From assembly GCA_037441705.1 (NCBI GenBank), contig JBBIRR010000001.1, positions 128,001 through 192,000 of the forward strand: a stretch of DNA of 64,000 nt, written 5' to 3'. This document shows, one piece after another, positions 1 through 64,000 of the stretch. The notes under the pieces are model-generated. The model ran no database searches, had not been told where the DNA came from, and worked only from the letters and a program-made list of their open reading frames with translations. The translations under genes were made by a program, and so were the position numbers. Position 1 is the first letter of the stretch, and every line of letters begins with the position of its first letter. This stretch comes from Ignavibacteriales bacterium. Lineage in GTDB: Bacteria > Bacteroidota > Ignavibacteria > UBA10030 > UBA6906.

Positions 1-592
1 CGAAAATCAGCGCGCGCAGCGGATGGGAAGGATCGCCCTGAGGCGGAGGAATGCGGTGAACGACGGCTTCAAGAATCTCTTCGATCCCGATGTTGGCCTT
101 TGCACTGGCAAGAATGATCTCCTCGTCCCGGCATCCGATCAGTTCCCGTAACTGCTGCTTTACCGTGTCAATCATCGCACTCGGCAAATCAATTTTGTTA
201 ATCACCGGGATGATTTCCAGTCCGGCATCGAGCGCAAGATAGAGATTGCTGATCGTCTGCGCTTCTACACCTTGCGACGCATCAACCACGAGCAACGCGC
301 CCTCGCATGCGGCGAGCGAGCGCGACACCTCGTAGGAAAAATCCACGTGCCCCGGCGTGTCGATCAGATTCAGGGTATAGTCCCGTCCGTCGCGCGCCCT
401 GTAGGTCATCTGCACGGCATGCAGCTTGATGGTGATGCCCCGCTCCTGTTCCAGGTCCATATCATCCAACACCTGATTGAACTTCATTTCGCGAGGCGTA
501 ATCGTACCCGTGCGTTCCAGCAGGCGGTCGGCAATCGTCGATTTGCCGTGATCGATATGGGCAATGATGCAGAAGTTGCGAATCTGATTCAT
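1..592 (-). CDS. lepA: Translation elongation factor 4 (LepA), 5' part; runs off the window edge
   Basis: Minus-strand translation from ATG at 592 gives [26 protein letters not shown]...[11 protein letters not shown]...[10 protein letters not shown]...NKID. It is absent from the ORF track because it is truncated. Confidence 0.97.
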
Positions 593-678
593 CGGGCAGC
601 ACAAACTCTAATAACAGAAAAGTCCGATTCCGAACCGAGGGTCTCGGGACGGACGGACTTGGGTCAGAGTTCCGCAAC

Positions 679-707
679 AATATATACTTTTGGGGTGCGA
701 GTTGCAA
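679..707 (-). promoter_or_regulatory. Candidate sigma70 promoter of lepA
   Basis: TTGCAA-17 nt-TATATT on the minus strand, about 90 nt upstream of lepA. Confidence 0.65.
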
Positions 708-747
708 CGCGCCGGGGAGTTCCCTGGCACGACCCAACCGGGCGCGT

Positions 748-2679
748 TCAACGGATCAGGAGAAGTCTTCTGGTGTGTACAAACCCACCCGCGCGCAGAC
801 GATAGAAGTACGTTCCGCTCGCAAGCCCCGCGGCATCGAACCTTACTTCATACCTTCCGGGCTTTAGGTCTTCATGCACCAGCGTTGCGACCTCTCGTCC
901 CAACACATCATACACTGCAAGCAGCACGAATCCGGACGCGGCAATCGTGAAGCGAATGCGGGTGGTCGGGTTGAAAGGATTCGGAGAGTTCTGCTCCAGC
1001 GCATACGTTGACGGCGCGCCGTCCGATTCGGCGGTGCCGGTTTGATTTGATCTCGTCAACACGACGGTGATGTTGGAGAGATAGTACGTGTTGGGAGGAA
1101 TTGTGATCGGAACAACCTGAGGCGTGAACGGCTCCTGATCCACAACCATCGTCACATCGCCGAACGGCAGCGCTTCGACGCTATAGCTTCCAGACGCCGT
1201 GCTGATGGCGCTGCCGACAACCGCTCCGCTCGCATCGCGGACGAGAATCCGACCGCCCACAAGAGGTTCACTCGTGGAAGAGAGCGCAACACCGCTGACG
1301 GTTGTCAGGCCGTTGCTCTCGATCGCAAGCACACCCACAGCAGCCTCCGCTCTTCCAGTAGCAACAACCACACTATCCGCAAGCTGCCACTGGGCGACGC
1401 CGTACTGACCTTCCCTGTAAAAGGCAGGAGCGTAATTACTGAAGGGGACAGCGAGCACTGCATAGGTTCCGCTTGCGACGTTGTTGAATGTGTACTCACC
1501 GTCGGCTCCGGAGTGCACAACCTGCGTTGGTGGCTGGCCGTGAGGCGGACGGGGAAAGAGAATCACTCGCGAAGGCGCAGGCTGACCCGTGGAGTCACGA
1601 ACCGCACCTTCAATGGAGCCTGGGTAAGCTGGCGCAGGACGGAGGAAAAAGTTCACCCCCGATGTGTCGGCGTTTGCGCTCAGGATCGCGGCGCGTGTGG
1701 GATCGAAAGTCTGGTTAAAGTATTGAAGGAGATAGCCGGCTTTCCCTGCAGCGACAATGTATGAGCCGTTTTGTGGAACGCTGGCCCGAAAGCGTCCCTG
1801 GGAGTCGGTCGCTCCGCTCCAGATTACACCCCGCGTGTACCCGATACCGGAAAGCTGCCGCGCTTCCGAACCGAGGCCCGGGATCGTTCCGGTGGTTGCC
1901 GCCAACCTATACATCTCTTGAATTGATCGCATCACCGCCACCGTAGCGTTCGGGATGAGCTGCCCCTGCTCGCTGCGCACCACTCCATTGATCGAAACAT
2001 AGCGCATGATCGTCACGCGCTGCAAGCCGAAGTGCACCGTGCTGACGGCGCCGCTGCTGACCGTCACCGGCGTTGCGGCGGACGGCTCGGAGGCATTTTC
2101 AAACCACTCCGGCCGATATTGTATCGTGCCGATCGGCTCGCAGGGCGGCTCGGCTTTGATCAGATAGCGCCCCGTGTCCACCGCGGCCTCATACATGCCG
2201 AGCGAGTCGGTAACGTCATATTGATTCGTCCACATGGCGCCGACACGGAAGAAACGAACGCGCACAGAGCGAATCGGTGCGCCGGTCGAATCGTCCACGA
2301 CCGTTCCTCGTATCGTTCCACGCATGCCGCCGGAGGGACCGAGCACGGCAACCGCAATCGCACTGCGCGGACCTTCCGCCGCTGTGGAATCCGCCCACGC
2401 AACCGCCCGGAGGTAGTAATGGTATGTTCGGCCTCCCATCACGCCATGATCGTCAAACGATCTGCCCATCACTTGAGCGATGCGCGTGAAGTGCAGTGTA
2501 TCGTTGACGGAACGATACAGATTGCAGTACCACGTTCCGGGTGCGGTCTGCCACGAAATTTCAATGCGGGGATGATTGCCGGGGAACGCTTGCGCTGTGA
2601 CTTGAGAAGGAGGGGCTTGCGCATACAGCATCGCAACCGCGCTCAGATGCAGAAGGAAGAGTTTCAGAAACGTGTTCAT
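748..2679 (-). CDS. Secreted protein: FN3-like domain, several carboxypeptidase-regulatory-like (prealbumin-fold) domains, T9SS-type C-terminal domain
   Basis: Signal peptide; YNLYRS-like/YHYYLRAV FN3 motifs; repeated G.I.G.V.D...TD..G.Y units; C-terminal ALEQNSPNPFNPTT...LASGTYFYRL. Confidence 0.85.
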   Translation of the reverse strand: MNTFLKLFLLHLSAVAMLYAQAPPSQVTAQAFPGNHPRIEISWQTAPGTWYCNLYRSVNDTLHFTRIAQVMGRSFDDHGVMGGRTYHYYLRAVAWADSTAAEGPRSAIAVAVLGPSGGMRGTIRGTVVDDSTGAPIRSVRVRFFRVGAMWTNQYDVTDSLGMYEAAVDTGRYLIKAEPPCEPIGTIQYRPEWFENASEPSAATPVTVSSGAVSTVHFGLQRVTIMRYVSINGVVRSEQGQLIPNATVAVMRSIQEMYRLAATTGTIPGLGSEARQLSGIGYTRGVIWSGATDSQGRFRASVPQNGSYIVAAGKAGYLLQYFNQTFDPTRAAILSANADTSGVNFFLRPAPAYPGSIEGAVRDSTGQPAPSRVILFPRPPHGQPPTQVVHSGADGEYTFNNVASGTYAVLAVPFSNYAPAFYREGQYGVAQWQLADSVVVATGRAEAAVGVLAIESNGLTTVSGVALSSTSEPLVGGRILVRDASGAVVGSAISTASGSYSVEALPFGDVTMVVDQEPFTPQVVPITIPPNTYYLSNITVVLTRSNQTGTAESDGAPSTYALEQNSPNPFNPTTRIRFTIAASGFVLLAVYDVLGREVATLVHEDLKPGRYEVRFDAAGLASGTYFYRLRAGGFVHTRRLLLIR

Positions 2680-2829
2680 GCGCGTTGCTTTCGGGACATT
2701 GAACTCGCGGGAAACGGCATACGCAATCTACACCTTTTCTCCATAAGAATAAACCACAACCCAGCCCCCCGGAGTCGCTCTCCCTCCAGAAGGCTGGGCG
2801 TGATCGAAGAGTTCTCGCTCTCGCGTGAG

Positions 2830-4797
2830 TTACTTGAGAAGCAACATCTTCCGTACGGAGGAGAACTCTTTTCCCCCTTCCGTTGCTGTTGCATGCAGTT
2901 TGTAGAAGTACAAACCGCTTGCCGCAGGACGCCCGTTCGCGTCCACGCCGTTCCACACAACATTGTATGTGCCCGCAGCCTGAGCCGGATTATTCACCAG
3001 CGTTGCTATTTCCTGACCCAGCACGTTGAAGACCTGCAACCGTACGTTGCTTGTAACGGGCAGAGTGAAGGCAATAGCGGTGCTCGGGTTAAAGGGATTG
3101 GGATAGTTCTGACTCAGCGAATACTGATCGGGAACCGTTGATGGGCCGCCGGCAGAGGTTGGACCATCCGGCGTCAGCGTCATGTTCACATTGTCCAACG
3201 TATAGGTGTTGGGGCTGATGGAGACGAGAGTTTGTGCCGAACGATAGCCCTCACGGTCCGCAACAACCGTGACGCTGCCCGCCGCGACCGCATAGATATC
3301 GTATGACCCGTTCCTATCGGTCACGCCGATGCCGAGCAGCTCACCCGTGCTGCTGAATGCCGCCAGGCGAACACCGCCGAGCGCAAGAGATGTGTTCGTC
3401 CGAATCGTGCCGCGAACGCGCGCAAGGCCGTTACCGGTAATCGGTCGAACACCCACATCAATGCCCGTAACGTTGCCGCTGACTTCAACCGTATCGGCAT
3501 CCTGAATGCGCGTGACGCCGTAAGCGCCTGCTTTGTAGAACGCAGGTCCGTAGCCGCTGTAGGGGCGAGCAAACACGAAGTATCTGCCGGCTTCAACGCC
3601 GGTAATCGTGTACGCGCCGAGGGAATCCGTATGCACATAACGGAGATGCGTCCCAGGATGACGGATGGGAATCAGCGTGATACGCGAGGGCACCCTCGTG
3701 CCCAGCGAATCCTTTACGACGCCGCTGATGCTGTTGTTCGGGATGGGCCGCACCGCCAGCGAGAAGTCGATCCCGGATGTATCTCGCGTGCCCAAGACGA
3801 TGATATCTGCAAGCTCGGGGGTCGGCTTGTTATCGAAATACTCGGGCAGGTAGCCGGGCTTCGAGGCCATCGCAATGTAACTATTGTTGCCGACAACACG
3901 GATGCGGTACCGGCCAAGCGAGTCGGTATAGCCGGTACTCACAACGCCGCGCGTATGCCCGATGCCGTCAAGCTCCATCGCTTCTTCTCCGATGCCCGGC
4001 GTCAGTCCCAGCGATGCAAGGTAGTTCATCTCCTGCAGCGTTCTGATGATCGCGACGCGGGCGTGTCGCAATGGATTGTTGGCCGTGTCGGTCACCACAC
4101 CGCTGACGTAGACGAACACCGGCGGCACCAATCGGGCCAGCCCCATATCAGCAACGAACACGGAGCTTTCAGCAACCGCAATCACGGTTGCGCACGAAGG
4201 CTCGTAGCAATTGTTGTAATATTCGGGCCGATAGCGCGGCAGCGATGCCGAGCACATCGGGTTGGCGCGCAGGATATACCGACCGGTGTCCAGCAACGCA
4301 GAATAGCGACCCAAGGAATCAGTCCACACGCCGACGTTCGACCAATGCGTGTTGGTAAGACGATAGAACGACATCAGCACGCGCGGAATGGGAAGCCCGG
4401 TCGAATCGTCGGTCACAACGCCGCGCACGATCCCCTTCGGTCGAGGCGGTGGACCCGTTACCAGAATATCTACAACATTGCTGCGAGGGCTTTCGTTGTT
4501 GCCCGCAACGGCCTTCACAAAATAGTAATACCGCGTCCCCACAACGACGCCATGATCAACGAACGAGCGTCCGTTGACCATGCCAAGCGATTGGAAATTC
4601 GACGTGTCGTTTGCCGAACGGTACACGCGGAACGACGCCATCGTTTGCGGGTAATCCCACATCAGTTTCACAGCCGGTTGTGTGCTTCCGGAAAAAATGA
4701 GTTCAGCTCTCAGGTTCGTCGGCGGCGGAAGTGTTTGAGCAAACACTCCTGCGATCAACGCCACACACAGAGAGCCTACCAGCAGCAATCGAGTCAT
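2830..4797 (-). CDS. Secreted paralog of 748..2679 (FN3, carboxypeptidase-regulatory-like repeats, T9SS/FlgD-type CTD)
   Basis: Same domain order as 748..2679; LSQNYPNPFNPS. Start moved to ATG 4797 (MTRLLLVG...), which has a GAGGGG RBS and a signal peptide. Confidence 0.85.
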   Translation of the reverse strand: MTRLLLVGSLCVALIAGVFAQTLPPPTNLRAELIFSGSTQPAVKLMWDYPQTMASFRVYRSANDTSNFQSLGMVNGRSFVDHGVVVGTRYYYFVKAVAGNNESPRSNVVDILVTGPPPRPKGIVRGVVTDDSTGLPIPRVLMSFYRLTNTHWSNVGVWTDSLGRYSALLDTGRYILRANPMCSASLPRYRPEYYNNCYEPSCATVIAVAESSVFVADMGLARLVPPVFVYVSGVVTDTANNPLRHARVAIIRTLQEMNYLASLGLTPGIGEEAMELDGIGHTRGVVSTGYTDSLGRYRIRVVGNNSYIAMASKPGYLPEYFDNKPTPELADIIVLGTRDTSGIDFSLAVRPIPNNSISGVVKDSLGTRVPSRITLIPIRHPGTHLRYVHTDSLGAYTITGVEAGRYFVFARPYSGYGPAFYKAGAYGVTRIQDADTVEVSGNVTGIDVGVRPITGNGLARVRGTIRTNTSLALGGVRLAAFSSTGELLGIGVTDRNGSYDIYAVAAGSVTVVADREGYRSAQTLVSISPNTYTLDNVNMTLTPDGPTSAGGPSTVPDQYSLSQNYPNPFNPSTAIAFTLPVTSNVRLQVFNVLGQEIATLVNNPAQAAGTYNVVWNGVDANGRPAASGLYFYKLHATATEGGKEFSSVRKMLLLK

Positions 4798-4894
4798 AGA
4801 TGACCCCCTCGTTAGTTTGATGGTTGATTGTAGTGAGCTATTGAGATTCATGTTTGTTCATTACCAATATCTCTTTTCACCCCCTCTTCCTCAA

Positions 4895-4910
4895 TACCAT
4901 AAATATGGTA
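4895..4910. promoter_or_regulatory. Palindrome TACCAT-AAAT-ATGGTA, candidate NarL/LuxR-type regulator site
   Basis: Perfect 6-4-6 inverted repeat in the AT-rich gap between the response regulator and the secreted paralogs. Confidence 0.55.
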
Positions 4911-4998
4911 ATTTGCAAGGCGGGTATCCGACGAATTACCAACAGGTTAGCCAAAGAACGGAATCGCAGCGGCCTCCCCAACGTTCGAAGAAATTCTC

Positions 4999-5652
4999 TC
5001 AGCCGAACAGCCTGTACTTGAGCGCCTTCGAGACGGCGGCCGACTTGGAATGGACTTGCAGTTTCTCGTACACGCGTTTGATGTGAGACTGGACGGTAAG
5101 CGGACTGATATACAACTTCTCGGCGATGCGTTTGTAGCTGTAGCCTTCAACGAGCCACTGGAGAATATCCAGCTCGCGCGGAGTCAGATTCATCTGCGTG
5201 GAAGGCGGAGCTTCCTTGTCTCTGACCATGGAGAGCAGCCGCCGCGCAATTGACGCACTCATCGGCGCACCGATGCGGATCTCTTTGATCGCGCGTATCA
5301 ACTCCGCCGATTCGGCATTCTTCAACACATATCCCGACGCGCCGGCGCAGATGGACTGAAAAATCTTGTCATCGTCATCGTACACGGTGTGCATCAGGAC
5401 GTCAACCGTCGGGAACCGACTCTTCACCACTTTCACGCCTTCGATGCCGCTCATTCCCGGCAATCCAATATCCATCAGCAGGACGTCGGGAACATTCTGC
5501 GGCAGCTCTTTCAACGCACTCTCCACAGAGTTGTACGCGCCGATGCATTTCAGTCCCGGCGTCCCATTGATGATATCAACGATCGTGTCACGGATGCGGC
5601 CTCGGTCTTCCACCACCGCGACACGAATCGTGGCTTCCTCGCGCTTCGCCAT
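4999..5652 (-). CDS. NarL/FixJ-family response regulator (REC + LuxR HTH)
   Basis: VAVVED...DVLLMDIGLPGMSG...GYVLK; LTPRE...GYSYKRIAEKLYISPLTVQSHIKRVYEKL. Confidence 0.95.
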   Translation of the reverse strand: MAKREEATIRVAVVEDRGRIRDTIVDIINGTPGLKCIGAYNSVESALKELPQNVPDVLLMDIGLPGMSGIEGVKVVKSRFPTVDVLMHTVYDDDDKIFQSICAGASGYVLKNAESAELIRAIKEIRIGAPMSASIARRLLSMVRDKEAPPSTQMNLTPRELDILQWLVEGYSYKRIAEKLYISPLTVQSHIKRVYEKLQVHSKSAAVSKALKYRLFG

Positions 5653-5656
5653 AAAA

Positions 5657-7189
5657 TTACTTCAGCAGAAGAAGTTTTCGCGAAAGCACCACACTCGCCT
5701 CGCGCCCACCGGCAGGGAGCGCAGCCACGCGGCAGATGTACATCCCACTGGCCAGCCCCGACCCGTCCACCGTTACGGCGTGATACCCTGCGGACAGGAG
5801 AGCATCCATCACGGTCATCACCTCATGACCGACGAGGTCATACACCTTCACGCTGACGCGCGCGGTGGAAGGCAACCCAACGCGCAGCGTCGTGCTGGGA
5901 TTGAACGGATTAGGGTAGTTTTGCGACAACGTGAACGCCGTTGGAATCCCTCCGCCCTCGTCGCCCACACTCACCGGCGGGCGCGGTTTGTACAGATTGA
6001 TATACTGAAAGCTCGACGCCGCTTGAATCGTTCGAACGAGATTTCCGGTCGTGGAATCAATCTCATGAAGGCCGGCAGAATTCGTTGTGAGAAAGTTTCC
6101 ATTCGGGAGCTGGTACACGCCGCGGTTGCCCGTCACTCCTGCCAGCAGTCTGAGGAACGTCCCATCTGCCGTATACAGACGAATACCGGTCGAGCCGGTT
6201 CCGGAGAAATTCGCGACCGCAATTCTGCCATCCGCCATCCGGAAGATTTGCTGCGGAAAGCTCGAGATCGATGCCCATTGAGCAAGATAGTTTCCGTTCA
6301 GGTCATAGCTCTTCACGCCGGTGGGCGAGCTGGATTGCGAGATGAGAATGTCATTTTCGCGAATGAGAATGGCGAACGGGCTGTTCAATCCACCCACCCC
6401 CTGGCCGATGAAGTTGCCGAGGTAGTTGCCTCCCGTATCGAACTCCGCTATCGTATTGCTGTTGGTGCCGCTGGCAACCGTGACGAGGAGGTTGTTGTTC
6501 GGACGATACGCGTGCCCGCGAATGTTGTCGAGGATCGCGTTGTTGACGCCGCCAGAAGGCGCAAACCAACCAAGCCACGTGCCGTTGGATGGATCGAATT
6601 TTTGCACAAGGTCGCGAATCTGATCGGAGACGGTAACGAAGTTGTGCACAGGATGCAGCATTGCTTCCTTCGGGCTATCGAGTGCGGTGTTGTTTGAACG
6701 GATAAAAGCGGTGTCCACCAGATCTCCCGTCGCGGGATTGAATGCCCAGACACGGTCGGCGGTCCAATCCGGCACCAACAGCAGGCTGTCGTTGTCAAAA
6801 GGGCGCCGCGTCGAGCGCGCGTCGTCCCTTCTCGATTCCTGCGTGTTGCCAAAGGTCATCCTCACGGCGGTGCGAAGGTCATAGCGCCGGGCGATCTCTT
6901 CATAACGCGCCGTAAAGCCGCCATCGAATGGGTGCCGAAGATTGGTAATGACGGCATACACCGGTTGATTGTCCTCAACGACTACGGGATACATCAGCAC
7001 ATCCGAAGGAAGGTAGATGCTCGTGGGCAGATTGCGCTCGCGCGCGAGGCGATTCGCTTCCCGAAAGAGCGACGGGTCCTGCTCAACCCGCACAAGCACA
7101 TCCTCCAAACTGGATGGCCCGAGCGATTGACTGAACGACGGCATGAGCAAAAGAGATGTGAGCAGGACGATGGTAGAGATTCGAATCAT
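5657..7189 (-). CDS. Secreted beta-propeller (NHL/Vgb-like) protein with T9SS-type CTD
   Basis: Signal peptide; repeated 'FD..G.YLG.F'-type blades; LSQNYPNPFNPS...LASGMY. Confidence 0.75.
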   Translation of the reverse strand: MIRISTIVLLTSLLLMPSFSQSLGPSSLEDVLVRVEQDPSLFREANRLARERNLPTSIYLPSDVLMYPVVVEDNQPVYAVITNLRHPFDGGFTARYEEIARRYDLRTAVRMTFGNTQESRRDDARSTRRPFDNDSLLLVPDWTADRVWAFNPATGDLVDTAFIRSNNTALDSPKEAMLHPVHNFVTVSDQIRDLVQKFDPSNGTWLGWFAPSGGVNNAILDNIRGHAYRPNNNLLVTVASGTNSNTIAEFDTGGNYLGNFIGQGVGGLNSPFAILIRENDILISQSSSPTGVKSYDLNGNYLAQWASISSFPQQIFRMADGRIAVANFSGTGSTGIRLYTADGTFLRLLAGVTGNRGVYQLPNGNFLTTNSAGLHEIDSTTGNLVRTIQAASSFQYINLYKPRPPVSVGDEGGGIPTAFTLSQNYPNPFNPSTTLRVGLPSTARVSVKVYDLVGHEVMTVMDALLSAGYHAVTVDGSGLASGMYICRVAALPAGGREASVVLSRKLLLLK

Positions 7190-7269
7190 GACAGATCTCC
7201 CTTTATGATTGTGGATTGACGTTGTTCGGCGCCTTTGTCCCGTGCTGGAATATACACAATCATCTATCT

Positions 7270-10200
7270 TTACGGTATCCTTGCTTTCAGTTTCACGGTT
7301 GTCCCTTTACCCGGCGAGGACGTCAGCACAAGCTCACCGTCGAGCGATTCTGCGCGCTTCCTCATGTTGCTCAACCCATTTCCTTCGGATACATGGGCAA
7401 CATCGAACCCTTTGCCGTCATCAACGATCGTCATCACCAGCGCCCGCCCCTCCTGCCGGATGGTGAGCAACACTCTCGACGCGTGGGCGTGGCGGATGAT
7501 GTTGTTCACCGCTTCTTTGAAGATGAGGTAGAATCGTCGCCGAAATCCCAGCGGAAGCCGCAAATGCGAGAGCGCTTCGGGGATGTCGATCTCATAATTG
7601 ATGCCTTTGGCGTCCAGCATCCTTGCCGCATGCGTCTTCATGCGGAGGAGGAGGAATTCAAACGAATCGTTTTTTGGATCGACGGCCCACACGATGTCGT
7701 TCATTGCGTCGATGAGTCCGCGCGAGGTCGAGCCGATATCTTCCAGCAGCGCTTCGACACGCGCAATGCCCGCATCACCCTTGTGCACGCCTTTCGCCCG
7801 CAGTTCGCGCAAACCGACATCGCTGTACAGAGCGATCTCCGTGAGCGTCGAGCCGATGTCGTCGTGCAGGTCGGTCGCAATCGAGGAGCGGATGCGCTCG
7901 ATCTCCAACAGCTTGTTGACGCGATAGCGGTACATGGCGTAGAGCAGCCCGATGAGCACGACGGCGGCGAGCATGCGGAACCACCATGTGCGCCAGTACG
8001 GCGGCGTAATGGTGATGGTCAGGGCAACGCCGTGTTCGTTCCACACACCGTCGTTGTTCGATCCTTTCACGCGCAGCACATACTCCCCCGGATCGAGATT
8101 GGTGTAGCCGGCATAGCGCCGCGAGGCGGATGCAACAATCCAATCGCGATCCAATCCTTCCAGCTTGTAGAGGTAGCGGTTCTTTTCGGGCGAGATGAAG
8201 TTCAACGCGACAAATTCGAAGGAGAAGAAATTCTCATTATGCGACAGCGTGATGTGCGTTGTGGCAGCAAGGGCTTTCGGGAGACGGAGCGGAGTATCGA
8301 ACACCCGGAAGCTGGTGAGATAGACCGGCGGCACATAGTCATTGTCCCGGATGCTGTCGGGAAAGAAGGCGTTGAAGCCGTTCAGCCCGCCGAAGAACAA
8401 CTCCCCGCGCGCGCTTCGGAAGTGCGCCCCTTGATTGAACTCGTTGCCCTGCAGCCCGTCCTTCACATCGTAGTTGCGAAACACACCTGTTGCAGGCGTG
8501 AACTTCGAAATGCCCTTGTTGGTGCTGAGCCAGAGGTTACCGCGATCGTCAGGCAGAATGCCGTACACAACGTCATTCGGAAGGCCGTCTCGCTGCGTGT
8601 AGTACGTGAATGTTCCCTCCGAAGGGTGAAAACGATTCAACCCACCGCCGTACGTTCCAATCCACAACACTCCTGCATCATCCTGATAGATCGACAGCAC
8701 GGTGTTGTTGTTCAGTCCGGCATTGGGAGTGGCTGAAGGAAGATAACGAACAAACGAATCCTTCTCGTGGACGTAGCGGTGCAGGCCGCCTCCCAGCGAG
8801 CCGATCCAGATCGTGCCCCGCCGATCTTCGTAGATGCACATGATGGATGTGCCTGCGAGCGCTGCGGGACTGTCTTCGTCGGACGGATAATGAATAATCG
8901 TGTTGGTACGGAGGTCTAAGCGGTCAATACTTCCCCCATTGTTGCCGATCCAGAGATTGCCACGACGATCCGCCAGCAGCGCGGTAATCTCGTCGTGACT
9001 GAGACCGGTGCGCGTTCCGGGTCTGCGTCGGTAGTGGGTAAACGTCCCCGAGGCGCGATCAAAACGATTCAGCCCGCCGCCTTCCGTTCCAATCCAGATG
9101 CTGCCATCGGCCGTTTCGCAAAGTGAGAGAACATTGTTGTGGCTGAGACTGCGGGGACGCGCTGGGTTGTGTTTGTAGTTCACGACCTTCTGGCGCGAGC
9201 GATCGAATCTGTTCAATCCGCTGCCGTATGTGCCAATCCACAATTCCCCGCGCGCATCTTCGAGGATCGCCCAGACGTCGTTGCCGTGCATGTCGTTGGG
9301 ATTGTTGAGCGCATCGCGATAGTGCCGGAACCGATCGCGTCGCCAATCCACCATATTCACGCCGCCTGCACCCGTGCCGATCCACATCGTGCCTGCACGG
9401 TCTTCACACAGTGCGCTCACGATATTATTGTTGAGTGAATTGGGATTGTGGGGATCGTGCGTATACCGCACAAAACTGTCGGTAGACGGCATGTACAGAC
9501 ACAGGCCTGCATCGCCCGTTCCCACCCAGAGAATTCCCCGCGCATCCTCCTCAATCGAAAGGATGAGATTGCTGGCGATACTGTTCGGATCGGCGGAATC
9601 ATGCGTGTAGTGACGGAACGATTGCGTGCGCCTATCGAAGCGATCAAGCCCGGCGCCCCACGTTCCAACCCACAATGTTCCTGCATGGTCAACATACACT
9701 ACCCGAATGTTATCGCCGCCCAGGCTCCGGGGATCGGACGGGTTGTGCGTGTAGCGTTGGAACCGCGCCGCCGGGTCCTTCAGGCTCATCCTGCACAGCC
9801 CGCGCCAGGTTGCCACCCAGAGATTGTGCTGCGCGTCTTCGCAGATCGACCAGACGGTATTGTTGCTCAGGCTCAGCGTATCGTTCGCATCGTAGCGATA
9901 GCGCGTGAAGCGGTTCGTGCGGCGGTCGTATCTGTTCAGTCCGTTGTTCAGCGTGCCCAGCCAGATGGTTTGCTCCGAATCTTCGAACAGCGAGGTCACG
10001 TTGTTCTCGCTGATGGTCGTCGGATCACGCGGGTTGTGCATGTGGTGAACAAACCGATTCTCCGAAAGAATGAATCGTTCTGCGCCGCCGCGCAGCGTCC
10101 CGACCCAGAGGTCTCCGCGCGAATCGCTCAACAAACACCAGATGCTGTTGTCGGCAATCGTGTTCGTGTCGCTGATGCTGTGCTTGAAGACCGTAATCGA

Positions 10201-10413
10201 ATAGCCGTCGTAGCGATTGAGGCCATCCTGCGTACCAAACCAGAGATAGCCCAACGCATCCTGCACGATGGCATTGACCGTGGATTGCGACAGCTCCTGC
10301 TCCTGCGCGAGATGATCAAACTTCACGTGGGTCGGCTGTGCAAGCGACACGCGGGCAATCGTCACCGCCATCACGAACGGGGAGATATGTCGGCGCAATG
10401 ATGGCACTGTCAC
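7270..10413 (-). CDS. Membrane sensor histidine kinase: Reg_prop beta-propellers, Y_Y_Y domain, TM, HisKA_3, HATPase
   Basis: Many 'ED..G.LWIGT..GGLNRFD' repeats; YLYKLEG...YTNLDPGEY; PPYWRTWWF; IATDLHDDIGS; KEAVNNIIRHA; DDGKGF. Start codon uncertain. Confidence 0.93.
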   Translation of the reverse strand: MTVPSLRRHISPFVMAVTIARVSLAQPTHVKFDHLAQEQELSQSTVNAIVQDALGYLWFGTQDGLNRYDGYSITVFKHSISDTNTIADNSIWCLLSDSRGDLWVGTLRGGAERFILSENRFVHHMHNPRDPTTISENNVTSLFEDSEQTIWLGTLNNGLNRYDRRTNRFTRYRYDANDTLSLSNNTVWSICEDAQHNLWVATWRGLCRMSLKDPAARFQRYTHNPSDPRSLGGDNIRVVYVDHAGTLWVGTWGAGLDRFDRRTQSFRHYTHDSADPNSIASNLILSIEEDARGILWVGTGDAGLCLYMPSTDSFVRYTHDPHNPNSLNNNIVSALCEDRAGTMWIGTGAGGVNMVDWRRDRFRHYRDALNNPNDMHGNDVWAILEDARGELWIGTYGSGLNRFDRSRQKVVNYKHNPARPRSLSHNNVLSLCETADGSIWIGTEGGGLNRFDRASGTFTHYRRRPGTRTGLSHDEITALLADRRGNLWIGNNGGSIDRLDLRTNTIIHYPSDEDSPAALAGTSIMCIYEDRRGTIWIGSLGGGLHRYVHEKDSFVRYLPSATPNAGLNNNTVLSIYQDDAGVLWIGTYGGGLNRFHPSEGTFTYYTQRDGLPNDVVYGILPDDRGNLWLSTNKGISKFTPATGVFRNYDVKDGLQGNEFNQGAHFRSARGELFFGGLNGFNAFFPDSIRDNDYVPPVYLTSFRVFDTPLRLPKALAATTHITLSHNENFFSFEFVALNFISPEKNRYLYKLEGLDRDWIVASASRRYAGYTNLDPGEYVLRVKGSNNDGVWNEHGVALTITITPPYWRTWWFRMLAAVVLIGLLYAMYRYRVNKLLEIERIRSSIATDLHDDIGSTLTEIALYSDVGLRELRAKGVHKGDAGIARVEALLEDIGSTSRGLIDAMNDIVWAVDPKNDSFEFLLLRMKTHAARMLDAKGINYEIDIPEALSHLRLPLGFRRRFYLIFKEAVNNIIRHAHASRVLLTIRQEGRALVMTIVDDGKGFDVAHVSEGNGLSNMRKRAESLDGELVLTSSPGKGTTVKLKARIP

Positions 10414-10450
10414 GACCCAACGTAGAAAGGTTTTCCGAGAAACTCAAGCT

Positions 10451-10478
10451 TTGCTCCTCCGCTCCTTTTTTGTATCTT
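10451..10478 (+). promoter_or_regulatory. Candidate sigma70 promoter of the HAD-lhgO unit
   Basis: TTGCTC-16 nt-TATCTT about 30 nt before ATG 10511. Confidence 0.45.
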
Positions 10479-10510
10479 CTTTACCAACTTCATCAGAACA
10501 TCGCGAGAAC

Positions 10511-11443
10511 ATGCCCGTCTCCCCCAAGCTCGAGTCCATCCTGCTGCGCGCCGCTGAGGCTGCGGATGAAGCTCCCACCGCCGTGTTCGACTGCGACGGA
10601 ACCATCATCCAAGGCGACATCGGCGAAGCGATGTTGTACTATCAGATCGAACACTTTCTCTTGCGCGTCGACCCCGCCAACGTCTGGCTCGATCATCCCC
10701 GGCGCGAAGAACTCAGTACGCTGTACACGCTGCTCGCAGCCCTGCCGCCCGACCGGCGTATGCAGGACCGCCGCTTCGTGTCGTTTGCCGAAATGGTGGT
10801 GGAATGGTATTTCGATCAGCTTCAGGAAGGAAAGACGGAGAAAGCCTGCAGCGACATCGTGCGGCTGTTTGCCCGCTTCAGCGAGCAGGAGGTACATGAG
10901 ATTGCCGCGGCCACGATGCGCGAAGAGCTTGCATCACCTCTCACCGTGAGAAGGTTCGGCAGATTCACCGTGCCCAAAGGCGTGCGGTATATCGCAGAGG
11001 CGGTGGAGCTGTTGAAGGAGTTGCAACGTGCAGGCTTCGAGATCTGGGCCGTCTCGGGAAGCAATACGTGGAGCGTGCGCGAGGTGTTCGAACCACTCGG
11101 CGTGCCGCGGGACCATATCATCGGCATCGACCTTCAGGTCGCCAGCAATGTGTTCAGCGCAAAGGTCCGAACGCCCGTTCCGGTCCTCGAGGGGAAGGTG
11201 CACGCGCTGCAACGTGCCGGCGCGGCTGCTCCGCTGATTGTCGTCAGCGACTCCTTCTACGATCTGCCGTTGTTTGCGTACGCGAAGGAATTGAAAATCT
11301 TGATCAACTCGCGGATGGAAACCTCCTATACGTTTTTCAAGGAGAGCAACATCGTGCAGGATGAGACGTGGATGGTTGTCGAGAAGCCCACGCTGCTGCA
11401 CGACGTGCCGATTATCCCAACACTGAAAGAACACCATGGCTGA
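10511..11443 (+). CDS. HAD-superfamily hydrolase (phosphoserine phosphatase-like, type IB)
   Basis: Motif I FDCDGT, motif II VSGS, Lys in EGKV, motif IV SDSFYD. Start taken at MPVSPK. Confidence 0.85.
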   Translation: MPVSPKLESILLRAAEAADEAPTAVFDCDGTIIQGDIGEAMLYYQIEHFLLRVDPANVWLDHPRREELSTLYTLLAALPPDRRMQDRRFVSFAEMVVEWYFDQLQEGKTEKACSDIVRLFARFSEQEVHEIAAATMREELASPLTVRRFGRFTVPKGVRYIAEAVELLKELQRAGFEIWAVSGSNTWSVREVFEPLGVPRDHIIGIDLQVASNVFSAKVRTPVPVLEGKVHALQRAGAAAPLIVVSDSFYDLPLFAYAKELKILINSRMETSYTFFKESNIVQDETWMVVEKPTLLHDVPIIPTLKEHHG

Positions 11444-12551
11444 CGTCGCCGTGACCGTGATCGGCGGCGGAGTCGTGGGCCTTGCCATCGCCGCCGAACT
11501 TGCCCCAAGGTACTCCCCTCTCTTCCTTCTGGAACGGCGCGACAGATGCGGCACGGAAACCTCCAGCCGCAACAGTGAAGTGATCCACGCGGGCATCTAC
11601 TACCCGCACGGCTCGCTCAAAGCCCGTCTGTGCATCGAAGGAAAGCGCCTCCTGTACGAGCTGTGCGCGAAGCACAACATTCCCCACCGACGCGTCACCA
11701 AAATCATCACCGCCACAACACCTGAAGAGCTTTCTCGCCTTGAGGCGCTCTACGATCACGGACGCAAGAACGGCGTTGAGCTTGAACTCCTGTCTGCCGT
11801 GCAGGTGCACGCGCTCGAACCCAACATCGCTTCGCTCGGCGGAATCTTCTCTCCCTCCACGGGCATCATCAGCGCCCACGGACTGATGGACTATTTCTCC
11901 TTCACGGCCCGACGCTTCGGTGCTGAGATTCTCACGCGGCGCACGGTGGTCGGCTTGCAGAAAAAGGACGGCGAGTTTGAAGTAACGGTGGACGAAGGCG
12001 GCAGCCGCACCTCGTTCACATCCGAGATCGTCGTCAACGCGGCGGGACTGGAGAGTGACACGATCGCCTCGCTCGCCGGCATCGACATTGATGCGGCGGG
12101 CTACAGGCTGCATCACTGCAAGGGAAGCTACTTTGTCGTCGCCAACGCTGCCAAGGCCGGACTGGTGAAGCGCCTTGTGTACCCCGTGCCGCCGCGGGAA
12201 TCGCTCGGCGTGCATGCACTGGTTGATTTGGGTGGGCGATTGAAATTCGGGCCGGATGTGGAGTATCTCGCAGATCGTTCGTACGATTACCGTGTGGACG
12301 AATCAAAGCGCGCTGCCTTTGCCGAGTCCGTGCGAAGAATTGTCCCGGCCATCGCCGAGGACGATCTCGCTCCCGACTACAGCGGCATCCGCCCCAAACT
12401 CCAGGCAAAGGGCGAGCCGGTGCGAGATTTTATCATCGTCCACGAAACAGAGCGCGGCCTTCACGGGCTGATCAATCTTATCGGTATCGAATCGCCCGGA
12501 TTGACTGCCTCGCCCGCCATCGCACAGTACGTGCGAAGACTTCTACAATAG
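11436..12551 (+). CDS. FAD-dependent oxidoreductase, L-2-hydroxyglutarate oxidase (LhgO)-like
   Basis: GGGVVGLA; TSSRNSEVIHAGIYY; KGSYF; FGPD; GIRPKL; GIESPGLTASPAIA. Confidence 0.9.
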   Translation: MADVAVTVIGGGVVGLAIAAELAPRYSPLFLLERRDRCGTETSSRNSEVIHAGIYYPHGSLKARLCIEGKRLLYELCAKHNIPHRRVTKIITATTPEELSRLEALYDHGRKNGVELELLSAVQVHALEPNIASLGGIFSPSTGIISAHGLMDYFSFTARRFGAEILTRRTVVGLQKKDGEFEVTVDEGGSRTSFTSEIVVNAAGLESDTIASLAGIDIDAAGYRLHHCKGSYFVVANAAKAGLVKRLVYPVPPRESLGVHALVDLGGRLKFGPDVEYLADRSYDYRVDESKRAAFAESVRRIVPAIAEDDLAPDYSGIRPKLQAKGEPVRDFIIVHETERGLHGLINLIGIESPGLTASPAIAQYVRRLLQ

Positions 12552-12561
12552 CCTTCGCATC

Positions 12562-12590
12562 TTGCAATCTTCACATTCAACTCTTAGATT
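12562..12590 (+). promoter_or_regulatory. Candidate sigma70 promoter
   Basis: TTGCAA-17 nt-TAGATT upstream of 12674. Confidence 0.55.
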
Positions 12591-12673
12591 CGTGGTGCCG
12601 GTCAGCAAGCATCTCACCATCCCGGTCTCCTTGCACTTCACCTGGTTCAATCACCAACCATCTTGGAGGGATT

Positions 12674-14158
12674 ATGAAACGATCCATTTTCGTGGCCGTT
12701 CTCACGGTGGGCGCGCTGTCCATTGCCCGGAGTCAGGACTATGTCCTCTACATTGTGCCCTCGGCCTACGACGTTCCGTATACGCTGAATCTGTTCGGGA
12801 CGGACGTGTCCGTGTTGAAACGGCCGCAGTTTTCCCATCAGTCAGCACGGATGATGGGTCTGCCTCCGGCTTTTCGCGGATTGATTGCCGACCCGCTCTC
12901 GGATTGGTTCCGCAATCCTGCATATGGTGTCGAAGCGAACTCGCTTCAGTTGTACGGCTTCGGCAATGATGCGAGCATGATTCTGGCTGGGACATTCATA
13001 CCGGTTGACCGGAGCACCTTCGGTATGTTCGTATCTGCTGCTGCCGCCTCTGACCGCTCGTCGGGAAGTTCCTCAATATCTTCAGTGTCGTCTTCTACAC
13101 CACCTCTCATCTCTTCGGGTAACCAAGCAACAAATGAGGTGACAAACTCGATGGAGGCAATCGCACTATATCGCTTTCAGGTCGAAGAGGATCTTGCCCT
13201 TGGTTTTGGCTATCAATTCTCGAGAAACAAATCCGACGGAACCATCAATTTCTCCCAGTTTAGTTCCCGAATCCAGAACAACCAACTCTCCGAGCGAACG
13301 TGGACTACACGCACAACCAATCACATAGCCACTCTTGGTCTTCAGCTCCATGGAGCAGTGACGCAGTTCGCTCTACGGCTGGGATTAGCCCGAACGACGC
13401 CGACACTCGGCCAAACAACCCGATACAGTTCAACGTATCCTTCGAACCGTACTGAAGACCTGTCGCATCTCTCCAATGACGTGCGCACGACCGGCCTATT
13501 CGGTGGCATCGAATACACTTTCCCCCTCAATGGCAGGTGGAAGGTCCATACGCTTGCGGAGGTAGTTCACACAAGCTATGAAGCACCGGGGGCTCGTCTC
13601 TTTGAATCCGCTTTCGGCGACACCATCTTCCGATCAATCCTAACCGTGCGTGGAAACCAATCCGTGAGTGGAAAAATCTTCGACGTGCGAGTCGGAGGTG
13701 TCGCAGAACGACCGATAGGCAGCAACCTCACTATGTTCTTGGGCGTGGTAGCGGGCTACATCAAGAACACATCTGATCAAAGCGAGAGTGCGATAAAGGT
13801 TGAGCTAACGGGAATGCCAGGAATCGTTACGACCGAAAACACCGCGCTCAGCATCACGACCGAAGGATTCAGCATTCAGTTGCCGCTGGGCGCAGAGTAC
13901 GCTTTCTCGAAGGTGTTGACATTTCGCGGAGGCGTGATGCCTCAATACCTGTCTGTGCGCAGGAAGTGGGATAGGGTTCGTACGGAACCATCATCGTCCT
14001 TGTCCTTTCTCGTCAACACCACGGACAAATCGCTCAAGTTCCTCACAACAATGGGGCTGTCGCTTCGCGATGAGGAGATAGGAGAGATGCACTTATCGTA
14101 TGGGGTGAGTGAATCGGGCGTACGGGCGTGGTCTCTTTCGGCGCGCTACATTCCTTAA
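12674..14158 (+). CDS. Hypothetical exported protein, probable outer-membrane beta-barrel
   Basis: GGAGG RBS; signal peptide; an 'NPA' motif; alternating amphipathic Ser/Thr-rich strands; terminal strand WSLSARYIP. Confidence 0.6.
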   Translation: MKRSIFVAVLTVGALSIARSQDYVLYIVPSAYDVPYTLNLFGTDVSVLKRPQFSHQSARMMGLPPAFRGLIADPLSDWFRNPAYGVEANSLQLYGFGNDASMILAGTFIPVDRSTFGMFVSAAAASDRSSGSSSISSVSSSTPPLISSGNQATNEVTNSMEAIALYRFQVEEDLALGFGYQFSRNKSDGTINFSQFSSRIQNNQLSERTWTTRTTNHIATLGLQLHGAVTQFALRLGLARTTPTLGQTTRYSSTYPSNRTEDLSHLSNDVRTTGLFGGIEYTFPLNGRWKVHTLAEVVHTSYEAPGARLFESAFGDTIFRSILTVRGNQSVSGKIFDVRVGGVAERPIGSNLTMFLGVVAGYIKNTSDQSESAIKVELTGMPGIVTTENTALSITTEGFSIQLPLGAEYAFSKVLTFRGGVMPQYLSVRRKWDRVRTEPSSSLSFLVNTTDKSLKFLTTMGLSLRDEEIGEMHLSYGVSESGVRAWSLSARYIP

Positions 14159-14188
14159 TCGCAGCGTGCCATCAACCAATGACGCTGT

Positions 14189-14218
14189 GAAGCAGCCCGC
14201 GCGGGCTGCTTCCCTTTT
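14189..14218. terminator. Intrinsic terminator between convergent genes
   Basis: Perfect 24-nt palindrome GAAGCAGCCCGCGCGGGCTGCTTC followed by CCTTTT. Confidence 0.75.
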
Positions 14219-14696
14219 ACTTCCTTTCGTAATATCCCGTGACGCTCGCTTCGGCAACGACCTTCCCTTCGAGATGATTGAGAAACACGCGCAGCGATGT
14301 GCTGATGCCAAGCTTCAGCGTCTCCACATTCAGCGCATAAAGCGTTGCCACATACGGATGCTGCCCTGACCCGCGCGGCGGCGCAGGCCCGCCGTAGCCC
14401 ATCTCGTTGAAACTGTTGATCAGTTCTTTCGCACCCGGCGGCAGGGACTTGCTTCTGGAAGCACCTTCGACCAGCTTCCGCGTACTGAACGGAATGTTGA
14501 TGAGCAACCAGTGAATCCAGTTGTTCGCCACGGGATGAGGATCAATGATGCTGAGCGCGAAGGATTTCGTTGTCGGAGGCGGATCACTCCACTCAAAGCC
14601 CGGCGAGATGTTGCGCCCTCCTACGACCGTCGTGTGACAATGCTTGGTGGGAATCATTTCCTTGTCTTTGTACGAAAGACACTCGAGTTTGAACAT
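14217..14696 (-). CDS. YbhB/YbcL family (PEBP/Raf-kinase-inhibitor-like) protein
   Basis: NISP...WS...SFAL..IDP...WIHW..INIP; GYGGPAPPRGSGQHPY...LYAL. Start at MFKLEC, with AGGAG RBS. Confidence 0.88.
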   Translation of the reverse strand: MFKLECLSYKDKEMIPTKHCHTTVVGGRNISPGFEWSDPPPTTKSFALSIIDPHPVANNWIHWLLINIPFSTRKLVEGASRSKSLPPGAKELINSFNEMGYGGPAPPRGSGQHPYVATLYALNVETLKLGISTSLRVFLNHLEGKVVAEASVTGYYERK

Positions 14697-14880
14697 ATCG
14701 ACTCCTGATCTGAATGCGAGGATTGGCTTTGAGAAAAATGTACGGCGTCCTTCTGGTGATGTCAACACACAGAGCCACAAAATCGTGCCACGAACGCGAC
14801 GGCATCAAGGATACGAGAAAAAATGCGAACCCGACGGCAGCACCGGCGCCGTTTTCAGGCATCAAACGCACGCATCCACC

Positions 14881-15654
14881 TCAGATCACTCCAATCCCTA
14901 ACAGCGCAGCCATCAGAAAGAGAAGGGCCGCAACAAGCGTCTGCACTGTCTTCATGGTCACCTTCGCAACGAGGCGACTCCCTACGAAGGCACCGAGGAA
15001 CGCACTCAGCGTTGCAATCACGAGCAGCAAGGTGTTCTCACGCAACCCGCCGATGGTCAGGTGACGCACATACACGCCCAGCCGCGTCACATCAATCATG
15101 CAGGCGATGACCACACCGGTGGCAATGAAGCCCTCTTTGGAGAGTCCCGCGCGTACAAGGAATGCGCTGCGCAGTGCGCCCTGATGCCCGGAGAGTCCGC
15201 CGAAGAATCCGCTGAGCACGCCGCCAAGCGGAAGGTATCTGGGACTGAACTGAAGAGATTGCAGCGAGGGCAGACTCTCTAAGAGAGCAAAGCCTGCAAT
15301 GAGACCCGCCATGAGAAGTTTTATGGGTATGATGGAAAACGTCCTGCCGAATGCCGTATATGTGAGAAGCGGCTCGCTTTCGGAAATGATAAACAGCAGA
15401 GCTGCGCCTGCAAAGGCTGCAAGAATCGCCGGCAGGCCGAAGCGAAGCACCACGCCCATGTTTGCATGCCGACCGAGAAGGCCGAGCTTGAAGAGATTAT
15501 TGAGGAAGTGCACAATCGCCGTCATCGCAACGGCAAGCTCGGCCGGAAAGAAGACAAGAAACGCCGGCAGCAGCAACGTGCCGAGTCCGAATCCGGAGAA
15601 CAGCGTCAGGCCGGAAGTCAGCAGCGCTACAAGAGGAACGACCACATACTCCAT
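14881..15654 (-). CDS. TauE/SafE (TSUP) family membrane protein
   Basis: Multiple TM helices; SGFGLG; GFFGGLSGHQGALR. Confidence 0.85.
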   Translation of the reverse strand: MEYVVVPLVALLTSGLTLFSGFGLGTLLLPAFLVFFPAELAVAMTAIVHFLNNLFKLGLLGRHANMGVVLRFGLPAILAAFAGAALLFIISESEPLLTYTAFGRTFSIIPIKLLMAGLIAGFALLESLPSLQSLQFSPRYLPLGGVLSGFFGGLSGHQGALRSAFLVRAGLSKEGFIATGVVIACMIDVTRLGVYVRHLTIGGLRENTLLLVIATLSAFLGAFVGSRLVAKVTMKTVQTLVAALLFLMAALLGIGVI

Positions 15655-15684
15655 TCTTATCCTTTTCTTCGCGTCTTCATGTGA

Positions 15685-16401
15685 CTATCCGGTTGCTTTC
15701 AACAGCCAGCGGACGAAGGGCATGGTGTCGAGAAAAATGCCGGCGACGGTGTCGGCAAATTTTCTCGAGTAGCACGGCGACTCGTCCTCCCACTCCACAC
15801 CAACATAGAATTGTTTGTGTTTGAGATGCTCAATCATCGGATGATCTTTCGGAAAGCCGAGCGGTGCCTTCTGCAGCTTCTCGCCCTGAATGGCGCCGAA
15901 CCGCCGTATGAAGCGCCTGTCCTCCACAACGACAAGAAACTCCTCGGGCCGCTCGACGATGGCTGCGCGGATAGCCTTCAACTGGTCGCCCGACGGCATG
16001 TACAATCCGCCGCCTACGAAAATCTCTCCCGGCTCAACACCAACATACAGTCCCGGATACTCGATTCCCTTGCCCACCCCGCGCGGCTGGAAGGACGCGG
16101 CAATGTTCGTCTTATAGGGCGCTTTGTTCTTGCTGAAGCGAACATCGCGATGAATGCGAAAGATCGAGCGGCGCGGATTGAACTCCATCTCCGGAATCTC
16201 ATCGCGCAGCATCCGCGCCAGCGTCGCAATCAGGCACTGCATCGGAAAGCGCACGTTCTGCTCATACTCCGATTTGTGCCGTTGAAACCACGGACGGTTG
16301 TTGTTCCTCTTCAGCTTGCGCAGAAACTCGATGCCGCTTTTGGGAAATCCCTCGAACGGTGGGAAGACGTCCTCATCGATCGGATGTGGGTATGCCATCA
16401 T
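15685..16401 (-). CDS. DUF2461 (TIGR02453) protein
   Basis: FL..LK.NNNRPWF...FRIHRDVRFSKNKAPYK. Confidence 0.9.
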   Translation of the reverse strand: MMAYPHPIDEDVFPPFEGFPKSGIEFLRKLKRNNNRPWFQRHKSEYEQNVRFPMQCLIATLARMLRDEIPEMEFNPRRSIFRIHRDVRFSKNKAPYKTNIAASFQPRGVGKGIEYPGLYVGVEPGEIFVGGGLYMPSGDQLKAIRAAIVERPEEFLVVVEDRRFIRRFGAIQGEKLQKAPLGFPKDHPMIEHLKHKQFYVGVEWEDESPCYSRKFADTVAGIFLDTMPFVRWLLKATG

Positions 16402-16446
16402 GCATTCTCTTTTTGCAGGAACGTCACAGGCGGATGTACGAATTCA

Positions 16447-18510
16447 TCATTTCCGGAACACAAGATTCCGCACCAACTTCGTCATGTCATAGGGTGCCGG
16501 CTCGCCGCCGAGGTAGCGGTGGAACCAGTCGAGATGCGCGTTGTAGTACAGAGGCATGGACTTCACATGACTGGGCCAGTGGCCGTCATTCTTGAACACG
16601 ATCAAACGCGAAGGGACGCCCATCTTTTGCAGGCCGGTGAAGAACTCGAGACTCTGCGTGTAGGGCACGCGATAATCTTGTTCACCCGTAATGACAAGGC
16701 ACGGCGTCTTGAAGTTCTTGACGTAATTGTTCGGAGAAAGTTTCTGGTAGAGGTCGGACGTCCAGGGCGTTCCGCCGAGATCCCATTCCGGAAACCACAA
16801 CTCTTCCGTCGCGCCATACATCGCCGTGAGATTGTACACGCCCATCATGCACGCGATTGCCTTGAAGCGATCGGTATTGCCTTCCAGCCACATCATCATG
16901 TAGCCGCCGTAGGACCAGCCCATCGCGCCCATGCGTCCGGCATCAACATACGGGAGTTTCGCCAGCGAGTCGGTCACGGCCATGACGTCCTGATACACTT
17001 TTCCGTTCCAGTCCTTGGAGATCGCCTCGGTAAAGGCCTGGCCGTACCCGGTGGAACCGTGGGGATTGGGAAATGCAACGATGTAGCCGGCACCGGGATA
17101 CACCTGCCAATCGCCGCGGAAGCCGTCGGTCCACTGCGACTGCGGGCCTCCGTGGACGTTGAGAATGAGCGGATATTTCTTCGTCGGATCAAAATTGTGC
17201 GGGGTAACGATGAACGTATGAATCAGTTTCCCGGTCGGCGACGGAATCCAGAGTTCTTGCGCGGGGCGAATATCAACCGCATCTGCTATCTCTTTATTGA
17301 AGAAGGTGAGCCGCTTCAGGTTCTTCCCGTCCGTATCAACACGCCACAGTTCTCGCGGTTCGCCCACGGAGCGTCGCACGAGGGCGATGGATTTCCCATC
17401 GGGCGAGATGGCGAACGCGTCGATGGTTCTCGCATTGATCACCTCTGTAATGCGCCCCGATGCGATGTCGACGCGGAAGAGCGGCACCGTTCCCTTCACG
17501 TCGGCAGTAAAGAAAATACTCTTTGAATCCGGCGCCCAGCGAAACCCGTTCACCCAGTAATCAAACGCGTCGGTCAGAACGCGAATGTTCTCCGTCTTCC
17601 GATCGTACAACGCGAGACGAAAGCGATCGGACTCGAAGCCGGGCACGGTTTGCATCCTGAAAGCGATGTACCTGCCGTCGGGCGAGTAGAGCGGATCGCC
17701 GTCGAACGCCCTGTTCGTCGCAGTGATGTTGCGCGGCGTGCCGCCCGCAACAGGCACAAGCCACAAATCCTTGTTCGTCGAGGAGGCTTCATCCGCATCG
17801 TGATTGGACGTGACACACAACTCGGATCCATCAGGCGAGAAGGCAAAGCCTTCACCACCAACCGACCAGGCGGGCCAGTCAAAGTCGCCCGGCGTGAGAT
17901 CGCGATAGCTCTTCGTATCGCGATCGAACAGGAAGGTGTGGGCTCGTTTTCCATCCTTCCAGAAATTCCAATGGCGGTACAACAATCTGTCGGCCATATG
18001 CGCTTGCACCGGACCGTCATCCAATCCCGATTGATTCTTCTTGTTGCAGGCGTCGTCGGCGCCGCATTCGGGAAAGACAAGCGACGAAAAGCCGATATGC
18101 CTTCCTGCCCATCGCACGTTGTCCGCCCCCATCGAAAAGCCGGTAAGCTGGACCGGCTCTCCGCCTTCGAGGGACATCAACCACGCCTGCGAGCCGTCCT
18201 TTCGATTCGATGTGAAGAGAATGGACATGCCATCCGGCGAGAACAAAGGCTTCGTGTCTGCCGCCGGATCGCTTGTCAGTCGCCGCACCTGACTTCCATC
18301 CGCGTTGATGAGATAGATGTCGGTATTGCTTTTGCCTTCCTCCAAAAAATCTTCCTTCACCGTGAAGACAATGCGTTTGCCGTCCGGAGAAAACTGTGGA
18401 TTCTCCACGGTCTTGATTTTGTAGAGATCGGCAATCGTGAAGGCGCGCTTTTGTGCCACGCCGCTCGCGGAAAGAACGAGCGTCAGGAGAATGATGCTAT
18501 AGGATTTCAT
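16447..18510 (-). CDS. S9 family peptidase (dipeptidyl/acylaminoacyl peptidase) with PD40 propeller
   Basis: Signal peptide; FSPDG repeats; HGGP; GWSYGG nucleophile; DYRV; DGHW. Confidence 0.93.
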   Translation of the reverse strand: MKSYSIILLTLVLSASGVAQKRAFTIADLYKIKTVENPQFSPDGKRIVFTVKEDFLEEGKSNTDIYLINADGSQVRRLTSDPAADTKPLFSPDGMSILFTSNRKDGSQAWLMSLEGGEPVQLTGFSMGADNVRWAGRHIGFSSLVFPECGADDACNKKNQSGLDDGPVQAHMADRLLYRHWNFWKDGKRAHTFLFDRDTKSYRDLTPGDFDWPAWSVGGEGFAFSPDGSELCVTSNHDADEASSTNKDLWLVPVAGGTPRNITATNRAFDGDPLYSPDGRYIAFRMQTVPGFESDRFRLALYDRKTENIRVLTDAFDYWVNGFRWAPDSKSIFFTADVKGTVPLFRVDIASGRITEVINARTIDAFAISPDGKSIALVRRSVGEPRELWRVDTDGKNLKRLTFFNKEIADAVDIRPAQELWIPSPTGKLIHTFIVTPHNFDPTKKYPLILNVHGGPQSQWTDGFRGDWQVYPGAGYIVAFPNPHGSTGYGQAFTEAISKDWNGKVYQDVMAVTDSLAKLPYVDAGRMGAMGWSYGGYMMMWLEGNTDRFKAIACMMGVYNLTAMYGATEELWFPEWDLGGTPWTSDLYQKLSPNNYVKNFKTPCLVITGEQDYRVPYTQSLEFFTGLQKMGVPSRLIVFKNDGHWPSHVKSMPLYYNAHLDWFHRYLGGEPAPYDMTKLVRNLVFRK

Positions 18511-18611
18511 CGTGTTTCCTCAGTGAGTTGGTAGAAGGTGGATGGAATTAGACCTGGACTCGCGGAGATGGCTCGACGTTCTCGGAGAAGGCATGAAACC
18601 GGCGCTGAGGA

Positions 18612-18998
18612 TTACGGGCCGCGCTCCAATCGTGCCTGCAGCCGCGTGGTGATAACGTGGCACTCATCCTTCGAGACGACAACGTTCGCCTGTGTCCACT
18701 CTCGGTATCCGGGCTTGCGCACGACAACCGTGTAGATGCCGGGCCGCTCAAACGCCCCGACCATCGTCAACGCACCCTGCGGCGGAAGGGTGGGAAACAC
18801 GCGCAGGGTGTCCACAAACAAACCCTCTTGCGCCAATCCGATGGCGCCTTCCGCGGCCGGTTCACCGGTGAGAGCATCTCGCACGTCTACCTCGATGCCG
18901 GCACGCGCTTCCGTCGTACAAATCCTTCCGGGAAGCCCGTCATCTTTGCAACTCGAAAACAGCACGACCGCCGCGAACAAAGCAGCACCCTTGCTCAT
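18612..18998 (-). CDS. Small lipoprotein with carboxypeptidase-regulatory-like fold
   Basis: Lipobox FSSC; PG.Y.V.V.KPGY; GGAGGGG RBS overlapping the tex stop. Confidence 0.65.
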   Translation of the reverse strand: MSKGAALFAAVVLFSSCKDDGLPGRICTTEARAGIEVDVRDALTGEPAAEGAIGLAQEGLFVDTLRVFPTLPPQGALTMVGAFERPGIYTVVVRKPGYREWTQANVVVSKDECHVITTRLQARLERGP

Positions 18999-19006
18999 TG
19001 CCCCTC

Positions 19007-21331
19007 CTACCTTGCATTGAACTTCGCTTTGAGATCCTCGAGCGTAAAATGTTTTTCCGGCGGCTTCTCGTGCTTCGCTTCCGGTACGCTTTCCGGCTTT
19101 TGCTCCTGCTTCTTTTTCGCGGGCTTCGCACCCTTTTCTTTTTTGGTCGGCTTCTCCTTGCGCGGCCGTGGGGGCGCATTCGGCGACTTCATCGTCAGGC
19201 TAATGCGCTTCAATGTCGCGTTCACCTCGAGCACCCGCACCTTGACGATCTGCCCGACCTTCACCACTTTCTTCGGATCGGCAACGTACTTGTCTGCAAG
19301 CTGTGAGACGTGCACGAGTCCGTCCTGATGCACGCCGATATCAACGAAGGCTCCGAAGTTGGCAACGTTCGTCACGACGCCCTCAAGCTCCATTCCCGGT
19401 TTCAGGTCGGCAATGTCTTTTACATCTTCCTTGAATTTTGGGGAGACAAACTCCGCGCGCGGGTCCCGTCCGGGCTTCAGCAACTCGTTGATGATGTCGC
19501 GAACCGTAGGCTCGCCGGCCGTTTCCGTGACGTAGCGTTTGATGTCGAGCGCCTGCAGCTTGTCGGCAACCTCGGGCACCCTGTCCAGCGTCACACCAAG
19601 GTCCTGCAGGATTCGTTCGGCGATGTGGTAACTTTCGGGGTGAACTGCCGAATTATCGAGAGGATTATCGCCGTTGCGGATGCGGAGAAATCCCGCGGCC
19701 TGTTCGAATGCCTTCGGCCCGAACTGCGGCACGTTCATCAACTCCTGCCGGTTGCGGAAGGGACCGTGATCTTCACGATACTTCACGATGTTGCGTGCGC
19801 TGCCCTTGTTCAATCCCGACACGTACTTCAGCAACTCGACCGAAGCCAGATTCAGGTCAACGCCGACGTAGTTCACGCAGCTTTCGACCGTCTCTCCCAA
19901 CTTCTTCTTGAGCAGCTTCTGATCCACATCGTGCTGGTATTGCCCGACGCCGATGGATTTGGGATCAATCTTGACAAGCTCGGCAAGGGGATCCTGCAGG
20001 CGTCGCGCGATGCTGATGGCGCCGCGAATGGTGAGATCGAGTTTGGGAAACTCTTGAATCGCGACGTGGCTTGCCGAGTACACCGACGCGCCCGCCTCAC
20101 TCACCAACACTTTGATCGGCGGCTTCTCCAACTCCTTGATCACCTCGCCGATGAACTCGTCGGTTTCGCGCCCGGCCGTACCGTTGCCGATGGCGATGAG
20201 TTCCACATTGTGCTTCACAATCAAATCGCGTATCACCTGCCCTGCCTGCAGGCGCTGCGCCTCGGAATGATGCGGGTAGATGGTCGCATCCTCGAGGAAT
20301 TTGCCCGTTTCGCTCACGACGGCGACCTTGCAGCCGGTGCGCAAGCCGGGATCAATCCCCATCGTGGGCTTCATGCCGGCAGGGCTGGAGAGCAACAGCG
20401 CACGCAAATTCTCCTCGAATGTTTTGATGGATTCCCGATCGGCATATTCCTTTTTCTCCACCCGCACATCGTTCTCTAACGAGGGCCTCATGAGACGTTC
20501 GAAGGCGTCCTTGAGCATCGCTTGATAGAACGCGGCCACCGCCGGTGCCTGCGTGTGAAGCTCCTGTTGCTCGAGGTAGCGCAGCGCCGCGGCTTCATCG
20601 AACTGCAAGCTCACGGTCAGCACGCCTTCGTGTTCGCCGCGCAGCAGTGCCAGCATGTTGTGGGCGTGGATATCCCGCACGCGCACTTTGTACTCGCGGT
20701 ACATCTCGAACTTCGTCGTTCCCGGAGGAAAGTCATCCTTCACCTTTGAAACAAAGAAGCCCTCTTTCATCAGGTACTGCCGCAGATGCGCGCGGAGATG
20801 CGCTTTCTCCGAGACTTCCTCTGCGAGGATGTCGGATGCGCCTGCAAGTGCCTCCGCCGCTGTAGGAACACCTTTTTCTGGGTTGATGTATTTTGCGGCT
20901 TCTTCCTCCAGCGACGCCGCGGGAGATTCAGGAACGTTCAGGGATTGGATGAATGCCGCGAGAGGTTCGAGGCCTTTTTCTCGCGCCTCGGTTGCGCGCG
21001 TCCGTTTCTTCGGCTTGAAGGGAAGGTACAGATCTTCGAGTGTCGTCTTGTCCAACGTCGCCTCGATCGCTGCGCGAAGCGCGTCGGTCAGCTTCCCCTG
21101 TGCTTCGATCGCGCTGAGAACAGTCTGCTTGCGCTGTTCGAGTTCGGTGAGATAGGCAAATCGGTCGAAGAGCTTGCGCAATCGCGTTTCGTCCATCCCG
21201 CCCGTTCGCTCTTTGCGATACCGGGCGATGAACGGCACCGTGGCACCGTCGGCGTGGAGGGCAAGCGCATTCTGAACATAGTGAAGTTTGAGGGACAGCT
21301 CGCGGGCGAGGCGTTCGGGGATGTTAAGCAT
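19007..21331 (-). CDS. tex: Tex RNA-binding transcriptional accessory protein
   Basis: GATVPFIARYRKE; GIDPG.RTGCK; SEAGASVYSAS; IDPKSIGVGQYQHD; C-terminal S1 domain. Start at MLNIPE. Confidence 0.95.
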   Translation of the reverse strand: MLNIPERLARELSLKLHYVQNALALHADGATVPFIARYRKERTGGMDETRLRKLFDRFAYLTELEQRKQTVLSAIEAQGKLTDALRAAIEATLDKTTLEDLYLPFKPKKRTRATEAREKGLEPLAAFIQSLNVPESPAASLEEEAAKYINPEKGVPTAAEALAGASDILAEEVSEKAHLRAHLRQYLMKEGFFVSKVKDDFPPGTTKFEMYREYKVRVRDIHAHNMLALLRGEHEGVLTVSLQFDEAAALRYLEQQELHTQAPAVAAFYQAMLKDAFERLMRPSLENDVRVEKKEYADRESIKTFEENLRALLLSSPAGMKPTMGIDPGLRTGCKVAVVSETGKFLEDATIYPHHSEAQRLQAGQVIRDLIVKHNVELIAIGNGTAGRETDEFIGEVIKELEKPPIKVLVSEAGASVYSASHVAIQEFPKLDLTIRGAISIARRLQDPLAELVKIDPKSIGVGQYQHDVDQKLLKKKLGETVESCVNYVGVDLNLASVELLKYVSGLNKGSARNIVKYREDHGPFRNRQELMNVPQFGPKAFEQAAGFLRIRNGDNPLDNSAVHPESYHIAERILQDLGVTLDRVPEVADKLQALDIKRYVTETAGEPTVRDIINELLKPGRDPRAEFVSPKFKEDVKDIADLKPGMELEGVVTNVANFGAFVDIGVHQDGLVHVSQLADKYVADPKKVVKVGQIVKVRVLEVNATLKRISLTMKSPNAPPRPRKEKPTKKEKGAKPAKKKQEQKPESVPEAKHEKPPEKHFTLEDLKAKFNAR

Positions 21332-21530
21332 GGTAACTTCTAAGGTCTCGTTGGAACCTACGTCAACCGCACCCAATGTACATAAATTTTCCCGTTCGAT
21401 ACAAGCATTTGTTCGGCCGTCCCTTTTTCCATATTTTCTTCTCCGCAGAAGAACGAGGGGCAGGAGTGCACCACATAAACTGTTTTTCCTTCCGGCCTTC
21501 ACGTCACGTCTGCAGTCACACGTTCCAACG

Positions 21531-23138
21531 ATGGGTATCAACGAAGAACTTTTGAAGCGGCGCACGTTCGCCATCATCTCGCATCCGGATGCGGGCAAGA
21601 CGACACTGACGGAGAAGTTTCTCCTCTACGGCGGCGCCGTGCAGCTCGCCGGCTCCGTGACCGCACGGAAACATCAGCGTCAAACCACCAGCGACTGGAT
21701 GGAGCTTGAGCGCAAGCGCGGCATTTCCATCACCTCCACCGTTCTGCAGTTCGACTACAACGGATACAGAATCAATCTGTTGGATACGCCCGGCCATCAG
21801 GACTTCTCTGAAGATACCTATCGCGTTCTCACCGCGGTTGACGGCGTGATTATGGTGATTGATGCGGGCAAGGGCATCGAGTCGCAAACGAAGAAGCTCT
21901 TCGAGGTATGCCGCCGTCGGCATATCCCCATCTTTACCTTCATGAATAAATGCGACCGCCCGACGCTCGATCCGCTTGCCCTGATTGACGAATTAGAAGA
22001 GGTTCTGGGCATCGGCGCATTCCCGATGAATTGGCCGCTTGGCACGGGAGAGGAATTCCGCGGCGTGTACGAACGGCAAACGAAGCTTGCGCATTTCTTC
22101 GAGCGAACGGCCGGCGGAGCCTACCGCGCTCCCGTCACCGTCGCCTCGCTGCATGACGACGCGATCAAGGACCTGCTCAGCAGCGAAACCCACGAACGGC
22201 TCGTCGAAGAAATCGAGATGCTGGACATTGCAGGCGCATCATACACCTCCGACGCCGTTCTGCAAGGAAAAATCACGCCGGTGTTTTTCGGGAGTGCGAA
22301 GAACAACTTTGGCGTACAGTTGTTGTTGGATGGATATCTCGAGCACGCGGTACCGCCGGCACCGCGCCGTTCGGGCGAGCGGTTGGTGATGCCCGACGAG
22401 GAGGCCTTTTCGGGATTCATCTTCAAGATTCAGGCAAATATGGATCCGCGGCACCGCGATCGCATTGCCTTTCTCCGCATCTGCTCGGGGAAATTCACGC
22501 GCGATATGTTCGCCATCCACGCCCGAACCGGAAAGCGCGTCCGCCTTGCCAATTCCCAGAAAACGCTCGGGCAATCCCGCGAGACCATTGACGAAGCGTA
22601 CGCGGGTGACATCATCGGCTTCATCGGCCACGCCGACTTCCACATCGGCGACACGCTGACGGAGGACCCTTCCATCGTCTACGACGAGATTCCGCGCTTC
22701 CCGCCTGAGCATTTCGTTCTCCTCCACAATCCCAGCCCGGCGAATTACAAGAAGTTCCGAGATGGACTCGATCAACTGACGCAGGAAGGAGTTGTACAAG
22801 TCTTCTATCGCGCACAGGCAGGCCCACGCGTCCCGATCCTCGCTGCCGTCGGGCCGCTGCAGTTCGAAGTCGTGCAGTACCGCCTCGAGCATGAATACGG
22901 CGCGCCGTCGCGCCTCGAGCAGACGGAATGGAAATTCCTGCGCTGGCTTCCGCCCGATCTCGGCGCCGAGCGCATCACATCGCTCATCATCCCGACGGGC
23001 GCGGCACTCGCAGAAGATCCTCACGAACAGCTCGCACTCCTCTTTCCGGGCGAGTGGGCGCTCAACTATTTTCTCGACAAGAATGAGAACGTGTCGGTGA
23101 GCGATTTGCCCTTTCGCAATCTCCTTACTCCTCCATAA
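21531..23138 (+). CDS. prfC: Peptide chain release factor 3
   Basis: RRTFAIISHPDAGKTTLTEK; DTPGHQDFSEDTYR; FKIQANMDPRHRDR; VGPLQFEV. Start at MGINEE. Confidence 0.97.
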   Translation: MGINEELLKRRTFAIISHPDAGKTTLTEKFLLYGGAVQLAGSVTARKHQRQTTSDWMELERKRGISITSTVLQFDYNGYRINLLDTPGHQDFSEDTYRVLTAVDGVIMVIDAGKGIESQTKKLFEVCRRRHIPIFTFMNKCDRPTLDPLALIDELEEVLGIGAFPMNWPLGTGEEFRGVYERQTKLAHFFERTAGGAYRAPVTVASLHDDAIKDLLSSETHERLVEEIEMLDIAGASYTSDAVLQGKITPVFFGSAKNNFGVQLLLDGYLEHAVPPAPRRSGERLVMPDEEAFSGFIFKIQANMDPRHRDRIAFLRICSGKFTRDMFAIHARTGKRVRLANSQKTLGQSRETIDEAYAGDIIGFIGHADFHIGDTLTEDPSIVYDEIPRFPPEHFVLLHNPSPANYKKFRDGLDQLTQEGVVQVFYRAQAGPRVPILAAVGPLQFEVVQYRLEHEYGAPSRLEQTEWKFLRWLPPDLGAERITSLIIPTGAALAEDPHEQLALLFPGEWALNYFLDKNENVSVSDLPFRNLLTPP

Positions 23139-23154
23139 GCCGAGCTTGCCCATC

Positions 23155-23183
23155 TTGCCTTTGTCATCGGCTTTTAGTAGAAT
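23155..23183 (+). promoter_or_regulatory. Candidate sigma70 promoter of sppA
   Basis: TTGCCT-17 nt-TAGAAT. Confidence 0.6.
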
Positions 23184-23228
23184 CGTATTGTCAATTCATC
23201 ACTTACAGGGACGTCGCGTTCCACGAAG

Positions 23229-24143
23229 ATGTCGAAATCCACGAAATGGTTTCTGACCATCCTGTTCATCCTTCTGGTCGTCGGCGCGGGGTTTGTGCTG
23301 TTGTTGTTCTCGGCTATCAGATCGCTTGAACGCGACGAGCGCGAAACAGTCGTGATCGGGCGCGGCGAGAAACTTGCCGTCATCGAGTTGAAAGGCGATA
23401 TTGAATCGGCCGACGATGTTGTTCGCCAGCTCAAGAAGTACCGCGACGACAAAGCCATCAAAGGAATTATTCTGCGCATCGACTCTCCGGGTGGCGGTGT
23501 CGTGGCCAGCCAGGAGATGTACGAGGAGATGCGAAAGACACGCGACGCGGGCAAGCCCATCGTTGTTTCGATGGGCGCGCTTGCGGCAAGCGGCGGATAC
23601 TATGTTGCATGCGGCGCGTCGAAACTGGTGGCCAACCGCGGCACACTCACCGGCAGCATCGGCGTCATCGGAGAGTTCGTTCAACTACATGAAGCCCTCA
23701 ACAAGCTCGGCATTGACGTCAAGACAATCAAGAGCGGCAGGCTGAAGGATGCAGGATCGCCCACGCAACCAATGAGCAAAGACGCCGAGAAGTATTTTCA
23801 GAGTTTGATGGACGATGTTCACGATCAGTTCATCGGCGTGGTTGCTGCGGAGCGGAAATTGGATCACCGTAAGGTGGTCGAGATTGCCGACGGGCGAGTA
23901 TTCACCGGCGAGCAGGCACTGGAGCTGGGACTCGTGGACACGCTCGGAACGTTCGAAGATGCCGTCCGCATTGCAGCCGACCTGGCAGGAATCGAAGGCG
24001 AGCCGTCGCTCGTGCGCGAGCAGGCGCGCAAACGCTGGTGGGTCGAGAGGATCTTCGGCGACGTTCGTGCAAGCGTTGAGGAACTGAAACGGGGACTCCT
24101 GCAAACACCGGTGCTCTCCTATCGGTACAACGGCCCGTTTTGA
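23229..24143 (+). CDS. sppA: Signal peptide peptidase SppA (36K type, S49)
   Basis: N-terminal TM; RIDSPGG; AASGGYY; TGSIGV; DGRVFTG. Confidence 0.95.
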   Translation: MSKSTKWFLTILFILLVVGAGFVLLLFSAIRSLERDERETVVIGRGEKLAVIELKGDIESADDVVRQLKKYRDDKAIKGIILRIDSPGGGVVASQEMYEEMRKTRDAGKPIVVSMGALAASGGYYVACGASKLVANRGTLTGSIGVIGEFVQLHEALNKLGIDVKTIKSGRLKDAGSPTQPMSKDAEKYFQSLMDDVHDQFIGVVAAERKLDHRKVVEIADGRVFTGEQALELGLVDTLGTFEDAVRIAADLAGIEGEPSLVREQARKRWWVERIFGDVRASVEELKRGLLQTPVLSYRYNGPF

Positions 24144-24289
24144 TCGAGAAGAGTTTCCTCGCAGAATGCCGGGGTTCCTGGTACGTACGGCGGCGGCAAC
24201 CCGTGTTGCGCTCGGGCATGCGCAGGTTCCTTTCTTTACTTGGTTCACAAGCAGCGTCATATCGTACAAATACCACAGGAGGATTTGCG

Positions 24290-24601
24290 TTGACCAAAGC
24301 CGATATTGTTGATCGCATCGCTACGGGAACGGGCCTGACGAAAGTCGACACCGAGGCCGTCGTGGACGGGTTCATCCTCACCGTCATTGAAGCAATGAAG
24401 GAAGGAAAGAATATCGAGATACGCGGGTTTGGAAGCTTCAAGGTGAAGAAACGCAAAGGACGCATCGCCCGCAACCCGCGCACGGGCGAACAGGTGATGG
24501 TGGATGAACATTGGGTCCCAATCTTCAAAGTCTCTAAAGAAGTGAAACAGGCGGTGAACGAGAACCTGCAGAAAACCGCCCAACAGCAACCGGAGTCGTA
24601 A
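24290..24601 (+). CDS. hup: HU/IHF family DNA-binding protein (TTG start)
   Basis: MTKADIV...IEIRGFGSF...ARNPRTGE; AGGAGGA RBS before TTG at 24290. Confidence 0.92.
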   Translation: MTKADIVDRIATGTGLTKVDTEAVVDGFILTVIEAMKEGKNIEIRGFGSFKVKKRKGRIARNPRTGEQVMVDEHWVPIFKVSKEVKQAVNENLQKTAQQQPES

Positions 24602-24617
24602 GAGGAGAACGGGCGAG

Positions 24618-25526
24618 ATGGCGACGGCGAAGCTTGTGTGCAGCGAGTGCGGAAACGAACTTTCCCGCGGCGATAGATTTTGCCCTAAGTGCGGCGCGCG
24701 CATTGACGACGGCACGCCGCAGCCGAAGAGCACCGCTGCATCTCTCACGTGCGAAATTTGCGGCCACATCAATACGCACACCGGAGCCTACTGCGAAGCC
24801 TGCGGCGCCAAACTTCCGGGCAGAACGTTTGGCGAACCGGCACCTGTAGAAAAATCGCCCGCCTCGACGTCACAGAAAAAGAAGGCAATATCACGAAACG
24901 CCCAACCGTTCCGATTTCAACCCTGGCATTACGCGGCGGGAGTGTTCGTGATCGCGCTGCTCGGCTATTTCATCTATCTCGAGCTTCAGCGCGACACAGG
25001 AGAACACATCCATACCGGCATGCAAGTCCCAGCCACACAGGGTTCCTCGTCACAGCCGCCAAAAGAAATCCTTGACGCGATCGAACGCCTCGAGACCCAG
25101 GTCAGAGACAACCCGACGAGCGACGGAGCGAAATTGCTGCTTGCCAACGCATTGCACGACGCCGGCATGCACGACCCCCGGATGTTACCGCGCGCCATCG
25201 ACGCGTACAAGGAGTACCTGAAGAAAAAACCCGACGATCCCAACGCCCGCGTAGACCTCGGCATCTGCTACTTTGAGCTTGGCAAACTCGACACCACGCG
25301 CAAGGGCTCACTCTTCTCCATGGCTATCAGAGAAATGGAGAGCGCGATGAAGATGTCGCCGACGCATCAACCCGGGGCGTTCAATTTGGGCATTGTCTAC
25401 CTCTATGCGGGCAACGTGAAGGAATCCAACAGGTGGTTCAAGAAGGCGATTGACTTGAATCCCGAATCGGATTTGGGGAAGAGGGCGAAAGATATTCTCG
25501 ACCAACATGCACAAGCAGGTCTCTAA
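24618..25526 (+). CDS. Double zinc-ribbon, TM and TPR protein
   Basis: Four CxxC pairs; one TM helix; TPR helices (ARVDLGICY, AFNLGIVY). Confidence 0.8.
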   Translation: MATAKLVCSECGNELSRGDRFCPKCGARIDDGTPQPKSTAASLTCEICGHINTHTGAYCEACGAKLPGRTFGEPAPVEKSPASTSQKKKAISRNAQPFRFQPWHYAAGVFVIALLGYFIYLELQRDTGEHIHTGMQVPATQGSSSQPPKEILDAIERLETQVRDNPTSDGAKLLLANALHDAGMHDPRMLPRAIDAYKEYLKKKPDDPNARVDLGICYFELGKLDTTRKGSLFSMAIREMESAMKMSPTHQPGAFNLGIVYLYAGNVKESNRWFKKAIDLNPESDLGKRAKDILDQHAQAGL

Positions 25527-25564
25527 CCTCATCCAACCACCCATCTCGAAGGAAAGGAGGTAGC

Positions 25565-25660
25565 ATGCCCAGCGGCAAGAAGCGCAAGCGCCACAAAATG
25601 GCAACGCACAAGCGCAAGAAGCGCCTGCGCAAGATGCGCCACAAGAAGAAGAACCGATAA
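25565..25660 (+). CDS. Small basic ribosomal protein bS22 (AURKAIP1/COX24/mS38 family), 31 aa
   Basis: AAGGAGG RBS; MPSGKKRKRHKMATHKRKKRLRKMRHKKKNR*. Too short for the ORF track. Confidence 0.9.
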   Translation: MPSGKKRKRHKMATHKRKKRLRKMRHKKKNR

Positions 25661-25668
25661 GCCATACA

Positions 25669-25695
25669 CGAATCCCGCCTCGCAGGCGGGATTCG
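25669..25695. terminator. Hairpin terminator between bS22 and the convergent lon
   Basis: CGAATCCCGCCT-CGC-AGGCGGGATTCG, a 12-bp perfect stem. Confidence 0.75.
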
Positions 25696-25700
25696 CATGT

Positions 25701-28091
25701 TCAGTTCACGGCTACCGGATCGAGCTGCAACTCGGCAATCTTCAACTTCTCCGACTCCTCGGCGGAGCGGAGCGCGAGCTTTAGCACATCGCCCATCTCC
25801 TTCACGAAGTGGAATGTCATCCCTTCGATGGCAGGCTTCGGCACTTCGTCCAGGTCGAGCTTGTTGCGCTCGGGAAGGATGACGGTCTTGATGCCTGCGC
25901 GGTGAGCGGCGATCACCTTCTCCTTCACGCCGCCGATGGGCAGCACGGCACCGCGCAGCGTGATTTCGCCCGTCATCGCAAGGTCGTTGCGCACGAGGCG
26001 GCCGGTGAGCAGCGAGGTGAGCGCCGTGAGCATGGCAACGCCCGCCGAAGGCCCATCCTTAGGAATTGCGCCCGCCGGCACGTGCACGTGAATGTCTAAC
26101 TCCGAGCGGAAGTTCTCGTCAAGGCCAAGCTCCTTTGCATGCGAGGCAATGAAGCTCAGCGCCGCCTGCGCGGATTCTTTCATCACATCCCCAAGTTGAC
26201 CCGTAAGCGTGAGGTTTCCCTTCCCCTTCATCTTCGTCGCTTCGATGAAGAGAATATCGCCGCCTATGGGCGTCCACGCAAGACCAACGGCGATGCCGGG
26301 ACGATTGATGCGCTCGGCAACATCCGGGAAAAACTTCTGTTGACCCAAGTACTTCGTAAGATTGTCTTTCTTGATCGTTGCTTTCTGGATCTCTCCTTCT
26401 GCCACATCTCTGGCAACGCCGCGGCAAATGCTCGCAATCTGCCGCTCGAGGTTGCGTACGCCCGCCTCTCGTGTGTAACCGGAAATGATGTGCCGGATCG
26501 CCTCGTCGTCAATCTCCACCTGCTCGGATTGCAAACCGTGTTCGCGCAACTGCTTCGGCAGCAGGAAGCGGCGCGCAATGTGCAGCTTCTCATCCTCGAC
26601 GTAGCTCGGAATTTCGATAATCTCCATTCGGTCGCGCAGCGCGGGTGGTACCGGTTCGATCATATTCGCCGTGGCGATGAACATCACCTTCGAGAGATCG
26701 AAAGGAATCTCGAGGTAGTGATCGCTGAAGGTGGAGTTTTGCTCAGGGTCGAGAACCTCCAGCAGCGCCGCAGCCGGGTCGCCGCGAAAATCGGCGCCGA
26801 CTTTGTCAATCTCGTCGAGCATGAAGACGGGATTGTTGGAGCCGGCTTTGCGCATGCCCTGGATGATGCGCCCGGGCAGCGCGCCGATGTACGTGCGCCG
26901 GTGCCCGCGGATCTCCGCTTCGTCATGCACGCCGCCGAGCGAGATGCGGACGAACTTCCTGCCGAGCGCGTTGGCGATGGAACGCCCCAGCGACGTCTTG
27001 CCGACGCCGGGAGGCCCGACAAACACCATGATGGGACCGCGCATGTCGTTCTTCAGCTTGCGAACGGCAAGATATTCCAGGATTCGCTTCTTCACTTTAT
27101 CGAGGCCGTAATGATCTTGCTCGAGAACCTCTCGCGCCTTTTTGATATCGAGATTGTCCTCGGTGCTGACGCTCCACGGTAAGTCGAGGATCCAGTCGAG
27201 ATACGTTCGGCTGACGGTGTATTCGGCCGACGCCTGGTTCATCTGCGAGAGACGCTTCAGTTCCTTCTCGGCAACCTTGAGCGCTTCTTCGGGAAGTTTG
27301 GCCGCTTCGATACGCTTGCGCAGTTCGTTCAACTCAAGGTTCTCGTCGTCTTCGCCCAACTCCCTCTTGATGGCTTTCATCTGCTCGCGCAGGTAGTACT
27401 CACGCTGCGTCTTGTTGATGCCATCCTGGACCTCCGATTGAATCTTACTGCCCAGCTCCAACTTCTGAACGAGTTTGGTCAGCACAACGGTCACCTGTTC
27501 CAGCTTCTTCCTGAGGTCGAATGATTCCAGAACCTGCTGTTTCTCCTCGACCGAAACCGGAACGAGAGACGTCGCAAGGTCGGCCACCGCCGACGGTTCG
27601 TCGGTATTCAGGATGATGGTCAGGTGTTCTTCCGTAAGGTTCGGAGACAGCTCCACCGCTCTCTTGAAGAGATTCTTGATGGTCGTGGTCATCGCCTCGA
27701 TCTCGATGCCGGTCTCCGTCGTTTCATCCACCGTGCGAACGACCGCTTTGATGTACGGATCACTGTGAAGGATGGAAAGGAGCTGCACCCGTTCCAGACC
27801 CTGTGTCAGAACGCTCCGGGTTCCATCCGGCAGCGTGAATTGTTTCAACACTTTTGCCAGCGTGCCCACCCAATAGATGTCCTTTTCCGTCGGATGTTCG
27901 ATGCTGCCGTCGGTTTGTGCCACAACAACAATAAGGCCCTCTTCCTTGAGCGATTCATCGATCACCCGTATGCTGCTCTCTCGTCCGATGGAGAGGGGCA
28001 TCATCTGACGTGGGAAAAACACGGAGTTGCGCAATGGCAGCACCGGTAATGCCTGGGGAACTTTCGCTTTCTTCATCTTTCGACCTTTCAT
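25701..28091 (-). CDS. lon: ATP-dependent Lon protease (LonA)
   Basis: LPVLPLRN; GPPGVGKT; [12 protein letters not shown]; DEIDK; PKDGPSAG; GGVKEK. Confidence 0.97.
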
Positions 28092-28169
28092 ACGCTGTGT
28101 GTGCCCAACATGGTAAACGTCCGCCGCGTGTGATTCGTTCGCGCAGCGAGCGCCTGCGAGAATTCCGCT

Positions 28170-28220
28170 AAAAGAAAAATGGGAGCCGAACAGGTCCCAC
28201 CACCTGCCAGCTCCCGTTTC
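28170..28220 (-). terminator. Probable intrinsic terminator between the hsp20 cluster and lon
   Basis: Minus strand: AAACGGGAGC...GCTCCCATTT stem with an inner CAGGT/ACCTG helix, followed by TTCTTTT. Confidence 0.55.
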
Positions 28221-28251
28221 GGCGTGAACCCGGATGCAGCAGGATTCACGT

Positions 28252-28722
28252 TTACTTCACTTTCACTTCGATCTGCTTCCGCTTTGCCTCTTCAGCCTTG
28301 GGCATGGTAATGGTCAGGACGCCGTCGCGAAACTCGGCCTCGACCTTGTCCTGCCGTACTGAAGTCGGCAGCGTGAAGGATCGCTGGAACGACCCGTAGC
28401 TGCGCTCGAGGCGGTGGTAGTTCGAGTCTTTCGACTCTCTCTCCTCCTTCTTCTCGCCGCGGATGGTGAGAATGTTGTCGTGGAGGGTGACCTTCACGTC
28501 GTCTTTGTGGACGCCGGGAAGTTCGACCTTTGCAACGAACTCATCATCCTTCTCGAGAAGATCGACAGCGGGCATCCAGGTCGAGGGGAACAGGTCGCCC
28601 TCATCCAGAACGCCGCCGCGGAAGAAGCGATCGAACATGCGATTGATCTCCTGCTGCATGCTCAAGATGCTCGAAGGGATCGTCGCAAGTTCACGCACGG
28701 GATTCCAACGTACTAACGACAT
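28252..28722 (-). CDS. Hsp20/alpha-crystallin small heat-shock protein
   Basis: MSLVRWNP; ELPGV; ERSYGSFQRSFTLP; GVLTI.MPK; GGAGGT RBS. Confidence 0.95.
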   Translation of the reverse strand: MSLVRWNPVRELATIPSSILSMQQEINRMFDRFFRGGVLDEGDLFPSTWMPAVDLLEKDDEFVAKVELPGVHKDDVKVTLHDNILTIRGEKKEERESKDSNYHRLERSYGSFQRSFTLPTSVRQDKVEAEFRDGVLTITMPKAEEAKRKQIEVKVK

Positions 28723-28752
28723 TGTCAACACCTCCTTTGGTGAACGAATGAG

Positions 28753-29151
28753 TTAGCGAATCTGGATTGTTCTGGGTTTTACTTCTTCTTTCTTCAAGAG
28801 TTTGATCGTCAACACTCCGTCGCTGTAGTGTGCCTCGACGCTGTCGCGGTCGATACCATCGGTCAGGTTGAAGACCCGCTCGTAGGTCCCTCCGCGAATC
28901 TCGTGGTGCAGCACTTTGGCGTGTTCATCGCGCGTGCTGTCCACCGTTCCACGAATCGTGAGCGTTGACCTGTCCATGCTGAGCGAGATGGATTCCTTGG
29001 TTGCCCCGGGAATATCCAGCATCAGCACGTACGCGTCATCCGTTTCGTAGATATCGGCCGGCGGAGTGACCGTTGCAGCCGCGCGAGGCTTGCTGATCAG
29101 CGACTGCTCTCGTTCGCGCTTCATGAGTGCGGCATTGTCTCTGCTTGCCAT
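28753..29151 (-). CDS. Hsp20/alpha-crystallin small heat-shock protein (short type)
   Basis: PPADIYET; DIPG; YERVF.L; DGVLTIKL. Confidence 0.92.
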   Translation of the reverse strand: MASRDNAALMKREREQSLISKPRAAATVTPPADIYETDDAYVLMLDIPGATKESISLSMDRSTLTIRGTVDSTRDEHAKVLHHEIRGGTYERVFNLTDGIDRDSVEAHYSDGVLTIKLLKKEEVKPRTIQIR

Positions 29152-29181
29152 AGTGCTTCACTCCTTTCTCGTCGGCATGCT

Positions 29182-29628
29182 TCAGTTAATCTTGATTTCG
29201 CGAGGCTTCACTTCGTCTGCCTTGGGAAGCAGGATGTGAAGAAGCCCGTTCTGCAGCTCGGCCGTGATGCCGTCGACCTTCACGCCGGCGGGCAGCGCAA
29301 TCGAACGAGTGAAATCGCCGCGTTGAATCTCGTTGCGCAACCACCGCGCGTTCTCCGGCACACCGTTCTGCTTGCGCGTGCCGCTGATGGTCAGCACATC
29401 ATTTTCCAGCGACAGCTTCACATCCTCTTTCCGTACACCGGGCATCTCCGCAACCACCACGAACTCATTGTCCTTCTCAACAACATTGATCGCCGGTGCA
29501 TACCCTTCGTCCGTTACCGCCTCACGGGAAAAGAAATTGCTGAAGATGCGGTCCACTTCCCGCTCGAAGTCCGCAATCTCTTTCCACAACGTGTTCATAG
29601 CCGGGGAATGACGAACCTGGACGAACAT
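29182..29628 (-). CDS. Hsp20/alpha-crystallin small heat-shock protein
   Basis: PAINVVE; EMPGV; GDFTRSIALP; NGLLHILLPK; GGAGG RBS before MFVQV. Confidence 0.93.
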   Translation of the reverse strand: MFVQVRHSPAMNTLWKEIADFEREVDRIFSNFFSREAVTDEGYAPAINVVEKDNEFVVVAEMPGVRKEDVKLSLENDVLTISGTRKQNGVPENARWLRNEIQRGDFTRSIALPAGVKVDGITAELQNGLLHILLPKADEVKPREIKIN

Positions 29629-29692
29629 ACCTGAACCTCCTTTCATGTATCTGTATGAACTTGTTCTTGAATTTCCATCCGCTCAGGTGTGC

Positions 29693-29708
29693 TTCAACCG
29701 ACATGCCA
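29693..29708 (-). promoter_or_regulatory. Candidate sigma54 (-24/-12) promoter of the hsp20 cluster
   Basis: TGGCATG-TCGG-TTGAA versus consensus TGGCACG-N4-TTGC; the -12 dinucleotide is GA rather than GC. Confidence 0.5.
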
Positions 29709-29857
29709 CTTGCGAGCCGTGTTGAATTTCAAGGGAATTTGTGCGGCAAGAGATGAGTACAGCTACGAACGAGTCAGAACGTCAGAAGGTTGGTGCAATG
29801 ATTTCAGTAGCGAAGTGCAAGCGTGGCGGATACTGGTGTCAAATCGGCAAAGGGGGT

Positions 29858-29901
29858 AAAAACACGAACGGGCACCGCAGCCTGCGCCGAATGCCCGTTC
29901 G
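29858..29901 (-). terminator. Intrinsic terminator after 29924..30745
   Basis: CGAACGGGCA...TGCCCGTTCG stem, followed by TGTTTTT on the minus strand. Confidence 0.7.
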
Positions 29902-29923
29902 ATTGTTGTGCAGTTCCGTTCAA

Positions 29924-30745
29924 CTACTTCTCGGCATGCACCCCCGGGCGAAGCGAGAGAGTGAATGCAACAGTGGCCACACTGCCTGCCGTGACAACAA
30001 CTTCCTGACGCTCTTCGTACGGGGCTTCATAGTAATAGGTCGTCACCTTCCCTTTCTGAGTCTCTGTCTTTGTCACCGCCACTCCCTCATGCCACATCTT
30101 GACTGTGTACTTGCCGGGGGGAACATCCGTCAGTTCAAAGCGGCCGTGTGCGTCGGTGACTGCATAGTACGGATGCTCAGCAACCACGACGTATGCGCTC
30201 ATCCATGGATGCCCTGCATCGCAGGTCGCGTGGTACGCTCCCGATTCGGAGAAGCTTCCAGCCTTCACCGAAAAACGAACGCCTTTGATGGGCTGGGCGA
30301 TGTTAAAGATTGTGCGCGGGTCGCTGCCCGGTGCATACGAATGAACGTTGTGCAGCACGGCGTCGCTGTTCACGATGTCAAGCTCCGCGCCCAGGGGCAG
30401 AAGCAGAATGTGCGGTACGTACTCACACGATCGCTGATCGAGAACGTACTTCCGATTCTGCGCGAATGGTTTTCCGCGCGTTATTCCTTCCAGCGATACG
30501 ACCGTGTTCGCAACGCCGCCGCGGGCACCCAGGGCGAGCCTCGGCGACACCTTGCTTGTTCCGCACCAGTCGGGGTCCTTCCCTGTAGCAAACAGAACCG
30601 GCTTCGGCGCGGGACCCGAAATCCGTACCACACCCGTGATCGTCCCGCCGTATTTCACGTCAACAGCCCGGTAGGGCGTTGTCGCAAACACATGCGAGCC
30701 CACAGCGGCGACGATTGCGCCCAACATGACCCAGCTTCGCGTCAT
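29924..30745 (-). CDS. Exported protein with a cupredoxin-like core and a carboxypeptidase-regulatory-like domain
   Basis: Signal peptide; LDQRSCEYVPH; NSDAVLHNVH; CDAGHPWM (C-x3-H-x2-M); TDAHGRFELTDVPPGKY. Start at MTRSW. Confidence 0.75.
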   Translation of the reverse strand: MTRSWVMLGAIVAAVGSHVFATTPYRAVDVKYGGTITGVVRISGPAPKPVLFATGKDPDWCGTSKVSPRLALGARGGVANTVVSLEGITRGKPFAQNRKYVLDQRSCEYVPHILLLPLGAELDIVNSDAVLHNVHSYAPGSDPRTIFNIAQPIKGVRFSVKAGSFSESGAYHATCDAGHPWMSAYVVVAEHPYYAVTDAHGRFELTDVPPGKYTVKMWHEGVAVTKTETQKGKVTTYYYEAPYEERQEVVVTAGSVATVAFTLSLRPGVHAEK

Positions 30746-30785
30746 AACGTCCCTTCTCTTTCGCGTTCTTGTGATGATGGAATAA

Positions 30786-31355
30786 CTACTGACCTTTCGG
30801 CGGAATCGGTTCCGGTACCGCATTCTTCACCGGCGGCAGCGACTTGAGATACGCGAAGATCGCCTTCAAGTCGGCATCGTCGAGCTTGGCAAAATTCTCC
30901 CAGGGCATCGGGGGAAGAATCGGTCGCCCCTCGCCCATGTGCTTGCCCGTTCGAAGCGCCTTGACGAACATTGCTTCCGTCCAACTGCCGAGGCCGGTCT
31001 CAACATCAGGCGTGAGGTTCGCGGCAAAGCTGATGCCCCACGGTCCGCCCCACGTGCTCAGATGCGCGTTCGTAACTGCACCCCACTTGTCGGGACCCAT
31101 GCCGACTGCATCCGGGATCGGAAGAACCTGATCGTGCGCGGGCGCGCCGGAAAGAATCCGCGTCTCATCCAATTCCATTCCTTTCGGTCCAAACTTCTTC
31201 GGAGTGTGGCAGTCGTTACAGCCGCCGAGATTTACCAGATACTTGCCGCGCTCGATGAGCTTGCCGGCCGCAGCGGATTTCTTCTGGGCATCGGCCTGCC
31301 CCAGCATTAGCCCTCCAAACATCACTCCTACGGCAAGGACTCGCAGAGTTTGCAT
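30786..31355 (-). CDS. Periplasmic c-type cytochrome (single CxxCH; c-553-like family)
   Basis: Signal peptide; RGKYLV..GGCNDCHTP; ANLTPD.ETGLGSW; PPMPW. Confidence 0.88.
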   Translation of the reverse strand: MQTLRVLAVGVMFGGLMLGQADAQKKSAAAGKLIERGKYLVNLGGCNDCHTPKKFGPKGMELDETRILSGAPAHDQVLPIPDAVGMGPDKWGAVTNAHLSTWGGPWGISFAANLTPDVETGLGSWTEAMFVKALRTGKHMGEGRPILPPMPWENFAKLDDADLKAIFAYLKSLPPVKNAVPEPIPPKGQ

Positions 31356-31873
31356 TCATGTCTCCTTGATATGTGTGTATGATGAGTTGATTGGGTAGTT
31401 AGGTTTGGTCGAACTTCATACGAAGTATCATTCAAAACGGATGTCTTTCGGCACGAAAGCTCCAGCAGCGAGCGCGCCATGGCTTCGAGCACGACGCCAT
31501 AGCCCATGAGCAGAAGGCCAAACACCGTGATTGCCAGCGGGATATATTCGCCCAATGCTGCTGCCTCTTCCCGAATGGCCGAAGGCAGCATCGGAATCAA
31601 CACGACAAACACCATCAAACCGAACGATCCGCCTGTTGCGTTCAGCGACCGGGGCAGATAACGCTGGAGCAGCGGAAACACCACGCCGCCGGCCACACCA
31701 ATGGACGTCGAGAAAACGAGCGCGGCAAGTGTTCCCTCGATGCTGAACGTCAGCTCGTGGCCGCTCATCAATGCGATGAATTTCATTGCGGCGCGTCCTC
31801 CGACACCGATGAAGAGAAATGCCGAGAGAATGCCTGCTACAACCGATGCTGTCACGACGCGAATCGTTCTCAT
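31328..31873 (-). CDS. Hypothetical membrane protein (about 4 TM)
   Basis: Four hydrophobic segments; GVGGRAAM motif. The hydrophilic tail overlaps the cytochrome start. Confidence 0.65.
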   Translation of the reverse strand: MRTIRVVTASVVAGILSAFLFIGVGGRAAMKFIALMSGHELTFSIEGTLAALVFSTSIGVAGGVVFPLLQRYLPRSLNATGGSFGLMVFVVLIPMLPSAIREEAAALGEYIPLAITVFGLLLMGYGVVLEAMARSLLELSCRKTSVLNDTSYEVRPNLTTQSTHHTHISRRHECKLCESLP

Positions 31874-32049
31874 CGCATAAACCCATCACATGGTGAACAT
31901 ACGGCGGGGCTTGCACATCATCAGCCCCGAGGATTTGAACGGGCATAATCTACTTCAAATCCGTTCGCCGCAACACCGCATGTGGATGTAGGAAGAGTAG
32001 GTCGTCCTGCGGCTCGCCTCCTCCTACGAAGAAGGAAAAGTGATTTCCC

Positions 32050-32065
32050 CCGCATAAGGATGTGG
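32050..32065. promoter_or_regulatory. Imperfect palindrome CCGCAT-AAGG-ATGTGG, candidate regulator site
   Basis: Matches the perfect site at 32819; lies upstream of the membrane protein-cytochrome unit. Confidence 0.45.
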
Positions 32066-32145
32066 GTCGAGTGAATTGCGCGACGGGAAGATCATGCAAC
32101 AGGCGTGGTACCACCACCAGCTGCGTGACCGCAGTCCGACACCCA

Positions 32146-32784
32146 CTAAATCTCTCCGCGAAGCGACTTGCTGATCACTTCCGCTTTGGAGTTGACGTGG
32201 AGCTTCTTGTAGATGTTCTTGATGTGAAAGCGGATGGTGTCAATCGAAATGTTCATTCTGTCGGCGAGCATCTTGTAGCTCAGTCCGTCCACGAGACCGA
32301 TGACGATTTCTTTTTCTTTGGGTGTGAGGACGGATTCAGGAGTTCTTTGCTCGACGGTGGATGGGGTGCTGAAATGTTCCATCACCTTGCGCGCGATTTC
32401 GGGTGACATCACCGAGCCGCCGGCACGTACTGTTTCAATCGCCTTCTTGATTTCGCCCAGGGGGGTGTTTTTCAGGAGATACCCGGATGCGCCGGCACGC
32501 AGTGAATCGAAGATCTTCTGCCAATCATTGTACACCGTCAGCATGATGATGTCGACATCGGGATGCTGTTCTTTGATGAGCCGCATGCCGTCGATTCCCG
32601 ACATGCCCGGCAAGCCGATGTCGCTGAGAATCACATCAGGAAACTCGGTCTGTCTCGCTTTCGCAAGAAACTCCTCGACCGATTCCGCCGCGATCTCACA
32701 CAAAACATCCTTCTGGTGACTCAGATACTTCTGAATCCCCAGCCGAATGTCCTTATCATCTTCAACGATGCCGACGGTAATCAT
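32146..32784 (-). CDS. Orphan NarL/LuxR-family response regulator
   Basis: MITVGIVEDD; DVILSDIGLPGMSG; LTPKEKEI...GLSYK...DTIRFHIKNIYKKLHV. Confidence 0.95.
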   Translation of the reverse strand: MITVGIVEDDKDIRLGIQKYLSHQKDVLCEIAAESVEEFLAKARQTEFPDVILSDIGLPGMSGIDGMRLIKEQHPDVDIIMLTVYNDWQKIFDSLRAGASGYLLKNTPLGEIKKAIETVRAGGSVMSPEIARKVMEHFSTPSTVEQRTPESVLTPKEKEIVIGLVDGLSYKMLADRMNISIDTIRFHIKNIYKKLHVNSKAEVISKSLRGEI

Positions 32785-32818
32785 GGGGCAATAAGCCAAG
32801 AAGCCTGCACAAGGTGAA

Positions 32819-32834
32819 CCACATATTCATGTGG
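32819..32834. promoter_or_regulatory. Perfect palindrome CCACAT-ATTC-ATGTGG upstream of the response regulator
   Basis: 6-4-6 inverted repeat 35 nt before the regulator start. Confidence 0.55.
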
Positions 32835-32899
32835 GGACACTGAGGCACTGCATTCTCAACCGAGGGGACTGCTTGATCGCCTCTCGACCCAAAAACAGA

Positions 32900-33045
32900 A
32901 CGGAGGCTGACCAAAAAGTAGTATTACGTCATTCTGAGCCTCGTTTCTCAGAGGCGAAGAATCCAGAACCGAGCCATTTACTGGATTCTTCACTCCGCTT
33001 CGCTACGTTCAGAATGACAATGGTTACTTTTTGTACAGCCTCCGT
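32900..33045. mobile_element. MITE-like non-autonomous element with nested inverted repeats
   Basis: Terminal IR ACGGAGGCTGACCAAAAAGTA / TACTTTTTGTACAGCCTCCGT (19/21). Inner IRs GTCATTCTGA/TCAGAATGAC and GAAGAATCCAG/CTGGATTCTTC. No ORF. Confidence 0.7.
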
Positions 33046-33051
33046 CGCCTG

Positions 33052-33125
33052 TCGGAGCGGCGGGATTTGAACCCACGACCCCTTGCACCCCAAGCAAGTG
33101 CGCTACCGGGCTGCGCCACGCTCCG
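33052..33125 (-). tRNA. tRNA-Pro(GGG); CCA not encoded
   Basis: CGGAGCGTGGCGCAGCCCGGTAGCGCA-CTTGC-TTGGGGT-GCAAG-GGGTCGTGGGTTCAAATCCCGCCGCTCCGA folds as a cloverleaf. Confidence 0.96.
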
Positions 33126-33145
33126 AAGTTTCAAACTGCATCCCC

Positions 33146-33174
33146 AAGATACGAAACGCTGCCAACGAGTGCAA
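33146..33174 (-). promoter_or_regulatory. Sigma70 promoter of tRNA-Pro
   Basis: TTGCAC-17 nt-TATCTT about 20 nt upstream of the tRNA. Confidence 0.65.
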
Positions 33175-33201
33175 GCACACGGCTGATTTCGTTCGTTATG
33201 G

Positions 33202-35259
33202 CTAACGGCTCGGCTCTACCGCCTTGCGCCCTCCTTCAAGCGGTCCGAAGAAGTTTCCCGTCTGAAGAAACAGCGTGAGCGTTCGAATACTCCAGTTGTA
33301 GTAGTTGTTCTCCAGAGGAAGAGTCGTTGCGACGTTGATGCGATAGGCGGCATCGGCAAATGCCTGGTACGCGGGCCCCGCCGCCATCGCCGCGGCACCG
33401 AACGGGCCGATGAAGATGCTCGTCGGCTCGCTGCGCACCGGCTTGCCGTCGAGGTAATACCCGTTGGCAATATTCGCCGCCCCGATGGACGATGCGAAGC
33501 GAACGATTTTCTCGCAGAACTGCCGCGCGTCTTCGTTGCCGTACCACAGATAGTCCAGCGCGATGCGCCACGGCGTGCGCGCTGCATCCCAATAGTAGTA
33601 ATAGCTCTGCGCGCGTTCGGGCGCAGGCGAGCCGTCCGCGCGACACCAGTCGGGCACCAGACCCGTTTCGGGGTGTGCGCATTTCTTGAGAATCTCATAG
33701 CATCGAGCAATCACTTTGCGCCACCCGGCGTTTCCCGTCGCCGCCTCGAAGGCGCGGTAGTACGCGGGAGCGAAGTAGGACGGATTGAGCATGTGCGAGC
33801 CGCCCCAATCGCCGTCGCCGGGCTTGAGAACGAACGTGTTCTTTTCGACTTCATGTTCCCAGATGCGATTGATGAGAAGCACTGCTTCGTGTTTGTAGTT
33901 GATGGCGCCGTCACTGCACCACTGCCGGTCGGCGAGCAGCAGTGCGAATGCGGCATCCTCATCGGCATCCGTTGCGGCGCCTCCTTCGAGCACCTCGCAG
34001 GTGCTGCCGATGTGCCATTCCATCAGCCCGCGCTCATTCATGAACTTCTTGTAATACAACCAGAGATCATCGAAGAGCGGACGGTCGTTGAAGTTCACGG
34101 CAAGCAGCATCCCATAGCCGATGCCCTCGGACGTCGTCGAGCTCATGTCATCGAACAGAACGCGACGAAGTCCGCACGCGCTATCGCCTGTCACATACGC
34201 ACTCTTCCAACTTTCGTACGACCGCTGCGCGTCAACATGGTTCCGGTATTTGCTCATGATGCCGAACGGGTATGCTGCATTCTGCGGAAAGGGAAACGTC
34301 ACGCAGCCGCCGGCGTTCTTCGTTGACAGGATGGTGCCACTCGTGCCCACGATCAGGCCAACGACAGAATCGGCCATCGCAACGCCGCGCAAATCCTGTT
34401 CGGTCCCACTCGGTCGGCTCACCCACGTGAAACCACCGTCGGTCGAGCGGAGGATGGTTCCGCGTGACCCCACAACCGTCGCGTCGTGCAACGAAGAGGT
34501 CGCCACGTCCCAAAGATCGTGCGTCGTTCCCGATCGTACAGCAGTCCAGCTCACGCCTCCGTTTTCGGTCCGCAAGATGGTTCCTTTATCTCCGACGGCA
34601 AATCCATGTCTGTTTGTGGCAAAACGCATGCGGTAGAGCATCCCCTCCGATCCCTCGGCCACACGCGTCCACGATTCACCTGCATTCGTGGTCCGCAGGA
34701 TGATGCCGTTCGAACCGCAAGCCAGAAAGGTCATCGCTTCAAGGCACTGGACGCCGCGCAAGTCGTTGTTAAACCCGCTCGTACTTTCGGTCCATGTCGT
34801 TCCTCCATCCGTCGTTCGAAGAACAACCCCGCCGTATCCTACGGCAAGGCCCGTCGTTGCCGTGCAGAATGAGACGTCGTACAACGACTTCGCCGTTACA
34901 CGCTGAACCGAGGTCCAGGTTTTTCCTCCATCCGTCGTTCGAAGAATGACGCCGTTCCATCCAACAACATAACCAACAAAAGGAGACACGAAGGCAACAC
35001 CGCTGAGCCAGGTGCCCGTTCCGCTTTGCTGCGCGCTCCACGTTGTTCCGCCATCCGCGCTGAAGAGAATCGTACCGCGTGCGCCGACGGCGACAGCGGT
35101 TCTTCTGTCGACAAAAGTAACGTCAGAGAGCGGAACGGTGACGCCGCTGGTTTGCTGCACCCACTGGGCGTGCAGGCGAGGACTGGCCGGCAGAAGAGTG
35201 AGAAGCCAGCAGGCGATTAAACGGAGAACAGGTTTCAGGCAAGATGTTGTGCGTAGCAT
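33202..35259 (-). CDS. YCF48/Asp-box beta-propeller fused to glycoside hydrolase family 8; no T9SS CTD
   Basis: Signal peptide; about 7 'G.ILRT.DGG.TW' repeats; GH8 motifs TSEGIGYGML, ATDADED, NPSYFAP, GLVPDWC, WDAARTPWR. Its ATG overlaps the upstream TGA. Confidence 0.9.
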   Translation of the reverse strand: MLRTTSCLKPVLRLIACWLLTLLPASPRLHAQWVQQTSGVTVPLSDVTFVDRRTAVAVGARGTILFSADGGTTWSAQQSGTGTWLSGVAFVSPFVGYVVGWNGVILRTTDGGKTWTSVQRVTAKSLYDVSFCTATTGLAVGYGGVVLRTTDGGTTWTESTSGFNNDLRGVQCLEAMTFLACGSNGIILRTTNAGESWTRVAEGSEGMLYRMRFATNRHGFAVGDKGTILRTENGGVSWTAVRSGTTHDLWDVATSSLHDATVVGSRGTILRSTDGGFTWVSRPSGTEQDLRGVAMADSVVGLIVGTSGTILSTKNAGGCVTFPFPQNAAYPFGIMSKYRNHVDAQRSYESWKSAYVTGDSACGLRRVLFDDMSSTTSEGIGYGMLLAVNFNDRPLFDDLWLYYKKFMNERGLMEWHIGSTCEVLEGGAATDADEDAAFALLLADRQWCSDGAINYKHEAVLLINRIWEHEVEKNTFVLKPGDGDWGGSHMLNPSYFAPAYYRAFEAATGNAGWRKVIARCYEILKKCAHPETGLVPDWCRADGSPAPERAQSYYYYWDAARTPWRIALDYLWYGNEDARQFCEKIVRFASSIGAANIANGYYLDGKPVRSEPTSIFIGPFGAAAMAAGPAYQAFADAAYRINVATTLPLENNYYNWSIRTLTLFLQTGNFFGPLEGGRKAVEPSR

Positions 35260-36386
35260 CAGTGCTCCGTGGGAATTGATGATTCGGCAGCTTTGCGCAG
35301 TGTTTCGAGAATGACTTCTGCGTTGCGCTTCAGGTTGAATTCCCGCTCCGCTTTACGCCGTGCATTGGCGCCAAACTCACGACGAAGAGCGGGGTTGTTC
35401 ATCAGCAGCAACAACCTCTCCGCCAGTGCCGCCTCATCCTCTCCACGAATCAGGAAGCCGGTGGTACCGTCCGTCACCATTTCGTCAATGCTGCCAAGCT
35501 CGGTAGCCACTACCGGAAGGTTCATGGCCATTGCTTCCATGATGGCAAGCGGAAAGAAGTCCGCGCGTGTCGGCAGCACGAACACGTCGGCCTGCTTGTA
35601 GAGGTGCAGGAGTTCGGGACTGTTGGGAGAGATGTTCGAATGAATGACGACATTCCGCGGCCTTTCGCCGGCCGCGCTGTTTGTCACAAGATGAAACTCG
35701 CAATTCCTGAACGGCTCATGGCGGGCGATGTTACACAGCAAATCTCCACCCTTCCGCATAAAATGATTGCCCACAAACAGGATGCGCACCTTCGACCCCG
35801 GCATTCGTTCAGAACTTTTCCAGAGATCGAGATCCACGCCCGGCGCAAGGACGCGAATTCTCCTCTCATCCACCCCATAATGTTCGATCAGCGATCGTTT
35901 CACCCAGTTCGACCAGGGCAGAAGAAAGGTCGTGTTCCGATACGTCCGACACGTTTGGAGAAACTTGATGCGTTCGATCAAATGCTTTTGCGATGAAGTA
36001 GGAACGCCGTACCACGCGCGATGCTCTTCCATCAGCAACGGTGTCACATCCATCGCCATCACGCTGGGGACGCGCTTGCGGAAGGTGTTCAAGAACGTCG
36101 CAGGAATGTGGTCGTTGAAATAGACTGCGTCGAATTTCTTTCCCGCTTTCAGCTCCCTGCGGATGCGCGACCGAGCAATCCATCCCCCCTTCAGAGTCCA
36201 GTTCAGCGAAATCGGAGGAATGCGCGCAAGAAGCTCCGGCGGACTGTACTCGATGGGAAGCCACGTGCACTCGACATCGTCACGCGCAGAGACGACGCCC
36301 CGCAGGTTCTGCAGCACCGTCGCCGTACCGCCAAACCACATGCCGGTGAACAAGAAACTCGGTTTGCCCTTATCCGACGAATTCAT
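35259..36386 (-). CDS. Glycosyltransferase family 4
   Basis: PGVD; LFVG...RKGGD; ADVFVLPT...EAMAM.LPVV. Start taken at MNSSDK. Confidence 0.9.
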   Translation of the reverse strand: MNSSDKGKPSFLFTGMWFGGTATVLQNLRGVVSARDDVECTWLPIEYSPPELLARIPPISLNWTLKGGWIARSRIRRELKAGKKFDAVYFNDHIPATFLNTFRKRVPSVMAMDVTPLLMEEHRAWYGVPTSSQKHLIERIKFLQTCRTYRNTTFLLPWSNWVKRSLIEHYGVDERRIRVLAPGVDLDLWKSSERMPGSKVRILFVGNHFMRKGGDLLCNIARHEPFRNCEFHLVTNSAAGERPRNVVIHSNISPNSPELLHLYKQADVFVLPTRADFFPLAIMEAMAMNLPVVATELGSIDEMVTDGTTGFLIRGEDEAALAERLLLLMNNPALRREFGANARRKAEREFNLKRNAEVILETLRKAAESSIPTEH

Positions 36387-36438
36387 GATGCCGTGTTTCC
36401 ATTTGAATTTTTTGTTCGGGTAATGATATTCAATTCGC

Positions 36439-37806
36439 CTACCGCACCAATCGCCCATCCGTGAGGTACGCAGTAAGCAGCCTCGCAACAAAAGCATGCC
36501 CTCGTTCATTCCAATGAGGGTCATCATCAAGCACGAGCGGAAACTCCTCACAGGCACGAAATGCAGGCAGCAGGTTGAACACTACGTAAGGCAACTGCGG
36601 CGCCGCTTCATCAAAGAATCTGAAGTACTCATCCTGATATGGCTCCGAGAGTGCGTACTCGTTTTTCTCCCAGTTGTTGGGACATTCATTCGGATTCCAA
36701 TGCTGAAATCGAGGAGTGACGACCAGAATGAACATCGCGCCAATGTCGTTGGCCTTTGAGGCAATACGATTGATGTGCGCCAGAGTGTTCAAGAAGTACC
36801 CTCGTGTGCTTGCCAGAGGATGTCGGTAAATGAAGAATCGGTTGTGCTCAACGACGCCATCAATCTTCACTGCAAAGTCATAATAGTCATATCCCGCCTG
36901 ACGGGTCACGCTTGCTCTTGCATCGCCCCTGTTCGACAGAGCGTAGCGCACGACACTGAACGGGTAGCTGAGATATCGGCGTATCTTTTCAAGTTGGAAG
37001 GATGACACGTTCCCAAGCGCAGTGTGAAAGCCCATCTCCTCGGTAGACGATTCAGCCAAGTTGAATTGGCTCTGGTCACCATCGCCCTGTATCTCTGCTG
37101 CATATTTCATGTCATCACCGATATCCGTTGCATCCAGAAAAAGGATAACGTGAGTGGGCGCGTAATGGATCACGATGCCGGAGAACAGTCGCTCTTCCAG
37201 AAGTGGCGAGTAGCTGTTGATCCCGGCATTGAGCACCGCAACGTCATTGCGGCCCAGTTGTTCTCGGAGCAGACGCTCGGCGACAGCCGGAAAAGCAAAC
37301 TCCTGTCTCACACACTTTCCGAAGGTGAAGGAATCGCCAAGAAGAGCAATTCGGGTCTTGAAGGCGCGGAATGCTTCACGCGAGTACAAGCTCCTGAGGC
37401 CGTCCTCATTCGTTCGGACAATAACCCGCTTCCCATCGAAGATGCCTGCATTCATTTCCGCGTTCTTCGGAAGCAGATGGTGGTATGTTCTGGAACTGAT
37501 GCCATGGAACTCCGGCATGGCAGCAGGCGGATTGAACATGCGCAGACCCAATTCCACCCCCACCAGGGTTACCAGTACCGTACCCACCAGAAGGAGAATT
37601 TCTCTCCATCGCTGGCGTCCTCTGAACGCGAGGAAGATTCCGATGATGCTGAGGAGCCAATAGGCAACCAGCGAGCCAATGAGTGCCTCGTCAACTTTCC
37701 CGTCCGCCGCAATGAAATCAAGAAGATGCCAGTACACAGCCAGAGCGGCCATCAGGAAGAAGGCCGTAATCGCAACCATGAGGGTGCTATCGGTATTCCA
37801 CTTCAT
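36439..37806 (-). CDS. Membrane-anchored SGNH/GDSL protein (AlgX/AlgJ-like O-acetyltransferase or esterase)
   Basis: Three N-terminal TMs; TNEDGLR; LGDSFTFG; NAGINSY; D-P-H in DDPHWNERGH. Confidence 0.8.
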   Translation of the reverse strand: MKWNTDSTLMVAITAFFLMAALAVYWHLLDFIAADGKVDEALIGSLVAYWLLSIIGIFLAFRGRQRWREILLLVGTVLVTLVGVELGLRMFNPPAAMPEFHGISSRTYHHLLPKNAEMNAGIFDGKRVIVRTNEDGLRSLYSREAFRAFKTRIALLGDSFTFGKCVRQEFAFPAVAERLLREQLGRNDVAVLNAGINSYSPLLEERLFSGIVIHYAPTHVILFLDATDIGDDMKYAAEIQGDGDQSQFNLAESSTEEMGFHTALGNVSSFQLEKIRRYLSYPFSVVRYALSNRGDARASVTRQAGYDYYDFAVKIDGVVEHNRFFIYRHPLASTRGYFLNTLAHINRIASKANDIGAMFILVVTPRFQHWNPNECPNNWEKNEYALSEPYQDEYFRFFDEAAPQLPYVVFNLLPAFRACEEFPLVLDDDPHWNERGHAFVARLLTAYLTDGRLVR

Positions 37807-38996
37807 GCAGCAAAGTCGTTGCAGCTGTTGGATGATTTCCGTTCTACAACATTCCTCAACTCGTGGAGGCTTTCCGCGTTCCAGCGCTCGACAAAGCGAT
37901 ACGCAGCGCGAGCCAGTGAACGGGCACGAGCGGCATCGCGGGCGACATGCAACACGGCTTGCGCAAAATCGTCGGGCGAGTCTGCAACGAGAAACGCCTG
38001 CCCGGCTCCATCCTCAAGACCACGCGACCCGGCAGACGTTGTGACGACCGGCCTCCCGTAGCCAAGCGCCTCGATGGTCTTGATGCACAGTCCGGTGCTG
38101 AACTCAATGGGATTTACGACAATATCAGCCACTTCGTACAGAGAATCAAGATCATCCACCACGCCGTGCTTGATGCAGCCCTCGGCATCCGGCACGTTGT
38201 CACAAATCTGCCCGGCAAGGTGTAACATGGCGTGCGGTACTACGCGTCGAATGCGCGGAAACGTTTGTGCGAGAAAGGAACGAAGACCGTGAATGTTCGT
38301 CCCCGCATCCGAACCGATAAACAGGAGGTTCGCCTCATTTCTCTCTCGCGGAGGCAGGGCGCGAAGCGGAGCAATATGCCGGACGGTAATGACCGGCCTG
38401 GATGTGAGCCGCGAGAAATATTCCCTTTCCTGATCCTGAATTGCTACAACGACATCGGCGCGGTTCAAGGCTTTCGCTTCTTCCTTCGCGGTAGTACAGT
38501 ACCATCCGTAGTCTTGCCCCGCTTTGCGATACAGCATGTGTCGCCTGGTGAATACGTCGTGCGTGTCGATGATCTTCAGAACGCTATCGTCGAAACAGTC
38601 CAACGCTTTCGACCAAAAGATATATTCGACAATCACCACATCGAAGCGTGTGGACTTCGCCAACTCTCGCAGGACGAGATCGAGCGCGTTGTCGTACCGA
38701 TAGTCCACCGGCTGGATTTCCAAGAATCCCGGCTCGAAGAGAAAACGCAAGCGGGAGATGTAGCGCCGGAGACTCCGCGGCGGATGACGATACGCGACAC
38801 GATAGAAATGCTTGCCCCACCACCGTGCCATCGCCTCCTCGTCCGCCTTCCATGGTTCGGTGTTCACGCAGAGAAAGTGCACTTCATGTCCCATGTCACG
38901 CAGACTTTGCAGCAGCCGCTGAATGCGCGTGCGGTTACCCGCGATCTGGGGGTGGGTGGGGATGGGTGAGATGAGGAGAATGCGGCGCCTCATCAT
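37803..38996 (-). CDS. Glycosyltransferase family 4-like
   Basis: ILLISP.PTHP..AGN; IDTHD; STGLCIKTIEALGYGRPVVTT. Confidence 0.88.
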   Translation of the reverse strand: MMRRRILLISPIPTHPQIAGNRTRIQRLLQSLRDMGHEVHFLCVNTEPWKADEEAMARWWGKHFYRVAYRHPPRSLRRYISRLRFLFEPGFLEIQPVDYRYDNALDLVLRELAKSTRFDVVIVEYIFWSKALDCFDDSVLKIIDTHDVFTRRHMLYRKAGQDYGWYCTTAKEEAKALNRADVVVAIQDQEREYFSRLTSRPVITVRHIAPLRALPPRERNEANLLFIGSDAGTNIHGLRSFLAQTFPRIRRVVPHAMLHLAGQICDNVPDAEGCIKHGVVDDLDSLYEVADIVVNPIEFSTGLCIKTIEALGYGRPVVTTSAGSRGLEDGAGQAFLVADSPDDFAQAVLHVARDAARARSLARAAYRFVERWNAESLHELRNVVERKSSNSCNDFAA

Positions 38997-40258
38997 CGCT
39001 TCCCGCTCAGGTGATTCTGTATCAAGGACTTCAGTACGTCAAGTGTCTCGCGAATCATCCGGTCTTCCGAAAACTGCTGCACCCTTGCCTCCGCAGCGAT
39101 GGCCATCGCCCTCATCTGGTCAGGATGGGTTAACGCCCATTGGAGCGCTTCTGCCCAACCGTGCACGTCGCTTGCGGACACGATCAGACCGTCTACGCGA
39201 TGACGAATGACTTCGGGGATTCCTCCTACATCCGAGGCAACAACAGGAACTCGCTGTGCCATGGCTTCGAGTATGGTAAACGGCAGCCCTTCGAATTCTG
39301 TGGGCAATACAAAAAGATCTGCCGCGCGCATCAGGCGCGGCACATCCGACCGATATCCGAGAAAGAGAACGTTGCTGGCGATGCGATGCTCGGCCGCTTC
39401 TCTTGCAATGCACTCTTTATCTTTTCCCTCCCCCACCCATACACAACACACGTGGGAAAAATCTCGGATGATATCGGGTAGCACACGAACGAGAAGCCCA
39501 AAGCCTTTCGTCAACTCCAATCGGGCAACCGTGAGAAGCATGATCGAACGATCCGACAGGCCAAGTTCCGCTCGGACCTCCTCACGAACGGTGGCCGCAT
39601 CATCACGAGGGCTTGGCGATGTCAGACGAATCCCATTATAGATTCTGACAACTTCGTCTTTATCCAGGCCGAAGGTCTGACTGATAAGCGACCGGTTGAA
39701 ATCGGACACTGTGACCCAGCGCTGACGACGTTGTCGCGCCCAGTGGTAAACTCTTCGCTTCGCTGCGCGAAAGGCGAAAGGAAAAGGATACCCATGAAAA
39801 ACGACAGCCGTGGGGACGTTCACAACGGCACATCCGGCAATTATGCCAAGCCCGAAGGTTCCCCAGCATATGTTCAGAAGGACAACATCAGGTTGTACAC
39901 TTCGCAGGAGTTTCACCGTCCGCATCAACTGCGAGACCGTGCGCTGAACTTCGGCAAGCCGATGAAAGGTTCGCTCAACGCCTCTGAGCATTCGTCGAAC
40001 CACACTGCGCTCCCGCGGTCGTTCGTGTTTCCACGTGTGCTCGGTTTGCAGCACTGCAAAATGTTGTAGCGGGAGACGAAACGTATGGCACGCGATCCCA
40101 TCGTGCGTCAGTTCCTCGACCAACGGTAGCGTCTGCGGGGTCTCGGTCACAGCAGCATGAACATCCCATCCCTGAATGCAGGCGCGTGCAATGGTCTGCG
40201 CGTACTTTTCGGCACCTCCGCGTTCCACCGCAGGTATGATGACCAGAAGCTTCTTCAT
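38993..40258 (-). CDS. Glycosyltransferase family 4
   Basis: RGGAE; IYNGI; VARL...KG; EGLPFTILEAMA..VPVVASDVGG. Start at MKKLLV, with an ATGA overlap. Confidence 0.92.
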   Translation of the reverse strand: MKKLLVIIPAVERGGAEKYAQTIARACIQGWDVHAAVTETPQTLPLVEELTHDGIACHTFRLPLQHFAVLQTEHTWKHERPRERSVVRRMLRGVERTFHRLAEVQRTVSQLMRTVKLLRSVQPDVVLLNICWGTFGLGIIAGCAVVNVPTAVVFHGYPFPFAFRAAKRRVYHWARQRRQRWVTVSDFNRSLISQTFGLDKDEVVRIYNGIRLTSPSPRDDAATVREEVRAELGLSDRSIMLLTVARLELTKGFGLLVRVLPDIIRDFSHVCCVWVGEGKDKECIAREAAEHRIASNVLFLGYRSDVPRLMRAADLFVLPTEFEGLPFTILEAMAQRVPVVASDVGGIPEVIRHRVDGLIVSASDVHGWAEALQWALTHPDQMRAMAIAAEARVQQFSEDRMIRETLDVLKSLIQNHLSGKR

Positions 40259-41283
40259 TGCTTCGAACCTGCAAGCCATTGCAGCATCTGGCGTTCGAAC
40301 TGTTCTCCGTTCCAATCCAAAACAGAGAATCGAGGGAGTTGGAAGCAATCCATCCCTATCGTGACAGGGCTGTGCGTGACAGAACACGCAGCCACGTAGC
40401 CTTCGTTCCGTACGATTGCAGCTGTTTCATCCGTGTAGCGGCCAAAGGGATAGGAGAATGTGGTTATCTCCTGCTTCAGAAGCTCGCGAAGATACGACCT
40501 GCTTTCTCGGATCTCGTGCCGCTGCTGTTCCAGGGGTAGTTCCGTGAGCAGGGCGTGGGTGACCGTATGCGCGCCAATGCTGACAAGCCCTCCATCGGCC
40601 AACGTACATACTTCCTGGGGAGTGAGCGAACGGTGGCTTTCGCGCAGGCTGGGTTCGGTTGCTGCCCACGATTGGATCTCTGTCAGCAACTGCGTTCGGT
40701 GCTGATGCGGTACAGAGCGGAGTTTTTCCCACACGGCGTAGTAGAACTGCGTGCGCCGACTGGGCTCGCGCGTGTGCCTGCAATCGTGATGGTACTCCTC
40801 TTCACTGTAGACTTCGGCTCCTCCGAGGTCCCAGGTCCACTCCCCATCGCGAAGCGTGAGCCTCGATGGCAATCTACCGGGACGCAGCAGTGCTTGCTCT
40901 AATTCATCCCACCAGTACTCTTTGCGGGCGCCGAGATACCCTGTCGTCACAAAGACCGTCGCCGGGATTTCGTATCGTTCGAGGATGGGTTTGGCCTGAT
41001 ACAGGTTGTTTGCGTATCCATCATCGAAGGACACGACAACCGAGCGGTCCGCTAAACGTCCCTGATCCAAAGCGACCGGGAGTTCATGAAGATGAATGGG
41101 CCGCGCCCGCGTGCGGAGGATTCTCATCTGCATATCAAAATGTTCCGGGCTCACTCGGAGATACCACGGGTCGGCGTCAAGGTCACCCACCCGATGATAC
41201 ATGAGAATGATCGCGCGCGGCTGCTGCAATCCTCTGAAGTTCTGCTTCACCCACTGCAGGCGTGTAAGGCCGGGTACTCTCAT
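40255..41283 (-). CDS. Polysaccharide deacetylase (CE4/NodB)
   Basis: ILMYHRV; VSFDDGY; IGAHTVTH; FSYPFG; LPR. Start at MRVPGL, with an ATGA overlap. Confidence 0.92.
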   Translation of the reverse strand: MRVPGLTRLQWVKQNFRGLQQPRAIILMYHRVGDLDADPWYLRVSPEHFDMQMRILRTRARPIHLHELPVALDQGRLADRSVVVSFDDGYANNLYQAKPILERYEIPATVFVTTGYLGARKEYWWDELEQALLRPGRLPSRLTLRDGEWTWDLGGAEVYSEEEYHHDCRHTREPSRRTQFYYAVWEKLRSVPHQHRTQLLTEIQSWAATEPSLRESHRSLTPQEVCTLADGGLVSIGAHTVTHALLTELPLEQQRHEIRESRSYLRELLKQEITTFSYPFGRYTDETAAIVRNEGYVAACSVTHSPVTIGMDCFQLPRFSVLDWNGEQFERQMLQWLAGSKQ

Positions 41284-42185
41284 CGCGACAAACTCCTTTG
41301 AATCCGATCCTTCAGGCGCCGGACTTGTGCCGAGAGCCGCACGAGACGCGGATGCCGATACGGGAATAGCATACCTCGCACGATCTCCCACGTTGAAGTA
41401 TGCTTCAGCCCGTTTGCTGCGAGATAGCTTTCCAGCCAGAGCAAGAACATCTTGCGTGTTGATGCCCACAGTCCGGCCTGATGCGATTGCGTTGTACACG
41501 CTTTCTCGTGCTGGCGGTATCGGTACCAGCATTCGCTCGAAACAAACACAGGAAACCGCGCGCAGAGCTTGGCGTGAAACGCTTGATCTTCATACATGCC
41601 GCGAAACATATCGTCGTATCCCCCTACCGTCTCGATGGCGCTGCGTCGAACCATGATATCACACAGGCTCGCCCATTCATCCTGCAAGAACATATCCAGC
41701 ACAGCCGGTGGTTGGATTACGGTATCGAGGGGGACACTGTACTTCTGTAGAAAGTCTCGACTCTGATCTTCGGGCTTTCGCGTCCAGCTATACCACCACT
41801 CCGTGCGGCCACAAACAAGCGCGGCCTCGGGCTGAGAGGTGAGAATCTCCACCTGTCGCTCGAGTTTGTGCGGAAGCCACACATCGTCGGCATCAATGAA
41901 CGAGATGAACGTCCCACGAGAGCGGGCGATACCCAGGTTTCGCGACGCACTCATCCCGCGATTCAGGTGTCCATCATGTTCGAGATAGATAAAGCGTGAT
42001 GGATCGGATGCCACATAGCTTCGAGCGATCGCGCTGCTGCTATCGGTCGATCCATCATCCACCAACAGCAGCTCCCAATCTTGAAACGATTGCTTCACGA
42101 CACTCTCGATTGCTTCGCGAAGAAACTCCTCTCCGTTAAGAAAGATCAACACAACTGAGACGTGAGGTGTCCGGGCTGCGTTCAT
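41280..42185 (-). CDS. Glycosyltransferase family 2
   Basis: VDDGSTD; SRNLGI; FIDADDVW...KLERQ; ED. Confidence 0.92.
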   Translation of the reverse strand: MNAARTPHVSVVLIFLNGEEFLREAIESVVKQSFQDWELLLVDDGSTDSSSAIARSYVASDPSRFIYLEHDGHLNRGMSASRNLGIARSRGTFISFIDADDVWLPHKLERQVEILTSQPEAALVCGRTEWWYSWTRKPEDQSRDFLQKYSVPLDTVIQPPAVLDMFLQDEWASLCDIMVRRSAIETVGGYDDMFRGMYEDQAFHAKLCARFPVFVSSECWYRYRQHEKACTTQSHQAGLWASTRKMFLLWLESYLAANGLKHTSTWEIVRGMLFPYRHPRLVRLSAQVRRLKDRIQRSLSR

Positions 42186-44119
42186 ATTGCCTTCCAATCG
42201 CTGGGGGTTGTACCAAGCGCACGCAACAGCGCAGATTCGAAGTAGGCGAAGGAGTGGACTTCCGCAATGTAGCGCTGGGCTTGTCTTCCGACGCCTTCTT
42301 TGTCGAACCTGCCCGTCACAACCTGTTCGATTGCTCCGGAGAAGAGGTCAAGCGTTTCGGCATCGCTGCCATCGCCGGACCTCTCGCCTACGAAAATCCC
42401 GAATCTCTTTGTCAGGTCATCTGGATTGAGCGCGGCGATGCAGGGTTTCGCAAACGCAAATCCCTCCAGCATCGCCACGGGCACCCCTTCGTGGATGCTG
42501 GTGTTGATGGTTGCCCACGCCGTCTTCAACAGCTTTTCCTTTTCTGCACCATCCACTCTTCCCAGAACTTTCAGATTAGGAATATCCCGATAGCGGGCGA
42601 GAATGGGGTTCATGATATGAGGATGGTGTGTTGTACCAGCGAGAAAGAAATCGCAGTGCGGGAACCGCCGTGCCAGTTCACAAAACACCCACGGACGCTT
42701 GATCGGGTCGAGGCGAGCAAGAAAAAGGAAACTGGGACGTTCGGAAGACGACGGCGCCCCGGGGGCAACAGGAATCGGCTTGGGCCAATGAAACGCCTCT
42801 ATGTGATCGAGGCCATAGAGCCGCCGCGCGATTTCGGCGAGATGGTTCGCCTCTGCGGCAAACAGCACCTTGCGACCGTAGGCGCGGCTGAGGTCCAGCA
42901 TCCGTCGCAAGGATTCGCCTCGGCGCTCTCCCTGTTCAATCAACTCGTCTACGGTGGTCGCACCCCATACCTCGATTTCCAGCGCAATCGTCCCAAGCTT
43001 GGCCCATACCTCCCGGTCTTTTGGGTCTTTGATCCAAATAATCCATGGGATGTAAGGAAAATGTTGCAGGTAGAATTCGTAGGATGGATAGTGATCAACA
43101 CCGACCCAGAGGTTCGTTCCGCGCCGAACAACGAGCTGTGTACATTGGAGGTGCGCTTTCACGCCCGGCCACCGCGGGAGAAATACAAGCTCGGCATTGT
43201 GATATTTCTTCATCGTAACCCGGGCAACATCTTTGCGTTCGCAAATGAAAACATCGCCCCGCAGCGGTCCAACATGCGTGTTCATGTGGTCTGTCACGTA
43301 CTTCAAGGTCATGCCGTATCCCCCGAAGGGCATCAAGTCCGGATGACTGAACTCGTCGCTCAAGAACCCGATATGCCACGATCGCCGCTGTCGCCCGATC
43401 TGTCGCGCCCTAAAGAGGAAGCGGCCGGCTTGAACAATCAACAACCCGATCAGTTTCTTCACGTTTTCCTTCATTCCCTCCGATGGTGTTCTCTGAGGAG
43501 GGACAACGCCGCGGTGGAGAAGTTCCTGCCAGGTCACTTTCGCGTTGCCGAGAACCTTCGCCCTCACCGACCGCCTTCCGAGGACGTAGTGCACGGCGAA
43601 TCGGTGATGTCCATGTTTGATGACATAGTAGTCGCTGCCGGCAATCTTCGCCACACTCAAGAATTCCTCCGGCACGGACGGATCATTCGAGGCATGTCGG
43701 GCAGGCGTTCCGTTCTTTATCGCGCGGTAAAGATCGAGAAAGACTTGCGCGCGCTCGATTACGCGTTCCGGCTGTGTAATGCCGAAGAACGAGCCGAAGA
43801 CCGCAATATCCTCGCAGCCGTGCTTGTAGTAGTCCGTTTTGGTGAAGCGTTCGAGATCGATCGTTGCTGCGCTCCTGAATTCCCGGAGGAACTTCACATG
43901 GGGAGAGTGATCGAGCAGGCAGTGCTTGCGTTCAGTGAATCCGCCCGTCAACAGTTTGTCAAGAGGGATGCGGCGCGCTGTCAGCCGAAAAACGAATCGG
44001 TGCCACATACGTATCCACCGCTGAAACGTTTTTGCGTGACCGAGGCGATAGGCAGTTCGCTGCAGCGCCCATATCGGATCAGCCGCTGCTCGCTGCACAT
44101 ATGTGGCAAGTGGTTTCAT
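42182..44119 (-). CDS. Fusion: N-terminal ParB/Srx-like domain plus C-terminal GT4 glycosyltransferase
   Basis: The N-terminal ~200 aa end in YYVIKHGHHRFAVHYVLG..V.A.V. The C-terminal part has GGYG, FLARLDPIKRP, NTSIHEGVPVAMLEG. Confidence 0.75.
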   Translation of the reverse strand: MKPLATYVQRAAADPIWALQRTAYRLGHAKTFQRWIRMWHRFVFRLTARRIPLDKLLTGGFTERKHCLLDHSPHVKFLREFRSAATIDLERFTKTDYYKHGCEDIAVFGSFFGITQPERVIERAQVFLDLYRAIKNGTPARHASNDPSVPEEFLSVAKIAGSDYYVIKHGHHRFAVHYVLGRRSVRAKVLGNAKVTWQELLHRGVVPPQRTPSEGMKENVKKLIGLLIVQAGRFLFRARQIGRQRRSWHIGFLSDEFSHPDLMPFGGYGMTLKYVTDHMNTHVGPLRGDVFICERKDVARVTMKKYHNAELVFLPRWPGVKAHLQCTQLVVRRGTNLWVGVDHYPSYEFYLQHFPYIPWIIWIKDPKDREVWAKLGTIALEIEVWGATTVDELIEQGERRGESLRRMLDLSRAYGRKVLFAAEANHLAEIARRLYGLDHIEAFHWPKPIPVAPGAPSSSERPSFLFLARLDPIKRPWVFCELARRFPHCDFFLAGTTHHPHIMNPILARYRDIPNLKVLGRVDGAEKEKLLKTAWATINTSIHEGVPVAMLEGFAFAKPCIAALNPDDLTKRFGIFVGERSGDGSDAETLDLFSGAIEQVVTGRFDKEGVGRQAQRYIAEVHSFAYFESALLRALGTTPSDWKAI

Positions 44120-44145
44120 GGACGTGTACTTGAAAGCAAGATGGG

Positions 44146-45303
44146 TTAGTTACGTAACACCGAACTGTAGTGTGCTTCCAGCACGTTCAGCTCCTTGTCA
44201 ATGTCATGGTATGTTTCGATAAACGCACGCCCAACTCGTCCCATCTGTGCCCACATCTCCTGGTGGTCGATCAACTGCACGACGTTGGCGGCCATTGCTT
44301 CACAATCCCGTTCCGGCGAGAGGAGAGCACTCTGGCCAGGCACGACAACGTTCGGAATGTCTGCGTGAAGAGTACTGACAACGGGGATTTCCATTGCCTG
44401 GGCTTCGAGGATTGTTGTGGGCGCGCCGCCTTCACTGTTTCCGTCATCAGCGGTAATACTGTGGTGCAGATAGATGTCGGCCTTGCTCATCTCTTCAAGA
44501 TAGGCATGGTGATTCAACGGCCCGAGAAGTCGAACGCAGTCGTGCATGCGATGATCACGGATGAAATTTTCGATTGCCGGTTTCATTACGCCATCACCGA
44601 CAATGCGGAACTCAAACGTTTTTCCCTGCTGCCGCACGAGGTCGAGCGCCTTCAGCGCGTATAGGACGCCCTTCTTCTCCACCAGCCGACCGCAAAAGAA
44701 AAAAACGGGCGGTTCATTGTGCTTTTTCGGCATGCGTGCACGAAAGGGGGTTTTGGAAAGCGGTATGCCAATTCTCTGAATACCGACCTTCTCCGCTGAG
44801 GCTCCCATGGCAACGAGACGTGACTTCATAAACTCTCCCTCTACAAGAAAGCGCGCCCCTTCCTGAAAGAGCCGCTTGTACTTCTCGCGCCATTCTTCTT
44901 GCTCAGCATAGCGTGAGACGTCGTACCCGTAGAAGCTGGTGATAATCGGGATCCTCTGTTTGCCCCTCAGCTCCAACGCTTGCCAGCCCCGTGGTCCAAA
45001 ATGAGCATGAATGAGCCGTACCTCGCGGCGTTTGAGGATTTCTTCACTCAAGGACAATGACCGACCGCTGAGACGGCGACCGATACCGCGCCGAAACCAA
45101 CGCCAGGAGTATTTTTGAGGGGCGCGCAAGGGGAGTGTATAGGCGTCACGTTCCGGAATCCGATAGTGCGTCAAAGGACGGAACTCTTCCGCAAAGTACA
45201 CGTTCCGGAATCGCCTCAATCGCAAAAGGAATTCATAGATGAAAGGCTGAATCTCTAGAAAAAAGCAATCGTTCATCTGAGCAACGACGGGCCTGGTGTT
45301 CAT
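44146..45303 (-). CDS. GT4 glycosyltransferase, WcaL-like
   Basis: IHAHFG; SFYGYD; GRLVEKKG; SITADDGNSEGGAPTTILEAQA. Confidence 0.92.
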   Translation of the reverse strand: MNTRPVVAQMNDCFFLEIQPFIYEFLLRLRRFRNVYFAEEFRPLTHYRIPERDAYTLPLRAPQKYSWRWFRRGIGRRLSGRSLSLSEEILKRREVRLIHAHFGPRGWQALELRGKQRIPIITSFYGYDVSRYAEQEEWREKYKRLFQEGARFLVEGEFMKSRLVAMGASAEKVGIQRIGIPLSKTPFRARMPKKHNEPPVFFFCGRLVEKKGVLYALKALDLVRQQGKTFEFRIVGDGVMKPAIENFIRDHRMHDCVRLLGPLNHHAYLEEMSKADIYLHHSITADDGNSEGGAPTTILEAQAMEIPVVSTLHADIPNVVVPGQSALLSPERDCEAMAANVVQLIDHQEMWAQMGRVGRAFIETYHDIDKELNVLEAHYSSVLRN

Positions 45304-45309
45304 TCTGCA

Positions 45310-46500
45310 TCACCCATCTCGTTGAAGGATTGACCGCACCGCACGGATAACATCATCTACGTCTTGATCCGAGAGCTTTGGGGAGAGCGGCAAGGAGACG
45401 GTCCGATCCGAAATCCACTCCGCATTCGGAAAATCGCCTCGCCGGTAGCCGAAGGTTTTCCGATAAAAGGGATGCAGGTGGAGAGCAATGTAATGCACGC
45501 CGACGCCGATCCGTGCCTCCGTCATCTTCTGAAGAAAGACGCCACGTCGCATTTTGCATCGTTGGATATCCAACAACAGGGTGTAGAGATGGAACGCATG
45601 ACGTGTGTTCGGCTCAGGATCCCGCGGAAGAATCACAGGTAAGTCGGCAAACGCTTCGTTGTAGCGCAGCCAGATCTGTTGCCGCCTCTGCCAGTACCGA
45701 TTGACACGCGGCAACTGATGGATGCCGATGGCCGCCTGGATATCCATCATGTTGTATTTGAATCCGGCATGAACCACCTTGTAGTGCTTGTAGCCTGCAT
45801 CGCTGAAACGACGCCAGGCATCTTTGCTCATGCCGTGCAGCGCCAGCACCTTGATGCGCTCCGCATAAGCCTTTCGGCGGGTAATGACCATCCCTCCTTC
45901 GCCAGTTACGATGTTCTTCGTGACGTAAAAACTGAAGCAGCCTAAGTCGCCAAATGTCCCGGCGTGCTTGCCGTGATATTCTGTCTCGATTGCATGTGCG
46001 CAATCCTCAATCACTTTCAATCGGTGTTTGCGCGCCAGAGCCATAATGTCATCCATGTCGCAGGGCCGTCCTGCGAAGTGCACGGGGATGACGGCCCGTG
46101 ACCGTGAAGTTATCTTGCGCGCAAGATCATCAGGCGAGATGTTCTGCGTGTCCCGTTCACAGTCCACGAAGACGGGTCGGCCGCCTGCATGGATCACCGC
46201 ATTGGCGGTTGCGGCAAACGTCATTGCCGGCACAAGCACCTCATCGCCTGGCCGCACTCCGATGGCAAGAAGCGAGAGATGCAGGGCAGCCGTGCACGAG
46301 TTGAGCGCAAGGCCGTATGGACTTCCCTTGTATTGCGCAAACATTTCCTCAAACTGCTTGACCTTGGGTCCGGTTCCGAGCCATCCCGACTGCAATGAGC
46401 GCGTAACTTCTGCAATTTCCTCAGCCTCTATGAGCGGATTCCCAAATATCAGGAACGTGCTTCTTTTTGTTGGCGGCGTTGGTTGTGCTCGACCTGACAT
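45310..46500 (-). CDS. DegT/DnrJ/EryC1/StrS sugar aminotransferase
   Basis: SGWLGTGP; NSCTAALH; EDCAHA; FSFYVTKN..TGEGG. Start at MSGRAQ, with AGGAG RBS. Confidence 0.95.
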   Translation of the reverse strand: MSGRAQPTPPTKRSTFLIFGNPLIEAEEIAEVTRSLQSGWLGTGPKVKQFEEMFAQYKGSPYGLALNSCTAALHLSLLAIGVRPGDEVLVPAMTFAATANAVIHAGGRPVFVDCERDTQNISPDDLARKITSRSRAVIPVHFAGRPCDMDDIMALARKHRLKVIEDCAHAIETEYHGKHAGTFGDLGCFSFYVTKNIVTGEGGMVITRRKAYAERIKVLALHGMSKDAWRRFSDAGYKHYKVVHAGFKYNMMDIQAAIGIHQLPRVNRYWQRRQQIWLRYNEAFADLPVILPRDPEPNTRHAFHLYTLLLDIQRCKMRRGVFLQKMTEARIGVGVHYIALHLHPFYRKTFGYRRGDFPNAEWISDRTVSLPLSPKLSDQDVDDVIRAVRSILQRDG

Positions 46501-46513
46501 GGAAACTCCTGAA

Positions 46514-47815
46514 TCAATGAACCTCAACGGTTTCGGGCACACTCCACTGATAGTCAAAATGGAGATACCCTTTAGCCCACGTATAATGGCCTGCACTTCT
46601 TTGGTTGCCGGAGGTAGGACGAATGCTGAAGAAGGCAGCCTCCGGGAGATGGTCCTGCCGCGCTCCATCTCCGAAGAGACGCAGCATGAGGACATACTCG
46701 CCTGAACGCAAGTAGTTCGGATCGAATCGAAGCTGAATGCTGTAGCGACCGGGATCGAACCGATGAGAAAACTCCGGCGAGGCGACGGTAAAGAGTTTGA
46801 TCTCCTCTTTCAGTGTCTTGATCGTGCAGCCCAGCTGCAGATGCTCCAGCGGTTCGTCCACACGAAAGCCGAGTTCGACAACGAACGGCTCCTGTTCATA
46901 GACTGAAGGCGTTTCTTCTCCCTTACTATTGACAAGGCGAACCCATTCGTACCGTGCCTTGGTGCCGACAATACTCTCATCGCGTTCAAGGTCAATCAGA
47001 GAGGCTCTGCTCTTTCGCTCGACCTGTGCCTCTATGTGCTGGACATACTGCCGCACCACCTCATTCGTAGGACCAGAGGCAACAATCTGCCCCGCTTCGA
47101 GCATGAAGCTACGCTGGGTTAGGTTGAGAATGGAGGACATGTTATGACTGACGAACAACAGTGTGCGTCCTTCACTGGCAACGCTCTCCATTTTTCCGAG
47201 GCATTTCCGTTGAAAAGCAAGATCGCCAACGGCCAGCACTTCATCCACAATGAGAATCTCCGGCTCGAGGTGTGCTGCCACGGCGAACGCCAGCCGCACA
47301 TACATGCCGGACGAGTACCGCTTCACGGGCGTGTCGAGGAATTTCTCTACCTCCGCGAACGCAACAATCTCATCGAACTTCTTCTTGATCTCGGCCTTGC
47401 TCATTCCTAATACAGCACCATTCATGAAGATGTTCTCGCGTCCGGTCAATTCAGGATGAAAGCCCGTTCCAACTTCCAGCAGACTGGCGACGCGTCCTTT
47501 GATGCGGATGCGTCCCGTGGTCGGCTCGGTGACGCGGCTGAAAATTTTCAGCAGCGTGGATTTGCCGGCACCGTTCCTGCCGATGACGCCGATCCGCTCG
47601 CCCTGCCGGATTTCCAGCGATATGTTCTTCAAAGCCCAGAATTCTTCCCGCGTGGAATACATCCCGCCTGCGTGCTGCGGCGAACGAACTTTGCGCAACA
47701 GCGTCTGCGCTGCAGCCGAGAGGGCATCCTTGAGTGTCGGATTCCGGTTCTGCTGACGGTGGACAAGGATATATTTTTTTCCCACGTTCTCGACGCAGAT
47801 AACGGGTTCAGCCAT
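46514..47815 (-). CDS. wzt: Polysaccharide ABC transporter ATPase with C-terminal carbohydrate-binding domain
   Basis: EFWAL; GRNGAGKST; YSSGMYVRLAF; VDEVLAVGD; about 170 aa Wzt_C extension. Confidence 0.95.
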   Translation of the reverse strand: MAEPVICVENVGKKYILVHRQQNRNPTLKDALSAAAQTLLRKVRSPQHAGGMYSTREEFWALKNISLEIRQGERIGVIGRNGAGKSTLLKIFSRVTEPTTGRIRIKGRVASLLEVGTGFHPELTGRENIFMNGAVLGMSKAEIKKKFDEIVAFAEVEKFLDTPVKRYSSGMYVRLAFAVAAHLEPEILIVDEVLAVGDLAFQRKCLGKMESVASEGRTLLFVSHNMSSILNLTQRSFMLEAGQIVASGPTNEVVRQYVQHIEAQVERKSRASLIDLERDESIVGTKARYEWVRLVNSKGEETPSVYEQEPFVVELGFRVDEPLEHLQLGCTIKTLKEEIKLFTVASPEFSHRFDPGRYSIQLRFDPNYLRSGEYVLMLRLFGDGARQDHLPEAAFFSIRPTSGNQRSAGHYTWAKGYLHFDYQWSVPETVEVH

Positions 47816-47871
47816 GGCGCAAGCACAGCAAACAACGACAGGGTCTGGAAAGAGTTCGAATCATGATTCGC

Positions 47872-49353
47872 TCAAGGACTTGGCAGCGGGAGACGTCCGG
47901 AAACTGCCACAAGAGCATACAAAAAGCAGATGATAATGCCTGTTGGCAACATCACCCAGGCCCAATGGTGCCGGTGTTTGAAGCCCACGATTCCCTTCAT
48001 GCTCAGAGGCAAAAGCAATGGAATCACATCAATAGCATAGAGCATTCGTGCGGCAACCGCCATGTGGATGAGCGTAAAAGTCCCAACAGCCACAACAATC
48101 GGCCACGCGCGCGTCGGTAGGGCACGCGCACCACCGAGAAGGGCAAAGGCAAGAAACAGCCCGTGCTCCAGCATTAGAAAATAGTCGGAGAAGCTGGCTG
48201 CTTGACCGTAGGCCTCAGGAACTTTCCAGTTGAACCACAGCGGCAGGGCACGGTAGAAGGAAAGGAGAACGTACTCTCCGGGATGCGAGAGGATAATGCG
48301 CGCAGATTCCTTCTGCAACAGGCGGTCGAATTCTGCTTCGTTTTCGCGCCCCGTGAGTTCTGGATGTTTTGACACAAAGGCCAACAGCGCACGCTCGGTC
48401 CCCGGGCCCGCCACAAACGGTACGAACTTGCCCTCTTCCAAGAAATGGTTCTGACGATAGAGATTATACCCAAACAACGTTGTCCCAATAACCGGACGGC
48501 CGAACGCGAGATAGTTCCTCGCAATCCAAGGCAGTTGGACGGCAGAGAAGACAAGCAGGAATAAACCAACGGCACGGGCGTTCATCGCTGCACGTTGGTT
48601 GTTCAACGCCGGTTTCTTCCATGCAATCACAGCCAACCCCGTCAGCCCCAGAGCCACAGCCATGAATGCAGAGCGAGACAACACCGCCAGGCCCAGCATC
48701 AGGCCCGAGGCTGCCCACCAGCCGGTGCCGCCATCAGACCAAGCACGCGCGAAGAAGGCAAGCGACCATACGGCACACGCAGCAGCGATAAGGTCAACCT
48801 CCTTGGCGGAGACTTCTCGAATTGCCGGAAGGTACACAACCCAGAACAACGCGGAGATCATCGCAAGCCGGTTGTCCTCAAGCCTCCGTGCAAGAGCGAC
48901 GATGCCAAAGAGGGTTATGATCCGGATAGCGATGTGGAACGCGCCGAGCGCAAAGTACGAACCGCCTGCAAGCAGACCGATCCCGGCAAAGAGCAAGACG
49001 GGCACAGGCTCTCGTGCCGCGCTCACCTTATTGCTCGGACTGCTGAACGGGAAATACGATGGCGCAATGAAACTGTATCCTTCGCCCTTCCGCAGTGACT
49101 CGGCAATATCCCACGACATTCCGGTAAACGATATTGCTGAATGCCGTGAATGCCAAACATGATAACCATCGATCGCCACAATCATCAACGCCAGGGCGAG
49201 GAGGATGGTTATGGAAGAGCGATCGCCCCGAAGCAGGAATTGCTCCTTCACCATCCTCACAACACCTTCTATCCGTTTTCCAAGGTTCTGACTCATAAGA
49301 GAAAGAAGTTGAGCTTTTTGTGTGTCAGACGTGTGACGCCCACGAGTTGCCAT
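47872..49353 (-). CDS. Polytopic GT-C (ArnT/PMT-like) glycosyltransferase
   Basis: About 10 TM; IAESL..G.G...SAAREP.P; G...GLAVLSR; PWIARNY..FG. The true start may lie downstream. Confidence 0.75.
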   Translation of the reverse strand: MATRGRHTSDTQKAQLLSLMSQNLGKRIEGVVRMVKEQFLLRGDRSSITILLALALMIVAIDGYHVWHSRHSAISFTGMSWDIAESLRKGEGYSFIAPSYFPFSSPSNKVSAAREPVPVLLFAGIGLLAGGSYFALGAFHIAIRIITLFGIVALARRLEDNRLAMISALFWVVYLPAIREVSAKEVDLIAAACAVWSLAFFARAWSDGGTGWWAASGLMLGLAVLSRSAFMAVALGLTGLAVIAWKKPALNNQRAAMNARAVGLFLLVFSAVQLPWIARNYLAFGRPVIGTTLFGYNLYRQNHFLEEGKFVPFVAGPGTERALLAFVSKHPELTGRENEAEFDRLLQKESARIILSHPGEYVLLSFYRALPLWFNWKVPEAYGQAASFSDYFLMLEHGLFLAFALLGGARALPTRAWPIVVAVGTFTLIHMAVAARMLYAIDVIPLLLPLSMKGIVGFKHRHHWAWVMLPTGIIICFLYALVAVSGRLPLPSP

Positions 49354-49365
49354 CGCCGTCGTCGT

Positions 49366-50190
49366 TCAGATGACATCGGCAAATGTTCGCTCCGTTCGGC
49401 GGAAGTACCACATGCCCGAAAGCATCAACAGAGCGACAATCGAAATCGAAAGCACGAGCCCCGGCAGAAACAACTGCTGCGCTCCACCCAGGAGCGACCA
49501 GCGGATGCCGTCAATCCCCGCTGCCATTGGATTGACGTAGTACAGCAATCGCCATTGTTCCGGGATGACGCTGCTGGTGAACCCCACAGGCGAGACGTAC
49601 ACGCCAAGCTGAATGACAAATGGAATGATGTGCTGAAAATCCCGATACTTCACATTCAGCGCAGCGAACCACAGGCCCAGGCCGAGCGACGCGCCGAGTG
49701 TGAAAAGCAGAAACAGCGGAAACAGCACCACGCGGCCATCGGGAACGACGCCGTACCATCCCATCAGTCCCGCCAGCATCAGTGCGGAAATGCCGAAGTC
49801 AACCAGACTTGTGATGATGGCACTGAGCGGTATGATGAGACGCGGGAAATACACTTTCGAGATCATTCCTGCGTTCTTGGTCATGCTGTAGCTGCATTCG
49901 GACAGCCCGTTGGCAAAAAGTTGCCATGGAAGAATGCCGGCGAAAACCAGGAGAGGATACGGGACTCCTTCGGAAGGAAGCCCGGCGATTCTGCCGAAGA
50001 TGATCGTAAAGATGACCATTGTGAGCGCCGGACGCACAAACGCCCATGCAACGCCGATCACCGTCTGCTTGTAGCGGACGAGAATGTCGCGCCAGGCGAG
50101 AAAGAGGAACAGTTCGCGGTAGCGCCAGATATCGCGCCAGTACTGTGCTTCCGTCCTTCCTGCTTCGATGATGACTTCGGGTGTCTCCAC
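49366..50190 (-). CDS. wzm: Polysaccharide ABC transporter permease
   Basis: YRELFLFLAWRDILVRYKQT.IGVAW; KVYFPR; NPMA; ERTFADVI. Confidence 0.95.
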   Translation of the reverse strand: METPEVIIEAGRTEAQYWRDIWRYRELFLFLAWRDILVRYKQTVIGVAWAFVRPALTMVIFTIIFGRIAGLPSEGVPYPLLVFAGILPWQLFANGLSECSYSMTKNAGMISKVYFPRLIIPLSAIITSLVDFGISALMLAGLMGWYGVVPDGRVVLFPLFLLFTLGASLGLGLWFAALNVKYRDFQHIIPFVIQLGVYVSPVGFTSSVIPEQWRLLYYVNPMAAGIDGIRWSLLGGAQQLFLPGLVLSISIVALLMLSGMWYFRRTERTFADVI

Positions 50191-50227
50191 GGCGCCTGAA
50201 AAGTTTTGATAAGGTTCTGATTCTGAT

Positions 50228-51334
50228 TCACAGGGATCCGCTTCGAAGACGCGCCATCCGACCGTGATGAATTCTGTCGTACAACCGGCGCGGGCGTGCG
50301 TTTTCTCCTGTCGGAGGTTCCTGCTGAGCTGTGTGCGGCTGCGCGGCAGGTTCGGAATTCCCTTCTTTCTTTGTCAGAGCACCACGCAACGAACGCCACC
50401 CGCGGTCGTCCTGCAACAATCGTGATGTCACCGGATGGGTAATGAACCGAATCAGTGCCTTCAGCAGCGTGAGATGGAACTCGGAGGACACAATCCGCAA
50501 CAGGTCGGCGGCAAAGCTCCTCCACAGATACACAAGCGTCACTCCGTACTGACTCTGCCGGTTACTCTTGCCCGTAAGATATAAATAGAAGTAACTCTTG
50601 GAATATCGTGTGATAGATGCCGGCACCCGGGGATTGCGATGACGAAGTTCCGTCGTAAAAGCCGCAAAGGCCCGCTCCATCCGCCGGTGGTTTGCCGAGA
50701 GGCTGGTCAACACTTCGCGGTAGCCGACGAGAATCTTCGGCACAAGCCGATACTGAAAGCGTTCGGCAATCCGAAGGTACATATCCCACTCCTCGCACGG
50801 TGTCGTGGCGCCGTTGTACAGGCCCACAGCATCGAAGCAAGACCGACGGATCAACGCGCAGCTTCCGTTGCCGAGAAAGTTGGAGAACATGAGGTCGGCG
50901 ACCACATTACCCTCATATCTGTGCGTGATGGGAACAATGGGCCGATCATCTTCATCAATAATCATGGACCAGCAATAGATGAGGCCCACGCTGTCCTCGC
51001 AGTCCTGCATTACCCTCACCTGCTCGCTCAGTTTTTCCGGATACCACACGTCGTCCGAATCGAGCGGGGCAATAAGGTCGCCCTTCGATTGCTGAATGCC
51101 GAGGTTGCGTGCCGTGGCGACGCCGCCGTTGTCTTTCCGCAGCAGAACGACGCGCCCATCCTGCTGGCAGAATGACTCAACGATCTGCGGCGTCTCATCG
51201 GTCGAGCCGTCATCCACCACGATGATTTCCATGTTGGGATACGTCTGCCCCACCGCCGAACGCAGCGTGCGCTCGATGAAGCGTGCCGCGTTGTACGAAG
51301 GAATGACAACAGAAACCAAGGGATGTGTGGGCAC
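50228..51334 (-). CDS. Glycosyltransferase family 2
   Basis: VSVVIPSYN; VDDGSTD; ARNLG; LDSDDVW..KL. Confidence 0.93.
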   Translation of the reverse strand: MPTHPLVSVVIPSYNAARFIERTLRSAVGQTYPNMEIIVVDDGSTDETPQIVESFCQQDGRVVLLRKDNGGVATARNLGIQQSKGDLIAPLDSDDVWYPEKLSEQVRVMQDCEDSVGLIYCWSMIIDEDDRPIVPITHRYEGNVVADLMFSNFLGNGSCALIRRSCFDAVGLYNGATTPCEEWDMYLRIAERFQYRLVPKILVGYREVLTSLSANHRRMERAFAAFTTELRHRNPRVPASITRYSKSYFYLYLTGKSNRQSQYGVTLVYLWRSFAADLLRIVSSEFHLTLLKALIRFITHPVTSRLLQDDRGWRSLRGALTKKEGNSEPAAQPHTAQQEPPTGENARPRRLYDRIHHGRMARLRSGSL

Positions 51335-51433
51335 GGGTCTTCAGGGATCAAAGAGTTTGGTTCTACCGAAGCAACGTGAGAGAATTCCGGCTGCCATCGC
51401 ATGTTGCCGTCACAGGCGAGGGCACCGCCATCC

Positions 51434-54109
51434 TCATCGAACGAGAACAAGCTTACGTGTGGCAACGAAACTGCCTGCTCGGAGACGATAGTAGTATACA
51501 CCGCTGGCAAGCCCGTCACCATGAAAAACCACTTGATGATACCCGGCTTCCTGATGCTGCGCCACGAGGCGTGCCACCTCACGGCCGAGGCCATCATAGA
51601 CAACCAGCGAAACGACGCTTGCGCGCGGCAGACCGAACCGAATGAGCGTTGTCGGGTTTGCCGGATTGGGATAGTTTTGCAGCAGTTCGAATGCCTTCGG
51701 TGTTTCTGCAGCCTCGGCCACGTCAGTCAGATGAACACGAAAGTTCCGCACCTCACCGAACTGGCCCCATCCTGCTTCGTTCCTCGCTCGCACCCTCCAC
51801 CAATAACTTCTCGAGTTGGCAAGTTGCCGCGCAGTCGTTGTCGTATCAACCAGCAAGGAGTCGACAAGCGGCGAAGAGAAGAGCGAGTCTGTGGCCAGTT
51901 CAAGCCAGTAGCGCACAACGTCCGGCCGACTTTGACGCCAGATGAGACGGACCGTGTCCGTACCGATCAGCGCATTGGGCGCAGGCGAAACCAGCGCCAC
52001 CGGCTCGGGCAGCTGAACGAGCGTCCGGAAACTCCAGCGATCCGACCACGGACTTGTCCCACCGGCGTTCGTTGCATTAACCCTCCAGTAGTACCACTGG
52101 CCGCGCTGCAATCCTGCAACCGTGCGAGCTGTGTCGCTCAACGTGGAGTCATCGACCTCGAGCGCCGTGAACAGCGAATCGGCCGCCACCTGAAGGCGAT
52201 ACCGATCAGCCTCCGCGCTTCGATGCCAGACGACAGGAAGCGTCGTCGGGTGACCGACAGAGAGATTGGCCGGTGAAAGCAATTGCGGCGCAAGGGGCGC
52301 TGCAAGGACGGTCATGAAATTCCACCACGGACTGAATTCTCCCCACCCCATATCGTTCCTCGCACGTGCGCGCCAGTAGTAGCGCGTGTTGTTCGCCAGT
52401 TGGCTCACAGTCGTGGTCGTGTCGGTGAGAGATGTATCTCGCACGGCAGGCTGCGCGCTCGTGTCGGTTGAAAGCTCAAACCAGTATCCGCTTACGTTCA
52501 TTGGTCCATCACTCTCCCACCATAGTTTTTTTGTTGGTGAAATGACGGACGTTTGGTCCGCGCCGCGATGCCACATGAACGTCACGCTCGTCGGCTGGTT
52601 CAGAGCATTGTTGGGAGGGCTGAGCAAAGCAACCTGCATCGGAACGCCAAGCGTCTTGAAGCTCCGCCATGGAGAAAACGCGCTGGTGCCCGCGCCGTTC
52701 CTCGCATTCACCTTCCAATAGTACCACGTCAACGGCTGAAGATTCTCCAGTTGATAGGTCGTGTCGGTGATCAGCGAATCATTGACAACGAGTTGGATGA
52801 ACGACGTGTCGAGTGCAACCAGCACGCCATAGCTCGAGGCGGTGGACGACGTGCGCCAGAGAAGTGCTGTTGACGGTGGGTGACCGACGGACCCATTCAG
52901 CGGCGACACAAGCTCCGGGGCACTCGGCGGCAGAATCGGAACGCTGTCCAGCGGATTGAAGAAGTTCCCCGTCTGCAGGAACAGGGTGAGCGTTCTGAGG
53001 CTCCAGTTGTAGTAGTTGCCGTTCACAAAGGGCGGGACGGTTGCGACGTTATCGTCGTAGGCCGAATCGCAAAATGCCTGATACGCCGGAGTGGTCCCCA
53101 TCGAGCCGGCGGCAAACGGCCCGACGAACACGTTGATGTGCTGCTGCCCGATGGGAGTGCCGTCAAGGTAGTATCCCTCGCGGATATTGACTGAACCAAT
53201 CCCGCGTGCGAAGTCGGATATTTTTTGCAGGAACACTCTCGCCCGGTTGTCGCCAAACCACACGTAGTCAACGGCAATGCGCCAGGGCGTGCGGGTCGCG
53301 TCGTAGTAATAATAGTAGGCGAACCCGGGTGCCGGCTGCCCGCTCGCCTGACACCAGTCGGGCACGAGACCGGTGTTGACATGCGCGGCGCGCTGGAGAA
53401 TCTCATAACACTTCGTCACAACGCTATCCCATCCCGGATTGCCCGTGACGGCACGAAAGGCTCGATAGTACGCAGGAGCAAAGTAGGATGGATTGAGAAC
53501 GTGCGACCCGCCCCAGTAATCGCCGGGCTTCAGCACGTACGTGTTGGGTTCAACTTCGTACTGGTAGATGCGATTGATTTGGGTGATTGCATGCTGAAGA
53601 TAATTGATCGCGCCGGTACTGCCCCACTGCTTATGTGCCAGCAGCAAAGCAAAGGCAGCATCTTCATCGGCGTCGGTTGCTCCGCCATCACCCAGAATCT
53701 GACCGCAATTACTGCCGATCCACCAGTGCATCATGCCGCGCGGGTCCATGTGCGCCATGTAGTAACGCCACAGATCATCGAACAACGCGCGATCGTTGTA
53801 GTTCACCGACAGCAGCATGCCGTAGGCAATCCCCTCCGAGTACGTCGAACTCATATCATTGAAGAGCACGCGGCGGTACCCGCATGCCCCGCTGGTGGTC
53901 ACATAGTTGTTTTTCCAGGCAAGGTACGACGATTCGGCAGGAACATGGCTTCGCGCGGTGGGCATGATGCCGTACGGGTACGTGGTGTTCTGGGGAAAGG
54001 GGTATCGCGCCTGCGCGTGTGCCGGCTCTACAGCGATGAAGCAGAGAAGCACAGCCTTGCATGCCGCAAGCAGTATTACGTCCGACGCGCGCGTAGGTTC
54101 ACCTCTCAT
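51434..54109 (-). CDS. Glycoside hydrolase family 8 with four FN3-like repeats and a T9SS-type CTD
   Basis: Signal peptide; YSEGIAYGML; ATDADED; YDATRTPWR; four 'L.SP.N...YYW.V.A.N..G...S....F' repeats; LLQNYPNPANP. Confidence 0.92.
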   Translation of the reverse strand: MRGEPTRASDVILLAACKAVLLCFIAVEPAHAQARYPFPQNTTYPYGIMPTARSHVPAESSYLAWKNNYVTTSGACGYRRVLFNDMSSTYSEGIAYGMLLSVNYNDRALFDDLWRYYMAHMDPRGMMHWWIGSNCGQILGDGGATDADEDAAFALLLAHKQWGSTGAINYLQHAITQINRIYQYEVEPNTYVLKPGDYWGGSHVLNPSYFAPAYYRAFRAVTGNPGWDSVVTKCYEILQRAAHVNTGLVPDWCQASGQPAPGFAYYYYYDATRTPWRIAVDYVWFGDNRARVFLQKISDFARGIGSVNIREGYYLDGTPIGQQHINVFVGPFAAGSMGTTPAYQAFCDSAYDDNVATVPPFVNGNYYNWSLRTLTLFLQTGNFFNPLDSVPILPPSAPELVSPLNGSVGHPPSTALLWRTSSTASSYGVLVALDTSFIQLVVNDSLITDTTYQLENLQPLTWYYWKVNARNGAGTSAFSPWRSFKTLGVPMQVALLSPPNNALNQPTSVTFMWHRGADQTSVISPTKKLWWESDGPMNVSGYWFELSTDTSAQPAVRDTSLTDTTTTVSQLANNTRYYWRARARNDMGWGEFSPWWNFMTVLAAPLAPQLLSPANLSVGHPTTLPVVWHRSAEADRYRLQVAADSLFTALEVDDSTLSDTARTVAGLQRGQWYYWRVNATNAGGTSPWSDRWSFRTLVQLPEPVALVSPAPNALIGTDTVRLIWRQSRPDVVRYWLELATDSLFSSPLVDSLLVDTTTTARQLANSRSYWWRVRARNEAGWGQFGEVRNFRVHLTDVAEAAETPKAFELLQNYPNPANPTTLIRFGLPRASVVSLVVYDGLGREVARLVAQHQEAGYHQVVFHGDGLASGVYYYRLRAGSFVATRKLVLVR

Positions 54110-54253
54110 TCGTGATTGTGTACAATGCCGGCGAGTGTGGGAAAATCATCGGCTGCAACCGGCACAGGACCCCTCAATGCAGTGACCGTCTCGGAGGGAA
54201 TATACGTGAGTCCATCACCGTAGTCAAGTTTCTGCGCTGCGAACGCTCGGCCC

Positions 54254-55432
54254 TTACGGGCGTGGATTTCGTGGCCTAAATTCAGCGACGCGCTTGCGAG
54301 AAAAGCCGAAGGAATTCTTGATGATGGCCACGATTCGCTGTGCCGCTTTCCCATCGCCGTAGGGGTTGACAGCGTTTGCCATCCTGCGGTACTCACGCTG
54401 ATCGTTCAGCAGTACAGTTGCTGCGCGGAAAATTCGCTCTTCGTTCAGCCCTACCAGACGTGCCGTACCGAATTGAATGGCCTCAGGACGCTCTGTCACC
54501 TCTCTCAGCACCAGCACCGGCTTTCCCAGCGCCGGCGCCTCTTCCTGTATCCCGCCTGAATCGGTGATGATCAGATGAGCCTTCGCCATGAGATGGATGA
54601 ATTCCAGATAGCCCAACGGCTCCAGAAGGCAGACGTTGGAGAGGCCGCCGAGAATCGGAACAACAACCTCGCGCACGACCGGATTGAGATGAACCGGAAA
54701 GACGAAGAGGTCCTCCGGATGACGCGACGCGAGCTTTTTCACTGCACGGCATGCGCCGCGCATCGGTTCCCCCCAATTCTCACGCCGGTGCATGGTCAAG
54801 AGAACAATCCGACGCGGCAATTGCATGATACGTGCAACGGTCCGTGCATGCGGCTTGAAGGGCCGTTGAAGCGCAATCCGTAGCGCGTCGATGACAGTAT
54901 TGCCGGTGACAAAAATCCGCTCGGGTGGATAATGCTCGGCGAGCAGTGCGTCCTTTGCCGCTTGCGTCGGGGCGAAGTGCAGGTCGGTCACCGAACTTGT
55001 AAGCCTGCGGTTGATTTCTTCCGGAAACGGATGCGCCTTGTCGTTCGTTCGTAAGCCGGCCTCAACATGTCCAACGGGAATGCGGCGATAGAAGGCCGCC
55101 AGGCTTCCCACGAACGTCGTGGTCGTATCCCCCTGGACGAGAACCATGTCCGGCTGTTCCTTTTCCAGAACGGCATCCAGGGCCGACATCGTTCTGCTGG
55201 TGAGCGTCGCAAGAGATTGCCGCGGCTGCATCAGGTTCAAATCGTGTTCGGGCCTGATGGCAAATACGTCCAACACCTGATCAAGCATGTGGCGGTGCTG
55301 CGCGGTCGCAATCGTTACCACACGAAACAACCGCGCTTGGTTCCTGAGGGCGAGAATGACGGGAGCTAATTTGATGGTATCCGGGCGCGTGCCGAAAATG
55401 ACTGCAATGCGTTTGCGCTGTTTCCGTTTCAT
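54254..55432 (-). CDS. wecB: UDP-N-acetylglucosamine 2-epimerase (non-hydrolysing)
   Basis: FGTRPD.IK; QH; VQGDT; HVEAGLR; PFPEE.NR; TDSGGIQEEAP; NPYGDG. Start at MKRKQR. Confidence 0.95.
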   Translation of the reverse strand: MKRKQRKRIAVIFGTRPDTIKLAPVILALRNQARLFRVVTIATAQHRHMLDQVLDVFAIRPEHDLNLMQPRQSLATLTSRTMSALDAVLEKEQPDMVLVQGDTTTTFVGSLAAFYRRIPVGHVEAGLRTNDKAHPFPEEINRRLTSSVTDLHFAPTQAAKDALLAEHYPPERIFVTGNTVIDALRIALQRPFKPHARTVARIMQLPRRIVLLTMHRRENWGEPMRGACRAVKKLASRHPEDLFVFPVHLNPVVREVVVPILGGLSNVCLLEPLGYLEFIHLMAKAHLIITDSGGIQEEAPALGKPVLVLREVTERPEAIQFGTARLVGLNEERIFRAATVLLNDQREYRRMANAVNPYGDGKAAQRIVAIIKNSFGFSRKRVAEFRPRNPRP

Positions 55433-55511
55433 GAGGTTCCGAGAGTATCCAGGCGCGGACACCAAGAAAGTACGTAATTCGGCAACGTCTTCCAACGCTC
55501 TGTGTGCTCTC

Positions 55512-55555
55512 TGGTTGAAATGATGGTTGAAATGATGGGTCAATTTCTCTACATT
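55512..55555 (+). promoter_or_regulatory. 12-bp tandem repeat (TGGTTGAAATGA x2) containing the -35 of a candidate sigma70 promoter
   Basis: TTGAAA(55527)-17 nt-TACATT(55550) in the divergent wecB/kinase gap. Confidence 0.55.
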
Positions 55556-55607
55556 GGCTCGGCGCTCTCCCCTGCCTCGTATTTAATTCGTCGTCCAGGT
55601 ACCGACC

Positions 55608-57695
55608 ATGCGTCACAGGACAACCAAGCCTCCCCTCAAAATTGCACTGACATACGCAATCGTGGCCAGCCTCTACATCATGATCTCCGACAAGCTCGCC
55701 GGCACACTCGCCTCCACGACCGAAGCGCTCACCGGGATCTCCCAAATCAAAGGACTGATGTTTGTCGCCCTCACCAGCCTGATGCTCTACCTGATGGTCC
55801 GGCGACTTACCAACGCCCAGCACCGCGTTCAAGAGGAATTGGTGAAGAGCAACGAACGCCTCGCGCTTATCACCTCAACGACGCCGGTCTTTCTTTTTGA
55901 GATTGATCGAACAGGAACCATCCTTCACGCAACGAAGCCGTTCCAAGGAATACCGACGACGGATATCCTCAGCACGAACTTTTTCTCGTTCCTCCCCGAG
56001 CATCGGCGCGGAGCGCTCGCCGCGGTTATCGAAGCGACGTGCGCCACAGCGACAGCGCAGTCGTTCGAGTACACGACACGGACAGACGGACAGGAGCCGA
56101 GAACCTTTTCTCTGACGATTGCCCCACTTCATCACAGCAACAACTCGCCTCACCTGCTGGTGACCGTCCACGACATCACCGACCAGAAACAGAAAGAGGA
56201 TGCACTCCGACAATCGCATCAACGCTTCGAGTTAGTTTCCCGCGCCTCCAACGACACCATCTGGGATTGGGATATCGTCTCGGGCAAGCTCTGGGTCAGC
56301 GACGCGTTCTTTCAAAAATACGGCTATCCCCGAACCGCATCGCTGACGCTCAGTGATTGGGATTCACACATCCATCCGGAGGATCGCGAGCGCGTGGTGA
56401 AAAGCCGGCTCACCGCGGTGCAGCAGAGAGCAACTTCGTGGGAGGAAGAATTCCGCTTCGTGCATGCGAACGGATCAACCAGTTACGTTGTGGATCGCGG
56501 GTTTCTCGTGTTCGACGATCAGGGCACGCCGGTGCGGATGATCTGCTCCATGGTGGATGTGACAACGTTGAAGCTCGCAGAGCTGGACCAGCGGTACTTA
56601 GCGGAAGAGCGGCAAAAGCTGCTGCATCAATTGCGCCTGCAGTTCGAGCGCATGCCGATCGGGTACGTCCTGGCCGACAGAAACTTCCGCATCGTCGAGT
56701 GGAATCCTTCCTGTGAGAAAATCTTCGGCTACACACGCGCGGAGGTGATCGGGCGGTCACCGTTCGATGTTGTGATCCCCTCCGTGCTCAAGCCCTTCAT
56801 TCATGAGTTCATCGAACGGCTCAAGACGGGAAAAGAGACGCTGACCGCCATCAACGAAAATCTCACGAAAGACGGACGTACGATCCTGTGCGAATGGTTC
56901 GACACGCCGCTGTTTGACGAGTACGGTAACTACACCGGCATGATCGCGATGGTGCAGGATATTACCGAGCGTCGGCATGCAGAGGAGGAGCTGAAGAAAT
57001 CGAACATTCAGTTACGCAACCTTTCGGCCTACTTGCAGACGGTTCGCGAGCAGGAACGTAAACACATCGCGCGCGAGATACACGATGAACTGGGCCAGGA
57101 ACTGACGGCGCTGAAGATGCAGGCAGCACTGATGCAGAAAGCGATCGCCAAGCTGGATGCAGCCGCGCCGAAGTCCGAACTTCTGGACCTCACGCACTCG
57201 CTCACCGTCATGGCCGACACGGCGATCAAGACCGTTCGCCGCATCGCGACAGAGCTGCGCCCCGATGTGCTGGACAAAGTGGGGCTGATCGACGCGCTGA
57301 AATGGCAGGCGCAGGAGTTCGAGAAGCGAACCGGCGTCCAGTGCATCTTTCGCTCGCGCGTGGACGAGTGGGACTTCCCCGACGACGTGGCAACGGCGCT
57401 CTTTCGGATTTTTCAGGAGGCACTCACCAACGTCTCGCGCCACGCTCGCGCAACGCGCGTTGCCGCCGAGCTTTCGCTGCGCGAGGATTGGGTGGACTTC
57501 CGCGTGGAAGATAACGGCCGAGGCATCAGCAAAGAACAGATCGAGAACACGTCGTCGCTCGGACTGATCGGCCTCGTCGAGCGCGCAAAACTCCTGGGCG
57601 GAACCGCCACGATTGTCGGCGTGCCTGGCGCGGGCACCACCATCAACGTGCATATTCCTCTCCCATCATCGAACGCGGAGAACGGACAGTCATGA
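55608..57695 (+). CDS. Sensor histidine kinase: 2 TM, three PAS, HisKA_3, HATPase
   Basis: PAS ends HDIT, VDVT, QDITER; IAREIHDELGQELT; LRP; QEALTNV.RHA; DNGRG. Confidence 0.93.
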   Translation: MRHRTTKPPLKIALTYAIVASLYIMISDKLAGTLASTTEALTGISQIKGLMFVALTSLMLYLMVRRLTNAQHRVQEELVKSNERLALITSTTPVFLFEIDRTGTILHATKPFQGIPTTDILSTNFFSFLPEHRRGALAAVIEATCATATAQSFEYTTRTDGQEPRTFSLTIAPLHHSNNSPHLLVTVHDITDQKQKEDALRQSHQRFELVSRASNDTIWDWDIVSGKLWVSDAFFQKYGYPRTASLTLSDWDSHIHPEDRERVVKSRLTAVQQRATSWEEEFRFVHANGSTSYVVDRGFLVFDDQGTPVRMICSMVDVTTLKLAELDQRYLAEERQKLLHQLRLQFERMPIGYVLADRNFRIVEWNPSCEKIFGYTRAEVIGRSPFDVVIPSVLKPFIHEFIERLKTGKETLTAINENLTKDGRTILCEWFDTPLFDEYGNYTGMIAMVQDITERRHAEEELKKSNIQLRNLSAYLQTVREQERKHIAREIHDELGQELTALKMQAALMQKAIAKLDAAAPKSELLDLTHSLTVMADTAIKTVRRIATELRPDVLDKVGLIDALKWQAQEFEKRTGVQCIFRSRVDEWDFPDDVATALFRIFQEALTNVSRHARATRVAAELSLREDWVDFRVEDNGRGISKEQIENTSSLGLIGLVERAKLLGGTATIVGVPGAGTTINVHIPLPSSNAENGQS

Positions 57696-58324
57696 TCAAA
57701 ATCCTCATCGCCGACGACCATCCGATGGTTCGGGAGGGGCTGAAGAAGACGCTGAGCGAGGAACCGGATATCCACCTGCTGGGCGAGGCACGCAACGCAC
57801 AGGAAACGCGCGCGCTGGTTGCCGAACATGACGCCGATGTGCTGGTGCTGGATATCTCGATGCCCGGCACAAGCGGCCTTTCGCTCCTGCAGGACGTCCT
57901 GCGCATGAAGAACGACCTGCGTGTGCTGATCCTGAGCATGCACCCCGAGGAACGCTTTGCCATCCGCGCACTCAAGGAAGGCGCCTCCGGTTATCTCACG
58001 AAAGAATCCGCGCCGGAGGAACTTGCGCGGGCAATCCGCAAAATTGCCGCCGGCCGACGCTACATCAGTCCCACACTTGCCGAGAAGCTCGTCGAAGAGC
58101 TTCAGTCGGATAGCACCGCTCTTCCTCATGAACTCCTCTCCGAGCGCGAGTACGAAATCTTCCTCATGATTGCCGGCGGCAAAACCGTAAGCGCTATCGC
58201 GGAGGAACTCTCGTTGAGCGTTGCGACCGTGAGCACACATCGCCGACGCATCCTCGAGAAAATGAACCTTTCGAACAACGCAGAAATCGTGCAATACGCT
58301 TACGCCAACAAGCTGATGCAGTAA
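57692..58324 (+). CDS. NarL/UvrY-family response regulator
   Basis: ILIADDH; LDISMPG; LSEREY...IAEELSLS..TVSTHR.RILEKM; ATGA overlap with the kinase. Confidence 0.95.
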   Translation: MIKILIADDHPMVREGLKKTLSEEPDIHLLGEARNAQETRALVAEHDADVLVLDISMPGTSGLSLLQDVLRMKNDLRVLILSMHPEERFAIRALKEGASGYLTKESAPEELARAIRKIAAGRRYISPTLAEKLVEELQSDSTALPHELLSEREYEIFLMIAGGKTVSAIAEELSLSVATVSTHRRRILEKMNLSNNAEIVQYAYANKLMQ

Positions 58325-58780
58325 GACCCGCCGCAACACGTCACCCCTGTTGGTTCCTTCTGCTGCAACGAGTTATCAGCGAAAGTATGACAGTACTTTC
58401 ATACCCCCGCGAATTTTGCTTCCGTGTGTTCCATCGTATCTTTCTGTTGCCATCATCCGCGTCCGGGAGACCGCCGCGGCCCCCCGATGATGCGCAACAA
58501 AACAGTCAGGGAGAGAAAAATCTTTGCAACACAACAAGCAGCACAACACACAGGGACGAGACGGGGCCGCGCGCGCGGTTCGTATGAAGAGAATAGGTAA
58601 ACTCTGTCCTCCGTTCGATGCCTCGTACACAATCCTGAGCCGCACGGAAGCATTGTGCAGGAACGGAGCGGCCCTCTGGTTCCTCGCGCAGAGAGCAAGC
58701 AGCTCTACACAACGTCCTTCACGCAGCTTGCTCATTCCGCCCTTCCCGCCAGAAACACCATGCACGCGTAAGGAGGGGCA

Positions 58781-59983
58781 GTGAAAGACGCACGCATTCT
58801 GATTGTGGAAAACGAAGCACCTCATGCCATGGACCTGAAGTACCGCGTCGAAACGCTCGGTTACCATGTGCTGGGGATTGTGGACACCGGAGAGAAAGCC
58901 GTTGATTTTGTCAAACGCTATCGCCCCGATTTGATTCTCATGGATGTCGGGCTGAATAGCGCAATGGATGGGGTTGCGACCGCGGCGGAAATCTGGAAGA
59001 AGACCAGGACGCCGTTCGTGTACATCACCGCGTATTCGGAAGAATCCATCGCGACCCGAACGGATGCCGTCGAGCCTTACGGTCTTGTCGGCAAGCCGTT
59101 TCATGATCGGGAGCTGCAGACGGCCATCGAAGTGGCGCTCTACAAGGCCGCGGTCGAAGCGTCGGTGCGCCGACGCGAACGGGAGCTTGAGACGATTCTC
59201 AACAGCATGCGCGACGGCGCGATCATCGTTGATCGGCACTCGCGTATTCGCTACATGAATCCCATTGCAGAACTCCTGACGGGTTGGAAAGCGAGCGAAG
59301 CAAACGGGCGCGAGCTTAGCAGCGTGCTGCGTCCGGCAGGGACGGACACGAAACAGGAGTTGTCCATCTGTCTCGGCATCGTCCTTCGTGAAGGCGGCGG
59401 CTTGACCGTCTCCAACATCGAGTTGCTGACAAAGGATGATGCGCCCATCGTTGTGGATGCGGCGATCGCCGTGGTGCAGAATGCAACGGGCGAACTCGAA
59501 GGAGCGGCAGTGCTCCTCCAGGACGCTTCACCGCGCCTGCGTGCCGAGCGGGAGTTGGAGATGCAGCGCGCGTTCTTCCGCCAATTGTTCGAGAAGTCAC
59601 CCCTGGCCATTGCCATTCTCGATCGCAACGATCGCTTCGTCGACATCAACCCGGCGTTCACCGAACTGTTTCAGTACACGCCGTCGGATGTCCGGGGGAA
59701 ATGTATTGCTGATCTGCTTGTCCCGCCGGAATCCGCGAGCGAGTGGATGAACTACTCCCGTATGGTTCATGACAAAGAACGAGTGACCGCCACAGGATTA
59801 CGTCGGCGGAAAGACGGAGGCATCGTTCCAGTTTCCATACATGCGATCCCCATTATGCTTTCGGACGACTCGATCGGCGTGTATGCAATTTACGGGAATG
59901 CCTCAGGGCAGGACCTCGACGCGGCCTCGCCCTCTCGCGTTCTTACGCAGACATCACCAGAAACCATGAACGAAAGCGTATGA
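58781..59983 (+). CDS. Response regulator with REC and two PAS domains; no output domain
   Basis: AAGGAGG RBS with GTG start; ILIVENE; DLILMD; ITAY; KPF; two PAS domains. Confidence 0.85.
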   Translation: MKDARILIVENEAPHAMDLKYRVETLGYHVLGIVDTGEKAVDFVKRYRPDLILMDVGLNSAMDGVATAAEIWKKTRTPFVYITAYSEESIATRTDAVEPYGLVGKPFHDRELQTAIEVALYKAAVEASVRRRERELETILNSMRDGAIIVDRHSRIRYMNPIAELLTGWKASEANGRELSSVLRPAGTDTKQELSICLGIVLREGGGLTVSNIELLTKDDAPIVVDAAIAVVQNATGELEGAAVLLQDASPRLRAERELEMQRAFFRQLFEKSPLAIAILDRNDRFVDINPAFTELFQYTPSDVRGKCIADLLVPPESASEWMNYSRMVHDKERVTATGLRRRKDGGIVPVSIHAIPIMLSDDSIGVYAIYGNASGQDLDAASPSRVLTQTSPETMNESV

Positions 59984-62868
59984 CGACATCCGCGAGTATT
60001 GATCTTCAGGGCAACATCAGCTTCGATTCTTCGCACCGGTCTGTGTATGCACCGGACATCGGTGTGGAAGAACGCTATCGCATCATCACGGAATTACTGA
60101 CCGACATCATCTGCGAGACCGACCCGAACGGTATCGCGACGTACGTGAGTCCATCGTGTCAAAAGGTTCTCGGCTACTCGCCCGATCAGTTGGTAGGCCG
60201 CTCGATCTTCGACCTGATTCATCCCGATGATGTTGCCGAAGCACTCATCGTGTTCCACACGGCGATCAGCGATCGAAGCGAGGGCCGGGCCGAGGTTCGG
60301 TATCGCACCGCCGATGGTCGGTACATCTGGATGGAAGCAGTCGGACGAGCCATCTGTGAGTGGGACGGCACTGTCCGCGGCGCGATCATTATATGCCGGG
60401 ACATCACCAGACGAGTTGAACAGCAGCGTGAACTGCGCGTCCAGAACGCGCTCCGTCAGGCTGCGCTTAACAGCACCGAGAACGGATTGTTTGCAATCGA
60501 TGGCGAGTATCGGTACACCCTGTTCAATCGCCATCACGCGGAACGCATGAAGCGCTTGTTCGGCATCGAGATCCAGCCCGGCAAGAGCATTGTCGAAGCC
60601 TTCAACACTCATCCGCAGCGGGATGAGATCAAGGCGTTCCTCGACCGCCTGCTGCAGGGTGAGCAAGCAGAGCCGCATCTGTGGTCCTTCGACACGGCTG
60701 AAGGGGGAGAGTACTACTGTGAAGCCTCCGGCAATCCCATCCGCAACGGACGCGGGGGCGTTGTGGGCGCTGTTGTCGTAACCAGAGACGTTACCCATCA
60801 GCATAAAGCGGAGGTACGCCGCCAGGAGCAACTGCTCTTTCTGAACACGCTGCTTGACGGCATTCCCGCTCCTGTTTTCTACAAGGACTGTCAGGGAAGG
60901 TTCCTGGGAATGAACAGAAGCTTCGAGCAGTTCTTTGCCATCGCGAAAGAGAGTCTCATCGGCAAGACGGTGTACGATCTTCTGCACGACGAACTCGCCC
61001 ACGTAATCAGCCAGCATAACCGGCAGGTTCTCTCGACCGAACAACCGCTTGTCTATCCGACAACGGTTTACAACGCAGCCGGCCAACTGCGTCAAGTGCT
61101 TGTTCATCTGGCTCCCTTCAAGGATCGGTCAGGGGCGATTGCCGGTGTGGTGGGGGTGGTTCTGGACGTAACGGAGTTGCGGGAGACGCAACAGCAGCTC
61201 CGCGGATCACTGGAAGAGAAAGAGGTGTTGGTGCGTGAGCTGAAGCTGCAGCAGGCATTCTTCAAACAACTGTTCCAGGCATCCCCCGAGGCGGTTGCCA
61301 TCCTTGATGCTGACGGCGTGATCATAGATGTCAACGCGGCGTTCGAGCAGCTGTTCCAGTTCACAGCCGATGAAGCTCGGGGGAAAGTCTTCCGGGAGCT
61401 TATCGTGCCCGACGAACAACGGGCCGACGCAGCAGCACAGTGGAATCCCCAAGAAGCTACCGATCTTCTCCGAACGGAAACCATCCGCATGCGTAAGGAC
61501 GGTAGTCGCTTCCCGGTCGCCATCAGTGCGTCATCAATCATGCTGGACCAAAGTCGGTTGGGGGTGTGTGCTGTGTATCAGGACCTCACCCAAAGGAAGG
61601 AAGCAGAGGCACAACTTCGGCAGCTTTCGCGTGCCGTCGAGCAAAGCCCGGCTTCGATCATCATCACCGACACGACCGGAGCCATTGAATACGTCAACCC
61701 AAGATTCTGTGCACAAACCGGCTACGCACTCGAGGAGGTACTCGGCAAGAATCCGCGCATCCTCAAATCCGGGCTGACGCCGCCGGAGGTGTATCGAGAC
61801 CTGTGGCAAACGATCACGTCGGGCAGAGAGTGGATTGGAGAGCTTCACAACAAGACAAAAACCGGGGAGCTCTTCTGGGAACTCGCACATATCTCACCCA
61901 TCATGGATGAGAACGGTACCATCACCCACTACCTTGCCGTGAAGGAAGACATCACCGAGCGGAAGGGCATCGACTCGCTGCGTTCTCATCTGGAGGAACA
62001 GTTGCGCGCACGGAACGCCGAGCTGGAGCAGTCGATCGCGCAGATAAAAAAAATGCAGTCGGGCCTCATCCAGTCGGAAAAGATGGCGTCGCTGGGCTTG
62101 CTGACCGCCGGCATCGCGCACGAAATCAACAACCCGCTGGCCTACATTTCCAGCAACCTGAATCGGTTTGCCGAGTACTTCAATGACTCCGTTGCGCTGC
62201 TCGAGCGATGGAAGAAGTTCGCCGACGATGCTCGCCTCCAGGAAACACACGGTGCGGCGATCGCCGAACTGCAAGCTGAAGAAGAGCAGGTTGATCTTCC
62301 CTTCATCACAACCGATTTCACAAACCTGATGCAGCATGCCCGCGAGGGAATCGATCGCATCCGCTCCATCGTGGATCAACTACGCGGCTTCTCGCACGTG
62401 AGCAGCGAGGTGACGGATGACGTCTCGGTGGAGCGCGCCCTGGACGACACGGTGATCCTTGCCTGGAACGAGATCAAGTACAAGGCCACGATGGTTCGGG
62501 AATACGGCAACATCCCGCCGGTACGCTGCAGCGCGGGCGAGCTGAAACAGGTGTTCGTCAACCTGCTGGTGAATGCGGCCCACGCGATTGAGAAGAACGG
62601 GACCATCACGCTGCGAACGGCCACACGCGACGGACAGGCCGTGATCGAAATCGAAGACACCGGATGCGGCATTCCGCCGGAACATCTCAAGAAAATTTTC
62701 GATCCCTTCTTCACCACAAAAGCCGTCGGGAAAGGGACGGGCCTTGGCCTGTGGATTTCCGCAACCATCATCAACAAATATGGCGGAACGATCAACGTCG
62801 AGAGTCGCGTCGGTGTCGGATCGAAGTTCATCATCACCCTCCCCCTCGCTGCGGAGGCAAAAGGCTGA
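59980..62868 (+). CDS. Cytoplasmic multi-PAS (five) histidine kinase, NtrB-like HisKA
   Basis: PAS repeats; QSEKMASLGLLTAGIAHEINNP; QVFVNLLVNA; DTGCG; FDPFFTTK..GKGTGLGL. Confidence 0.93.
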   Translation: MTTSASIDLQGNISFDSSHRSVYAPDIGVEERYRIITELLTDIICETDPNGIATYVSPSCQKVLGYSPDQLVGRSIFDLIHPDDVAEALIVFHTAISDRSEGRAEVRYRTADGRYIWMEAVGRAICEWDGTVRGAIIICRDITRRVEQQRELRVQNALRQAALNSTENGLFAIDGEYRYTLFNRHHAERMKRLFGIEIQPGKSIVEAFNTHPQRDEIKAFLDRLLQGEQAEPHLWSFDTAEGGEYYCEASGNPIRNGRGGVVGAVVVTRDVTHQHKAEVRRQEQLLFLNTLLDGIPAPVFYKDCQGRFLGMNRSFEQFFAIAKESLIGKTVYDLLHDELAHVISQHNRQVLSTEQPLVYPTTVYNAAGQLRQVLVHLAPFKDRSGAIAGVVGVVLDVTELRETQQQLRGSLEEKEVLVRELKLQQAFFKQLFQASPEAVAILDADGVIIDVNAAFEQLFQFTADEARGKVFRELIVPDEQRADAAAQWNPQEATDLLRTETIRMRKDGSRFPVAISASSIMLDQSRLGVCAVYQDLTQRKEAEAQLRQLSRAVEQSPASIIITDTTGAIEYVNPRFCAQTGYALEEVLGKNPRILKSGLTPPEVYRDLWQTITSGREWIGELHNKTKTGELFWELAHISPIMDENGTITHYLAVKEDITERKGIDSLRSHLEEQLRARNAELEQSIAQIKKMQSGLIQSEKMASLGLLTAGIAHEINNPLAYISSNLNRFAEYFNDSVALLERWKKFADDARLQETHGAAIAELQAEEEQVDLPFITTDFTNLMQHAREGIDRIRSIVDQLRGFSHVSSEVTDDVSVERALDDTVILAWNEIKYKATMVREYGNIPPVRCSAGELKQVFVNLLVNAAHAIEKNGTITLRTATRDGQAVIEIEDTGCGIPPEHLKKIFDPFFTTKAVGKGTGLGLWISATIINKYGGTINVESRVGVGSKFIITLPLAAEAKG

Positions 62869-62877
62869 GCAGGTGAC

Positions 62878-64000
62878 ATGATTGCGGTCGATGAACATAA
62901 GAGGGCACAGGAGTCGGTTGCGTCGTCGTCCATCGTCGTGGTGGATGACGAGCCGGCGATTCTTGCGTCGCTCACAAGTTTGCTGCGCCGTCAACGCTTT
63001 GCCGTCCACGGATTTGAGGCAGGAACGGAAGCCCTCGAGTTTCTTCGCAACAATCCGGTGAGTCTGATCCTCAGCGACATGAAGATGCCGGAGATGAACG
63101 GGTGCGAGGTACTTCAGAAAGCTGTGCAGCTCAATCCGGACTCTGTACGCATCCTGATGAGCGGGCATGAGAGTAAAGAGGAGATTCTGGCTGCGATCAG
63201 CGACGGCATCGCCCAATTTTACATCATCAAACCGTGGGACGACGAGGCGCTGCGCGAGACCATGGGTGAAGCCATCCGCCTGCAGCAGGAGCTGAAGGCC
63301 CTGCGTCTCAAGGAAGTGCTGAAGTCGCTGAACGCGCTTCCGTCACCCTCGCGATTTCAGACGGGGCTCTGGCAGCTTCTGGCCAAGCCCGAGAAACCCA
63401 TCCATGAACTCGCCGAAGAGATCGAGCGCAGTCCTGCGCTTGTAGCGAAGCTCCTGCGCGTCGCGAACTCGGTTTTCTTCGGGGCACGGCAGAAAGTCAC
63501 AACCGTCCTCGATGCCCTTCGCCTCGTCGGGACGCAGTACGTCGTCTCCATGGCCATTTCGATCGAATCGCTGAACGCCGCGACGGGGGGGATGTCTGCC
63601 GACACTGCCGCTCGTGTCGAGAAGATTTGGGAGCGCAGCCTGCGGAAGACACATCTGGCAAAGCAGATTGCCTCGCGCTGGCAGAACTTCCAGCAGATGC
63701 ATGCCCTGACGATCGCGTCGTTGCTGCAGGACATTGGCATAATCATCCTGATGTGTTATCGTCCCGAGGAGTATCGTCGGTATCAATCTCTGCTGGACAC
63801 CAAGGGGGCGACGCCGTACGCACTGCAGCGCGAGGTCTTCGGCATTACGCACGAGAAGTTGGGCGAAGCAGTGCTTGAGTACTGGAACTTTCCCAAAGAA
63901 ATCAGCGCCGCTGTGGGACGACACCATGGTCCGACGGAGAACGATACGATCGCTGTAATCCTTCAACTCACCAACATCCTCGACGACGAAAATGATGCGC
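62878..64000 (+). CDS. REC + HDOD domain protein (partial, runs off the window)
   Basis: From ATG 62878: IVVVDDE...ILSDMKMP...KPW; LPSP; SPALVAKLLRVANS.FFG; LLQDIG; HEKLGEAVLEYWNFP...HH. Not in the ORF track. Confidence 0.9.
   Translation, partial: MIAVDEHKRAQESVASSSIVVVDDEPAILASLTSLLRRQRFAVHGFEAGTEALEFLRNNPVSLILSDMKMPEMNGCEVLQKAVQLNPDSVRILMSGHESKEEILAAISDGIAQFYIIKPWDDEALRETMGEAIRLQQELKALRLKEVLKSLNALPSPSRFQTGLWQLLAKPEKPIHELAEEIERSPALVAKLLRVANSVFFGARQKVTTVLDALRLVGTQYVVSMAISIESLNAATGGMSADTAARVEKIWERSLRKTHLAKQIASRWQNFQQMHALTIASLLQDIGIIILMCYRPEEYRRYQSLLDTKGATPYALQREVFGITHEKLGEAVLEYWNFPKEISAAVGRHHGPTENDTIAVILQLTNILDDENDA

Follow-up and report, generated by a model that had tools for sequence, protein, structure and literature searches.

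A Wzm/Wzt-type glycan locus bracketed by two GH8 paralogues with different export signals in an Ignavibacteriales bacterium

In the window analysed here, a 64-kb stretch from the genome of an uncultured Ignavibacteriales bacterium, two GH8 paralogues bracket a Wzm/Wzt-type glycan locus; both look active and their export signals differ, as a sequence-only reading of the same DNA had proposed. Both enzymes are predicted to be CelA-type (GH8a) inverting endo-beta-1,4-glycanases. New here is that the two GH8 genes and a GT2 glycosyltransferase gene (GT2a) form, by gene order in relatives, a conserved GH8-GT2-GH8 cassette of this lineage with differing flanks. We tentatively favour, at a probability of about 0.45, a reading in which the substrate of both hydrolases would be a beta-1,4-linked glycan that the conserved GT2a helps to make and Wzm/Wzt exports.

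Gene content of the locus

Sixteen tightly packed genes, all on the minus strand, occupy positions 33202-55543 (ORF calls, Pfam and NCBIfam). They are given in minus-strand order, with the features at the edges of the block.

57692-58324, plus: LuxR-type response regulator, divergent, upstream edge
55608-57695, plus: PAS histidine kinase, divergent, upstream edge
54254..55432, minus: wecB, non-hydrolysing UDP-GlcNAc 2-epimerase (PF02350, 406.6 bits; TIGR00236, 480.2 against a cut-off of 210); likely start ATG 55432, longest ORF reaching TTG 55543
51434..54109, minus: GH8A, 891 aa; signal peptide, GH8 domain (aa 38-379), four FN3-like repeats, T9SS type A C-terminal domain (CTD; aa 813-889)
50228..51334, minus: GT2a, soluble GT-A glycosyltransferase, 368 aa (PF00535, 134.1 bits)
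49366..50190, minus: wzm, ABC-2 type permease (PF01061, ABC2_membrane, 78.4 bits); five hydrophobic segments
47872..49353, minus: GT-C fold membrane glycosyltransferase, PMT_2/ArnT-like (PF13231, 43.4 against 26.1 bits); about ten hydrophobic segments
46514..47815, minus: wzt, ABC ATPase (PF00005) with C-terminal Wzt carbohydrate-binding domain (PF14524, 37.1 against 30.4 bits)
45310..46500, minus: DegT/ArnB/PseC-family sugar aminotransferase (PF01041, 430.4 bits); likely start ATG 46500, longest ORF reaching 46695
44146..45303, minus: GT4a glycosyltransferase (Pfam)
42182..44119, minus: X-GT4b, 645 aa, with a C-terminal GT4 domain at aa ~459-563 (Pfam)
41280..42185, minus: GT2b glycosyltransferase (Pfam); ATG 42185
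40255..41283, minus: CE4 polysaccharide deacetylase-family protein (PF01522, 87.2 bits); likely ATG 41283
38993..40258, minus: GT4c glycosyltransferase (Pfam)
37803..38996, minus: GT4d glycosyltransferase (Pfam)
36439..37806, minus: SGNH/GDSL-like membrane-anchored protein, weak match (PF13472, Lipase_GDSL_2, 30.0 bits, where the cut-off is 32.9); three hydrophobic segments near the N-terminus
35259..36458, minus: GT4e glycosyltransferase (Pfam); start uncertain, 36458 or 36386
33202..35259, minus: GH8B, 685 aa; signal peptide, YCF48/BNR-type beta-propeller (aa ~30-317), GH8 domain (aa 323-666), no T9SS CTD
33051..33125, minus: tRNA-Pro (GGG), downstream edge, 77 bases past GH8B (ARAGORN; Rfam tRNA, 62.5 bits)

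The co-directional, overlapping arrangement described earlier is confirmed. With the likeliest start codons, five junctions overlap by four bases (X-GT4b/GT2b at the X-GT4b stop, GT2b/CE4, CE4/GT4c, GT4c/GT4d and GT4d/SGNH), and the GT4e stop and GH8B start share one base (TGATG), which bears out the proposed coupling of GH8B to a glycosyltransferase gene. The gap between wecB and GH8A holds a promoter-like site (54227-54199). The divergent kinase/LuxR-type pair (55608..58324) is a candidate regulator only.

Fifteen of the 16 gene labels in the sequence-only reading were supported, that of the SGNH-like protein weakly. The exception was the 'ParB-like' N-terminus of X-GT4b, as these ~440 residues belong to no known family, with no Pfam match at E<=1 and no PDB match at E<=0.01. 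The assembly set comprises WecB, DegT, two GT2 and five GT4 enzymes, CE4, GT-C, the SGNH-like protein and Wzm/Wzt, and an O-polysaccharide-type, ABC-transporter-dependent glycan assembly cluster is supported. Wzt matches PDB 8dku/7k2t, 'ABC transporter' (E 1.5e-64, aa 56-381), and its ATPase and C-terminal domains both resemble those of the WzmWzt O-antigen transporters (8dku, 7k2t, 6oih); Wzm is likewise an ABC-2 permease. The NCBIfam equivalogs for galactan Wzm/Wzt and TagH stayed under their cut-offs, as did the ArnB and PseC models for the DegT protein. GT2a carries an invariant DxDD motif (D92/D94/D95; orthologues at 61-81% identity), and its best PDB match is the C-terminal glycosyltransferase domain of chondroitin polymerase (E 1.3e-28). 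Neither GT2a nor GT2b has transmembrane segments, and GT2a has no hydrophobic segment. The GT-C protein has no NCBIfam match and no meaningful PDB match by sequence, the one entry listed (E 0.12) being a receptor chimera of no relation to it. No signal peptide was seen by eye at the longest-ORF N-terminus of CE4.

Two CelA-type hydrolases

The window holds exactly two GH8 copies (tblastn). Their catalytic domains are 61% identical across 391 aligned positions (E 2e-148), and the motif strings quoted in the sequence-only reading are visible in the alignment. GH8A scores 229.5 bits and GH8B 231.4 bits against PF01270. Four FN3-like repeats were counted in GH8A by eye, with Pfam fn3 above threshold in three stretches, and its CTD scores 35.6 against 23 for TIGR04183 (Por_Secre_tail). 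The GH8B propeller matches PSII_BNR in Pfam and Ycf48 in the PDB (E ~1e-17). Sec-type signal peptides, judged by eye, end in AHA and LHA before Q, and the T9SS CTD is found in GH8A only; this division had been described correctly. GH8A, with its sorting domain, is predicted to reach the cell surface or the outside, and GH8B, with a Sec signal and beta-propeller only, should remain periplasmic.

The best solved relative of both is the GH8a endo-beta-1,4-glucanase CelA of Clostridium thermocellum, matched over the whole domain (E 2.1e-88, 300.8 bits). CelA carries a dockerin. The window proteins differ in having four FN3 repeats and a T9SS CTD, or an N-terminal YCF48-type propeller, and their genes lie within a glycan biosynthesis and export block; they are enzymes predicted from sequence. 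When the two copies are aligned with 1cem and 1kwf, both have equivalents of CelA Glu95, Asp152, Tyr215 and Asp278, which fall in invariant columns, so that, as claimed, the catalytic residues are kept: the proton-donor Glu, the subsite -1 Asp and Tyr, and the base at the Asp278 position, with roles as given in the available part of PMC5407803. Of 73 columns with at least 85% conservation across 115 other CelA-like GH8 domains, the GH8 clade of this lineage keeps 71, and there is therefore no sign of a new specificity or substrate. Specificity for a ManNAc polymer is thus not indicated.

Nor are the enzymes BcsZ-like or PssZ-like, BcsZ and PssZ being the two enzymes cited in the sequence-only reading. 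BcsZ/CMCax of the cellulose synthase operons resemble this locus in concept, with a GH8 gene beside glycan-making genes, but are distant in sequence (PDB 3qxf, E 1.3e-9; 1wzz, E 2.7e-6), and the NCBIfam BcsZ model gives 61.1 and 79.6 bits on the window enzymes against a cut-off of 299. Theirs are synthase systems, whereas this locus has no membrane synthase and exports by Wzm/Wzt. Listeria PssZ, whose polymer is ManNAc-based, belongs to a Gram-positive, synthase-dependent system. It parallels our reading of the locus as a hydrolase in an EPS operon acting on that operon's own polymer, and WecB is encoded in the window locus too. Among the PDB matches a single GH126-like entry appeared, 3ren (E 2.5e-4), the founder of GH126. 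Within the portions available, PMC5407803 describes BcsZ as a periplasmic GH8 endoglucanase encoded with beta-1,4-glucan-making machinery, and PMC7479077 places PssZ in GH126, so that the earlier naming of PssZ as a GH8 enzyme was wrong.

The GH8-GT2-GH8 trio in relatives

In the tree all GH8 domains of this lineage fall into one clade (24 rows, SH-aLRT 99), and the YCF48-GH8 fusions also form one clade (10 rows, SH-aLRT 99); it follows that the paralogues are ancient and were retained. Lone T9SS GH8 proteins of Ignavibacteria make up the sister clade. A CTD was found in none of eight homologue clusters of YCF48-GH8 fusions, nor in the L001 orthologue, and in about 63 of 88 YCF48-domain proteins without GH8 among the matches listed (hand count). 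The predicted compartment split of the two paralogues is thus conserved.

A related locus, L001, has the order GH8-CTD, GH8-FN3-CTD, GT2a orthologue (61%), YCF48-GH8 between PHO4 and ETF genes; none of its eight flank proteins matches the window and no wzm/wzt occurs within the 21 kb examined. In two MAGs the accessions of GH8-FN3-CTD, GT2 and YCF48-GH8 follow one another directly (MBX2990027-29 and MCW5897418-20). In this L001/MBX/MCW sublineage the trio genes are adjacent, with no wzm/wzt block separating them, and the conserved unit is therefore the trio, not the whole locus.

Elsewhere at least seven contig fingerprints of relatives link a wzt orthologue to orthologues of GH8, GT2a or both, same-contig linkage being read from matching lengths and not from the contigs themselves:

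29355: YCF48-GH8, GH8-FN3-CTD, GT2a and wzt
23279: GT2a and wzt
25992, 232964 and 34525: GH8-CTD, GH8-FN3-CTD and wzt
10938: GH8-CTD and wzt, hence at most 10.9 kb apart
70721: GT2a and wzt

The linkage thus recurs, and the sequence-only reading is mostly upheld in tying the GH8 genes to the cluster; conservation of the whole locus with them fails in the L001/MBX/MCW sublineage. Among 78 loci outside the clade, L001 excluded, none had a wzm match and four had only 26-28% ABC-ATPase matches to wzt. Between the window and the 25992/232964/10938 lineage the Wzt ATPase domains are 70% identical, and the carbohydrate-binding domains give nothing better than E 0.87. The exported glycans therefore differ between sublineages although the GH8s are conserved.

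Possible roles of the paired hydrolases

Under the preferred reading, GT2a would help to lay down beta-1,4 linkages in the backbone of the cell's own glycan, GH8B may shorten or remove lipid-linked or stalled chains once Wzm/Wzt has exported them, and GH8A may cut the surface polymer for release, remodelling or dispersal. From this we infer periplasmic trimming together with extracellular release. The trio would be the selected core, and the export and decoration block an accessory kept at this site by most, not all, sublineages. Support comes from the tight co-directional packing with overlaps running into GH8B, the kept catalytic residues, the conserved compartment split, the age of the paralogues, the constancy of the trio amid changing surroundings and the recurring wzt linkage. 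Against it stand a true cellulase, CelA, as nearest characterised relative with its 71 kept columns, the lack of such linkage outside the clade, the trio without wzm/wzt in L001/MBX/MCW, and the unrelated Wzt carbohydrate-binding domains.

It is rather unlikely that the pair serves in foraging, GH8A cutting exogenous beta-1,4-glucans outside and GH8B, after uptake, in the periplasm; nearness to the glycan locus would then be mechanistically meaningless, owing for example to historical accident or to regulation in common. Endoglucanases at the surface and in the periplasm are both used by Cytophaga hutchinsonii. No other PDB match comes close to CelA, the cellulase-conserved columns are kept, the sister clade is of lone T9SS proteins, and the GH8 family is very large, with 4278 representatives at E<=0.001 and 991 at E<=1e-30, and for the most part multidomain and secreted. 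The three GH8 genes of L001, consecutive with the GT2a orthologue among them, recall catabolic enzyme arrays, and the promoter-like site separates wecB from GH8A. Foraging does not account, however, for the GT2 gene retained amid the GH8 genes of three lineages whose flanks differ, the recurrent co-location of wzt or the overlap of GH8B with a GT4 gene, and the window ORFs that were scanned include no beta-glucosidase, SusC/D pair or sugar transporter.

The trio might instead be a self-contained cassette, with the 13-gene wzm-to-GT4e block an unrelated, variable polysaccharide island at a permissive site between GT2a and GH8B. The compact trio in L001 and two MAGs, the varying Wzt carbohydrate-binding domain, the tRNA gene at the block edge and the lower GC3 of the inner genes (0.57-0.66, against 0.68-0.69 in the GH8 genes and GT2a and 0.69-0.74 in flanking genes) all point that way. 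We consider it improbable, as several sublineages from either side of the tree have wzt together with GT2a or GH8, it is simpler to assume a single loss in the L001/MBX sublineage, and the GT4e-GH8B coupling speaks against a recent, neutral insertion. Similarly improbable is a role of the glycan as an LPS-type polymer that holds GH8A as T9SS type A cargo, the GH8 substrate being external. Such anchoring agrees with the type A CTD of GH8A above the NCBIfam cut-off, with further CTD proteins encoded elsewhere in the window and with an O-polysaccharide-type Wzm/Wzt bearing a carbohydrate-binding domain; in C. hutchinsonii, by the available part of PMC12860637, anchoring of T9SS cellulases needs both the CTD and the LPS enzyme WaaL. 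It leaves unexplained GH8B, of which no orthologue has a CTD, and the persistence of the trio where the wzm/wzt block is absent, and the 16-gene block has no WaaL/Wzy_C gene (Pfam).

Our literature search found no paper placing GH8 in a Wzm/Wzt locus. The closest functional precedent for the preferred reading, two hydrolases for one self-made glycan, is the ExoK/ExsH pair of Sinorhizobium meliloti. These are GH16 enzymes, exported by Sec and type I routes, and succinoglycan follows a Wzx/Wzy, not a Wzm/Wzt, pathway. They differ from the window pair in belonging to an unrelated enzyme family and in not bracketing their locus. In the portion of PMC4916376 available, both are endoglycanases that shorten the cell's own succinoglycan, with exoK in the exo biosynthesis operon. 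The pairing of glycan-making with glycan-cutting genes, one cutter predicted outside the cell and one inside the envelope, is unusual, though not unprecedented.

Content and packing of the block

The 16 genes from wecB to the second GH8 gene are co-directional on the minus strand and span 55543/55432 to 33202, according to the ORF listing and the Pfam and NCBIfam scans. These scans upheld 15 of the 16 gene labels assigned in the sequence-only reading. The label that did not hold was 'ParB-like', for which there was no Pfam match at E<=1 and no PDB match.

Gene order of the block (minus strand; CTD, C-terminal sorting domain)
1, wecB
2, GH8A, an 891-aa GH8 protein with FN3-like repeats and a T9SS type A CTD
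3, GT2a, a soluble GT2 glycosyltransferase
4, wzm
5, GT-C membrane glycosyltransferase
6, wzt, with a Wzt_C carbohydrate-binding domain
7, DegT-family aminotransferase
8, GT4
9, X-GT4b, 645 aa, with a C-terminal GT4 domain
10, GT2b, the second GT2
11, CE4 deacetylase-family protein
12, GT4
13, GT4
14, membrane-anchored SGNH-like protein (weak match, below the Pfam cut-off)
15, GT4e, the last GT4
16, GH8B, a 685-aa YCF48/BNR-type propeller-GH8 protein

A tRNA-Pro gene and a LuxR-type response regulator mark the downstream edge of the block; at its upstream edge a PAS histidine kinase and a response regulator are encoded as a divergent pair. The GT4e stop and GH8B start share one base (TGATG), and five more overlaps, of 4 bases each, occur from X-GT4b to the SGNH gene, given the likeliest start codons. 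Larger intergenic gaps are found solely at wecB/GH8A (144 bases) and GH8A/GT2a (99 bases). Other features of the window are as follows.

Sites and neighbouring features in the window
748-7189 (-) and 7270-10413 (-), three more secreted proteins with a T9SS-type CTD, two with CarboxypepD_reg repeats, adjoined by a LuxR-type response regulator and a Reg_prop/Y_Y_Y hybrid histidine kinase
33051-33125 (-), tRNA-Pro(GGG), 77 bases downstream of GH8B
36000-49353, inner genes GT-C to SGNH, GC3 0.57-0.66 (GH8A, GT2a and GH8B, 0.68-0.69; housekeeping and regulator genes of the window, 0.69-0.74)
40255-49353 (-), DegT (ArnB-like) aminotransferase, GT2, CE4 and PMT_2/ArnT-like GT-C genes together
42800-44119 (-), N-terminal ~440 aa of X-GT4b
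54199-54227 (-), sigma-70-like promoter match TTGACT-17-TATATT (10/12), inside the wecB/GH8A gap
55608-64000 (+), dense signalling run: PAS histidine kinase, LuxR response regulator, response-regulator-PAS, 962-aa kinase with five PAS domains, response-regulator-HDOD

The promoter match could serve GH8A and the genes after it, bearing in mind that the sigma-70 consensus may not fit this phylum. With the same reservation, there are 11 promoter-like sites in 44000-56000 against 5.2±2.1 expected, and 4 against 5.4 in 32000-44000. Terminator-like sites were at chance level (11 vs 10.9 expected and 13 vs 11.7), and tRNA was the sole Rfam find.

The transporter consists of an ABC-2 permease and an ATPase with a Wzt carbohydrate-binding domain (PF01061, 78.4 bits; PF00005, 84.2; PF14524, 37.1; each above cut-off), and both Wzt domains are matched in solved WzmWzt O-antigen transporters (E 1.5e-64). 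Pfam and NCBIfam found no WecA/WbaP-type initiator, Wzy_C/WaaL-type ligase, methyltransferase or kinase family in the block. Genes for initiation, termination or capping, and ligation often lie elsewhere in the genome, so their absence from the block does not exclude a Wzm/Wzt O-polysaccharide pathway. Wzt systems with a carbohydrate-binding domain are expected to have a chain-capping enzyme, and the N-terminal domain of X-GT4b, which matches neither a Pfam family (E<=1) nor, by sequence, any solved structure, is a candidate for this role. This domain contains an 'HGHHR'-like stretch, probably the source of the ParB label. The DegT, GT2, CE4 and GT-C set resembles the Arn and Lgm modules for lipid-carrier amino-sugar modification, but GT2b is without TM segments, and none of the NCBIfam Arn models reaches its cut-off.

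GT2a likewise has no TM or other hydrophobic segment. Its DxDD motif is invariant in the orthologues and in cyanobacterial homologues (40-49% identity), and among solved proteins it is most like glycosaminoglycan capsule polymerases of ABC-dependent pathways. Scans of the 16 block proteins and of flank proteins revealed no cellulose-synthase family (BcsA/BcsB-type synthase), and the block contains no membrane synthase, co-polymerase or outer-membrane export family of the synthase-dependent EPS systems (Bcs, Pga, Pel, Pss, alginate).

The two GH8 enzymes

GH8A and GH8B are the only GH8 copies in the window. They match PF01270 with 229.5 bits (profile positions 3-339 of 341) and 231.4 bits (2-339), respectively, against a cut-off of 24, and their catalytic domains are 61% identical over 391 aligned positions. 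The genes form direct DNA repeats ~19.7 kb apart (33236-33981 and 52947-53686), with 71-83% identity over stretches of 72-167 nt, and a repeat search of the window returned nothing besides this paralogy. Recombination between the repeats would also delete GT2a, which is not what is seen in relatives with a compact trio (GH8-FN3-CTD, GT2a and YCF48-GH8 side by side).

The best PDB match by a wide margin is CelA, the Clostridium thermocellum endoglucanase (E 2.1e-88, 300.8 bits), followed by glucanase 5xd0 (153 bits) and chitosanases (~124 bits), with cellulose-synthase-associated enzymes at just 29-40 bits. Equivalents of CelA Glu95, Asp152, Tyr215 and Asp278 are aligned in both paralogues (SEGIxYG, TDADED, NPSYF and Y(Y/W)DA(T/A)R), the four positions are invariant across 19 sequences, and alignment to CelA entry 1cem and its mutant entry 1kwf places the Glu of the window's SEGIGYG at the CelA proton donor. 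By the CelA residue roles set out in PMC5407803, including the base at the Asp278 position that defines subfamily GH8a, both enzymes belong to GH8a and are predicted to have inverting endo-beta-1,4-glycanase activity. A BcsZ-like identity is ruled out by NF008305 scores of 61.1 (GH8A) and 79.6 bits (GH8B) against a cut-off of 299, together with the weak PDB scores. A PssZ-like identity is ruled out as well, as 3ren, the best GH126-like PDB entry, is matched at E 2.5e-4 vs 2.1e-88 for CelA. The sequence-only reading had cited PssZ as a GH8 enzyme, which is wrong; its family is GH126 according to PMC7479077.

Conservation of the active site was examined in an alignment of 139 GH8 domains, 24 in the lineage clade and 115 outside it, using every locus with an HSP of >300 aa free of stops. 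Outside the clade, 73 columns are conserved at >=85%, and inside it 71 of these show the same conservation. The other two are a column beside the SEG motif where Val gives way to Tyr (58% Tyr) and one where Glu is kept in 62%. The lineage GH8s carry no sign of active-site remodelling, and the idea of a remodelled site signalling a new substrate was rejected on the 71 retained columns.

Both proteins begin with a Sec-type signal peptide (read by eye, as were the FN3 repeat counts), and GH8A alone carries a T9SS CTD, at aa 813-889 (TIGR04183, 35.6 bits vs a cut-off of 23; PF18962 scores 23.9, below its cut-off of 27). GH8B has no CTD match in Pfam or NCBIfam. GH8A is therefore a predicted T9SS type A cargo; that the organism has a T9SS is indirectly suggested by other CTD-bearing proteins of the window, at 748-2679 and 5657-7189. 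This difference in export signal is conserved across orthologues: a word-indexed search with GH8B returned eight clusters of propeller-GH8 fusions (59-98% identity), none with a CTD, as well as several GH8-FN3-CTD and shorter GH8-CTD proteins.

A conserved GH8-GT2-GH8 cassette and its transporter linkage

The GH8 domain is widespread: an exhaustive HMMER search gave 4278 representatives of very diverse lengths at E<=0.001, 991 of them at E<=1e-30. The top-scoring representative for the window GH8 domain (P0123, 3282 aa, 53% identity) has two GH8 domains, which pair in the tree described below (SH-aLRT 88). A genome scan yielded 79 loci, against all of which 18 window proteins (the 16 of the block and two boundary regulators) were run by tblastn. 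The sole close locus (L001, 76% identity) is from 'uncultured Chlorobi bacterium isolate CHB1', where Pfam on the ORFs shows four neighbouring genes, GH8-CTD, GH8-FN3-CTD, a GT2a orthologue (61%) and YCF48-GH8, between phosphate transporter and electron-transfer flavoprotein genes. There is no wzm, wzt or other block gene within the 21 kb examined, and eight flank proteins of this locus all lack a counterpart in the window. Two MAG assemblies also have consecutive accessions (MBX2990027/28/29 and MCW5897418/19/20) for their orthologues of GH8-FN3-CTD, GT2a and YCF48-GH8. GH8-GT2-GH8 is thus a conserved cassette. In L001 a tRNA-Asn gene (7405-7479, +) lies just upstream of it; taken with the tRNA-Pro gene downstream of GH8B in the window, this puts a tRNA gene at each edge of the cassette, a possible hint of island-like mobility.

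The other 78 loci (Flavobacterium, myxobacteria, a cellulolytic clostridium and others) are 39-50% identical and do not support the occurrence of GH8 inside wzm/wzt clusters outside the lineage. None has a wzm match, four have a wzt match that is merely an ABC-ATPase at 26-28% identity, and nine, all labelled Flavobacterium or [Flexibacter], have a GT2- or wecB-like gene ~7-8 kb off. At the Flavobacterium pectinovorum locus (L017, 1889-11341) these genes form part of the end of another cluster, encoded on the opposite strand (GT2, Bac_transf, epimerase), with the T9SS GH8 ~5-7 kb away. At an Ignavibacteria MAG locus (L002, 333-11656) a GH8-CTD gene lies ~4.7 kb downstream of Wzx-like, Wzy_C, GT9 and cytidylyltransferase genes. 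At both loci this GH8 clade is in loose proximity to envelope-glycan genes beyond the lineage studied.

Co-location in relatives was read from identical longest-contig values attached to protein clusters, obtained from GT2a and wzt searches and cluster look-ups; these are matching numbers and not gene order.

Proteins with the same longest-contig value
29355: YCF48-GH8 (85%), GH8-FN3-CTD, GT2a (81%), wzt (74%)
23279: GT2a (80%), wzt (77%)
25992, 232964 and 34525: GH8-CTD, GH8-FN3-CTD, wzt
10938: GH8-CTD, wzt
70721: GT2a, wzt
20804: YCF48-GH8, GT2a
3387: GT2a, GH8-FN3 fragment

Exact coincidences of this kind are unlikely by chance, so linkage of GH8 and GT2a to the Wzm/Wzt transporter recurs in several sublineages. 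It is recurrent and not universal, being missing at the site in one sublineage. L001 and the consecutive MAG accessions had suggested that the wzm/wzt block was a private insertion of this genome, an idea dropped because wzt shares values with GH8 or GT2a in several relatives. The Wzt carbohydrate-binding domain is 63-69% identical to its closest relatives and has no detectable similarity to that of the 25992/232964/10938 lineage, though the ATPase domains are 70% identical. It is therefore probable that the exported glycans are not the same, at least at the recognised end, while the GH8s stay alike.

A maximum-likelihood tree was built from 82 GH8 domains: the window pair, 59 domains from 57 retrieved proteins, the three copies in L001, and a taxonomically broad choice of 18 among the 78 other loci (the remaining 60 were left out). 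The lineage GH8s form a single clade of 24 rows (SH-aLRT 99), within which the propeller fusions form a single clade of 10 rows (99). In it the compact-trio genomes L001, P0009 and P0010 make up one subclade (100), sister to the seven-row window group (97). The sister of the 24-row clade is a set of Ignavibacteria GH8-CTD proteins (86 for the grouping). This topology implies that the GH8 paralogues existed before the two gene arrangements diverged, and a single loss of the transporter block is the simpler history.

What the hydrolases may cut

Dedicated hydrolases are a hallmark of synthase-dependent and of some Wzx/Wzy-dependent EPS systems, in which they control chain length, clear stalled polymer and disperse biofilms; PslG, PelA, PgaB and AlgL are among those encoded with polymer synthesis. 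BcsZ (PMC5407803), PssZ, albeit a GH126 enzyme (PMC7479077), and the succinoglycan hydrolase pair ExoK/ExsH (PMC4916376) are likewise tied to polymer synthesis. A search of titles and abstracts in the open-access literature found no report of a hydrolase, GH8 or other, in Wzm/Wzt loci, which is weak evidence.

We infer, at a probability of roughly 0.45, that the two hydrolases act on a glycan the cell itself makes. Such a functional tie is favoured by the persistence of the cassette amid changing surroundings, by the recurring transporter linkage, and by the translational coupling of GH8B to a GT4 gene. It is weakened by a fully cellulase-like sequence, by compact trios lacking an exporter, by the variable Wzt binding domain, and by a sister clade of lone secreted GH8s. 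The same observations bear on the possibility that both enzymes are foraging cellulases, which we hold to be less likely: their sequence and sister clade fit such a role, while the retained cassette and its coupling to a glycosyltransferase fit it less well. That the cassette is autonomous and the genes between its parts are an unrelated inserted island agrees with the somewhat lower GC3 of the inner genes and with the trios that lack an exporter; set against the recurrent wzt linkage, we consider it improbable. We find it about as improbable that the glycan is the anchor of T9SS cargo, an explanation prompted by PMC12860637 that fits the CTD of GH8A but does not account for GH8B.

A more specific form of the self-made-glycan reading is doubtful at present. 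Here the lineage would make a cellulose-like or other beta-1,4-backboned surface glycan through Wzm/Wzt and not through a synthase, and would have independently recruited CelA-type GH8s to process it in two compartments, one as an editor in the periplasm and the other, exported by the T9SS, as the releaser. The GH8-GT2-GH8 cassette would amount to a portable 'make and cut' module of minimal size, able to work whether or not an exporter block is linked to it, and the rule that hydrolases accompany polymer synthesis (BcsZ, PslG, PelA, PgaB) would extend to ABC-transporter-dependent pathways.

If the GH8s prove to be ordinary cellulases, the locus would serve as a warning that gene order in polysaccharide loci is an unsafe guide to function. 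If they cut the product of the locus, the same hydrolase logic would hold for ABC-exported glycans, two ready enzymes would be at hand for cutting the glycan on the surface of an uncultured lineage of the FCB group, and GH8A and GH8B would be a natural pair in which to study one catalytic domain routed to two compartments.
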